64,000 nt of DNA, from contig NW_024704752.1 in assembly GCF_018977255.1 (NCBI RefSeq), positions 19,592,001 to 19,656,000 on the forward strand. The letters are read 5' to 3'. A model generated the notes under the pieces. It was given only the letters and a program-made list of their open reading frames with translations, was not told where the DNA came from and did no database searches. The stretch comes from Callorhinchus milii (Eukaryota). Position 1 is the stretch's first letter. Each line of letters starts with the position of its first letter. Made by a program: the position numbers and the translations under genes. Positions 1-64,000 of the stretch are shown in pieces.

Positions 1-1221
1 CTTCTGGACCAGTGCTAACTATACTGACTGCAACTGCAATCTATGAAAAACAAGGCAAATTCCTAACATTTTGTAATTTACCAAGTTCTACATTACAATG
101 TTTCTACAAGCAAAGAGCCTATCATCCCCATGGGTCTGTTTGCATGAATGTGTGTGTGTGTCAAAGTTACTTCATTAGTTGTTTTGTGTGGATTTAATCC
201 TTTTATCAAATTTTTAAAAAAATCCATTTAATTGTGTTGCTCTGTGTATCAGATTTTTCTCAGCCATCGCTGTGCTTCTCAGATTAAATTGGCGTGATCT
301 GTTGTTTGATAATCCTGCAACAGTTTCAACATTGGGATCATATACAAGTTTCAAAGTTTAATTACTTTGCATCAGGGAAATCGGACCTCATTAGTGAAGT
401 GCACATAGATACTAGTATGTAGTATTTGTAGACTAATTTACATTTAACCTACTCTAAGTGAATCTATTATTTTCCATCTATGAGTGATTAGAAAATTATT
501 CATTCACCACTAGCAATTTATATTTTGAAATGTTTGGTTTGAGGGGGGAAAAAAGTGTCAATCGATGATGTGTGGGGCAATAAAAGCTTTCCTATTGTCT
601 ACGTCAACAATAACAACAACAAGACAACAACAACAAGATTTCATTTATAAACAGGGGCTACTGGCAGATATAAGGCAAGGGGAAAGTGTGTAGCACGTTA
701 AACTGTCTTATTCTGGTCACGATGGTCAGAACTCAATGGGGGTTCAGCATAAAAAGGATTCTTTCTAGACTATCAGAGAGAACATGAGGGGCTTATGAAA
801 GATTGTCTAATGCATAATAAAAAACCCATCTCGCCTATCACTAACATAATAGAGATGGTCTCGAGACACAAAAGGTGTTGTTAAAATGCTGCTTTTAGTG
901 AAATGCCAAATGCCATGTGAATGGCTCCTGACAAAACAACGTTAAATATTGTTTGCAAATTTTTAAAGCTTAAAGTCTTGTTTTACTTGAAGCCTATATT
1001 AGCACAATGATCCGGTATTGTGTTGATTAAAAATATTGGTCTGCAAATCAATAAAATACAATAAAAATATAATAATAATCCTTGCATTGATACAGCTCTT
1101 CATCACATCATTGAGACATCGCAAAGCGCTGCACAGGAAATATTGCAAAGTGGATTGATTGACTGTGTATTTTTTGAGCAAATTAAATAAATGTGTTTAT
1201 TTCTGGTTTGATTTTCTCCAG

Positions 1222-1287
1222 CATCTCAATTGGGATCAGCTATGTCCTGGCTGGCAGTGAGGCCTTTGCCGAACTTTTGCAAATCAG
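1222..1287 (+). CDS. Internal exon A of putative Trp/Tyr-permease-like (APC fold) amino-acid transporter
   Basis: Acceptor ttgattttctccag|, donor AG|gtaagg; 66 nt, phase 2-2; encodes ISIGISYVLAGSEAFAELLQI(R); TM3-like; joins exon B in frame. Confidence 0.88.
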
Positions 1288-3914
1288 GTAAGGAGCATTA
1301 GCTTTGTACAACGGGAAATGATTTGTGAGAATTCATGGCTTGTTTGTAATGAGCTCGGATACCTTTGAATAACTTTTGAGTATCTCAATTGTCATCTGAG
1401 ATTCTGTGTAAAGTGGAGCAAAACATACCACTTAAAAAGCCAAGAAGCAGAAGAGTTTTGATGCATTTAAGAGGAAGCCAGATGTACGGGTGAGGGAGAA
1501 GGGAATAGAAAGGTGAGGGAGGGAGGGAGGTGTGAGTGGAGACTTGTGCAGAGTACAAATATTGGTGGACGAGTTAGGCTGAATGATCTGTTTCCGATTG
1601 TACAGTCTACATAAACGTATGTAAAATAAACCTTTTCAGGATTGCTCCAAAGCAGACTTCAAGAAGTCTTGTACAATGTTAGCTGTAAAATCGAGCCTTT
1701 TTCATTTTGATTATATGGTTTAGGGTTGAAATGTTTATAGATTTTTCCCAGCCAATGTGAACCAGTATTATAATGAGGCACATTACACCACCTTCTCCGG
1801 TTTCTCTTATTGAGTTTGTGTCTGAGATTGTATATTATCAGCGGTCCAGAAGAAATGACACATTTAACAATATTAAGAAAATTAATATTCCACATTATTA
1901 TTCAAAGTAATAATACCTAGATAGTGGCTAAAAACCCAAAATAGATCTGGCACATTAATTCTTCTGTCAGATATCATAATAATGTGACTTGGATAAGATC
2001 TACTCTGTTACTATGGTTTTAAAGCCCTTTATACGTTTTTAAAAATGCCATTGTAGATGCCATTGGGTTTGTTTCTGACATCTTAGTTGCTTGATCTAGA
2101 GCAGAAATCCAGTGTAGGATTGATGTACTTAAGATATTTTTCTCAAAGTAGTGCCCTTGGATTTCTATCACTTGAGTTGTGTCAACAACCAAATGTTCAG
2201 AATCTCATCTCTTAAAAATTGACGAGTGCTGTAGTGGCTGGTATAGTATTGCTCATTAGAACATATCTTTAGGGTATATCAACGGGCCGAGGTTTGCTGA
2301 TCAGACCTATGACACATGACTGCATAGATCAACTTGAACAGCTAAAGGGAGATTTTGCACAGCTGAAAGTGACCAGACTTACTGTCTCCCTCCTTTGGTT
2401 ACAGTCATTAATTACCTTCTTTAACGTAAAATCAAAGCAATATTTTCTTTTTTAAAACAAAGGCTTCACAGTAATCTTTTGTTACATTTAGCAAACACCT
2501 GAGCTGGAAACGCAAAATGTAGGCACGTTTTAATACTGGACTCCCAACACATATCTATTGGGTTACACTCTGAGATGCCATTCGAGGTGAAGGACGCTAT
2601 GTAAATGAAATTTGTTGTTGCTGTTACTCGGTGAATTCTAAATGTTTCTGTATGGGTGAAGATGAGTTTTCACTTTACTTACAAAAAATCCATTGAAATC
2701 AAAATCATGGAAATTTTTTTTTAAGAATTGCACATTTCTAACTGAGATTTAGGGTCAGATTCTATGGGATGCCTTCATTATGTCCTAAATTATTAATTCG
2801 TTGCGGGCCACTAGATTTCAAAGCATCTTTCTTTACAGTCTTCATCATAAATGCACAACATACTCGAAGCTTAGTTTTAATTATTGACATGTGATTGCAA
2901 ACGTGTGATTAAATAACACGACTTCCTATCCGTCAGCAGATAATGATAGTTGATGACAATAATTGGAGAGGGAATAGACTCTTTCTTACAGTATCTTGGA
3001 GTGATAAGGACGTTCATGATTCTTCTCACAAAGAGAAACAATAAAGTGTGGTGTCAACATAAAGGTATCTCCACTCAGTGTTGCAAATGCATTGACTAGA
3101 ACAGCCATCGATTTAATAACAGTAAGGAATCACAATTATCAGGTATTGTGTCTAATTATTTTTAAATGAAACAATAAATGTAAAAATGGTTTAATGTTAT
3201 AGTGGGTGTATGTTTATTCCTTGTCTTGGAGTAATATTTTTCTGCGAAATCTTTTGATCATTTCATATTTCTGCAAAGACAATGCAGTATTGTGAAATTC
3301 CTTGCCACGTTTTAATGTTATATAGGCACATCAACTTTGTCACGATTCTCAGTGTGTTATAATGATGGCTTTTAGGTATGTGCTGGATGGAAAATGGTTA
3401 GATCTCAGCATGGTTATTTAAACTTGCTGTTTGAAATTGTTTTTGATGCATTTTACTTTTGCTATACAGCATTTTTCTTTTGATTCCCATCATCAGATCC
3501 CTACGTACTGTAGGTTAAATGTCAGGGCCCACTTCGTTTCTCTTGATGGAAACGACCACAGAAGTAATTGGGCTTAGCTTGATGGAAACCTGACAATTTC
3601 AACATTGCATTTATTTTATTTTGCACCTCAGCTGTGGTGTGAAGATAAAAGCTGATAATTGGGACATGGTATTTTAACCGTTTCATAAATCAAGCACAGG
3701 TAAGGAAGGCCAGGAAGTGTGTTTTTTAAACTGATCTCGCTCTCTCTCTCTCTCTCTGATACACTCTTATTGAATCAGTTGTTGCTTCCAATTGAGCTTC
3801 TACCAGTCACCAAAAAGCTTTGTTTTGCTTCCAGAAGGAAGTCCCCTACATTGTAAGTCACAACTCCCTTAAGCCAAGTGTTGTAGCAGGAGCACCAGAG
3901 GACACGGCCTGCTA

Positions 3915-4420
3915 TTGAAGGGGGTAAATTAAAAATAAATCTGCCGAAACACTACTTCAGTGAGCGAGCAGTAAACGTATGGAACAGGCTCCCCAGGGAG
4001 ACAGACGGTCGAAACAGAAAGTGATGTTTGTTTCGAGAACAAATTAGATACAACAACAACAAGATTGCATTTATAGAGCGCCTTTCACGTAGGGAGGACG
4101 TCCCAAGGCGCTGGACAGTTGGGTCAGGACCCGAGCATTGGGGGGAAATGGTCAGGGTGAGGGGAGGGAAGGGAGGGAGCGAGGAGGGGGGAAATGGTCA
4201 GGGTGAGGGGAGGGAAGGGAGGGAGTGAGGAGGGGGTAGAGAGTCGAGAGGGGAGCTGAAGGCACGGTTGAAGAGAATCTAACAGAATAGATTTCTGTTA
4301 AAAAATAAATATCTGGGGATACAGTGTATGGTTTGGGAAAAGACCTGTCAAGTGACTGTCAGCAGAGTGCAAGGCGAACTGGATGGATTTTGGTCTTTTG
4401 TCTGGTAGATTCTTTTGTCC
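3915..4420 (+). mobile_element. CR1-clade LINE 3' fragment interrupted by L2 (4050-4277)
   Basis: aaacactacttcagtgagcgagcagtaaacgtatggaacaggctcccc = KHYFSERAVNVWNRLP (CR1 ORF2 end); resumes as tagatttctgtt...ggggatacag after the L2. Confidence 0.75.
4050..4277 (-). mobile_element. L2 LINE 3' end inserted into a CR1 fragment
   Basis: Near-identical to the 3' UTR of 25841-26379, with (CAA)n on the + strand. Confidence 0.92.
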
Positions 4421-5113
4421 TTATGTTCAATGGTCTTTATTATTCGGGCTCTGCACAATCCGAGAAACTGAATAAGTCAGGCTTCACATTTTCGATCTAA
4501 ACATATTTGCACGTTTCTTGATTCAGACATCAGAGAGCTCAAAAACAAAGGTCACTTGAGTAAATGGACGGCCTACAAAGATATTAAAGTGCTCTGAATT
4601 GAAAGCGTCATTCTTTAAAAAGAAGGATTGAGTAAATTCCCTTCAATAATAACCTTGTATTTTCGGCTTGTCTAGTATTTTTTTGAAAGTCTTGCTAAAG
4701 TAAAATTATATTTTGGCGATCGTTGTATTTTGTAATCTCATTATTTTTTAATTTTTTTTTGTGGGTGGGAAGTAGGAGGAGAAAGTCCGAACAGTTAGAT
4801 TTCAGGATGATTTCAACTTCAAAAACTCATAGAAAAACCATCTGGTACAATTTGGGATTTGAACTTTTCTTTATATAATATATAGTATAATAATCACAGC
4901 TATCTGAGATCTTTTATCCAGATTTGTTTAAACTTGTCATTTTAAAGTCTGATGAGAAGCAATTTGTGAGAGAGAACTCGATTCTGATTGTAAATGGCAA
5001 AGGATTTGTAATTCAGTATCTGCAGCACAAAATCGCATCAATTCTATATGTAGCCTTGAGAATTGCTTTTAAATGCATATTTCTGAAGTATCCCTGGAAT
5101 GTGATGAGGAATC

Positions 5114-5147
<34 letters not shown>

Positions 5148-8100
5148 TCACTACACTTTACAGTGTATTCTGTGAAGCGCTTTGTGATGTCTTGAAGATG
5201 TGATAAGGCGCTATATCAAGTGCAAGGATTATCATTATTAGATGTTTTGAACAGTGGGCATTTGTTTTGTTTGGGCTACATGCTCGGTACGAGAACGTGC
5301 GACAGGCATTTCTGTTGTTTCTGTGTTACTTTGTGAAGTGGATGAAAATTATTTTAATAGACTTCGGAACATAAGTGCTGCTTAATCATTCTACTAGTGT
5401 TTTTTGATATATTATGCTGATGACAGTATTTCAAACATTATTGTACTGTAGTCACAAAGCGATAGAGAGATTTGAGAGAATTCAAAGTCAGCGCAGAATG
5501 AAAATTAGGCTAAGATACAGATATTGATATCTCATTTATACACAAATAGTTGCTGTGCGTTTGCCATTGACATTTGATTGGATACAGAACACGTCCTCCC
5601 GATGTGAAAGGCGCTCTATAAATGTAATTTTGTTGTTGCTTTGTTAATAAGTTCGAATTCATGTGAGTTACGAAGTAGCAGGAGGTAAATATTTTGGTTG
5701 CCTTAGAATCGTCAATCACAATAGAACACCACATGGGCAAAATCAATAATGATTTAAGCTTCTGCTGATACTACATAAACAGTGCGCATAGTGGACGGAT
5801 AAATATTGCCCCACATCTGTTTATTTGAAGTATAATATCGCAGTGAGGCTGTGAAAGGAATATTTGTTCAGTAACAGAACATACCAGAGGGAAGAGCTGG
5901 AAAAGCATTAAGATATTGACTGTAAATATTATGGTCCAAAACGGAATGACTGTTTTAAACATATTCCACGTAACAAACTTTGGATTGTTTCTTTTTCTTA
6001 CTTTCATACAGTGGGTATAATATCTGGTAAAAGCCTCAATGATTAGTGATATTCTTGTTGACATTCCAAATTACAGACTTAAAGCACTCTTAACACAGTT
6101 ATATAGAGCTTTTATGTCACTTACTACTTACGTGATAATGCTGATTTGATCTCCAAAATAGTCACTAAACTTGACGTAAATCAGCTTTGAGACGTCTCGA
6201 CAACATGATAAGGTATAACATCAAATGCAAGGATTCTTCTTATTATAACCAAAGAACTTAGCACTGCTGCTACATGTGATTGGATCAGTAAAGCTTATCT
6301 TTCCACTTCATAGGAAAATAATGTAATATGCATGACATTCAATGCTACTGTCACTTTAGTTTTGACAGACGAGGTGGTGGTGGGTGAGAGCATAATTTAC
6401 AGTCAATTGGGTTGTTTGGTTTCTGGAAGAGATTGATACTGGGATTGGTTGGCAGAGAAGATGACTTGTGATATATTTCTGCAATGCTTAACTCTTAATA
6501 CATCTGTGGTGGGAGCGCACATTGACCTCTCAGGCTGCCCTCAATTCAAGACCTACAGTATAACTGTTGAATTGACATTGATTTGGGGACTAAGTCAAAT
6601 GGTATTCTGGTACAGCTAATATTATACATTGGCCACTGTACAACTATAGCCATTGTGTGGTTTGATTTTTTTTTAAAAAAATTACTTTTTAAAAGTTCAA
6701 AGAAACTTGTTAGTAAAAGGGCGCGAGGCGGGCGGGTGGATCAGTGAACTTCTTGCGAGCGATCCCGATTTATTCTCTTCGAAGAAGGTATTGATTTGGA
6801 GTAATGAAGCTTGCCAGCTGTTCCACCATGAAGAAGCTTAAATGTTTTGATTGGTAAACGAAGTCGGTTAACAAGTCATTCTGGAGCAAAGTGAGGATCA
6901 AAGCCTTCTAAACTGCACAAGCCACAAAACTCAAAAAAAAAGTTTTAAAGTTTTTAAAAAAAAACACTGCAACTTTCTTGCCAGTGAAATAACAGATTTG
7001 CAATATTCCTGCAGGTCCATCATTTATAAAGATAGATACAGAAATTTATAGATAATCACTCCGATATACTTTTTCTTTTCAGTATTAAGAACATTACAGA
7101 ATCTTACAGCACAGAAGGAGGCCATTCGGCCCATCATGTCTGTGTCGGCTCTTTGAAAGAGCTACCGACTAGTCCCTCCCCCGTTCTCACCCCATAATCC
7201 TGCACGTTTTTCCTTTTTAAGTACCTTATTTATGTTTAATAGAAGGTTTTAATGGAAGCTATGAGATGGAGCTTGAACCCTCATCTAAACTACTCATCAA
7301 TTAATATGTGGGTGTGTCTATTAAGATGTCTCCTCTACCTTGGATACCTACACTTACTGTAACACCACAGATTCCATTAAATTGTAAGACTAAGACTGCT
7401 TCCATTTCTTTTTAAGAAGCAGACATAGACCAGAAAATTAGGTATTAAAATCCCCGTCTGTTACCATTGAGCTCCCGTTTAGGCTATTGAACCGAGTGGG
7501 GAAAAATACAATCTCAAACAATCAGAAATAGATCATGATGGGTTTAGAATTAGCAATGTAATTGACATTTCAATAACCGAGAGTGCACTCTATTGATGAA
7601 CGTAAGGCTTGGTGTCAAAGTCACTACAGATATAGTCTTACTGAAATATAAAACAATGAAAGGGAATTAAATGGCCTGCCTCTGTGATCCATATATCTGT
7701 ACTATTGACGACTGCAGTTTGGCCAAAAAACAGGTGCAGGATAAAATCTTGTCGTGTTTAAAGATGTGTCAGTTTTAATGGTGTTTTGTAGAAACGATCT
7801 ACCTCTGGGTTTGGAATGTATTATGTTGGGAGCAAATTTTTCTGCATTTAGACATTGTAAGTTCATATGTGGTTTGCTCTGAATATTCTCTCACAATGAC
7901 GATTTCTATTCATAGTAACTAGGGTACTGTCAAAGGTACAGCGCAGTTTATATCTGTCACATTTACATTATGTGCCATTGTACAGCATCCCCTAAATCAG
8001 GAGCCATGTAAACCGTTTCTCCCACTAGTAATTGACTAGTAATGGCAGTTGCTTCCTATTTTTATTTTTAAAAGTACTAATCATAATAAAGTGTGCGAGT

Positions 8101-10409
8101 TATCATTCTGAAAAGGTTCCTGTCTTGGATTCTCTCTTTCTCACTCCTTCAGTGCTACTTGCTCCTGCGAGCTCTCCGAGACACTGTCCAGTGTGTAAAG
8201 TATGATATAAATGCCAGTTGTTGGATATCTCCCTTTCCTCTGCCCTGACACCCTGTGCTTCTGATCTCTTGTGTTATTTCCGTTCCTTGTTTCAAAAGCT
8301 CCCAAGTCCCTCTGCCTACAAGTCCTGCTGCCCAGTCTATCCTCCTGAGCAGAATGAGTCACTGGAGAAGGGAAGCAAAGAGAATTGGATAGTTAGACTG
8401 ACTGACAGAAGTTTATTGATGACCATTTGTGATGGAAAACGACCTTTCAAAGGCGCGACTTTGTTCTGCATCTACTCAAACACTGAGTTATTTGGGTCAG
8501 ACAGCACTGACTTGTTAAATCACTGGTCTCCACAATACACTCTGCAACAGCAGACCCATTAGTCTGTGTGATCTATCTTAAAGTACTTGGCCCTACTGCA
8601 AGGTGATACGTGAGCAGGGAGAACAGATGTACCTTAAAACCTGTGATACAGCCTTTGAAAGATAGACTTAAAAAATCAAGTGCAGTCGTACTTTGTCTTT
8701 AAGCAATGAAAAATTTTATTTTCAAATATAATGGGATATATATTTTGCAGAGCCTCTTGTTTAAATGATAGATACCCACCAGAGATGAATGACGAGTAGG
8801 TCTGCAGCTTAATCATATTTTTGACAATAAAGATCACCTTATTTGTGATGTATTTCTAACAGGTTCATATTAAATCCTGCTCAATTAAGTCACCTCAACA
8901 GATATGGTACAGAAACACGAAAAAAATAGCCTTTAAATAGCCATTTAGTGGGAATATCCTTTTGTTTTTGTTGCCATGCAGTAAAATAGCACGAACTGGA
9001 TCAAATAGCAGCAATCAAATCTGCTCCCTCGCAGCGTTCGTGCTCTGGGACGCTACCCTGTGTGAGGGGCACTATATAAATGCAAGTTGTTGTTGTTGTA
9101 GGGTGGAGAAAGGGGAAGGGTCAGCCTCAGGCATAGCCAGGATATTTTTATTCTAAACTCAAACCGCATGTTTGACTCCTGTAGGTAACTGGTGCTGACA
9201 CTGACATTATTGGCATTGCAACAACATTACTGCCAGCGGGAGGGAGGGAGAGAGAGAGAGAGAGAGAGGGGGGAAATGGGGAACAAGGATATAAAATGTT
9301 CTGCAAAGATGGAGTTTTTAAACCAGGAGCCCCATGATTGGTGATCGAAGGCGATACATCTCTCTGCAGAGTGGATGCAACAGCAGAAAGTGAGATGAGA
9401 ACAATTTAAATCGGGGGCAGTAATCAGCGGCTTCACACTGACACTGGGCTTAGGAACAATTGCAAGCTATTGAGTGGTATATCGAACCTCATTGCTAAAT
9501 AGTATGTGAGCGCTGGTGCACAGCTTGCGTTACTAATAATAGATAAAAAGAACACCTGCAAGTGCCAGGAATCTAAAATACAACAGAAAAAGCTTGAAAT
9601 TCACAAGTGAAAACTAGGTTAATGTTTCGAAAGTGATTTTTTTTTCCTTTTTGCTATTAATAACGTCAATTTCAGTTATGGTAGGGTAGAATTTGAGGAA
9701 CAAATACAGACCTGGGAGCAGAATGTCAGAAATATAAAAATAGACTTTGAAAGTGTTTTAATTTTCACTGTGGGCATTTTGTGAATTTTAAACTTTTGAG
9801 ATTTGGATTAGGAATTTATAATTGTAGTCGAACCATAAATAAATCTTTAATTGAAGTTTTTTTTATCGCATTTCAAATTATGGATTTTACCACCGAGAAT
9901 CTTTGTAGTGTATTGCATGTTAAATAATTATCTTGGTGCTCCGGAGCAGAATTTCATACGGATAAAACAAGGCAAGTGTAACCATATAAAACTGAAATAA
10001 GCTCATCAAAAAAAAACTTTGCAATGAGCCGCTGTAAATTAGGAATTTACCATATCGGCAGATTCAGTAATCAGTTTGGATTATTGGAAGACTATATTGA
10101 ACTTAATTTGATGCAGATGAATGGAAAATCAATAGACTTCTTAAGCATGCTTGAGCAAGCACAAGAACAAATTGAACGTATTTGTGGTGAAATAAATTTC
10201 TCTGACACCATGCTCTCTTTGCTTCTCATCCTCTTAAAGATTAACAAGCACTGTAGCGTTTTTCAGAACGAACATTTGTGTAGGATCTTGAGTGCCTCAT
10301 AGTTTTGAACTTGTAATATTAAAAGTGCTTGCTGTAAATTTGTGGGTTTATATTAGTTGCTATATGAAGACAGCTTTCACAGCAATCTTAAAAAAAAACA
10401 TTATACACA

Positions 10410-10550
10410 AAGGTGAAGAGGGAAAATTTGCAAGGATACGAGGAAAGGAGCGGAGGAGTGGGACTGATTAGGTAGCAATCTTCGAAAGCACAGACACGAT
10501 GGGCCGAATGACCTACGTCTGTGCTGTAATAATATTCTATGATTCTATGA
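10410..10550 (+). mobile_element. CR1-type 3' end
   Basis: gatgggccgaatgacct..tctgtgctgt...attctatgattctatga terminal repeat; related ends at 7090-7220(-), 1430-1620(+), 25632-25798(-), 33458-33595(-), 45190-45290(+), 63180-63330(+), 12930-13085(+). Confidence 0.75.
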
Positions 10551-11019
10551 AAGTATTTTGAACATCATGATTTTCATCAATCAACCTTTCTGTTGTTGAC
10601 CATCTTAGAATTTACCTCATTGTTTATTTAAAGGAAGAATGTTGGGACAATGACTGGACATATAAACTTGTTTAATTAATGTGATCCTTTATTTTGAAAG
10701 AAATCCCACTTGTGGTGATTTGTGTGGAGGAGAGCTGTTTATTTGTACCTTTGTCCAAACACCAGCTTAGTTCACTTGGGCAACAATGCAAGTTGTTGTT
10801 GTAATACCATCCTGAATACTGCATAATTAGAAATAACAGAAGTATCTTCCTTAAAGTTCTTCATTTTTTTTCCATTATATTTTTTCACCCTGGAAGCTCT
10901 GAATGGAGATATCATTTTGTTTTCTTGAGAAGCGATCAATCAGGTATAACATTTTTGATAAAATGACAACTGTGTCTGTCCTCACTGGGCAGGTGTTGTA
11001 CCAAGCAAATCTGTAACCA

Positions 11020-11400
11020 GCTCCACTTCCCTTTTTAAGTTGAATGTAACCTTCTGAAATGTCAATGAAGTTTACATTTGATACTGAACTGTTTACTGTA
11101 GGCCTTGTCCTTTTGCCTTCATCATTTCCTCAAACGATGCCCTTTGACAGCTTTAAATGAAAGAAATGCCAGCTATATGATTGTCTGTATTGCAATTATA
11201 TGTTCCTGCTCCTTCCTTGAAGCCAAGTAATTGACTTATTATAACTGTCCTGTCGTGAGGGAGGATCTATAGAGGTTGCCTAGGTTTTGTGTGTGAGCAG
11301 TTATGGTGACTGATAATTTCATTTCAATCGCTGTGTGTGTGCTTCTACCTGCAGGTGTTTTGGCTCTAATACACAGCATCTGTGTCCAAAATTAAAGTAA
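11020..11400. promoter_or_regulatory. Candidate conserved noncoding element/enhancer
   Basis: Repeat-free; TGTTTAC (Fox), TGACAG, TAATTG and CACCTG motifs; similar blocks at 6715-6930, 10020-10260, 57090-57365; conservation not verified. Confidence 0.3.
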
Positions 11401-13434
11401 CATTGCTGAAATAAATATCTCCGTTACTTTTACCTATTCTGGAAACCAAATTCTGAAAACGATGTGTCTTCAGTGTAAGGTTTCACTGATTGTAATGATT
11501 ATTCAGATGCTGTGCAACTCCTTGTAATGAATGTTGATTTTCTACCTTCCCAGTAGCTTTCTAGGCCTTGCGGCATTGTTGTTTTTGTAACTTTAGGAAC
11601 TTCACAGCATTTAAAAACGCGCATCTACGGGAGAGCCTAGATCAAGGCACGTCACTAGCTGTTTGTGGGATATTGCTTTGCTCAAATTGCTGTTGCTTTC
11701 CCCACAAAACTCACACTCACTCCGCTTTACAGTGTAACATGTGAAACGCTTTATGACATCCTCCCAGCGTAAAGGGCGCATTTCGAAATGGAAGGAATAT
11801 TACTATTATTATTATTATCACAATGCAGCAGAAGTCACGGAGACTAAGACACTGCTGACTTGTATCCCAGTCTGAAAGAATTAGTTGATGTTAGGTGGGG
11901 CAGTAATTGTGGTACTAAAATTGTTTTGGGGGTTTGTGTTTCCTTTTTCACCGTCCAGTGAACCCTGTTGGAAAGTACGCAAATGTAGATGATGTGCGAG
12001 GACAAAACGGGGTTAGTTGTGATTCCCCCCCCCCCCTTTGAAAACCCCACCAATCTGAATGCATCTGTGATGTACTGTTCTCTTTATCGCCTTTGTATGA
12101 AGCAAAGTGTTGACCCCAAATTGGTTACACTAGGTGTTGAATAAGTCTGAACATTAATGTTACGAACCAACTGTTAACAACTGCGTTTAATCAGATAATA
12201 GGGTCAAAGTGCTTCACCGAATTGCATCAGATGGGAACTATGCCACGGCAGACGCAGAAGGTTATATAAATTCTTACTCCCAATTCTCAGGGTGCCTAGT
12301 TCATGCAAACCTAATCAGTAGCAATGGAAAGGGATCACATTGCTCGCTTAATGTAATGCAAATGAGACTCTGATTATTGCCTTTGTTTTTAAATATTTAC
12401 ATGTGTCGGTTCAGAAATTGATCTGTTGCAGTGTTGCTCCAGTCCAGACTATTTGTATAGACAAGCAATTTTCCTATTAAAAACGTGTTGGGAATTAATC
12501 TTTGTGGTGGCTATGTTCCAGTTTAAACACAGGCTTTTGTAGATGTTAACTGATGCGTGTTTTCATTTTCAAACCTCAGCCTCTCTCATGCCCTACAATT
12601 ATGTTTACATTCCTGAAGTTTAAAGTTAAAAGATCTCGTGAGATTTTGTGTGTCAAACGGATTGTTTTTTGAGATGTGTATGAAGGGATTTTCTTTTTTC
12701 CCCCCAAGCAGAGTTGAAAATCCAGAATTATGCAGCAGGTTGACCAGCTGTGTTAATCTCTGCTCCTCATCTATGATCTGCCAGTCAGTATAATAGCCAA
12801 TATTATTTGTACAAGAAGACCTGTTTTTGTGGACCTTTTCAACAAGAGAAATCCACTGGCAATAAAAGTGAATAGGAAGTGAAGCGGAGAACATATCTTC
12901 GTTAGAAAGGTGATAGGCGTAGAGAGAACTAACCACCAGGTCGCATGGTAAAACCACCAGCTACTGTACAAAGCAGTTTCAAAAAGGAACTGGAAAGTAA
13001 AGCGATGGAAGCGTGATTAAATAATGGGATAAAAGGAACGTTTGGGAAGTTAGACAGGTTGGCGAGCAGCGTGATGGTCTCCTACCAAAACAGCTTGATG
13101 TGATGAGAGGCAAAGATTATTATTATTTTTATTATTGCCTCAAACTGATTATCTAAATATGATCTGATTCGACTGAAAACATATTGTTAAGAATCTCAGG
13201 GATAAAATTGGAGCAGACCAATGCCTGCTGAGTGGTGGGAACGGGCAAGTTGGTAAGTTTTAGTAGTTCCCATAAGTCAACGCCAATGGATTGTGGTTAA
13301 TTGTACCCATCATTAATACATTTACAGCTTGATCCTAATAGGTGAACATGAGTCAGTTGGTTCCAACTCAAAACTGTATTCTTCTGAATTCGTGAAGAAC
13401 TGGTACAACATTAATGTGTGTGTTTTTGACCCAG

Positions 13435-13558
13435 GTATCTGCACGTCATCCCGTTCTTCACCTGGATCCTGGTGCTGGGTATTATCACAGCTCAAGTTGT
13501 TCTCCAGCCAATTATGTCCATTTTGACGCTTGTGAAAGGATCGTTTTTAATCCTCACA
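13435..13558 (+). CDS. Internal exon B of the same transporter
   Basis: Acceptor tttttgacccag|, donor CA|gtgagt; 124 nt, phase 2-0; YLHVIPFFTWILVLGIITAQVVLQPIMSILTLVKGSFLILT (two hydrophobic helices). Confidence 0.92.
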
Positions 13559-14313
13559 GTGAGTATTATAAGCTATGGACTATTTTCCCTCTTTCTGTGC
13601 ATGTACATCAGATACAGCCCCATCTGGAAAGCAAAAAATATACATCAAACCTCCTCTTACTGTATCGTCACTGTGTTACTTACTGTGTTGCCCACAGGAC
13701 ACGGGGAATTGAATTAAAGAAGTTTTCTTGTTGTTTGATCTATTACCTTTTCCTATTTGTTCTATATGTCACTTAACTAATATTTCCCAGTTATGTATTC
13801 ATCATGGTTTTTTTTTAGAAAATGCACAATGTTTTACTCTGACTGGTATGCAGTGTCACAGTAAGGGGCAAGGCCTTAATTGTTAATGTCCACAGATTAG
13901 GTCGTGGATTGAGTGGAATTTACCAAACGATTCCACTTTGTACATGGACCAGACATACAAAATTCAACAGGAAATGTGCTAGTGTGTGTGGGGGGAGAAT
14001 GCTGATTGACAATGCTGTGCACTTGTATTGCAAATTCGCATTCTGAGCATACATCGCCAAGTTAGCACCATTCCCACCACAATTATCCCCCCCTCCCTTT
14101 TTCTCAGAAATTCGTTCTGGTATTTTTTTCAGAAAGGCAAATAACAGCTGAGGATATTGTAAGACAGTGTTTTTAGGTTTTGCTGGTTTCACTGATCTCA
14201 GTATTCGCGTTAATAATAAATAATCCCTGCACTTGATATCGCGCCTCTCACATCTGGAAACCTTCGCCTTGTGTAACGGTGTATCTTGTTGGCATTAGCA
14301 GAAGATGAGCAGT

Positions 14314-14627
14314 ATAATAATAAGCCTTGCATTTGATACAGCACTTTTCACATCTTCTAGATGTCTCAAAGCGCTTCACCGTATAGACTTTAAAGTGAAT
14401 TGACTGTATGTTTGTGGGCGAAACGCGGCAGCCAATTGCGCACAGCAGCGTCCCACAAACAGTCGTGGATTGAGTGAACAAATTATTATTGTGTTTTTTT
14501 TTCTTGAGCGATTATTATTAGGTGTGTGGAGTAAGGAAACTTGTCCAACGTTTGGCCCTGCCTGGGAATCAAACCCAGGTCTCTCGCTTGCGAGGCGAGT
14601 GCTCTCACCACTGAGCTCCAGGACTCC
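14314..14627 (-). mobile_element. Full-length tRNA-derived SINE (short body, GAGACGTCTC-type tail)
   Basis: tRNA head with CGC loop, Deu-like block, (TTA)n; extra tail fragment at 14211-14280. Confidence 0.9.
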
Positions 14628-15292
14628 ACCAGGAGAAATTCACTTCTCTTTTGGAATAGTACTGCCGTGGGATCTTCTAAAACACAATTTTCCCAGATTA
14701 CACTGGATTACACATTGGGTGTGCCTGATTTCTGTAGAACATTGCAGGAACATTTTGTAACCGTCAAATCTGCTTAAAATTACTCTGTTAGTTTTAATGA
14801 CCCAAATTTTGAGTGAACTGCAGACAACAAGTTGGTCTGATGTGTAGATGATGCAGCCGTTCGGCATTCGTATCAAGGAAAACTTCTGGTCCATGTAGTT
14901 CTGTCCAAGATAATGTATTCTTGTCAAATCCTAAAATTATATTTTTCAACGGTAGGTTTCTTGAAAGACAACTGTGTTCTTCATTATTGTGAGTTTTGAG
15001 AAGACGGATCTAAAAGATGGCACTTACAAATGAATCGCACATTCGTACTTTCCATTTAGGATTTTATTGCTCACCTTGTTGAAAAACGTAATCCCAGATG
15101 TTTTCAGCAATATAGATCACTAAAATTTAATACAGTCTTAAAACTTTGGATGAAGTCTACACTTTCTATCACATTTTTGTATGGTTTCTTTGATTTAGCA
15201 GAGGGATACATTGCTTTAGACTGCTTTTGAATTCCCTACCACATCAATCAAATTGTTTAGAATTCTCCCTCCTTATCAAGATACCATTAGTA

Positions 15293-15353
15293 CCTTGGGA
15301 CGTCCTCCCGACGTGAAAGGCGCTCTATAAATGGAATCTTGTTGTTGTTGTTG
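15293..15353 (+). mobile_element. L2 terminal stem-loop plus (TTG)n tail only
   Basis: ccttgggacgtcctcccgacgtgaaaggcgctctataaatggaatcttgttgttg; similar short tails at 5591-5640(+), 27463-27524(-), 28831-28890(+), 49517-49570(+). Confidence 0.85.
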
Positions 15354-17599
15354 TACCTTTGAACTAATTGAGAATAACTTTTTTTTACTCGAAGCATCAT
15401 TTAATTTGGCATTTTAATCCTCTTGGATAAAATATTTAAGTTTACTTACCTTTTAATGTAAGCCCTCAAACTCAAACTACCATTTGATTTTTTTTTTAAA
15501 AAACTCAGTGTTGGGAGTGCTACCAACTGAGCCAGTCTGATAACTGGAATCCAATCAATGCCATGTAATACTTTGTGTTTGAAGCTTGCCTTATATTAAT
15601 TATCTGTAAGGGATTTTCCTCAGATTTCTCTCCCATTATTCATAATCCATTGAGTTTACTGTGTCTTTCAATTGCTTTTCCAGTTAACACAGCATTCAGA
15701 GCGTGTCATATCTTCAAAAATATCAAGAAATATTTATTGGTAAACTTGTTATCTCCTAAATTGACTAATCTTTTCCTTAAAAGGATTTGGTCATAATGTA
15801 CTTGTATTGATTTCACTAAATTCATTTTTCAGCCTATTTAACTGAATTTAATGACATATGAGACACCATAACTGGGTTAAGAGATTTTTTTTTAGAATAT
15901 AATGAAAACCATGGCCCTTTCAGTGACTACCAGAGTTTAGCTACATCTCTACATCTGGCGTAGATTAATCTAAATTGAATAATCTGGGACAGCCAACATC
16001 TTTGCTTCACTTCACTTCAATGTCTTCAACCACAAATCGCTCACCAGGCACTTTTATGGGGTGGGGGGGCAATGAAAGTTTCAAATGTTCTTGTGAAGTC
16101 AGAAAACTTTTGAAACTTGGCCCAAATCTAACTCTTAACACCAACGTAGATGTAGCCGTGTGGAGAACCGTGAAAACAAGGTCATCTCTTAGAGCGAAAG
16201 CTACTCATTTGTTAGATTCCTCTAAACATTTTGAAAGGATTTCAAGAACATTGTCGCTGTCACCCAAAAAAATCCAACTGTCACATCAAGTTAAAAGATC
16301 ACAAGATGTGTTCGCTATCAAACATCCGGATACTGAGCCTGAGGAAGTCCCATCAGAGCCTGATGGTTTCTAGGATTAGTCCACAGTCACTTCAGGTGCT
16401 GAATATATTCCTCCTTCAAGAACAATGATAATGATGGCTCAAAGCATTAAAACACGCAAGTATTTAATTTCAAAACTCGTCATTCCAGCCTTTGTCAATC
16501 TGGCTGTTGCCACATCCAACGCACATTTGCTTTGGCGCCTCATTGATCCAGACTCATGGCCTTAGCTTCTGACAGCACTAACAGCAGCACAGGTATGTTT
16601 TTAATGTGAGTTTCACCGGGATAAACATTTCTGTTCCTCAGCCACAAATGGGATTACAAAGACTGTGGTAAGCAAAGTCTGGTTTGAACTCAGTGTAGGA
16701 TGTTGCAGGAAAGAACTATTCACATGCTCACTTGTTAAATAACGGGAGAATTGGTTTGTAGGATGCTAAAATGTCTTGTACCTAATTAATCATCAAAAAT
16801 AATGGTAGTACACTTTATAAAAGTGGAACCAATATTGTGTGAATCTACATCGTTTATGGCAGGTATGAGAAATACTCTGTGTTCTTGTAAATTCTGATTA
16901 GTTATTTCCTCCAGTTACAGATCCTTCTGGAAAATAGCCTTGAGTTCCGTTGTTCCATGTGAGCAATCAGATGATTGCTGTGCAGATGATCAATTATAAG
17001 ACGTCTGTGAAAGTCATGTCATTGTAATGATGATTAAATACTGAAAGATATGGAATGTGTGTGTGTACATAAAATCTAACCCAACAAGACTAAGATATTT
17101 GAACCATCCACAACTGGAAACTGTGTGGTTTATTAATGAACACAGAAACATAAAATAGTTATTCTGATTTTTTAAAAAAAAGCTTTGAAACGTAGACTTC
17201 TTTCTTTGACAATCTCCTGATTCAAGGCCGCAATGATGCACTGCAGGAGCCATGTACGGTTCTAAATGGCCAAACAGTGAAAGCTTTTACTGACAGCTGT
17301 GATTGTTTGAGAAATGGTAAATAACTCTTTAAAGTGCAAACAAAAATTGCAATGCCATTTTAACAATTTCATCAAATTTCAAAGGGGAACACAGTCAGAA
17401 ACACAAGGACATCTGACAGCACTGTCACTCATTACTAAAGTGAAAAGTTTTGTGAGAACTTTTGGGGGCAAAGACTAGGGGGTGCGAGAAGCAGTATTAA
17501 TTTCAAGGCACTGTATTTGTCTTCACCTCAGCACCTGAGCATTTCATCAAGCTTTTCAGCAAGTACATGGTAGCATCTTTTAATTACAGTCACTGGAGT

Positions 17600-18035
17600 C
17601 TGATCTCAACGACTGTCTGAATGTGGCAAAAACAACATACAACTGAAGCTTCTGATAAACCAAGCAAAGTCCCTGTTATCTTTCCTTTAAGAATCATGTC
17701 GGTGGTAATAATAGTAGTAGCCACAATCCACACGGTAGCAGGTGGAACCTTCGTGGAAGTGGATAGATTTCTGATCATTTAGGTCTAGGACAACATCAAA
17801 GCCGTCATACTCAGCAGCAGAATTAATTAAGTCTTGGCGAACATGCCTTTCACTCCACCTGATCATGGCATTGGATGCTGGTCAACTCCGTATCATGAAA
17901 AAATCAAGTTCAGACGAATGCCAGTAATATTTAGTGAGCAGTCAGTTTATCCTCTGGTAGAAAGTGCTTCATTATTCATGTTCACAACAGAGCTTTACCA
18001 TTCTAGGCATGTCTTTAATAACCACATCAGCAGAA
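17600..18035 (-). mobile_element. Possible very decayed Penelope-type RT fragment
   Basis: Minus strand gives DVVIK..SVVNMNNE.. and later KDNRDF, loosely like PLE RT DIVIKPADKGGAVVVM / KDTTDF; heavily frameshifted. Confidence 0.3.
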
Positions 18036-19479
18036 CAAAGTTAGGATTTATTAACAAAGCTGCCATGTTACAGGGTGAACAGCAAAAGCATTTGTACTGT
18101 TTAACATTTACATTAATCTTCTTGCGTTTTGTCGACTACTTGCTATACGCAGAAAAAGAGGTGCATATTTAGGACACTTTTTCATGTCAAAACATCTCGG
18201 CACATTCTTGTCAATTGTCGTGACTTTTTTAATAATAATACTTGCATCTGATACAGCGCCTTATCACGTCTTCTCGACATCTGAAAGTACTTCACAGAAT
18301 ATACTGTAAAGTGAACTGACTGTATATTTTGAGGGCAAAATAAGCAAAAAAGTAGATATTTGTACCAAATGGCCATGATGTGAATGGCCAATTCTGAGAA
18401 TTGTTGGCCCAAATCCAGGAAATTTGTTGTGTAAAGTGATGCTTAACATCTACATGAGTAGCCAGGATTTTCGTTTACCATCTCAGTCAAAAGATAATAA
18501 TAACAATAATAATAATAATGCCTGTATTTGACATAACAGCTCATTACATCTTTGAGACGTCTCAAAGCGCTTCACAGAATATACTGTAAAGTGAATTGAC
18601 TGTACATTGTGGGCAGAACATGGCAGCCAGTAGCAAACAGCAGCGTCCCATAAACAGTTGTGGATTGAGTGACCAAATTATTGCTGAATAGTTTGTTTAT
18701 TTGTTTGTTTACATGGCTAACGTGTCCCCTTGGTCCCATTTTAAAAAAAAAGTCTAATCATGCTGTGTTATTTCACAAACATCCCTACTGGTATATATAG
18801 AGTAAGAATCAAAGTCAATCAGTTTCACACTGTAAACATTGGATGTTGTCAACCCTTAACATTGGTTTGTTTCATAATCTATGTCTAAACCTACTTAGGA
18901 GAGACTTTCATGCAAACATGTTCCCTTTTTCTCTTCCCAAAGTAATGCTTCAGAATGTTCACACTTGGATTTGTGCCACCTTCTAAGTAAATGCAAAAGC
19001 CTTATGATCTGTTGGGCACAGTTAAAAAGCTGACAGGTCTGTCATTAGTTCTGCAAGGAAATTTAGTTTCTTACGCATAGCTGTTCACAGAATTGTGCTT
19101 AGTTTCACAGTTCCTTTGAAATATGGAGACCAGATCAATTGGTGCATGATGCTCTGTGAAAAGTTCAATCTGAATAATAGAATATAATGCTTATGTTCCC
19201 ATCACTCTTTAGTGAGACAACACAGTCCATTCCACTGACACATGTATTGATGGCCATCATTTTTCTTATTGATCCTACGCTGATGATATGAGAGCAATGG
19301 ATTTCTACTCTTTTAGGTCTATGCCACATTTCAAAGAGGTGTTATACAGAGTAGAAACTCATTTAAAAATCAGCCTGATGTAGCGGTGGTGGGACCGTAG
19401 GGTGATAAGATTGGGTGGGCCGAAGGGCCTTTGTCTTCATCCAGAGTAATCTTGTGATCTTGTCAAACCACATGAGCAC

Positions 19480-19520
<41 letters not shown>

Positions 19521-20725
19521 CCTTGCATTTGATATAGAGCTTTATCATGTACTTGAGGTGTCCCACAAACGGTTGTGGATCGAGTGACCACATTATCGTT
19601 TTTAAAAAAAAAGAGTTTTTTTTAGGGGATTATTACTCCCGGAAAGCGATCCAATCAATAAACACATTAGTTTATTCCAGGTCTTGAATTTGTGTAATGT
19701 AATTTGTGTACAATGTTCACACCACTGTATATCACATCTTATCTCTATTTTGCTATCATATGACATCAAATTATTCCGTGTAACTAATTTTCTCATCACC
19801 AGTGTAGTTCAATTAAATTGTTTGAGAACTCGATTTAACTGAGAAAGCGTTACGTTGCCAAGATGGTGTGCAAGAAATTGACCTGCCCATGAGTTTGAAC
19901 ATCATCTTGTGTGTAATTGGACAAATAGTTCTTCAAAGGCTATTCATTTGTAAACGATATCCAGAAAGATCACCTTTCCGTGCACCAACTAGCTTCTAGT
20001 TGATTATCACAGGTTTCATCTTCTTACTGTTCATTGCAAAATCATCACATTATGTAGAAATCCCTACAGGGAAATCAGATAACACTAATTCTGCTAAGCA
20101 GTGGGTTTGGCCTAACAATGACCTAATTTATCTGTTTTCTTTGAACTCACTAGATGGTACGGTGGATGCTATTCAGTTCTGATTAATGAAGTCAGGCAAT
20201 AAAACTAGGAACCTAGGGATTCGTAATTGCATTTCCCACCTTTTGGAAAGGAAGTGGCTGTTTTTCAGATTTGTTTCTGAGGTCCTCTTGTAAGTACAGT
20301 AATTGAAACAGAAAAATCGGTATGTTTCTCAAATCCCACACGGTGTTAATCAACAACAAGTCATTGGGAAACAGCGACAAGGTGGGGTGTGATTCCGAGC
20401 TCGTCAATTATCAACCTTGGCATTCTGTGGATATTACTTTGCGCTTGACAGTAATTTACAAGCCTACATGGTGTTCTTGTAAGAAAGGGAAAATTTGATT
20501 CCTCCCCCATGTCTGTAAATTCGTCATTAAACAGAGAACAAGATCCCAACAATGCTAAGGTTGTTATATGTACTGGTCAGTAGAGAACATTCCCATTGTG
20601 CCTATGTTTACTGGTGTTGTCCACCAAATGCTGAGATGTTAAAATACACCTAGGATTTCACCATAGAGTGAGTTTCCAAGCTCAGGCTTCCTAAGAAATT
20701 CAATTGTAGCATTCACATGACGCTG

Positions 20726-20896
20726 CAACAACAACAACAAGATTTCATTTATAGAGCACCTTTCACATCGGGAGGACGTCCCAAGGTGCTGGACAGTTGG
20801 GTTGGGACCCGAGCAGGGGGAAATGGTCAGGGTGAGGGGAGGGAATGGAGGGAGCGAGGAGGGGGTAGAGAGTCGAGAAGGGAGCCGAAGGCACGG
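20726..20896 (-). mobile_element. L2 LINE 3' end
   Basis: Same 3' UTR but with only one copy of the internal GGAAATGGTCAGGGTGAGGGG unit. Confidence 0.9.
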
Positions 20897-21789
20897 GCTG
20901 CAGTTAATGTGTCCTGAGGTGGTAGCATTTCAACTCTGGAATGATATTAATTGGGAAAGAAAAAGAAACAGCATCAAATAATGATTCTCCTGCCTGGCTG
21001 CTACACAGCTCTGATCCTCCCCTTCATACTTTGATACACTCTTGTCTGATTTCCCTCCACTAATCCATCTAATTTCACTTGTGTGTTTGATCTCCTGACA
21101 CTCCACTTGCAATCTTTATTAACTCTAGTGCCTCCGTCATGTTCAAGGCTTTTCATTTCTCACTGATGCCTCTGATGCCTGGAAAGCCACGTTCCTGCCT
21201 TTGACACCGGCCCAAAACAGCATGGTCAAACCACCAATGTGATTTATCAGACTTGCTCTTCTATGCTACAGCGCTGCTCCCATTGCTCTGATGGTCCGAA
21301 TCATTAGGCTGCTGTGTCAGCTTGTTTGGCACATGAGGTCGGAGATGAGGCAGGCACTAACTGTGCCAGTGTGAACAGACACATCCAAACAAACAGAGCA
21401 GAGCTCGTACCAGTGAACATATTCTTTCAATTTGGTTACCTGAGAACGTATTCTCTCACCTAAATCTACAGAAGGGTTAATAAAGATCAGGCAGTGAGGA
21501 GATGGTTGATTGCGTCCATTGCTGGGCAACTGTATAATGGCAAGCCCTTTCAATTTTGATCATTGTGCTAAAGGGTAAATCCATTAAATTTAAGCTTTCT
21601 TTGATCCGTGAAGTGAAGAATTACACTGATTCTTTACATTTCATTCCCTCTGGCAGGCCAATCATTTAAATGTTTCTGCCTCACCTGTTTTCAAGGTCAT
21701 TCAGTATTTTGGTGTTCAAAGGCTGACTCCCTTTCTGAAATCTTAATTTTCTTATTTACTTCATGTCAATTCTCTGGGTCAAAGAGCTA

Positions 21790-21970
21790 ACTTTCTTCCT
21801 CCTTCAGGCCTGCTCCTCTTCGACCAACAGTGCTTCAGCCACCCTCCTACCTGCACCCCTCCTGATCCCAATCCCCAGAGATCCAAATCCCTGACTGTCC
21901 AGTGCCTTGGGACGTCCTCCTGACGTGAAAGGTGCTGTGTGAATGTCATTTGCTATTGTTAATGTTGTTG
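21790..21970 (+). mobile_element. Older L2 3' end
   Basis: ccttgggacgtcctcctgacgtgaaaggtgct stem-loop preceded by a C-rich UTR; degenerate TTG tail. Confidence 0.75.
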
Positions 21971-24549
21971 CATCTACCACTAGTCAGTTTATTGCTATGG
22001 TTTTTAAAGAGGTAATGTCTCAATTAATTATTTGCATCAATATATTGCAAACCTCTCCTTGCCTACGGATGAAGAAAAGCCACAAATCACTTTTGCCGTC
22101 AGGTTCACTGCAATTTACACTGGTGTTTTTTTTAATAAAAGAAAAGATTTTTCAAACGCGTCATTAGGATAACTATCAGTGATTCATTTCCAGCAAATGT
22201 TTTTCTGAATCTGAGACTTTTTATTGCGAAACCCAGAGATAAATTGCCAGCGCAAAACCTGCAGTTGCTCGAATCTAAAATGCTAAAATTGTGACGTTTT
22301 CTTTCGAGTCCTTAAAATGCACAGTGAGCCAAAACAATTGCAATGTTTCAGTGTTCGGCATATAATCAGACTCCTGTAATAAGGCTTTAGAATTGATCTG
22401 GTTTGTGCCAGGGATTTCTGACCTGCGTGAATAGCATTATATCAATACAACTTGTTGTTGTATGTATGGGGGTTGAATGCTATTTGTTGTTTGGTGTGAC
22501 TTTACAAAGTGCACAACATTTGATATCCATCCTTATAAAACCTCAAAGAACCACACAATAATTGTTCTAGTACAGGTACAGCGACATAAGCCATGCCAAT
22601 GCCTCCCATTGCAGATTAAAACAAAGCATGTCCAGCCTTGTCACAATTAAATGTGTTTGCGAGCTAATATACAATATACAATGCTTTCCTGTCTTAAAGT
22701 TCCCCTCAGTAGTTTTCAGCATTCATTGCAATGTCTATGCCGGGCATCACTTGCACCAAAACCAATACTTACATCTAATTCTGATGTGCCTGTGACATGC
22801 TTTCCTCTCCAGAGAAAATTTGTTGAGCACACAGATTGTGAATTTATGGATTTTCGAATCCCATCTACAGCTTTGAGGAAGAGCAAACTCTGTTAATCCA
22901 GTCCAAGTTATGGTAAATTTCATGAAGCGTTGGATTTGTTTCTCAAGAATGTTGTTCAGTATTGTGATTCTCACCATGTTGTTGCGACAATTCTGATTGT
23001 CCATGTTTTTTAAAAAAATGTAAGTACCTTTTGTAAGGAAACCAATGCACAGTTATTGTGTGTTATGTGCTCCTTGTGTGACGCATACCAAGTTTTAGGT
23101 TTGACTCTAGGTTGAATATCAGTGTTGATATGATGGATCATGCTTGCTTTGTTGTGAGTCAATCGTATATTAGCCTAAAATTCATTCAGGCGATGCATTC
23201 CGCTCAACTCAATGGTAGAAAGCAATGGCAATGCACAGCTCAGATTTAATACATCTGACCATTGTATGACTTATAAACTCTTCTCACATTTCCCCCATTT
23301 TCTCAATTCCCATTCACTCCATCCCAGCAGCACAGAAATCATTGTCTTGTTTGCGTGTGTGTGTGTGTCAGCCAGTTCAGGTGGTAGCACGCTCTCCACT
23401 AAGTCAGAAGGCTATGGGATATTGTTCCATGAACACATTGTTTTCTGAGAAAAACAAATTCCCAGTCTATACATTCTCTGAATTTTTTAAAGGTCTAAAA
23501 ATAAACCTTCTGTGCATCTATATTTCAAAACTAGACCTTGCCCAGTAGCAAAACTCAGAAACACACTAAAGGAATATGACATGTTTCAGAAGCATCCAGA
23601 GTAGCTGCCAGTTAAAGGTAGTAAACACTGTGCCACAAGTGGCTGAATAAGAAGGTCACAGTTACATTAATGGTAGATGGGGTTTTATGCTGTGTTTATA
23701 TTACAGTATTTGTACTGAATTGTACTGTGATTGCTTTCCCCTGTGGTCCCATGAGAGAACACAATGGTTCCATCGACAGAAATCTGACATCAAGTACGTG
23801 TGTGTTTACATCCTAGTGCAGCAGTATGCAGAACAGCAAGTATAAATAGGGCTTCCTCTTTCACATGGTGATGCTGTTGAGAGTGAAACGGCATTTCCCC
23901 CAGCAATTAGAAACACAGCCATAGAAGCATTCAGTGTGGATTTTGAAGCAGGAAGCCATGCCTCATTAATTTGGCCTCAGGACATGCCTGTAAAGTGCTG
24001 AGAGATAATATAGATGTAGAAGGGGATGTGTGGCCTGGACTATGAGCGCAGAACTAGATGGCGCAGGTTTCAATATTAGCAAGGCTCAAATCAGTCCAGA
24101 GAGAATAAGGATTGATTTCCCCGACAGCATGTTGGATATGTGGGATTAGTTGATACTTTGCTGTTTAACTCCTTCCTATATTTTAAGAACAGTGATAAAT
24201 ATCTGATTGTTAGTGGGACTGAGCGCAGTGGTGATATGTAAGGCGAGATGTTCAACCACATGATGGTTACAGAGCCGCGGAACATGGAGACTGTTCGATT
24301 TGATGAATGAAGATTACGAACAATGTACCTTACCTCTGCGTTCATCAAATGGAAACTTTTTGGAAACTATTTTTGTAAATTTTTTGCTGCAGAAGAATTT
24401 ACCTGCGATTGCATTAGTCCTGCAGTTTTGGGAGCACTTTCATTCATGCGACACAGAGTTGTCAAAGGTGATCCTTGCTTGGTTGGCTTCCATCTACCCT
24501 CTTTTCCATTTCCCGCCATGTACTACAATAATACTAATAATATAAGTAC

Positions 24550-24893
24550 TATAATAATCCTTCCATTTGATACAGCGCCTTTTCACTTCTTTGAGACGTC
24601 TCAAAGCGCTTCACAGGACACACTGTAAAGTGAATTGACTGTACTTTGTGGGCAGAACATGGCAGCCAGTAGCACACAGCAGCCTCCCACAAACAGTCGT
24701 GGATTGAGTGACCAAATTATTATTTATTTTTGAAGGGATTGTTACCCCCAGAAAAGCGATCCGCCAATCAATTAACAACCGGGTTCCTATTTATTACTGG
24801 CAAACAGAGGCGTGTGGAGTAAGGAAACTTGCCCACCGATTCGCCTTGGCTGGGAATCGAACCAAGTCCTCTCGCTTGTGAGGCGAGTGTTCT
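24550..24893 (-). mobile_element. tRNA-derived SINE, long-body variant
   Basis: Contains an extra gcctctgtttgccagtaataaataggaacccggttg...gatcgcttt segment; head truncated by ~20 nt. Confidence 0.9.
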
Positions 24894-25840
24894 AGTAGAG
24901 TTCTAGAGTCTAATTTGTTTTGCTGAAAGATTGTTTGTTTGGCAGCGAGATTTATTTTCATTCACTTGTCTGAAATTAGAGAGTTGACAGTTTTTTTTAA
25001 AAATGCCGATGCCGAAAATTCCTGTATGGATTTTAACCACGTTTGAGTTACGTACCATATGTAGATGATGGAATGCATCTGCTTCACATGACTTGTTAGC
25101 TGTTTCCTGTTGGACTATAGGTATACTCCATGAATTATTCTGTGACATACTTCTCTTCTGCATGTAGTGAATGATGCTTTGGAGCATTGTCATTTCCAGT
25201 TACTCAAACGTATTTTTTTCTGTCCAGCATTCTGTTCTCTGAGATTGCCAAGCAATGCTTTGAAGAGCAAACTTTATATTCATTTCCATTCACAAAACCT
25301 GTCCCATCTAGTGCTGAAAGGAAATCCAACAATATTAGAAGGAAAACTACAACAGGACACATCTATCATTTCAATGGGTTTTCTGTTCCAACACACCATT
25401 ATCATAATGTGTGCGGTAGCATTTATACATCAATGAGCTCCACTTGTGTTACAGCAACAATCTGCATTAATATAGCGCCCTTCATGTGGGGTAGTGACTC
25501 AGAGCGCTTATTAGTGGAGTGGTTTGACATTGACCTGGGGAGGAAGGGGAGGTGAGATGCGATCTGAAGTACTATTGCTTAGTAGAGCAATGTCAGTATT
25601 AATCTACAGAGTGAGAAGCAGAAATGTGAATTAACATAACATAACTTGTAGGAGTAGGCTATTCGGCCCTTCGAGCCTGCCCCGCCATTCACTCATGGCT
25701 GATCTTCTAATCTAACTCCAGCTAATAATCTGACCCTGCCTTATCCCCATATCCCTCAATCCCTTTTGCAATAAGAAATCTATCTATCTCAGTCTTGTAT
25801 CAGTAAGTAGATGTGCTTGTTGCATTGTCTGTTCAGTAAT

Positions 25841-26379
25841 AACAACAACAACAACAACAAGATTCCATTTATAGAGCGCCTTTCACGTCAGGAGGACGTC
25901 CCAAGGCGCTGCACAGTTGGGTCATGACCCGAGCAGGGGGGAAATGGTCAGGGTGAGGGGAGGGAAGGGAGGGAGAGAGGAGGGGGGAAATGGTCAGGGT
26001 GAGGGGAGGGAAGGGAGGGAGCGAGGAGGAGGAAGAGAGTCGAGAGGGGAGCTGAAGGCACGGTCAAAGAGAAAGGTTTTGAGACCGGCCTTGAAGGAGG
26101 AAAGGGAGGAAGCGGCGAAGGCACTGGGGGATGGAGTTCCAGAGCTGGGGCTGAGAGGCTGAAGGCCCGACCACCGATAGTAGGGCGGTTGGGGCGGGGG
26201 ACGTGGAGCAGACCGGAGCCAGAGGAACGGAGGGTACGGGCAGGTAGGTAGGGGGATAGTAGGTTGGAGAGGTAGGAGGGAGCAAGGCCGTGAATGGCCT
26301 TGTAGGTGAGGATGAGGATCTTGAAATTAATCCTCTGGGGGATGGGGAGCCAGTGGAGGCGAGCGAGGGTGGGAGTGAT
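25841..26379 (-). mobile_element. L2-clade LINE, 5'-truncated, with ORF2 C-terminus and 3' UTR
   Basis: Translates to ITPTLARLHWLPIPQRINFKILILTYKAIHGLAPSYL...RTLRS...GGRAFS / LWNSIP (typical L2 ORF2 end, one frameshift); 3' stem-loop GCGCCTT-GGGACGTCCTCCTGACGTG-AAAGGCGC; (TTG)n tail. Confidence 0.95.
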
Positions 26380-29300
26380 AATCAGCAAGAATAATCAGCA
26401 AGCTTATTGTCACCAGTTATTTCAGTTGTTCCTAGGGAAACACTTGTATCTTCACTGGTGCGTGTGTTCTGTTGCTGGTCCAAAGTGTTCTTTCTCATGT
26501 TATTTTTTAAGGTCAGTGATTTTAAGTTAATGCAGGACTGTGCACTTCAGTTGTTTCTGAATCAGTCCAATTTCTCATTGGTACTGCCATGCCCTAAATT
26601 GGTTTAGGTGGAAGGGCATTAATGAATCTGTTTGACTTGTGAAATATTAAAGATTCTGTAGATAAAATCCCTAGTCAGTAACAACCGAACAAGTGCATTT
26701 TAATGCGTAAAAACTGCTAATAATGGGCATAATTGATGTATAGTTACTTCATACCATAGTTTCTCAGAATGGACACTGCACAGTACAGGATAGGACTTCA
26801 GTGCAGTACAGGAAAGCTCTACACTGTCAGAGGTTATGTGTTTCATGTGCAATATTAAATCCAAAGTCCTATTTGCCTATTCAAATTGATGTTGAAGGTT
26901 TTTCATGGCAACGTTCAAAATGAAAAGATAACTTCTCTCGGTATCGTGTCTATCAGATATTCCTCCAGATAAATTGCTCTTTCACTTCATAACTGTTTGT
27001 GGGGACCTTCCTGTGTGCACAAAGTTGCCATCTTTGTCTGCAAATATGATCTGTCATTTGACCATTATTTTAGAGAGACGGTGAGAAAGCTGATGGGAGG
27101 AAGATCACAGGATTGCATACATGAACCTTGTGATGCTTCAAACCATCAATGACTGTAGAGAAATTCTGGCTAACCGTGAGTGAGTAAATGATTAGCAGAG
27201 ATGAGAGATCACCTTATATTCAACAAATCATTTATTTTATTCTGCCCAGAAGTGTGAGAGTGGCTGAGAAGGTTGAAAGCATTTTTCAAGTCTTCGCCTT
27301 TGTGGAGAATGAATAAATGATGAGGTGAATGTGAGGTGATCAGTTTGATTCAGAAAACTGGGTTTTATTGGGGACAACGTTACCAGTGGAGGAGGTTTGA
27401 ACATTCTGTTGGAGATCAGAAGAGATGTCAATAAATAGAGAATGAACCACAATAGGTGAATTAACAACAACAGGATTACATTTGTATAGTGCCTTTCACG
27501 TCAGGAGGACGTCCCAAGGTGCTGAAATTAATAGAGAACCACACAAGGCTGAGCCAATCCTGAGTGTTGGCGTGACTGATGAGACTGACAAGAGCCGAAG
27601 GCCACAATGTGTTCGATTGAAAGGGATGGAAGAGATCAAGATTCAATGACTCAGTAATGCGAAGGGTAAAGGTTTACGTGAGGAATGGATTCATCAGCAA
27701 AAGAGTGGATAGAACTGGATGATGAGTGGAAGAGGTAATCGATGCGAGTGCAAAAGACTGTCTGAGTTGGTGAGAAAAGAGTTGGAGAGTAAAATATCAC
27801 CTAAAACCATAGGTGCAACAATTAGCAGTGAAACCAGTTAGTTAGGAAATTAACTTTGATGGAAGACCATAAGACGGTCCCTTCATTAAAAGTGCAAAGT
27901 TCAAGACACTGTTAAATATTTCATAGGCACCCAGTGCAATCATTGATGAATCACCAAAGTGCAGCGTTATATTCACGGCAAACGTCTAAAGGGTTGGACA
28001 GTCCTAAATGGACAGGTTATGTGAAAATCTGCGTGTAAATTCCATTGATACCATTATCAAGAGCGGATTACCAGGAGGATGTTACAGAATATAGTGTACT
28101 GTAAAGTAGAGTGACTGCTCTGTAGGGGAAGTTGGACAAACATCAGTGACCACAATAATAGACGATCTTTTGTTCACCTTGAATTCTACTCTAAAAGGGA
28201 GATTGGATGGCCGATTAGATCTGCATAGTCATTTAACCTTTGAACCCAGGTTGATTGTAACTAGACTGGTAGAATGAAAAATGTCTTCTCTGCAATCGTT
28301 GTAAGGGTACTAAGTGCAGTGAATTTGGATATGAGTTTGAATTCTCAATCTATTTCCAAATGAATGTGTACCTAAAGCACAAAACTAATCATAAATTCAT
28401 CACTAAATGGTTCATTTGGAGAGGTTGGCTACAAGGCATGAGGAATGGAACTGGATTACTGATGTAGTAGCGAGTGCTTTCTGATGTGGAGGTTAAGCAC
28501 ATTGTTGAATGGAGAACAGAGTGGTTTATCCTGTGTCTAACCTCTGTCACACTTGAGAGTGCTTTCTTCTGACACTGAGTGCATAAGGCAGATAAATGTT
28601 CGATTCATTTGCACTAACTTCCTTCACCTTTATAAGCACTGAAATTGCTGTCCACGTTGAAGAAGGAGTGCAGGCTTCGGAAATACTCTCTAAAGAAATC
28701 AAAGCATTAATCATGCCATGAATACAAGAGAGAAAAATGCCACAGTCTTGCCAGTGTTATTTTAATATCAAAATCACAAAAAGAATGGGTAGTTTCAAAG
28801 GAAAATTGGTTGCTGAAGTTTCTTAGCTTTCCAGCACTTTGAGACGTCCTCCCAAGGTGAAAGGCATTTTTCAAATGTAATCTGTCATTGCACACTTCCA
28901 CTATTGTAGTGATTACATTTACACCACAGTCTTTTCAGTTACAATACAGAATCACATTTGTATAGCGCCTTTCGTGCAGGAGAACGTTCATTCAAATAAA
29001 AATACTACAGTACATTCCAGAGGATTTTATACTGAGAGATTGCAGCATCTGTTGAAACACAAAATGACTCCAGCGACAATATGACAATAATTGTTTTTTG
29101 AGCATCAGTTTCAGAGCAGACACTATCCTAGTGAATCCAACAATTTAGCTTGTTTGAATACTCACCGACAATGAGGCAATGTCGCCTTGGAAGATTTATA
29201 ATTTGTTCGGAATGATCTACAGCACCAGACAATGGGATCTGACTATGAAAATATTATGATTTGTGACATCGGAAGCTTTGCTTATAATAATCATCGATGC

Positions 29301-32300
29301 TCAAAAAAAGTAGCACCAGGGGAATTACTGTTGAACAATAAAGATGGAAATCTCTTGCAAGAGAGAAAGATTTAACTCCGAGCAATTATTTTAACAAAAT
29401 AAATGAAATAATCCCAGATAGTAGACAAGGATTACTGTACAAAACATCCACTCTCAGAATTATTCAAAATTACTCGTGGCATAACTTTCAACTGGTTTGC
29501 AGCAGATTTTCAGTAACAAAACTGTTAATGAACACCTGCTGTGATGGACCGTTAGCGCCTCTCAATGGCAGAGTTTACTCCTTGCTCTTTACTCAATCTC
29601 TCTTTTTTATGAAAATGATTGCTTTGCATTTTAATATTTTTAATAACTTCTCAACCCTAGTTTTACAGATGTGGTTCCTCTTTAGTTCCCTTTCCCTCAC
29701 TTCCCTCCCCTCTTTTCCATCCACTATTTTTTTTCATCCAAAACGACTGGGACAGTCTACTCTTGAACATCTGAAAAATGTCTTGTAATTAACTGCATGA
29801 AAGAGTGTGGCAGCAGTTAAACAATCCTTGCATTTGATACCGCGCCTTATCACGTCTTCAAGACGTCTCAAAGCGCTTCACAGAATATACTGTAAAGTAT
29901 AGTGACTGTATATTTTGTGGGCGAAACGCAGCAGCCAATTGCGCACAGCATTTGGTTCCCTCAGTACTGCAGGGTGATGCTGTACGGGAAATAAATAAAG
30001 AATAGAAATTCTCCTTCAGTCATTCTGTAATGTAGCACACTGGATCATCAGTCACTTTCACTCTCTGCTACAGTACCGTGTGTGCAGTCGTCTATCACTC
30101 TGTAAGATACAAGAAAATACTCTTCAGCTCACATGAGAAGAGAACTTACATCCACTTACATTAAAATGCTTCAACTATTACCGGGGTGAATTAACACACT
30201 TCTCTTTACTCTGTGACCCGTGCTGCTTGTGTTTGGCACAAACTAATGAGATGAGAGTTTTTTCTATGTCCCCCTCGTGAAATGAGCTAGGGATAGTCTC
30301 AAAAGCCCGGGTGGATAAGGTCTGCAACACACAACCGCCCACAGCTTGGGACACAGTTGACAATCTCATTCAGAGAAGCGATAAAGATAGCTAGTGTGGA
30401 AAATTGAAAATATACACATGGTGAAACAGGCTGATGTTGGGGGTCTGAGACATAATGTTGTGGAGAAGCACTTTATGACAATAAGTTACCCAAGCAGGAG
30501 ATGGTCCCATTTGGGCAAATGGAAGTTCACTGTTCCATCCTCCACCCACCCCCCCCCCCACCAACACTCTTGACAAAAAGAATGAAATGCAGCACAGAGG
30601 ATTTTCTAAGGCAGGAAGATTACAAACCCAAACTGCATTTATTCTACTACAGAGCCATCGTGTTTATTAAGTGCTTAATAATTTGGTCACTCAATCCATG
30701 ACTGTTTGTGGGGACGCTGCTGTGAGCAATTGGCTGCCGTGTTTCGCCCACAAAATGCACAATCAATTCACTTTACAGTATATCCTGTGAAGAGCTTTGA
30801 GACGTCTCGAAGACAAGATAAGGCGATGTGTCAAATGCGAGGATTATTATTATTGTTAGTTTGGCTAATGATGTTTTCCTTAAATGCGCATTAGACAGAC
30901 AAAATGGGTGAGGAGTGAAAGTCGATGTTATAGATACAGTGACTCTCTAGGTTACAGAAATGTTATCACTGTAAATCTTTTAAACACTTAAACAAGTTTC
31001 AGTGCTGGAAACAAGATTTCCCAACGATAGTAGTAATGTTTATAATTTACCTCTATGTAGTAAATGAGATGTTGCATTTAAGCAGCATAAATACTGTTTG
31101 CAGTGTTCGTTCAACAAGCAATATTGTTTTTGCACCAATGGACTAAAAACATCAATTTAGCCAATTATTCTGGAGAAGAATGCTTGCAATTGACTTGAGG
31201 TACGTTGCGAATTCCAAAGCATTACACTGTGTTACAAACATGCTTGGAATTGGATCAAGTCTTAATCAACATTCTGGAGATCAAAGTTTTGTTCGAAAGA
31301 CAGCAACTCCAGAAATGCAGTATTGTTTTCGGGTGGATGTCTGACGCATGTGGAAACCCGTCACCGTGCTTAAGAGTATCCAAACCAAACTGAGAATTTC
31401 ATCCATCCCACCTACACACGGCAATCCCAGAGATATTTTGTTGGATTGTTACCTAATTCCAGAAAGTATGAGAGGATGTTGTGGGTGACCTCAGGCACCG
31501 GATGCCCAGGTACGGACTGTAGAAACTCCAGATGTCACAGGTGAGTTCTGAATGCCAACAACAAGCTGCAGCCAATGTGGGTGAGAAAAGATTGTTGGTT
31601 TCCCACCATGACTGGTGAGGAGATTGACTAGAAAGCCAATCTATCTGGTCTGCAAATTCAGCTCAGTCCAACTCTCTGATGCTACTCAGGGTGATCATGT
31701 CTGTGCATCTGGGTGTTCCGAGAACAAACAATGAAGTGGACATTGACAATGATGTGACGAAGCAGGTGCAGACCATTCTCCAGCAGGTCCTGGCACAGTT
31801 GTGAGGTTGTCAGAGCAACAGCATCTGTCTGAGACGTTCTAGTCTGTTGCTGTGGACACTTTGCCTTTTGGGCCATTTATGGCACAGAAAAGCCGCAGTG
31901 AAAGAACAACTAAAGCTGATTCTACTCAGAGCAATTGCAGATGATGGTAAATACACAGGAGTCATTCCGGAAAGAGCAAAGTTCCTCAAAAAGCCTTCAC
32001 CAATTTATCTGTAGTCTTGTTAACTCAACTCACTTCTATTTTCAAATGGTGTCATGGGATCTTTAACATTCATGTGAAGAGACAGGAAAGGATATCTCAT
32101 CTAAAGAACCGTACCAACAACACTGCCAGAGCAGTAAAATCCCAACATGTGACTTTGATCCTACAAATTCCTGATCAAAAAATCAAGAGTTCCAACTAAC
32201 TGAACCAAATTGCTAGGTGACACCTTACACTATTTGGCTGCTCTTATGGCACATCAATGCTGTGCCCCAACCACGTTTTAAGTGGATAAAATGCTACTTG

Positions 32301-32889
32301 TTAATGTTTAATGGTTTTTAATTGATTGCTCTCATTGTGTGTCAGAAAAAAAATCTTGTTTCTGTAGATAATCTTTAATTCCTTACGATGCTGCAATTTG
32401 AATTTGTTTCAAAACCCAGGAATGCAGTAGATTCAATACACTGTTTAATTAATAGTACCAATATCTTTGATAGAAGTCATTAGGAATTTTATTTTACTAA
32501 TGAAATAGCAAGGCTTGCATCCAAATAGCTATCAAATAAATTGTTGTACATTTATTGGTAGCTACTGTCATAATAGGCTGTCCATGTATAACGTAAGTCT
32601 TTATAATTACTCAGCTATAAATTTTGGAGAATTCTGCCAGATATAGTGGTGGGTTCACAGATGAAGCATTCGATGGCCTTTTCTTGTCCTTGAATTTTCT
32701 GATGTCCTGACGCCGATCCAAACTACAGCACTGCAACTCACTCAGTTCAACAGTCATTGTGACCCAAATTTGAAAGGGTGTAAAATTGATATATTATGGT
32801 TGAAGCAAGAGCCGATTTCAGAGAGCCACCAGCCTGCATAGTAACCGACATACAGTGTTTTTAATGGATTGTCTTACTCTGACACATGT

Positions 32890-33185
32890 CAGATCCCTCT
32901 GTCCTGTCCTTTGGATGAAACATTAAACCACGTCCCAGTCTGCCTGTTCACGTGGACATTAAAGATCCCATGACATTCTTTGACAAGAGGAGCAGGTGTC
33001 CTGGCCAACGATCCCCCAAATAAAATCGGTTATTCATGTTATTGGCTGCTTGTGAGGCATTGAGGTCTCCAAATGAGCAGCAGCTATTACCTACATATAC
33101 CCTCCCAATGTACTTCACAGGATATCAGAGGAAGTGCTCTCAAGCATCCTCTCTGTATATCAAATGCAAGGATTATTATTATTTT
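32890..33185 (+). mobile_element. Ancient DeuSINE (AmnSINE1/SacSINE1-like)
   Basis: ctgtcctttggatgaaacattaaacc..gtctgcctgttcacgtggacattaaagatcccatg resembles the Deu-domain as I recall it. Confidence 0.7.
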
Positions 33186-34864
33186 ATTAAGGCATCACAT
33201 TCTTAACAGTCACATGAGTATGTAAAAAAAAGGTTTCTTCTACCCTTTCCCTCTTTTCGTTAATAATCTAAAGAGACAACAAATAATTTAATGTGCCACA
33301 ACTTATTCTGCAGCTGCAGGCTGGTGGGAAGCTTCTTTTAACACTGAACATTTATGTATTACATACCCTTCACATCACACTCGCTGTTTCAGCCGATGGA
33401 AATTGCATTTTATATTGGATGAATGAGGTTTTTTTTGCAATTATAAAAAAAACTTTCATAGGAGCATAGGAATTAGGAGCAGTAGGAAGCCATTCGGCCC
33501 CTCGAGCCTTCCCCGCCATTCAATAAGATCACGGCTAATCTTCTAACCTAACTCCATCTGCCCGCCTTATCCCGATATCCCTTAATCCCTGTATCCTTTA
33601 GTTATCTCATTACCTCGATATTATGTGAAGTGTATCTTCGCTTGATACAATGTGGAACATGCTTCCCCAGTACCTTAAACAAATCAGTGGGCAGTGTTGA
33701 TTTGTTAAACCTTTTTCACCGTGACATCTTTACAAACTGCACGCACTATTGATTGTAAAAACAGGATCTTACCACTAAACACAGATCCATTGTGTCTAAT
33801 TGCTGCAATAAGTGTTCAGAAAAATGCCGTTGGTATTTTCTCTTTTGTGTTCAAGTGCTGCCATTTATCTTATCCCATTTTGGCTCTTCGTGTTTTCCAA
33901 TAAAAATCTATTAGACATCAAACTTTCTTCACAGTGCGATGTGTCTGAGGAGAGTTTAGGAACACAGGAACATGAGGAGGTCATTCAGCTCCACAGGTCC
34001 TGTTGAGATAGTTGTGTGATAATCTTTGCATTTGATACAGCACCTGATCCCATCGTCAAAACATCTCTAAGCTCTTCACTTTACTAAATGTAAACTGTTG
34101 TTGCTGTGTATTTGCAGGTGATCTCACCAACCAATTTGCACCCACCTGAACAGGCAGTCGGGATGTTACCTGTCTGTTTTATTAGATTATGGAAATTCTT
34201 TTAATCCCAGTTCACAATCTTTTTCCTATCCCGGTTGTTAGTTGATTGGCAGATCACTTCCCCGGGAGTTAATATTCCCTTCAAAACAATAAATACATTT
34301 TTAAAAATAATAATAATTTGGTCAGGCAATCCACGGCTGTTTGTGGGACGCTGCTGTGCGCAATCGGCTACTGCGTTTCACCTACAAAATACAATCAATC
34401 TACAGTATATTCTGTGAAGCGCTTTGAGACGTCTCAAAGACATGATAAGGCGCTGTGTCAAAGGCAAGGGTTAGTATTATTGGTTGTTGGAAACGACTGT
34501 TTCACAATTTCTTTTTCATGAAATTGATTGAATTAAATTTCCTTAAAAATGTAATGAAAATGTTTTGCAATTAGGGAAAATGAAAAGCATAATTAGCGGT
34601 ACTGAGTGTTTAGTTGAATATGTGGAACTGTATGTGGACTCTACTTTTATTAATCATTCATAAGCATACAAAATTGAGGTGACTTAATTAACTAAGCTAG
34701 TGCTTTCATTGTCTGAATTTATTTCCTCTGGAGGCCTCACTGCTGAATTCATCTTAGAAAGAAAAGAACAGAAATCTCTCATTATCAGCGATTAGCTTCA
34801 CAGGCTAGTTGGATTTCAGTCTACAATAACAATTTCAGCAACAACTTGCGTTCATATAGGTCCT

Positions 34865-35187
34865 TAATAATAATAATAATCCTTGTATTTGATATAGCGC
34901 TTTTCACGTCAGGAGGACGTCCCAAAGCGCTTCACAGAATATACTGTAAAGTGAATTGACCGTATATTTGTGGGCGAAACGCGGCAGCCAATTGCGCACA
35001 GCAGCGTCTGTCCCACAAACAGTCGTGGATTGAAAATGACCAATTTATTATTGTTTTTTTTCTTGAGGGATTATTATTAGGCTGTGTGTGGAGTAAGGAA
35101 ACTTGCCCAAGGTTTCGCCCTGCCGGGAATTGAACTCAGGTCTCTCACTTGCAAAGCGAGTGCTCTAACCACTGAGCTACAGGACTC
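34865..35187 (-). mobile_element. Full-length tRNA(Ala)-derived SINE with Deu-like domain and L2-type tail
   Basis: Head GAGTCCTGTAGCTCAGTGGTTAGAGCACTCGCTTTGCAAG..GAGTTCAATTCCC (A/B boxes, TGC anticodon loop); ctgtttgtgggac..gctgtgcgcaattggctgccgcgtttc domain; (TTA)n tail. Confidence 0.92.
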
Positions 35188-36929
35188 TTATCTAAAGTTG
35201 CTTACCAACTCTATATTTTCCACTTCACGTGTGTTTAATATCTGAGAGCCTAGAGTTTGCATTGTAAAGAATGGAAATGTCGTACGTCACGGGAATCATC
35301 CAAAGATGCCGTCCCCAACAACGTCATTTAGGCACCACGTTGTGCATCATATGGGTTGAAGCAGATTCTCTCTGTACAAGACCACACAGAAGAACCACCA
35401 GTTGTAATAAAAATGATATTTCCATTGGTATGAAATCACAGTGCAAAACAGCTTCATTATTTGCGGGTTGGGAAACAGACCAAAAATCCCCTTTGGCTAT
35501 GTATTTTTGAAACTCGATCACAATTCCTATTAATAGAACCATGCAATATAAAATATATTTCTTACTCCCTTGGTATTATCTACTTATTTTTTGATGAGGA
35601 CAAATGTAATGAGGTATAGCTGTCTACATCTGAAATTTAACTGTGCGTGTAGGTGGGATGCATGGAAATCTCAGTTTGGTTTGGATAGTGTTAAGCGCGG
35701 TGATGGGTTTCCGCATGTGTTAGACACCCAATAAATAACTTGGCATAATTCAACGTTCTTAAAATGAAGGGGCTTTAGCTCTCAGCTCGTCTTTAGGAGA
35801 TAGTAATGGCATGTGACAGTCCTCACAGCTTGACTGCTGTATGCTTTCCAAACATCTGTCTTCAAATCCCATCTAAAAATTTACCTCGTCGACTGCATCT
35901 GTGGTCACTTCCCCTTCCTCCTTCTCTCTTGCCCCCCCCATCCCTCTGGCCCCCTTCTTTACAAAGTGCTCTGAGGCATTATCTGATGTGAAGGGAGCTA
36001 TACAGTTATTGTTTTCTTCTTACCAATTGCATTAACCGTAATATGTGTGTGTGTATATATATATATTTTACAAACCACGTCAAATGAAATTGAAGGGCAA
36101 CTATTGATTTGGTCAGTCATTAGCCTGAGTGCAGCAAAGAGCTATTCCAAGATCATCACTTTGTTGTATTACAACTCAACTCATTCTATTTCCCACATTG
36201 GCATATATAATAGAGAAATTATCTGGCTCTGTTCAAAAGACACTAAGATGGCCTTTTTATGTAGCATGTCACAACAGCATTGTAAAAACAATTGACAATA
36301 TTGCTGTATTTTAGAGTGTCAGATTTCCACACTGCCCTGTTTTACTCACAAGTGCCTCTTGAAACTCAGAAGTGTCGTTTACTGGAAGAGGCAAACAGCA
36401 GTAAGTCTTGAACTGATTGATATCTTCTGGTTTAAAGGCTAAGCTTCCCAACCTACTGTGCTGCCACTTGAGACTCACTCAAGACTTTGATGAATAGTTT
36501 CATCCTTATTTTTGATATATCAACAATATAAGTAATCAGAATCAGTTTTCAGGTTACAACACACAGTTTTTTGTTGGTAATCTTCATCCGGTTTTACTCA
36601 CTGTGAATTCTGTACGATGGATGCACTTTCTAGCCTTTTCTCACTCTTCTAGTCTCGGTCCTGTTTGCCTTTTGGCTTTAGTTTCACACCATTTGGTATG
36701 AGCTGATAATCAAACATGGTTGGAACATGCAGTTCGAGGTCCAGGGCCAATGGATTTCTAGAGCTCCTGTTTAACTCAGTTGAATTTCAGAATTAAAATA
36801 AAATGTGTTGTATTATAGCTGGCAAAAGCAAACTCAGAACCCTCTCTGCCATATGCCCTTCAGTTTGTCACATCTCTCAACGCTTTTGTTATTGCCATCT
36901 TTTACAATGAGTTTAGGTTTTTCTTTTAA

Positions 36930-37052
36930 ACCACCGCGCCTTTGGTCAACCTTGCTCCCCCTTACCCCGGCTCGGCCCTGGGATCCGTTACTGTAAAACG
37001 CTCTGAGACGCCGTCCGGCATGGAGGGCACTATATAAATCCAAGTTGTTGTT
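36930..37052 (+). mobile_element. Second L2-like family 3' end
   Basis: cgctctgagacgcc..gcatggagggcactatataaatccaagttgttgtt; related tails at 9030-9099(+), 59150-59283(+), 52030-52081(+), 44948-45005(-), 25452-25508(-), 2565-2625(+). Confidence 0.7.
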
Positions 37053-37649
37053 ATATTCAGAAAGGATGGCTTCAACAACACTTACTAGAGTATGAATTAG
37101 TGACATTAAATAACAGTATCATATCATCACATGCACTTCTGCAAGATATTGTACAATTAAAACCCTGTTAAATTTGACATAAGTAGATTAAATATAAAAT
37201 TAGAGGTAAAATAAGGTTTTACACTACTTCTGATATTCAACCCCTGAATACTCATGAAAAATGGTGTATGTTTAAATATGCAGGTGTGTGATTGAATACG
37301 CATATGTTTATAAAGTGAGTTAAAGCTGCCCTTATAAATTCCACATTTAAAATGTTAACAATAATAACAATAATCCTTGCATTTACTATAGCACGTTGTT
37401 GAGAAGTCTCAAAGTGCTTCACAGAATATATACAGAATATAAAGAGCACGAGAGCAATGAGTATATCATGCCAATTAGGTGTTATTGAAGTTGATGGAAG
37501 GTGTTTGTCTGATTGTGGGAGGCTAGTAAAGAATTTGTCTCATCGGGCTGTAAGATTGGTGCCCAAGGCTTTGCTGGGGATGTGGATATGGAGGAGCAGG
37601 TGAGAGAGGGAGCCAGCAGCCAGAGTTGATCATGGTATAAAGAGGCTCA

Positions 37650-37890
37650 ACCCCAGGCAGCAGATGTACACAAGCAGAGTCAGTACCTGCGACTGACAGA
37701 GGAGCAGAGTTTGACGATCTGGCAGCCGGTTCACACAGCTGACATGAAGCTGTGCCATCTGCTGTGTGTGGCAATGAAAACAGCCACTGCACTCAATTCT
37801 TATACAGTGGGATGACCTGGTACACTGTGGCTGCCAGCGACACCGAGATAGCTCACTCGTGCCCTGTACAGTACATCCACGTAAGTCAAA
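37650..37890 (+). mobile_element. Decayed PIF/Harbinger transposase fragment
   Basis: Broken frames give PRQQMY, QYLRLTEEQSL, KLCHLL and VAMKTATALNSYTVG*, in the order of HARBI1-like N-terminal motifs (YL.MSEEQCL, EICHLL, VAVKVTAALNFYASG). Confidence 0.65.
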
Positions 37891-38757
37891 CCACCGCCAG
37901 GTGAGGATCTACCATCAATTCTACAACGTACCAAAGGTGCAAAGTTCATAAATTATACAAGAAAGGAATCCAGCAGCAACATCAATAGAAAAGACTGTGC
38001 ACATGCAATCTAGCCAATTGCGCAATGTCTTCATCGAAAAGAAAATGCATTCTTGTGCTCAATATGTGTGTATGTGTGAGGTTTAAGATTGCGATAATGG
38101 TGTGTGTACCAGTGATTCACATAATCAAGAAAGGTTTAAAAAGTCATAAAAGTTAATTGACTCTTTTTTCACATGATGAAAAATATTTTTTCCTTTGAAT
38201 GCCACTGATTAGAACAGATTCCAATTAAAACCGTATTGATGGTCTCTAATTGAAAGATGTACGTCTCACGCAGTAATTCTGTTTTGATTTTAAGCTTCAT
38301 CAGTCATAATTAAGAGGAGTTACGAAATTGGATAATGTTCGCACATCATTTTATCTTAGTGTGAAAGGTTATTCTAATATATTTGATATAAAGGAAAACA
38401 AATCCGAGTAAACACATATGTTGAATTGGTAATAATTGTGAATATCTTCATTTTTATGAAGATTAATGATGATTTAAAAAGGGAAAAGATTAACTAACCT
38501 TACGCGCCATTCAGACAATGGCAGGGACTTGCCTAAACTTGCCAAACCTTTGACTAACTCTTTACTGACTAGTTCCAACTACTTCCCTTTCTGTTTTTTG
38601 AACCGGCTAAAAATAAAGGTTCCCATGTGTACTTCAGAACGGAGAGAAATGTTTAATTTCTTACTCATGATATCTTACATACTCATATGATATAATAAGG
38701 TGGTAGTTAATTAAAACTATTGATTCCAAACCAGTCTTGTTCTCTTGTATTGACTAA

Positions 38758-39000
38758 CTTTGTAGCAGATTGAGTTGGATCAGAATTAGCGTGTATAAAT
38801 ATAATACAAGGATTATATTATTACATTATTGTAAAAAAAATTGGAATAGGTCTGGATCAATTGAGGTCAATATGGTGAAAATAGCAGTCTTTGTGTTTTA
38901 CGATGAAAACAATCTGAAACAAACCTAAACTATGAGGATTAGGTGTCTGTTATTACTTACAGCGTAAAATGTAATTGAACAGGCAGGAGCGTGAAAAATG
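38758..39000. repeat. Left arm of ~240 bp inverted repeat
   Basis: Reverse complement of 40463-40700; outer 59 nt match at 56 positions. Confidence 0.92.
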
Positions 39001-39090
39001 AATGATAACCGTTCATCTCCAATGAAGAATAAACCAATGTGGACAAGGATCAGCTTGTCAGTGACGGGTGTAACAGTAACATTGTCAAAT

Positions 39091-39130
39091 GTTAATAACT
39101 TAACTCTTTGTTAAGAGTTAAGTTATTAAC
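39091..39130. repeat. Perfect 18-bp hairpin
   Basis: GTTAATAACTTAACTCTT-tgtt-AAGAGTTAAGTTATTAAC. Confidence 0.95.
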
Positions 39131-39184
39131 TTAATATATAATGCATTATATTGCAACCCACAGCACAGCTGAACTTGCATTGGT

Positions 39185-39285
39185 GCTGAAAGCCCGATCA
39201 AAGAGGAAAATCATGAGACGAGCCTTGAAAGAGGCAAGAGGTGAGGTAGAGAGATTGTGGGATGGCATTTCACAGGGTGGGGGCA
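39185..39285 (-). mobile_element. Old L2 ORF2-end fragment
   Basis: Aligns by eye to 26050-26150 (gatcaaagagg...gagacgagccttgaaagagg...gggatgg). Confidence 0.6.
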
Positions 39286-39639
39286 GTTAATGTTGAGAGA
39301 TAAGCACTGGTGTAGTCTGGGTACAAGTTAGCCCTCTGCCATGTTGCAGTCGTTGCTTTCCATGGATATTAATCAGGTAGGAGTTTCAGCAGCAACCATA
39401 CCCTGATTGATCCTATAATTATTGCCTGACATATCCCGCGTAATAAAAAATAGTGCAGTCATCTCTCTTGCATTTAAATTGTCTGACCTGCAAAGGTTGA
39501 TTGGAATTCTTGCACTCGCTCTAACATCCTCCCTGAGATCCCCCAACTCTTCTTGGGGTCTTCACCAGTAACATGCGCTGTGTTAAGATCCACTGTGCAT
39601 TTTGCCATCACATTCAAGTTTGTTCGGCGAAGACAAGGG

Positions 39640-40210
39640 AGAAGGAAAAAAAGGTTTTGCCATTGAAAATTCAGTGATTTTTTTTTAAATCAAAAGAAGA
39701 GACTGTCAGACAGACAGATGCATCACAATCTGAGTGAAAAGCTTAACGTACTCAGAAACAGTTTTCAAAATCAGCCGCAGTTTCTTCTTCTCGGGCAACA
39801 GAGATTTTTCGTTTGAAAGAAAACGAAGAGACAAAGAAAACGCCTGATCACAGTTTGTGGTTTCAGTCTTAATGGCTGTTTGCCTGGGAACTGTAGGCAC
39901 TGGGTGATCGACTTGACAGCTTCCCTCAGACAGATTTGATTGACAACTATAAAACCCATCAACTGTTCGAAAACTCAGGCTGACTAAAAGCTACAGAAGA
40001 CCACACTATCTGCCCTCACACTTCAAACAAAAATTCCGTTCTCTACAAAAATCCTTTCTCATCTATCGTACACGGGTTTCTTCATGGTTGTCAAGTTGGA
40101 GCAGCGCAGGGGAAGAACTCACACCGTTTTAGCATTACAGAATCGCTCCAGTCTACAAAGAGAGAACTTCTCAAATGAGGGATTGATTTTTTTTTCCTCA
40201 TTTGTGTCTC
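39640..40210. promoter_or_regulatory. Candidate conserved noncoding element/enhancer
   Basis: Repeat-free, noncoding, relatively CpG-retaining; TGACAG 39914-39919 and TGATTGACA 39937-39945 (Meis/Pbx-type); conservation not verified. Confidence 0.35.
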
Positions 40211-40462
40211 GCTGCTGTTAGAATAATATTAATAATAATAATAATAATCTTTGCATTTGATATAGCGCCTTATCACCTCTTCGAGACCTCTCAAAGCACT
40301 TCACAGGATATACTGTAAAGTGTAGTGATCTTGTGTGGGCGAATACACCCAGTTGATTTGTTAATACAGCACAAAATACAAAAATATAAATACTTTTTGA
40401 ATGGCAAGGTTTGATTAGTGAGGAACGTGACTCACCTCTAACACAGCACAATAACAAATGTC

Positions 40463-40700
40463 CATTTTTTACGCTCCCGTTCACTTGCACTTACACTTGT
40501 CTAATAACAACCATCTAATCCTCACTGTTTAGGTATGTTTCAAATTGTTTTCATCTTAAAACACAAAGGCTGCTATTTGCACGAATTTGACCTCATTTGA
40601 TCCAAATCTAATTCAGAAAAAAATTACAATATTGTCATAAGATAATCCTTGTATTATATTTATACTTGCTAATTCTGATCCAACTCAATATGCTACAAAG
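40463..40700. repeat. Right arm of ~240 bp inverted repeat
   Basis: Reverse complement of 38758-39000. Confidence 0.92.
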
Positions 40701-41336
40701 CCTACCTGCGTTGCTAGATACTTATCCACTTTAATTGATTTAGTTTGTTCCACTGAAGTCGACTAAACCAAAGAGATTAAGCTCTTTCTGTAATACCTTG
40801 TGTAATCAGTGACCACAGCTGATGCTTTGTTCCGCGCAAATGAAAACCTTTGTGCATCCCCGAAGACTACAAATGATAATTGGATCATACATGAAGTTGA
40901 AATTGTCTTTCCTGTTCAATTAGATCAAACAGATTATTATTATTATTAAAATGTTACAGAAGTAGAATGGGTTCTTCGTACATTTGGATAATTCTTCTTG
41001 AAATCTTGCAACTATGTGGAACACTAGTTAAAAGCAAAAGTAGAGAGTGTGGTTCCTCGTCAATGCGGCAGATGATATTCCTCTGGGTATTCGAAAACGT
41101 GCACAAAGTACATGGTGCACATCTTTCTACGAGTTGAAGCTTAATTCGGCATTTAGTGTACTCATTTGGCAGCAAATACTTCTTCATTCCCAAACAGAAA
41201 AACAAGTCGATCTGAAGGCTTCATTTATAGATTTATTGCTATGAATAAGGGCCCCAAAAACGCCTCAAACTCTCGACTTCAACTTGCTGCTTATTTCCTA
41301 GCACAAATAGCTCTTTTGATTTTTGACTGACATTGG

Positions 41337-41337
41337 N
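41337..41337. other. Single ambiguous base (N)
   Basis: cattggNaaa. Confidence 0.99.
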
Positions 41338-41884
41338 AAAAAAAGATCCATTGGAAATTCTTGGACCTTCCCATGAATTTATATTGCAAGAGTACAAATC
41401 ATTATACTGCACATTTCACAATGAATCGCAGCTGAAATTGAGCGTTTAGATAACCAAGGAAACAAATGAGCTGCATTGTTAAAGAGATGTAAGCCAAGAC
41501 ATTGTAAACATGTTCTCCAAGTTCCTGGATCTTTGGTTTATTGTCTTGCCAATTACCCTCCATGACTCTTGAATAGATCACTGCCTTGAAGAATGTACTG
41601 CGTTGATTTCATGGTTAAAAATCTATAGAAAATTGTAAGACTTGTCAGGATGACTGATATCAACCATACGCTTGATTGCTGAAAGAAGAAAGTGTTGGAT
41701 TTTTGATGGCATTGATACTCACTGATATTATCAATGGAACATCAGACAGACACACTGCCAAATGGTGTACTAAATGTTTCTTATTTTGTAATCAATCAAT
41801 TATAGGCATCTTATACTCGCACGAGTCCTTTGTGCAAAAAATAGAAAATAGAAGATTTTGATTGCATTATATTGCCAAAGTAAC

Positions 41885-42250
41885 AGTGGTTAATGCGCTT
41901 GTCTCGCAAGCGAGAGGACCTTGGTTCGATTCCTGGGCCGGACAAAACCTCACTCAAATTTCCTTGCACCACACGCCTCTGTTCACCTCGAGGTAAGTAG
42001 GAACCCAGCTGTTAGTCGATTGGTGGATCGCTTTCGGGGGGTAATAATCCCTTAAAAAAAACAAAGTTTGGTCACTCAATCTATGACTGTTTGTGGGACA
42101 CTCACTGCTGTGAGCAATTGGCTGCCACGTTTCACCCACAAATATACAGTCAATTCACTTTACAATGCATTTGGTGAAGCATTTTAAGCCGCATCAATGA
42201 TGTGATAAGGTGCTGTATCAAATCAAGTATTATCATGATTATTATTATTA
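41885..42250 (+). mobile_element. tRNA-derived SINE, long-body variant, older
   Basis: cagtggttaatgcgcttgtctcgcaagcgagaggaccttggttcgattcc head; same body; (TTA)n tail ends ~35 nt before exon C. Confidence 0.88.
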
Positions 42251-42285
42251 ATCCTTTTGTTTTCAATGTTGTTCCCTGCGTGTAG

Positions 42286-42385
42286 GTAATTGTCACCTTT
42301 GTTGTGGGCTCAGAAGTTCATCAAGAAATAAGCAATGATTTCTCCAGCATTGGCACTCCCTTCCTGATGGGGACTGTCGCACTGG
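42286..42385 (+). CDS. Internal exon C of the same transporter
   Basis: Acceptor gttccctgcgtgtag|, donor GG|gtaagt; 100 nt, phase 0-1; VIVTFVVGSEVHQEISNDFSSIGTPFLMGTVAL(G). Confidence 0.92.
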
Positions 42386-43201
42386 GTAAGTGATTTCATT
42401 TCCAAGTTTCTAATTTTATTTGATATCAGGAGTGACTATATATGGGAGCAAAAATCCCAAATTTTGCAAAATGCCACAATTGTTTTAATCTTCGGGCTTT
42501 TGAATGGAAGAGTAGTCTACAGTATTTGATAAAGAAATAGGTTTTGAATATATCCACAGAATCCTCCCTTATGTTAATTTCAAGGCATTTTTTTAAACAC
42601 ATAATTTATCTTAATTGCCAAAGTAATTTTAGGGTGTCTCGAGACTGTATTCAGGGTGATCGGTACTGAAACACATCTGGAAGCTATGTAATTAGATGTT
42701 TTGTCAGTTGAAGCTAAAATCAAGATGTGTGCTATCATTAATGCTCATTTTGTACAACAACGTTGGCTAAATTGCACCATCATGAACACTTGTGCTGTGT
42801 TTCTACTGCGGCTTGACACCCTGCAGTATAGCAATATGGAGAGAGTGTTTGGTTTATATCTTCACATTCCACATACCGTATTGATTTGACTCAGAAACAA
42901 AAGAGCACCACATTTTGGGATTCTATGTGTGCACACCTTAGCGCAATTCACAGCATCACAAAATCACCAGAGTTCGTAGAAGATTTGTTTCACAGGGAGT
43001 CCAACTTCCTTGAAATTCTATAAAATAAGCAGTTGGAAAAGATCGTTTCAATAATGGTGATTTGATTGTAGAAAACACAACTGCGGTTTATTCTCCAATT
43101 GTCAAAACAGATTCCTTAACAGCAAACAAACTCGTGGGCCTGAAACTTATACCTGCGTTCTTCACCTTACAGCTTCCAGTAACAGTCAGAACATACAAAG
43201 C

Positions 43202-43536
43202 AATAATAATAATCCTTAATAATAATCCTTGCATTTGATATAGCGCTTTTCACGTCGGGAGGACGCCCCAAAGCGCTTCACAGAACACACTGTAAAGTGA
43301 ATTGACTGTATATTTGTGGGCGAACGCGGCAGCCAATTGCGCACAGCAATGTCCCACAAACAGTCGTAGATTGAAAATGACCAATTTTTTTTTATTATTG
43401 TTTTTGGTTTTGGAGGGATTATTATTAGGCTCTGTGTGGAGTAAGGAAACTTGCCCGAGGTTTCACCCTGCCGGGAATTGAACTCAGATCTCTCGCTTGC
43501 AAAGCGAGTGCTCTAACCACTGAGCTACAGGACTCC
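43202..43536 (-). mobile_element. Full-length tRNA-derived SINE, same subfamily as 34865-35187
   Basis: Near-identical head, body and tail. Confidence 0.92.
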
Positions 43537-46500
43537 ACAATGTCACAAAGCAAGTCAAGGGTGTCTGAGGATGACTTTGCCTCAAGCTAAAACCCACCAT
43601 TAATGACTGATTGTGAAGGTTTCTAGTTTGAATGGACAATGCAGTTTGGCTCAATATTTCTTTCTTGCAACACAGTGATCCCAGAAATAATGATTCTGTG
43701 GGGGTAGGGAGACTCGCAGAGCTATTCAGTTGGGAAATGCAGGTGAAACCAATGTCAGTCACAGCTACTGACACTGATGAGATCTAATGACTACCTTTGA
43801 ATCCATCACAGTCATTTGTTACCTTGGAGAAAATTCCCAAAGCAGTCTTCTCAGGCAGGTGAAGAGCAGAGTGGAGCTAATACGTACAGAAGGTGACCAA
43901 CAAATGCCTTTTAGTGCTTGTTTCACATTGTGTTTCTCGCAGCACAGAAAGTACAAGTACTGTATTGTACTGGCTCATAGACTGAACTTACAACTCGATG
44001 AATGTTCAAACACTGCCCATTATAAAATATAAACTGTACAGCACCACAGATTTATGAGGCAATTGTACAACCTCACGAAGCACAGATCTGCCATCTAGTA
44101 TCTCCCAAACAACTTTATTTTTGCTAATCATCAGTATCTAGACCAACTGCCACACTTGTGCTATTTTTCTTAAAGATAAAGTCATCTTCAATTAAAAGTT
44201 GGCCTGGGCAAGGAGGGCAACTATGGTTGCGATTTTCTTTTCAAGATGCCTTTTTGTTTTAGGAGATTCGCAGTGGTGCAATAAGAATATGCATTGCACT
44301 AGCAGAAGCTGATCTTAATAATAATAAAAAAAATCTTGCATTTGATACAGCGCCTTATCCCATCTTCAAGACGTTTCAAAGCGCTTCACAGAATTTACCG
44401 TGAGGTGAATTGATTTGTGATTTTGTGGTCCAAACGAGGCAGCCAATTTCACTTCACGCAAATCCCAATTGCCAAATCAAGTCTATTTGTTCACGATTTC
44501 TCAACAGTTTATTTCCTTGCTTGCGTCAAAGCAATCAATTACAGTTGTTGAAAGAAGTACTTTTAGGAATGTTTCGGTCCTGGGCACCAGGGTGCAGAGG
44601 TTATTGATCAATTCATGTTGAGCATGAGGCAACATGGTGAAGTCAATTTATGTGATTATATCACAGCATAAATACTTTGTGAAGTTGCAGCAAATAGATC
44701 ACGTGTTATTTAGTTAACCGTTTGACATGGATATTTAATTTTACCCATGAAAGAGCTTTTAAATTGCATTTCAGTATCTTCCTTGTGGAATTTCACAAGT
44801 GCATTTCCCAGAACGAAGCTTTGTGCTGGCTCTGTGCTCGTAGACAGACGGACAGAAAGCAGAGAAATGTGTTTAATGGCTTCTGCTCCTTTTCACTCAT
44901 AGAGATTGATTCTTGTTCAGTCATACAGAAAAAAGCTTTGGAAGGAAAACAACAACAACCTGCATTTATTCAGCGCTTTTCATGCAGGATAGCGTCTCGG
45001 AGTGCTGCTCCCAGGGGAAAATTCAGTTACAGTACTTCAGTTTCTCGCTTTGCTTGGATGCCCAGACCATCCATCTGGAAAGTGAAGTAGTGGAGGGTTA
45101 TTTATTTGATAACATTTAAAAACAAAGCGAATAAATGTAAAGAATTTGTATAGTAATCTGAAAAGAGTGGATAAGAACTGAGATCAGGAACGATTTGTTT
45201 ACACATAGGGTTGGGTGGATGTGGAATCCTGTGCCCCAGAAAGCTGTTGAGGCTGATCAGACGGGATGTTTAAAAGAGAGGTAGACACCAGTTGTGTTGG
45301 GGGGACGTATATATTTCAAAAATGGTTCCTCATGCTTCCCCCTGACTCTGGAAGACACATTAACAATAATATTAATGTTCATTAATTGCACCTGCTTCTC
45401 AAAACCCAATCAGAAATCATCACAAAGGATGTTAGGCTTCAGTTTGTTAAATGCGAGTTAAAGTCTGGAATTATTTACACCTGTTCCTCCAGTAATGGAT
45501 TCTATGTCGTGTTTCACGTTGAGCACCAGCTGGCTCGGAATTTCTCCAAACTCAGATCCTTTCTGAAACTCAGATGTCTGGAATCCAGGACGGCCCCAGA
45601 TGTTAGTACATCAACAATGGCAATGTCGGTGAATAGCCCTCTAGAGCTGCTTAGTGACACACCCAGAGCTCGTGTCAACACAGTTGTTTCCCGCAGAGCT
45701 GGGAGAGCTCAAATGGTGGATATCCAGGGCTGAAACAAGTGAGATTAAGGCTGTATTCTAAACTGGATCCCAGTTCAGTGATGTTAGATTTATACGATTA
45801 CCAAGTTGCTGTTGAAGTTGTTTTGTTCTTGACTTAGCTGGGCCTCACCAGCACTAGTAGTGATGAGGGTGCAATATCAAGGAAGAAAAAATCTTTTTTT
45901 AACGACTGTGGAAACCCTAAAGGTTTGAGCTCAGCTTAGCTCCAATGCTCCCTGTGGTAAGGTTTGTTGAACCTCCGTTGACAAATGTCCAGTCACACAG
46001 GATACCTGAGGTCCGCTATTGTCTGTGGAGACATTGGCACCAGTAGAAAGGAAAAAGGAGCCAATGCCTTCAACAGAGGCGACAACGGGAGACAAAATTA
46101 TAATGGAAAAATATATAGCTGATTATGAAGCAGGGGGAGTGCCATCGGAAGGCAAAAGAAATTAATCTTTGCTTGTCCTTTAAATGAGAACTCCACATTA
46201 AACAACAATTAATATCCAAGGTCCCGCAATGCAGTTATTCTTTCACCTTTGATGGCCCTCCAGTGGCAGATATTGTGACCAAAGCATTGTACTTTGTTGT
46301 CTTTCACTGTGTTGCCTTTTGCCTGGAAGACAAATGTGAAAAACATATTTGACGTCACCCCTGTGAATATTCTATCCCAATTATACCTTAAAAGAAAGGC
46401 AATTTTAATCACTCCTGCTGTTATTCATAAATCAATCTCCCCATTGCTTCAATATTCTGCGGATATTAAAAAAAGAAGCATCCTGAAAGAAACAAGAGTT

Positions 46501-48895
46501 GTGGAAAAAAGAAAGTTCGCCACATAATGTGTATCCAAATATTCGCCAGTGCCTGCTTGCTTTCTGTAAAGGAAAAAGGGCAGATGAATATTATCACAAA
46601 GCATATTTCAAAATAAAGACAACCCCCTGGGAAATACAGATTGACCGGTAAGGTTTTACTAAAGCAGAAATGCCTTGCTGTAGAACAAAATAGTCAAAAG
46701 CTCGGGATGTAGGACGCGAGAAAAATGCTGCAGATAATTAAATATCGAATTGCTCTAACATTTTTATGACCAGTAAATCGTGAATCCACACAGCTCTCAA
46801 AAAGTCATTATAGGTTCCTGTGCACAATATATTTTGGAATGAAGGACATGAACTGCAAACCGCAATGTGAAATTATGACCATGCAAAGAAATATTAGGAA
46901 TATGGCACATACAAAACAAGCAAAACCCAAGACTGATCTTAGGAATAACAAATTACCGATGATTTGCTTTGCGGTGCCTGCTCCCAGTTCAATATTCAGG
47001 AAGTACTACGCCAGTTTGAGATCCAGAAAATAGGATAGGCAGGCACATAGCCTTTGGAAGATCAGTCAAGAAAGCCAAAACAAGAAACACCAAAAACGTG
47101 CAGCACGGGGTGTCTGAAAACAAATAACAGTAAAACGAGCAGAAACACAGACAAGAAGATTTCAACATTTGGAAAGGCAGCTTCCTTCAACGGTAAATGA
47201 TCGTTAGTGCCCACTGAGGAGCCAAACACGTTGTATTTTGGACACTACTGTTATCTACGGAATGTCCTCACACAAGGAGCACACCTTCACACACCTTCAT
47301 GATGGATATTTGCATCTCTTGTCATTCTTCCAGAAAACTTGCACATTGCCATCCTCTTTCTGGTGCACGTGACAGAAGTTTGACCAAGGTTGTTCTAGTA
47401 GGACATCAATTGAATAAGAACCCTAAAATAAGCCGCATCAAACCTTTAATGTAAGTACATTTAAATGCATGCCAGCATTAGCAGCCAGGAACACAAGTGA
47501 TATGAGTTTGCTGCCCAGATCAGTATCAGCGACATGGGTCTGATAAAAGCATCTCATTCAAGCTCATTTTATAATTAGACGACCCAACATGATAGCGATT
47601 CCCAGTCTGATTTTAGATCATTCTCAAATTAACTTATCTCTGTGGGATGCACAGAAAATTATATATCTTTTTAAAAACCCTTCCACGGAGGGAAACTTAT
47701 TTTGAAAATGCCCTCTCGCCCCCCCTCCCACATTGTGCTTTTCCCTTTAAAACCCAGTGAATGCTTCTGGTGAGAATTGAGATAATGAAAAGTAAATCGA
47801 GATTAAAGCTTCACACAGCCTGTTCAACCAGTGATTGCCCATCTAGACGTGTCTTATTAAAACATCCAGACTATACTTGTATAAACAATCTGGATAGTTA
47901 TTGCTTTCGGATCAGGCTCAGAAAATGAAGGTTTGACCTTTAGAATCACAGTAGATGGTTTCTATAGTAACTCAGAAACCAGTTTCTATGAGGTTTGTTA
48001 TTTGAATATTTTCCTATTTTATGGCCATTGTTTATAAGACTGTGTGGTGGATATTGAAGGCTTCAATCATAGGAGCGAATCAATGTTTTTTTCAATTAAG
48101 AATGAATATTACAAAATATCAGCTATTCTCAGGAACAATTTAATTGGAAAATATCTTTAAAGAACATCTGTATAAAAGTAAGCTTAATCTTTTTACTGGC
48201 ACAATCTGAATATGTAGAATTAAAATGAAATGGGCACAATTTTCCAACCGAACGCAGTTAGGAATACTGTTCAATTACTTTCTACAACAGACACCATGTA
48301 CCTAAGTTTAACATCTGATCTGAACAAAAATGCATCCAACAGTGCTCTCCCAACACTGCACTGGTGCGTCCGCTTAGTATGTGAACTCAACGTTCCTAAC
48401 ATGAGACTGGAACCCACAACCTTTAGACCTAAAGGTGAGAGCCACATTCAGTCACCCGCCTGACCCAAATATACATATATATATATATATACTGGAAAAA
48501 AATAAATGGTTGAACTTGGTCTTTTAAAGTCTCACAACAACATATCCTGAAGCTTTAGCTGAATATCTGTTCAAATGTCTTACGTGCTTTTCATGCTTTC
48601 CCGGAAAATATACATTTTGCAACTTGAACCGATTATCTTGCAACCAATTTTGTCAGCCTTATCGTTTTAAAGGAAAAAGATGCCAAACATCCCTCTATTG
48701 AGGTTCACATAGATTGTACAATACAGAAGCTATCTACTCTGTCCATAGATTTTTCATTTAATGTTTTAGAAATTAAATTACATTAGGGAGTTTTTGAAGC
48801 TAACAAAGATGTGGATTCTCAATGAAACTGTGCGACCATAAATAAATGAAACAAAATTGATATCTATTAATGCCCTTGATTTCTCTTTTTTTCAG

Positions 48896-48954
48896 GAGGA
48901 GTTGTAAATGTGATGCCAATGTTATTTTCTGAGATTTCACAGAACAGATGCCAG
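48896..48954 (+). CDS. Internal exon D of the same transporter
   Basis: Acceptor ttctctttttttcag|, donor CAG|gtaaca; 59 nt, phase 1-0; (G)GVVNVMPMLFSEISQNRCQ. Confidence 0.9.
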
Positions 48955-49732
48955 GTAACATAGTACTTTTATTTCACATAGATTCATTGCAATATTTTTC
49001 TCACTTGGATATCATTTGGATATCCTTGATGCTTCATTATATATTTAAACACAGCATTTTTGTATGTTAGTTCGGCAGAAAGAATATATCTTAATTAATA
49101 ACCTGTCCGTAATAGCTCAATGGTAATCATTGGAAACCTGAAGCGACGGAAATAAATCCCTTCATTCTTATATTATTTGGTAAAAGAGAAGTGTCTTACT
49201 TACTCAGAATAAACTGGTATTGATTTGTACAAAGCATTTACTAGAAAATAGTGTCAAATATACAGAACTTCAAAGTTAAGCCAAATTCTGGATGGTATAA
49301 ATTGCTAAATAAACAAATTCTAGACCCAGGTAGAATTTCCTCCCAGTCTAGGAGTCTAGAAAACAAAAAAAGCTAAAATCTCAGATCAGAATTTGAAATA
49401 ATAACGTACATTGACATGTTGGAATAATTGCCTGAATTAAGGATTCCTAGACTCCGGGTTTTAAATAATTAATGACCATTTACTTGGATTTCCAAATGAT
49501 TGTATGAATGAATTGTGACGTCCTCCTGACGTGAAAGGCGCTGCACAAGTCTAATTTGATGCTGTTGTTGAATTCTTTAGTCACTTTGTATCAGCTAAGA
49601 CAGCATAATAATGTGTTGACTATAAGTTGTTGACTTTGTTATATTAAAGATTTTATTAAATCGCTGTGTGTTCTGTTGGCTCCTCATGTACTGTACACTT
49701 TACGTCAAGTTTTGTTTCTTCTCTTGCTGAAG

Positions 49733-49797
49733 GTTTTGTGGTTCCGGCGAGCTATCATCGGAGGACTTACAACTTGTGCAATCCTCAATATTTTTTG
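49733..49797 (+). CDS. Internal exon E of the same transporter
   Basis: Acceptor tttcttctcttgctgaag|, donor TG|gtaagc; 65 nt, phase 0-2; VLWFRRAIIGGLTTCAILNIF(W). Confidence 0.9.
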
Positions 49798-52759
49798 GTA
49801 AGCCGTCAAATGTACTTTTGTGGTAAAGATTACTAATTTATTATTGAATCAATTACAGTTTTTAAAGCAGTCTAGCATGCCACAGGAGCCTCCAAGAGCA
49901 ATATCAAACTCTGAGACAAGAGTGCAACTAACTGAGCCAGACTGTCAACTGCGGGAAATTTACGAGTTGGGCTGATAAAATGTTTCATCAGTTTACCACC
50001 CACGGTTCAGTCTAGGCATTTAGACAGGTATCAATGCCTGTTCACAAATTCCAACATTGGTTTAACATAATGGTAAATCTGCTGCACTAAAACCCACGAA
50101 AAAAAATCAACCTAGCCAATTATCAGAGCAAATTGCAATTAACTTTAGTTGTGGCTGCACATTCCAAATCATTATCTGGCACACTCTACTGATGGTGCAA
50201 GTCACCACATTAGCCTAATTCAATATCAGCAGAATAAAATCGATATGATTAATGACTTTTTAATATCTGTCTGAATAAGTCTGTTAACATAAGTTCATAT
50301 ACCACACTGACATATCTGAGCACACCGTGAATTAGTACTGGTGAGTTTTGCTCGTGATATTGAGTGCTGCAATATGTGTATCACAGATATACAGTATTCG
50401 TGTGTTATTCATGATAACATTGAGGGCAGAATCTACAGCATAAAAGAAGCAAAGATTGAGCTGAAGCATCAAATCCCTTAGTTCAGCTACTTCTTTGCTG
50501 ATATCTGTTTTGAGTGTTACATCTTAATTGACATAAACAAAGAAGCTGTGAGTCAGTCTACGAAGCATTTTATTTTCTAAATAGAAACAAAAGAGATTGG
50601 AGCTTGAGTTGTCCCTGAAACTGGATGAAACACAACCTCTTTGCATCGAATTGTTTTGTTTTTTGTGCAAAACAATAAGAAGGCGGAAAACACTTTTGTA
50701 TTCAACCAGGAATTCACAAGAAAAAATGTAAACGTTGCGTAAGTATCATTGGTATGAAAATGCAAAATATTCCTCTCAAATAACAAGGACCTAAAATGTG
50801 TTCAAGGAAAAAGGGGTGTGAAGCAAAGACATGCCAGAAGAAGTTTATTTCTTTTATTCGTGAATATTTTTAAACAGCAACATGTCACAGACATGCTTTG
50901 GTAAAATGCATTTAGGAATTGTTGGCAATTTAGTAGGATTTCATGTTAGAAAAAAATAATCAAAAGGCAATTGTCAAAGTCAATGTCAATGAAGGCTCAA
51001 CCAAATACTTAGGAGGAAATAGAAAATAAAACATTTCAGAGTACAAACTTGTTTAGTAAATGACTGAGTTTTGTGTTAGAGGTTGCTACAGTACAATATA
51101 AAAGTGTGTGAAATAATCACTGCACTCAAGAGGTTTGAAAGGTATGACTGTCCGATAGAAATATTGTAAATTTGCAAATTGAAGAAAGCAGAATGAAGTT
51201 AAATGGGAAACATTTAAGGTGAAAGGCGAGTTAGCAAGGGAGTGTAGGATGTGGTTTTCCACTGAAACAAAGAAATCATGGAGACATCCACCTCGAAATT
51301 GAAAGCAATTTTGAAGATTGCAACTGAACTCTTCGGAAGGATTGTTGCCTGAAGTTGTAAGGAATGTGCAGTGACTGCCTTCGTCAGCTTAAATTTCAAT
51401 TAGTAAAATTGACCAATTATTTTCTTGCATTAGTCTATTCTGTAAAAGTTCCTTCAGAATAGGCAACTACCTCATTACTCTAACAACAAATATTGCAAAG
51501 TAAAACGCTTTACGAGTCATTTTGTCACTCAAAATGCAAAAGTGCTTTAAGTATCGGGTCGTGTGATCAAACTTATGACAAGACAAAATAGAGTTGCAAA
51601 TAAATTGATTATAATGTCCATCCCCCCCCCCCTTACCAGTAAGCAGCTAATCGGTGCAGAATAACATGTGAGATGCAGAATTCAACAATGTTGTCAGGAA
51701 ACAGTGACTGCATTGATTACAGTGAACACGTGTGACATCGCTTTGCTGGTACCAATGAAAACGAGGATGCAATTTGCTGTGAACAGACTGAATTAAAATT
51801 TTCATCTCATAGTCAAATGAATTTTTTACGGAATGTAATTGATTGGACCAAAATTGCAGACTCAAATATTTGCTTAGCATTTTCAGTGTTTAATTATTAT
51901 GCTAAGCCGCTGGAAATAAACTAAAGTGTTTGACTTTATCCCACGGTGGGTATGTAGCACTCTGGAAACTCAGTTGACCTGATATTGGTGATCTTCTCAT
52001 GACGGGTTTACACTGAGAGTTTAAGGACTCAAAGATGCTATCCTGTATGAGGGGCACCATATACATGCAAGTTGTTGTTGTGTTTCACAGTGATTGGTTA
52101 AATTGACAAGCCTTGGAAGTGTGAGCACGGCTCAGGAGAAACCACTTATGTTGCCTTCATTGATTTCTGTAAGATTGAGTGTCACGTGGTCAAGGAAGCC
52201 AATGGAATATAACCTGGAAATCCTCTGAGAGGTGAACTTCAGACTCTAAGCTTTCTGTGATGGTCGATAAGAGAGCGCTTTAATATTGTTTTTGAAGACT
52301 TACTGTTTATTCATGTTTATTTATGCTGATTTGAAGGTGTATTAAATTGTGAACTTTTATGTAAATTCAAAACGTTACATGAGAGCTGGCTTATCCACTT
52401 AACGTTACTTTTTACTGGTAATGTTGTTTTTTTTATCCCCTGAAATTACCCTAGGGCCATATTTTCCAGGATTTTGCATTTTGCACTATATAAAGAATAT
52501 AATGACATGAATTCTGACCGACAGTATAATTAAGGGGCACTTGAGAATTTTTGTAACAAACATGTTGTGTCAGTAACTATATCTGCCGTGTAGTTTTGCA
52601 TAATGTATTGCGGTGTTAACTCCCGGTGGTTTTCAGACAAGTTAAAACTCATCTGAGCAATGCCATTTCAATGAAGAAATGTAAGAATGACGGTGGAAAT
52701 AGCATGGGTAGCAGGAGGTTTAGTATCGCTAAGGACAGGAACAATGGACAGAAGAAAGT

Positions 52760-53260
52760 ATAATGACAGAATTAAATTGCCTCTAATTGAGAGGGAATAT
52801 ACATCAGACTTGCACTTTCGTCACTTTGTCAACTGCAGTTCTGCAGTTTTCACCCTTGGTGTTTTTGGCTCCTTCCAAGTGTCCTTATTAATTATTCAAG
52901 CCTTTACTGTGTCCATGATGCAAATATTGATAAAGCAAATGACTGTTTGATTGGCCATGGAGGCACATCAATCTGGTCAGTTCCCTTGAAGCCACTGTCA
53001 GCAAGTGGCAAATCAGCATTTCCTGATATTACCAGATTACCATCTATTCTGGATGCTGTTGACTGCAGGTGTGTGGAGATGGATGCACTTGTGTTTCAAT
53101 GATATTCATGCCTCGATTAAAAGTAGATTCACAATATGAACGACCAAATAATATTTGCCAAATGGAACACTCCACAACTGCAAGGCACATATCTACCATC
53201 TCGCGAATATTATTGCTAATTCGCTTCATTATGCAGCTGCACGAGTTCTAATATTGTATT
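52760..53260. promoter_or_regulatory. Candidate conserved noncoding element/enhancer
   Basis: Repeat-free; octamer ATGCAAAT 52918-52925, TAAT clusters, TGATTGG and CTGTCA motifs; conservation not verified. Confidence 0.35.
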
Positions 53261-56199
53261 TATTTGCTTCCTCAATTTTTCAGAAACTGATTTTTTTAAT
53301 ATAATTTCAAACCTTTAGGACATTTTTGCAATATTCTGTTGGTGATACGATCAATTGCCTTTGGAGTAATTCACACATTATAGGCTTGGTACAGATTAGG
53401 TCATCTCATTAAAGTATAGAGCGTAGAAATTGGCCAGTTAAATAAGACTATTGCCCCTGAGCTCTTGTTTATATTAAACAGAAGCAATTAAATATATTAA
53501 TTCAAGATTCAAATAAGCCAAACATTAAAAAATTGCAGTTAGAGACAACGTCAATTTGATTCAATTTATTATAATTCCGTGCATCTGTTAATTCCAGAAA
53601 GGAAATGAGCGAGAAAGGAAGAAAATGCTTGTTATTTATATAGTCCCTCATGAAGCTGAAATATCTTAATTATTACCAAGTGTAGTGTCTGTATTTGTAG
53701 GCAAACGTTGCAGCCAACAAGGGCTCACAAACAGCCATGAGATGAATGAATACTTGAAGGCTGCCTTGCTACAGATCTTCTAAGGTAGTCTTATGAATCT
53801 TTTAAGTCTTATGAAAACCAGGATGATGTCTGTGTCATCATAGAAATGATCTAATCCTATTACAGATCTGGAGACGTAATAACAATTTACACTCGACAGA
53901 TTCCGAGCAGTCTATTAACATTCCCTCTTAACCTGCTAAAGACCTTCAGATAAATTATGAAAACGCAGTTTTTTTTACGCAAGTTTAAATTTATTCAGGT
54001 AGATGCAGTAGGCTATTGATGATATTGATTCGTTTCCATTGATGTTTTAGGTCGTATATCTCAAACAGAAATTAAATTCTTTCTCAGCCCCCCCCCCCCA
54101 TCTCCCCACCCGTCACCACAAGGGAGCAGGGAACAACATTTAGATCCTACCATTGTAGATCTGAACCTCAAAGTTTCTAAATCCAGATTCTTCAGTTATT
54201 CATTTAAAATAAATCCATAGGAAAGTGTGGAGATCATGACCTTCTTAGATGTGCACAGACATTCACAACTACGAGCTATTTCACGAGGGAAAACAGATAG
54301 ATAGCTACCACTATAATGATAGATGGACCATTAATGTGGATTAATGAACGTCAGAAGAAGGACCACACTATCTCACTGGAAAAGAACGGAGAATGTCGTT
54401 AACTGCCCCAAACAGCAGTTAGTTTATTAATGGTGTAAAAGGCTGGTTATTTGAGGCTGTATTTCTGCTGCTTGTTTCACTGTAAGTTGCCATGAAACAT
54501 GCTGTGTAAACTGGGATTCAGTTAGATTTACTTTGCTGCAGTATTAATGCAATGCCAGGCAATCAATAGTGTCTCTGCTTCCCATTGTATGCCCCTTGAA
54601 AGAAGATCTTGTAGGGTTAAATGAAGGGCCCCAGAACTTTCCGCACACCGTGAAAACAATCACGCAACCGGAATTTTTAATAATATTAAAACCTAACAGC
54701 TAACATCATTCAGTTGTTGGAAGCAAAGTCGCTTCACTTGCAGAAGTGTAAACAAAGCTTAAGAACATGAGAAATGCTGACGGGCAGTCTACTGGACCAA
54801 GCACTGTAACACTGAATAATCTTGTTTCAAAGTTCTGTTTAAATATTGGGACGCTGCTGTGTGCAATTGGCTGCCGCGTTTCACCACAAAACACACGGTC
54901 AATTCACATTACAGTATATTCTGTGAAACGCTTTGAGGTGTCTCGAAGATGTGATAAGGCGCTGTATCAAATGTGAGGATTATTATATTAGCTGCAGTAC
55001 AGACCATTCCATCAATTCAGTTCCAGACTCCCCCACCAACCTCCTAAAAATAGCATTAAATAACGTTAACTGTATAGAATAAATGGAGTATCCAAGGGAG
55101 CGGAGGATTCCTGGCACAGATATTGATTATATTAACCTGCAACATTATTACCAAACATTTTTATAGCAATCATTGATTTATCCGGGAGGAAGATTTTCCT
55201 GATGTTTCTTGCAGCTGCACTGTCTCTGAACTTTAATCTCCGTACTCATTCATCAGAAGATAATGGCTTCCTTCCTCGATGTTGAGAGGCATTTAACAAC
55301 AAAAAAAGGAGGTTTTCTGATTTCATAGCTAGAACAATTTGACCTGGGATGGTTTTCTGAAATGGGTTCAGCTTTCAATGGCATTATTGTGTCTAGATGG
55401 TGTACTCACATAACACAGTGCAATGGGTATGTTCAGTAGGTGGGGGTCAGCTGTAATAACTGTTGTTTGCACCAGTTACAAAACCCTTTTAACCCTGAGC
55501 ACAAAAGTCCTTTCAAGCACAAGTTGTACATATAGAAAGGCTTGCCTCACAGAACACCATCTTACTGTAGCCACAATCTGCTCATCAGCTGCTATTTCAG
55601 TTGGAAGCAAAATGTGTTTTTTTTTCTTTCAATTAATTTAAAAAAAGGAATCAGATTAAATCACCTTCTTAAAACTGTGTTTCGGGAGTCTTAAAACTTC
55701 TTAAAACAGCCCCAACTTCACAACACACCTTTATTTCAGTTTCAAAAACCAATGCATCTATAAAAGTACTTCTTCCTTGTTGGAATTCTAAACCTGCTTC
55801 AATCTTACTTCTGAGCAAACTATTTGAAACAATGGCCTCCAACTATGTAAATGCCGTTGCTTTCACAAGCCTTGTGCAACAACGTGGTGCCAGGAGAGTG
55901 ATTTAAACTTTCTTTTCTAATTATTGCATCTGATTAGGACCATGAAAAAAAAACGCTGACTTTCAGAGCTCTGTGCTTGGCACAGCTTGCCACACGTGGA
56001 GGGCACTGACATTGGATATTTGTTTCTAAGGCCATTAGAGAAATGACGGACTCTTTAATTATGTTAAATTACGTTCAAAGTTCTTGAGCAGATAAATGGA
56101 TGAAGTCCCTGGAACATTCAGCAGATCATGGCAGAGGAAGGCCAATTTCATTTGCACCTGCTCCAGGCCATCACAGTGCGCTTCAGGTCCTTAAGCCTA

Positions 56200-56468
56200 T
56201 TACAACAGCCAATTTGCACACAGCAATGCAGTGTTCCACAAACAGCCATGAAGTGAGAGACCAATTCTATCTGGGGGATTGTTGATTGACCAGTTCACTG
56301 AGGAAGAGAGAGAGAGAGAGCGAGAGAGAAACTCCCTTCTCTTTTTGAGTAGTGCCACGAGAACTTTAACATCCACCTCACACCACAAGAACAAGTCAGT
56401 TTAATATCTTACCGAAGGATGGCACCTCCAATAAAATACAGCACTCCCCCAGCACTGTGCTGAGCACA
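56200..56468 (-). mobile_element. Ancient DeuSINE (SacSINE1-like)
   Basis: gccaatttgcacacagcaa..ccacaaacagc...tagtgccacg..ctttaacatccacct...gaaggatggcacctcc..cagcactccccagcactg; related relics at 26790-27045(+), 32025-32215(-), 48295-48465(-), 11650-11820(+), 53625-53750(-). Confidence 0.68.
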
Positions 56469-58019
56469 GAGCAAGCTATTATCAATGTACGTCAGCGACT
56501 CTTTCCTGCACTTGTTTTAAACTTTCAGAGCCCGATAGATTTTCTGTTGCTACTGTCAGCTGTGACTTGAAAGGCTGCCATTTTAATCAGACAGACAGCA
56601 CCTGAGACATAGCCCTCTTGTTTCTAGTAATGAAGGATGCGGTGGACATTGGAAGGCTTTTCCTATTGTAACCACATTACCGGCAGCTTCTGAATCATTC
56701 CTTTCCAGCTTCACTTCAGAATAATTTAAGTCGGTCTTGTAGAGGTACTCAGCTGATGCCAAGGATTTATATCTCGTCAGGTGTTCCCTGATGTTAAATA
56801 CAGATTATAATTAGATCCAGTGGTGTTTTTTCCCTATCCTCGTATTAGGTTGAGTTTTTTTTTATTTAAACAGAGCACAGATAAATAGAGCAGCTTGTTT
56901 TTATGATGGGAGGTCAATTGGATGGTTTTATATTATAATAGTTTCGTTAAATGAAAGGCTTCTTTGCGTAAGTGTGACAGATGAGTCCTGTGACTTAAAT
57001 TAATTCAAATAAGTGCAACCAGTATTCTCATTCTCTTACCTACTTACACTTGCACAGAAAACAGAAAATTGCAGGTTTTTATTGTACTATATTGTATTGT
57101 ATTCAATTACCTTTTAATTTGCTTTCCAACCACAGGAATGTGTTAAACACTGTTGTAATTAGTTTGTAAGTATTTTTAAGCATGAGCATGCAGAACAAAG
57201 CACCTCTTCTGTTTGCTTCCAATTTGTAGAGTCTTGAATTGAATTTCACTTGCCAATAATTTATCTGCACACATCTGGTCTGCCCCCACCCCCTCCCCGA
57301 TATCACAGCTCCCTCCCTCCTTGGTGTCAAATGCAAATTGAACTATTTTGGCATAAAGAGCCACAAGTAGGTTGGTGGTAGTTTGGGGACCCCAGACGGT
57401 ATGTTTCGATACTTCTGAAGTTTAACCAAATAAAAACCGCAGAACTTATTATAGAGTTCCCACTTTCCCCCCAGATGTTTCCTCATCGAATTCCATAGCT
57501 ACATAATCGTTTAAGGTTAGATTTACACCTCTGCCCATTCAAAATAGTTTGTGCACGACCCACTCTCGGTCAGCAGACAAATTGCACTATCTACAGAGAA
57601 GAGTTTTAAATAGAAATCCTGGCAACCAAATTTACATTTATCCGGGAGGCAAGGTTCTGATTTAATTACTTAATTACTTTCTGTAAAAAACTCTGCAATG
57701 TTTGATAAAGCAACAAATGCCTACCATCCATTTAGTGAACACCACTAAAATCCAATATGTATATAAATGCAATATTTAAGGAGAAAGGGAAATCTAGAGG
57801 GAGTGCTTTCTGTTCAAATTACTATCCTAGATGTGCTGTGGAATGAAAAAAAGGCAATTCAGCCAAGTGCTCACTACATCAACAGCAACTCTCATTTTCA
57901 CATGCAATATACATGTTCTCACTGTGCCAGGAAATAAATCTAATTGCAGTTTCCAATTTTTCAAGTCAAAATGTAGCTACTTCAGCTTTTTAAGCAGCAA
58001 TTCCAATAGTAAAAAAAAT

Positions 58020-58240
58020 TATAATAATTATAATAATAATCCTTGCATTTGATAAAGCGCCTTATCATGTCTTTGAGACGTCTCAAAGCGCTTCACAGAA
58101 TATACTGTAAATTGAATTGACTGTGTATTTTGTGGGCGAAACGTGGCAGCCAATTGCGCACAGCAGCGTCCCCACAAACAGTGGTAGATTGAGAGACCAA
58201 ATTATTATTATTTATTTATTTTGAAGGGATTATTATCCCT
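58020..58240 (-). mobile_element. 5'-truncated copy of the same SINE family
   Basis: Tail and Deu-like block; other truncated copies: 1069-1175(-), 5143-5240(+), 6184-6246(+), 18232-18335(-), 18495-18682(-), 19480-19660(-), 29822-29950(-), 30676-30855(+), 34250-34480(+), 37360-37430(-), 40230-40345(-), 44318-44450(-), 54847-54990(+), 62332-62427(-). Confidence 0.88.
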
Positions 58241-59977
58241 AATATATATTAATATTATTAATATAGCAAATGTTCACCAATCATGTCATCTTAATTAATT
58301 ATCTAGAATGTTGGAAAATCTTAAAATAGGGACTAACAGGGTATGATCATGGCAAGTGCAGTAATCTCCTGGAAGGTGAGTAATTGATTTTGTTTATGCT
58401 GAGTGCAACCCATTCAAGCTATCCAAATTAATGATGGGAACAAAATATTCATTTGAAACATTTGTCATGTACTTAGAGACATAAAAGTCATTGTTTCAGA
58501 ACTAAAGAAGTATTTTTGCACCTTGTTTTACAAAATATAGATGTGTTAAACAAAATAAGTGAACCACTTATATTAATAATAATCTTTACATTTGATATAT
58601 GCGCCAGACTATAGAAAAAGGGACTTTAAATTGATTAAGGGAGGAGGGATATATGTATTTATAAATAGATTCATCTATTTATCCATTTGATCTATTCCAA
58701 CAAAAAACAACAATGGGAATATTGTTTATTGTTAAGAAGTAAGCTTAGAGTGTAATTAGTTTTGATCAAATAAACCATACTTTAAGGAAGCAGAGAAGGC
58801 CAAGATTTTCTTATTATCTTTGAGTTATGGAGACAATCTTAATAGGAAATTCTCGAATGATAAACTGAGCAAAAACAGGCAATGGAGACATGCCTTCCTT
58901 CAGCTCTGATGACATGGACAGGAGGGTTTTTGATGGGAGATCAGTTGGACACCTGCCTATTCACACGCCCACATCTCATAACAGCGTGGCCTCAGGAGGC
59001 TGTTTGGTTTTATGAAATGTGGCTGTGCATCTCGAACAAGAACACAGCCTCAGCACAAACACGGACGGCCTGTCCGCAATGATTGCACGTGGTTCTCCAC
59101 CCTGAACAAAACAAGAAAAATATCATCCAAAATATCAAATATCATCAAAGCTCTTCCTCATCCGGCCTTTTAGATCAGCTCAATTACACCTCCCAGCTTC
59201 GTGCTGAATCCCATCTTTAAGCGCTCTGAGCCGCTCCCCTGCGTGGAGGGCACCACATTAAGTGCAAGTTGTTGTTTTTGTTGAATGCCGCGCCACGTTT
59301 CCTCTCTTTACGACAAAAGCAACCACTTGCGTGTCTGTCGCGCCCTCCACAATGCGCAGCATCCCGGAGAGCTTGTAAATACCCGGAACGCACAGTGTGC
59401 CAGACTGTTCTGATTCTGGAAACAAAAGGAGCCGGACTTCTCCAGCAGAAAAAAACAAGACAGGTTCTGTCTGAGGTCGAGTTGTCCCATCTCACGCAGG
59501 TTTTAGCCACTGTCTTAACGTTTTTTTGTCTGAGAATGCAAGGGCTTCTGTTCCCCTCACACCCTCGCGGCTTCCTAATATGGCCGTACACAGCTCTGCT
59601 CGATTCGATGTCTCAGGGTCACAGATCACCAATTGGCTCAGCAGCTGTTTGTTGAACGCACGGCTGGACGCAGGACACTGCTGCGCTGTCGTTCCAGGGG
59701 GAAATCTACCCCGGCCTGAATCCTTCAATACCTCGGCCACCTGAAATTCAACCTCTTGTGGTCAGGACCGCATTACAGGCACAAAACACGTAATGCTAAG
59801 GGATTAATGCTCCACATGGCAGTACATTCTGTGCATGTTGATGCAGTTAACGGGACCCCCTATAGTAAGCTCATAGGGTCAAATGCATTGCAACATGAAG
59901 CATCAAATGCTCGGTAAAACGTATTCCATGAGTAATTTGCAATGCAGATCAGAACTTCATTTAAACTAAGTTCTGAT

Positions 59978-60219
59978 CAACAACAACAACAACAACAACA
60001 ACAACAAGATTCCATTTATAGAGCGCCTTTCACGTCAGGAGGACGTCCCAAGGCGCTGCACAGTTGGGTCATGACCCGAGCAGGGGGGAAATGGTCAGGG
60101 TGAGGGGAGGGAAGGGAGGAGAGAGGAGGGGGGAAATGGTCAGGGTGAGGGGAGGGAAGGGAGGGAGCGAGGAGGAGGAAGAGAGTCGAGAGGGGAGCTG
60201 AAGGCACGGTCAAAGAGAA
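59978..60219 (-). mobile_element. L2 LINE 3' end (young)
   Basis: Near-identical to 25841-26070, long (CAA)n tail. Confidence 0.93.
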
Positions 60220-61318
60220 GCTATGAAGCAATAAGCAATTGCTGTTTGGGTTTAAAGACAGAGGACAGCGAGGACAGCGATCTTAATCAAAATTACAAAA
60301 GCCATTTATTGCAAATGAAGCGCCATGAGCCACTGATGAGTGTACAACCACTTTTAATATTACTTTTTATATTTACTTTTTATTGTGTTTGAAGGGAAAA
60401 AATTTAAATGTTTCAAACAACAGCCAACAGCCCTGAGATTGGTATCAAAATGGGACAGTGATCGTGAAGATTACCTTCAGAGTTAAGTCTGTTGATGGTG
60501 ATTATGATTTGTAATTACCTCTTGATTCAATCCTGTAATATAATTAAATTGCCAGTCTTAAAAAGAAGAATGAATACAAATCTCTGCAGTTCTCAAGGGA
60601 GAAGCATCATGACTATCTAATTATTCTTGTTTCTGTAGTGATACAGTTTAGTACCCTGACCCTAATTAAATATGCCATTAAAAGACAGTAGTGAGGAATC
60701 AGGGATCTGACCTTGGTTTAAATATTTCATTTGATTAATATCGAACAAGGTCCATCAAACACAGAGCCAAAACTACTCAAATTGTGATTTCCCGATACAA
60801 ATCAATAGGAAAGCTGATAAAATACAGTCACCACAAAGTTTAATATTAAAATAAAATGGACTGCTACATTCCAGGTCTGCATTATCGTACATAAACCATT
60901 GTATGAAGCTCCTTCACATTATAGTTTGGCACAGTTAATGATAATGTTCATTGATTCCTGGTTCTCAAGGACACAAGTCTTAATGAGTGAACTTTATTGT
61001 CACATTTATCATTTGGAGTTGTTCAGTGGCTGTGATGTGATGGGACACAATTCACCGCATTTGGCAACTTGTTGAGCATTAAACATGAGAATAACATACT
61101 TCCTAGTTTGTTGTTTTACTCAGGTTATAGTCAGGGTTAGCTTTGGAAGAGTTATTTATGAGACCAACTCATTAATAATAATATATACAGTTTATTTTAA
61201 AATCTAACATCTTGATATGGGATTTCTGCACATTCTTCGATGAAAAATAAACATATTTCTGCCTTTTATTTTTCCAAAACAATTTTAGCTTGATAAAGGA
61301 ATTTTTTTCATAATGTGA

Positions 61319-61365
<47 letters not shown>
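61319..61365. repeat. (CT)n microsatellite at the exon F acceptor
   Basis: Read directly; other microsatellites: (CT) 3739-3757, (TA) 5117-5143, (GA) 9248-9268, (TAA) 19480-19520, (TA) 48468-48491, (GA) 56304-56328. Confidence 0.95.
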
Positions 61366-61366
<1 letters not shown>

Positions 61367-61374
61367 ACATGAAG

Positions 61375-61503
61375 GTGTTGGGCTGTATTGAACATTGTTC
61401 CTCAGACATCCACAAGAAAAGTTTTACTTGATGGAAGTGTGAACACCAGTAGCCATATACCTCCTGCCTATAGAGTCATCTACTTCAATATATCCTTGGA
61501 GGA
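61375..61503 (+). CDS. Internal exon F of the same transporter
   Basis: Acceptor (ct)n-ccacatgaag|, donor GA|gtaagt; 129 nt, phase 2-2; CWAVLNIVPQTSTRKVLLDGSVNTSSHIPPAYRVIYFNISLE; two N-x-S sequons. Confidence 0.88.
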
Positions 61504-63690
61504 GTAAGTAATCCACACCATTTATCTTCTCATTACACGTACTTATGATTGACTATTGCCTGCAGTTAGTGATGATTATTTTACACAAGAGGACACAAGA
61601 GAGAGGCTGATTTGATCTCTTCCTTCCAGAATAACTCCCCTAATGTTTCCCATATTAACATCAAACCTTCGTCACCATATCTCTCCTGTGATCTTGTGTG
61701 AATGAGGCATTAAGTGCCTCTGTGACCACTTCAATTATTTTCTCAGATTTGTTTGCATTATCCGCTTTTGCTTTTTTTCCTTGACTTCTCTGTGTCATTT
61801 GTGTTTGGAACAATCGTTCAATTATCTAATCAACGAGATATTGTTCCTCTCATCTCAGTAACATAATGAGCTTGACTGAAGAAACATTCTCTGTGATCAA
61901 AACGGTTCAACACTACTAGGAATTGTGATTAAGGATTAACAATGCAGTCCAAGAGGGAAGACAGTAAATGTTTGAGATAATTAGGAAGTGACCCCTTGGG
62001 TTATTGTGTTTTTTCTTCGCCATTGCCATAATGCGATCACATTTGCAAATTAAAATTTAGACGAGTACAGTTTTTGCTCTGGGCTTAGGGAGATCTCGAA
62101 ATGTTTCTATACGTAAACAAAACTACTCTCGTCTTTAGAGCCTGTGCCAAGTGTGCATCAAGAGCAAGAATCACAACAGATTTGATTGAATACAACAGAA
62201 AAATACTAAAATCGGGTCTAATTACGACTGCAGAGGAGACAGGAGGGAATGGATAAACGATTTTTTCTGCATATTGATTGTTACACTTTCCTTTAGGCAG
62301 TCTCTCCTTTTCCATCCACCCATTGAAACACAATAATAATAATAATCCTTGTGTTTGATGTAGCGGCTCATCCTATCTTCGAGACGTCTCAAAGTGCTTC
62401 ACAGAATACACTGTAAAGTGAATTGATATTGCATATAGAAATTTTATAACACAAGGTTGCAGCGAGATGGAGCACAGTGCTGCTGAAGCTGCCGATAGGA
62501 ACATTAAACACTGTCATTCATGAAGACCCGCATCCGGGTTTTCTCAGTCCATGAAAGAATAGTGACATGCAGGAACTATGAAGACAGACACTGACGGAAT
62601 CGAATACAGGAGAAACACTGGGGTGAAATTAGTCACTTTAAAGGTGTCTGTTGTGATAATTAACGCCACGCAATGCACTATCACCACAGCTGATCATCAC
62701 AAGGTGGAATTTGCAATTGTTTGCAATCGGTTGAAAGAAATGCAAACCCCAAAACTGCAATCCTGTTAAAAAATTTTTTGTGTCTGCAAAAAAAACTTCC
62801 TGTATCATTCATTCCCAAAGGGCAAATAGATGTGTGACTAGAAATCTTCCAGAATTTTATATTTCACAGCAGTGGCCCTCACTCACTGTTCAAGCTGTAG
62901 TACAACAATGCCATCTGCAGAACATTTAGAAAAAGGATACACAGGAATTATTTTATTTGAAAAATGACGACACGTGGTACATAATACAGTCTAAAATAAA
63001 ATGATTCTGTTTTGTCGTACGAGGCAGTGGATCACAGGGCTGAAAATGTCTTTTATGTCGTGAATTCTGATCCCGGGCAAATTGCCACTACCTGCTTCTT
63101 GGTGCCAAGCTTGTCTCGCTATCAGAATTAATCAAAATAAAACATTTACCTGAACTTTTAAGAAAGCTTTGAACAAAGTCTCTTTGGATAGCAGGTTACC
63201 GGGAGGGTGATTGAGACCAGCAGATATGACTCATTTAAAAAACAGAAGCTTGCGGGTCGATGGGAAGGATGAAATTAAATGGGCAGAAGGATCTTCTTCA
63301 TCTAACCCAGTCTTGTGATCTTGTGAAATCCCATCCGGAAAGTTTCATGATTAAAACCTTTCCTGTGGTCATGTTACTGTTTTTTTTGCTTGGGGCTAAT
63401 TTGATTCTAGCTCTGTTGCTATTTCTATTGTAAGCGAGTTGTTCCCTCGATACACGTCGCAGATGGTTTACCTTCTTTCGACAGTTGTTGAAAGCTATAC
63501 GTGTGGCACGGGTTGACAGAATGTCCCTCTACCTCCGTCGCCAGAAATGTGAAGCGCATCAGTTGCCATTTGCTCTGATATCGGAGGAGCGTGTTCTAGG
63601 TTTTGTACCATTAAAACACTGGCCGGCTGGCCAAACCGTTACATTCAAAACTGGACTTCACATTGTTTGGGCTGTTTGCCATTTTTCACA

Positions 63691-63826
63691 AAAGGCAAAA
63701 GTACTGCAGATGCCGAAAATCTTAAATAAAAACAAGTAGCTGGGAACCCTCACTCCCCAGGTCAGGCAGCATCTATGGAGAGAGGAAAGTGAGTCAAGTT
63801 CCAGGTCGATGACCTTTTGTCGGAAC
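63691..63826 (-). mobile_element. Penelope-like element terminal fragment with degenerate hammerhead
   Basis: tactgcagatgccgaaaatc..caggtcaggcagcatctatggagagag..ccaggtcgatgacctttt resembles the abundant chondrichthyan PLE end; weaker relatives at 9545-9632 and 47080-47193. Confidence 0.6.
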
Positions 63827-64000
63827 CATTTTTTACTGTTTGTTACCCGCCAGCCAAACAGTGGAAAGCATTTGAATGGCATGAACATGGCTTAGTTTCA
63901 ATCAGCGAATAACTAAAGTGGTGTTAATAGGATTAATTGCTGATTAGTTCATTTTCATCCTTCAATGGTCAGTGTCAATGAAAAATCTACCCAAACAACA

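What the first reader, a model, noticed from the sequence alone, without database searches (positions are those of the whole stretch)
1222..61503. Hidden intron-rich vertebrate gene encoding a bacterial TyrP/Mtr-like amino-acid permease
Seen: six 59-129 nt exons with canonical GT-AG sites and matching phases (2,0,1,0,2) join into ISIGISYVLAGSEAFAELLQIRYLHVIPFFTWILVLGIITAQVVLQPIMSILTLVKGSFLILTVIVTFVVGSEVHQEISNDFSSIGTPFLMGTVALGGVVNVMPMLFSEISQNRCQVLWFRRAIIGGLTTCAILNIFWCWAVLNIVPQ... with no stop. Knowledge: helix spacing and motifs (SY..AG in TM3, unwound G..NVMP in TM6, RR.II.G......IFW...L in TM7) parallel the Trp/Tyr permease (HAAAP, PF03222) and Aa_trans (PF01490) families. Inference: I do not recognise it as a human SLC32/36/38 member, so it may be an uncharacterised transporter lineage kept in fishes and lost in mammals.
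Basis: partly seen in the sequence, partly recalled or inferred. Interest (0 to 1): 0.8.

Follow-up and report, generated by a model that had tools for sequence, protein, structure and literature searches.

The report
Orphan amino-acid-permease-like gene in elephant shark
The six small exons are real, spliced and expressed. They form the middle third of an already catalogued but unstudied elephant-shark gene for a membrane transporter-like protein that fishes and many aquatic invertebrates share and that was not seen in land vertebrates.

Summary
Observation confirmed. Six + strand exons lie at 1222-1287, 13435-13558, 42286-42385, 48896-48954, 49733-49797 and 61375-61503. All have AG/GT borders and junction phases 2,0,1,0,2. 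A spliced 2,922-nt contig of a public run carries the exon 4-5 joint and runs on into exons 3 and 6.

All six exon translations are exact substrings of residues 100-279 of Callorhinchus milii XP_007887134.1, "uncharacterized protein LOC103175764". So the gene is not hidden. It is the orthologue of zebrafish si:ch211-51h4.2.

Every named relative is "uncharacterized" or "hypothetical". Listed relatives are cartilaginous and ray-finned fishes, amphioxus, hemichordates, echinoderms, molluscs, annelids and nemerteans. No tetrapod appears among the named rows (350 of the 360 listed). A full-text search found no paper.

A shark orthologue is predicted to fold as an 11-helix LeuT/APC-fold transporter. 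Sequence links are weak, but they point to the TyrP/Mtr/SdaC (HAAAP, PF03222) family more than to Aa_trans.

The likely function, amino-acid:cation symport, is inferred and untested. Interest is moderate.

The parts
1222..1287 (+). Exon E1 (66 nt). It enters with one base of a split codon and leaves in phase 2. It encodes the C-terminal half of TM3 with the near-invariant LAGSEA motif.
   Evidence: Sequence and splice sites. The in-frame translation 1223-1285 is an exact substring of P0217 residues 100-120 and of P0116 residues 180-200. P0116 residues 165-198 form one helix in the model.
13435..13558 (+). Exon E2 (124 nt), phase 2 in and phase 0 out. It encodes TM4 and most of TM5.
   Evidence: Sequence. 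Exact substring of P0217 residues 122-162. A phmmer search with this exon alone gave 26 hits at E<=0.001; nine were fetched and four of those named, among them fish, whale-shark and acorn-worm orthologues.
42286..42385 (+). Exon E3 (100 nt), phase 0 in and phase 1 out. It encodes the end of TM5, an outside loop with conserved NDF, and TM6a (PFLMGTVAL).
   Evidence: Found. Exact substring of P0217 residues 163-195. Its last 30 bases are the loose end of the spliced X1 contig before 48895.
48896..48954 (+). Exon E4 (59 nt), phase 1 in and phase 0 out. It encodes the TM6 break and TM6b (GG..N.MP).
   Evidence: Found. Exact substring of P0217 residues 197-215. The X1 contig lies on it and joins it to E5.
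49733..49797 (+). Exon E5 (65 nt), phase 0 in and phase 2 out. It encodes TM7 (FRRA..GL.TC..LNI.W).
   Evidence: Sequence. Exact substring of P0217 residues 216-236. The joint 48952->49731 (cut +2) skips 778 bases with GT..AG in the X1 contig.
61375..61503 (+). Exon E6 (129 nt), phase 2 in and phase 2 out. It encodes the end of TM7 (invariant CWAVL.IVPQ) and the first part of the large outside loop, up to the conserved NISLE site. RefSeq isoform X2 skips it.
   Evidence: Sequence. Exact substring of P0217 residues 238-279 and absent from P0218. Its first 30 bases are the loose end behind 49799 in contigs of runs X1 and X8.

Best explanation
The window carries six internal exons, the middle third, of the elephant-shark (Callorhinchus milii) gene LOC103175764. 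This gene is the orthologue of zebrafish si:ch211-51h4.2.

The protein belongs to a strongly conserved, functionally unstudied bilaterian family of about 560 residues. The family is predicted to form an 11-helix LeuT/APC-fold secondary transporter. The exons in the window encode the second half of TM3 through TM7 and the start of the outside loop after TM7. This stretch includes the glycine-rich break in TM6, which in this fold lines the substrate site.

The family's nearest sequence relatives, at a great distance, are the hydroxy/aromatic amino-acid permeases (HAAAP: TyrP, Mtr, TnaB, SdaC, TdcC; PF03222).

Inferred, not shown: it works by alternating access as an amino-acid:cation (H+ or Na+) symporter. 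The substrate's backbone would be held by the unwound TM1 (ILGTGILGLP, outside the window) and TM6 (ALGG..N.MP) segments. The near-invariant TM3 glutamate (LAGSEA) and the TM8 serine/threonine/histidine cluster would be candidates for ion coupling. Substrate, ion and membrane are unknown.
For: Exons and splicing. The spliced 2,922-nt contig with the E4-E5 joint and E3/E6 loose ends is.

Identity: all six exon translations are exact substrings of Callorhinchus milii XP_007887134.1, and the split codons agree.

Conservation: in the 30-sequence alignment A1 (13 fishes, 17 invertebrates), 79 columns are invariant. They include PFLMGTVALGG, M282/P283 and IVPQ, all encoded in the window.

Fold: AlphaFold model of the Heterodontus orthologue, pLDDT 70.2 and pTM 0.71, with 11 long helices and a break in TM6 at residue 277. 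Foldseek gave 91 PDB matches at E<=0.001, all of the 50 listed being LeuT/APC-fold transporters, the best AdiC at 2.2e-6. VIA-align gave Z 30-36 over 350-404 aligned residues for SLC7A10, LAX3/AUX1, ApcT, CAT, LAT1, NRAMP and NKCC1.

HAAAP link:
- PF03222 is matched at E<=0.01 by 11 of 30 members, against 6 of 30 for PF01490.
- PF03222 reaches Pfam's cut-off in 7 of 10 picked orthologues; PF01490 reaches its cut-off in none.
- TIGR00837 (aromatic amino acid transporter) is matched by 4 of 30.
- hhalign scores of A1 are 30.0 against TyrP/Mtr/TnaB, 28.9 against SdaC/TdcC and 32.6 against all five (P 0.0076, 0.01, 0.0039). The reversed controls score 14.6-17.3 and AroP/PheP scores 12.7.
- The permissive alignment is colinear over 379 columns, with the TM1, TM6, TM7 and P.GF motifs in register.
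- The nearest ESM-Atlas clusters outside its own are plant PF03222 proteins (0.93) and bacterial SdaC/HAAAP clusters (0.90-0.91).
Against: - No transport, substrate, ion or location was tested.
- The elephant-shark proteins P0217 and P0218, the Heterodontus protein and the five exons searched singly match no transporter family in Pfam.
- The best PF03222 stretch covers only TM1-2 (profile positions 8-63 of 393), which lies outside the window.
- hhalign probability is only 5-9%, well below the 84% found between the two accepted HAAAP subgroups.
- A profile search of all PDB sequences found nothing at E<=10.
- The HAAAP TM6 motif FGFHGNVPS is not kept.
- Structure cannot tell the families apart. 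The AAAP-type auxin carriers LAX3/AUX1 score about as high as SLC7 members.
- I had no AAAP profile for a like-for-like hhalign comparison.
- The model's confidence is middling, and it is of a shark orthologue, not of this species' protein.
- The run with the spliced contig is only guessed to be RNA.
Confidence: 0.8

Rival explanations
1. The family is a divergent branch of the AAAP group (Aa_trans, PF01490: SLC32/36/38, AUX/LAX) and not of HAAAP. It would then work like a vesicular, lysosomal or plasma-membrane neutral amino-acid carrier of that group.
For: PF01490 is matched at E<=0.01 by 6 of 30 members. UniRef names several orthologues 'Amino acid transporter transmembrane domain-containing protein'. 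The 11-helix AAAP carriers LAX3 and AUX1 are ranks 2-4 by structure, with Z 33.9-34.6 and 381-391 residues aligned. An Aa_trans cluster scores 0.93 in the Atlas.
Against: PF01490 never reaches its cut-off: at most 19.9 bits against 25.6. PF03222 reaches its own cut-off in 7 picked orthologues. More members match PF03222 (11 against 6) and TIGR00837. In the named Atlas search, 20 of 30 hits belong to the PF03222 set. The Z-scores of AAAP and SLC7 chains differ by about one unit, so they do not separate the families.
Confidence: 0.2
2. It has the transporter fold but does not carry amino acids. It would be a sensor ('transceptor'), or a carrier of another solute such as a metal ion or an amine.
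For: No function has been tested. The HAAAP TM6 histidine motif is replaced. NRAMP and NKCC chains score nearly as well by structure. The large conserved outside loop (NISL, GEI[AS]T.PL) has no counterpart in the E. coli proteins.
Against: Every sequence-level link is to amino-acid permease families. According to passages of PMC5809530, HAAAP and AAAP hold only amino-acid transporters. The glycine-rich TM1 and TM6 segments typical of amino-acid sites are invariant.
Confidence: 0.15
3. It is a decaying or untranslated gene copy, or a recent bacterial gene transfer into a vertebrate.
For: The title's word 'bacterial'. One RefSeq isoform skips exon 6.
Against: There is no stop or frame break in any exon, and the translations are identical to the public protein. 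The spliced contig is abundant, with depth 393.7. 79 columns are invariant across bilaterians. The gene has spliceosomal introns of 0.8-29 kb and orthologues in at least seven animal phyla. Similarity to the E. coli proteins is only marginal.
Confidence: 0.02

Closest known systems
Callorhinchus milii LOC103175764 (XP_007887134.1) and zebrafish si:ch211-51h4.2, with their orthologues
   Same: This is the same gene. All six exon translations are exact substrings of the elephant-shark protein. Identity to the Heterodontus orthologue is 59-60% for teleost rows and 69-74% for the two elephant-shark rows.
   Different: Nothing differs in sequence. The public records carry no function ('uncharacterized protein'). 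XP_007887134.1 starts inside TM2, and isoform X2 lacks exon 6.
HAAAP family (TC 2.A.42; Pfam PF03222 Trp_Tyr_perm; E. coli TyrP, Mtr, TnaB, SdaC, TdcC)
   Same: Both have 11 helices; the helix count for HAAAP is recalled. The motifs are colinear: TM1 G.G...LP, a glycine-rich TM6 followed by N.(M/V)P, TM7 with FW...IP, and P.GF before TM10. Some orthologues pass the PF03222 cut-off. hhalign scores stand above the reversed and AroP/PheP controls.
   Different: - The signal is very weak (probability 5-9%).
- The TM6 histidine motif is lost.
- A roughly 50-residue acidic loop lies between TM2 and TM3.
- A roughly 60-residue outside loop follows TM7, with a predicted hairpin and a conserved N-x-S site.
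- The proteins are about 150 residues longer.
- The family is animal, not bacterial.
AAAP family (TC 2.A.18; Pfam PF01490 Aa_trans; SLC32/36/38, plant AUX1/LAX3)
   Same: Same fold and helix number. TM1 matches the start of the Aa_trans profile (positions 7-60) below cut-off. LAX3 and AUX1 are among the best structural matches.
   Different: No member reaches the PF01490 cut-off. No listed homologue carries an SLC32/36/38 or TMEM104 name.
APC-family amino-acid transporters of solved structure (AdiC, ApcT, GkApcT/CAT, LAT1, SLC7A10)
   Same: LeuT fold over about 380 residues, Z 31-36 and rmsd 3.2-3.8. Foldseek E-values reach 2e-6.
   Different: Identity is 9-15%. There is no sequence-profile match to any PDB chain. 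hhalign against AroP/PheP is at noise level, score 12.7. Those proteins have 12 helices (recalled).

Membership tests
Orthologue of Callorhinchus milii LOC103175764 / zebrafish si:ch211-51h4.2 | Exon translations identical to the species' public protein, colinear, with agreeing split codons | tested here: met
   6 of 6 in-frame exon translations are exact substrings of P0217 residues 100-279. The split codons R, G and W agree. tblastn identity is 100% for five exons; the sixth gives 97.7% only because that alignment runs one residue past the exon end.
APC superfamily (LeuT fold) | Two inverted five-helix repeats with broken TM1/TM6, shown by structural similarity to solved members over most of the chain | tested here: met
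   The model is a prediction for the shark orthologue P0116 (pLDDT 70.2; TM6 broken at residue 277). Foldseek: 91 matches at E<=0.001, all 50 listed being LeuT-fold carriers. VIA-align: Z 30-36 with 350-404 residues aligned. TM1 is drawn as one unbroken helix by DSSP.
HAAAP (PF03222 Trp_Tyr_perm) | Score at or above Pfam's gathering cut-off (22 bits) | tested here: inconclusive
   Met by 7 of 10 picked orthologues at 24.2-29.4 bits. Those seven were picked because the listings already showed a precomputed PF03222 hit. In one search, 15 of 120 listed rows carry that precomputed hit. Not met by the elephant-shark proteins P0217 and P0218, by P0116, or by the five exons searched singly.
HAAAP (PF03222 Trp_Tyr_perm) | Significant profile-profile similarity to accepted members over the whole chain | tested here: inconclusive
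   hhalign of A1 against TyrP/Mtr/TnaB/SdaC/TdcC: score 32.6, P 0.0039, probability 8.6%. Reversed control 16.8; AroP/PheP 12.7. For scale, the two HAAAP subgroups score 49.2 against each other. The E. coli profiles are thin (2-5 sequences).
HAAAP (PF03222 Trp_Tyr_perm) | Family motifs: TM1 GT.IG.G...LP and TM6 FGFHGN.PS | tested here: not met
   TM1 is kept in altered form (ILGTGILGLP). TM6 reads ALGG..N.MP, without the F-G-F-H of the E. coli consensus. That these motifs define the family is my reading of the three-protein alignment, not a curated rule.
HAAAP (PF03222 Trp_Tyr_perm) | Proton-coupled uptake of aromatic or hydroxy amino acids | not testable with these tools
   This needs a transport assay.
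AAAP (PF01490 Aa_trans; SLC32/36/38) | Score at or above Pfam's gathering cut-off (25.6 bits) | tested here: not met
   The best score seen is 19.9 bits (P0013). 6 of 30 members match at E<=0.01, all below the cut-off. P0217 and P0218 have no match.
   None of the 120 rows listed in each carries such a name. All named rows are 'uncharacterized', 'hypothetical', 'unnamed protein product', 'Hypp7295' or a UniRef domain label. No tree was built.

The most novel reading that the evidence does not exclude
Animals kept an ancient HAAAP-like amino-acid permease that is unrelated to any human SLC family. It survives in water-living lineages (fishes, amphioxus, hemichordates, echinoderms, molluscs, annelids, nemerteans) and was lost on the way to tetrapods. 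It could be a carrier tied to aquatic life, for example uptake of dissolved amino acids across gill or skin. The acidic loop followed by a hydrophobic pair also allows an endolysosomal aromatic/hydroxy amino-acid exporter that tetrapods replaced.
Probability: 0.12. Interest if true: 0.7.

Novelty: new member of a known kind. Interest (0 to 1): 0.4.

Why it matters
The HAAAP family is known from bacterial work. The review passages I read name mammalian SLC counterparts for AAAP, SSS, NSS, CCC and Nramp, and none for HAAAP.

The family found here is strongly conserved, expressed and widespread in animals, sits nearest to HAAAP, and has no described member. If the absence from tetrapods holds, human-centred SLC catalogues miss a whole transporter lineage. 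That lineage can be studied in zebrafish through si:ch211-51h4.2. It would be a clean case of gene loss at the water-to-land transition.

For genome annotation, it gives a reasoned family placement to several hundred 'uncharacterized protein' records.

Tried and rejected
- Pfam on single exons (E1, E2, E5, E6; E3) found nothing. E4 is 19 residues, under the tool's minimum, and was not sent.
Natural full-length orthologues returned by the tools were used instead.
- A profile search of PDB sequences with A1 found 0 matches at E<=10.
- Default hhalign of A1 against TyrP/Mtr/TnaB gave probability 5% and one 46-column segment. I therefore added controls and did not treat this as proof.
- Earlier notes of this scan held nothing near this place.
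- The paper search for 'ch211-51h4.2' found 0 papers.
- Searches for HAAAP and for dissolved amino-acid uptake gave background only. From I saw the listing and abstract starts and used none of it as evidence.
- SLC38/TMEM104 orthology is rejected on the names of the hits.
- Recent bacterial transfer and pseudogene readings are rejected.
- Nested genes in the introns: no ORF over 146 residues. Rfam found only three tRNA-like SINE heads.
- Absence in tetrapods could not be tested on genomes. Each homologue search lists only the best 120 of 262-301 hits.
- I could not obtain AAAP sequences for a like-for-like profile comparison.

Full report
**The observation.** The window is 64,000 bases at 35-43% G+C with one N at 41337. 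I dropped that step and located the exons from the window itself.

On the + strand there are six exons with standard borders:
- E1 1222-1287
- E2 13435-13558
- E3 42286-42385
- E4 48896-48954
- E5 49733-49797
- E6 61375-61503

The lengths are 66, 124, 100, 59, 65 and 129 nt. The introns are 0.8 to 29 kb long.

**Transcript evidence.** A search for public runs with 42000-50000 listed 12 runs of one coded organism. None is on record as RNA, and several are guessed to be RNA. I laid four of them on 48400-50300.
- Run X1 has one 2,922-nt contig (depth 393.7) that lies on E4 and E5 and skips the 778 bases between them, with GT..AG ends.
- The 30 letters before E4 in that contig are the end of E3. 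The 30 letters after E5 are the start of E6.
- A 244-nt contig of run X8 also runs from E5 into E6.

So three of the five junctions are seen in spliced contigs. These are contigs and not raw reads, and 'RNA' is a guess. However, a form without introns cannot come from this locus as genomic DNA. E4 begins at contig position 290, which equals E1+E2+E3 (290 nt). The contig therefore starts about at E1's first base, and I cannot say why.

**Identity.** Pfam found nothing for E1, E2, E3, E5 or E6 alone. E4 is too short to submit.

A phmmer search with E2 alone against 1.84 billion representatives gave 26 hits at E<=0.001. Among them were a full-length teleost protein named 'uncharacterized protein si:ch211-51h4.2', a whale-shark fragment and an acorn-worm protein. 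All six exons align colinearly to these. Nothing else in the window matches the rest of the proteins.

A search with the Heterodontus orthologue returned two Callorhinchus milii records: XP_007887134.1 (LOC103175764, 477 aa) and 'si:ch211-51h4.2 isoform X2' (475 aa). Every in-frame exon translation is an exact substring of the first, at residues 100-279, and the split codons agree. The second lacks E6.

So the window is elephant shark, which agrees with two earlier notes of this scan. The gene is uncharacterised but not hidden.

**Distribution.** Three homologue searches found 262, 301 and 298 proteins at E<=0.001. Each lists only the best 120.
- With a teleost query, all 120 rows are fishes (teleosts, sturgeons, bichir, sharks, rays).
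- With a shark query, 22 rows are cartilaginous fishes, 4 are sturgeons or bichir, and the rest are teleosts.
- With the acorn-worm query, the rows are hemichordates, sea urchins, sea stars, a brittle star, a sea cucumber, amphioxus, a chiton, bivalves, abalones, annelids and nemerteans, then fishes. Ten of those rows have no name.

No named row is a tetrapod, coelacanth, lungfish, arthropod, nematode or cnidarian. Tetrapods are closer kin of teleosts than sharks are, and many tetrapod genomes are annotated. A conserved tetrapod orthologue should therefore have appeared where sharks do. This is an argument from truncated lists and not a genome search. Every listed name is 'uncharacterized', 'hypothetical', 'unnamed' or a UniRef domain label. 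A full-text search for the zebrafish gene name found no paper, and supplements were closed.

**Family placement.** Alignment A1 holds 13 fishes and 17 invertebrates. It has 79 invariant columns and clear motifs:
- ILGTGILGLP in TM1
- LAGSEA in TM3
- PFLMGTVALGG..N.MP in TM6
- LN..WCWAVL.IVPQ in TM7
- NISL and GEI[AS]T.PL in the outside loop
- SITVS.L..G...H in TM8
- P.GF...L.K before TM10

Scanned one by one, 11 of 30 members match PF03222 and 6 of 30 match PF01490 at E<=0.01. 4 of 30 match TIGR00837, the aromatic amino acid transporter model. I then picked ten orthologues, seven of them because they carry a precomputed PF03222 hit. Those seven pass Pfam's cut-off at 24-29 bits. The best stretch is TM1-2 only. 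PF01490 never passes. The elephant-shark proteins themselves match neither family.

I fetched E. coli TyrP, Mtr, TnaB, SdaC, TdcC, AroP and PheP and ran hhalign:

| A1 compared with | Score | P | Reversed control |
|---|---|---|---|
| TyrP/Mtr/TnaB | 30.0 | 0.0076 | 17.3 |
| SdaC/TdcC | 28.9 | 0.01 | 14.6 |
| all five | 32.6 | 0.0039 | 16.8 |
| AroP/PheP | 12.7 | 0.83 | 16.1 |

For scale, the two HAAAP subgroups score 49.2 against each other. The two HAAAP subgroups hit different parts of A1 (TM7, and TM1-2). A permissive alignment is colinear over 379 columns with the motifs in register.

The ESM Atlas places plant PF03222 proteins (0.93, 192 shared features) and bacterial SdaC/HAAAP clusters (0.90-0.91) nearest. 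These are leads only.

Taken together, the family is a very distant relative of HAAAP. It is not a clear member of HAAAP, and it is less like AAAP.

**Structure.** The model of the Heterodontus orthologue with A1 has pLDDT 70.2 and pTM 0.71. Low-confidence parts are the N-terminus, the acidic TM2-TM3 loop, the middle of the loop after TM7 and the TM8-TM9 loop. I read 11 membrane helices from the DSSP list. TM6 is broken at residue 277, between the two glycines encoded at the E3/E4 junction.

Foldseek finds only LeuT/APC-fold carriers at the top. VIA-align gives Z 30-36 for SLC7A10, LAX3, AUX1, xCT, CAT, LAT1, ApcT, NRAMP and NKCC1, too closely bunched to pick a family. A sequence profile search of the PDB finds nothing, so no close relative has a solved structure.

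**How it most likely works.** Shown: the gene is spliced and present in expressed-looking contigs, the protein is under strong constraint, and it is predicted to have the LeuT fold.

Inferred from what is established for this fold and for HAAAP and AAAP, which review passages describe as holding only amino-acid transporters (PMC5809530, passages read):
- It works by alternating access.
- The substrate is held between the unwound TM1 and TM6 segments.
- Transport is coupled to H+ or Na+. The TM3 glutamate and the TM8 Ser/Thr/His cluster are candidate coupling residues.

The window's exons encode the TM3, TM6 and TM7 parts of that site. Substrate, ion and membrane are unknown.

**Novelty and limits.** The gene model is public, so the sequence is not new. 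What is new is the placement: an unstudied bilaterian family nearest to HAAAP, with no named human counterpart among the hits. I rate it a new member of a known kind, of moderate interest.

The main gaps are:
- no genome-level test of loss
- no AAAP profile control
- thin E. coli profiles
- a fold model of middling confidence from another species
- no functional data

Noticed in passing
window 14554-14624, 35115-35186, 43463-43534 (- strand), with pieces throughout: There are three tRNA-Ala-like heads (Rfam 53-58 bits; ARAGORN anticodons cgc, tgc, tgc). They belong to a roughly 320-bp SINE, and 22 blastn pieces of it lie in both orientations in the introns.
   Followed up: partly
window 61321-61366: A long CT-dinucleotide tract runs up to a few bases before the E6 acceptor and serves as its pyrimidine tract. 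E6 is the exon that RefSeq isoform X2 skips.
   Followed up: no
P0218 (Callorhinchus milii isoform X2) against window 61375-61503: The public isoform X2 joins E5 directly to the exon after E6. This in-frame skip removes the invariant CWAVL.IVPQ end of TM7. Contigs of runs X1 and X8 show the E5-E6 junction. The skipped form was not looked for.
   Followed up: partly
window 48895 (record position 290 of the X1 contig): The 2,922-nt spliced contig has only 289 letters before E4, which equals E1+E2+E3. It therefore begins about at E1's first base, although the public protein continues 99 residues upstream. This could be a contig break at an alternative 5' structure, or chance.
   Followed up: no
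window 49513-49548 (intron between E4 and E5): A stretch of 31-36 bases is matched, with one mismatch, by very deep short contigs in all four runs (word depth up to 14,000). It is probably the core of a widely expressed repeat or abundant RNA.
   Followed up: no
alignment A1 columns about 230-300 (TM2-TM3 loop, outside the window): All members have an acidic run followed by a conserved GHV[IL][IL]-type hydrophobic pair: AGHVLL in elephant shark and AGHVIIP in many invertebrates. It resembles acidic dileucine sorting signals. The motif class is recalled and was not tested.
   Followed up: no
proteins P0002, P0026 and P0013: Several public gene models of this family are chimeric or disrupted. 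One is fused to cadherin repeats, one to reverse-transcriptase-like sequence, and one has an intron read through. They come from other species.
   Followed up: no
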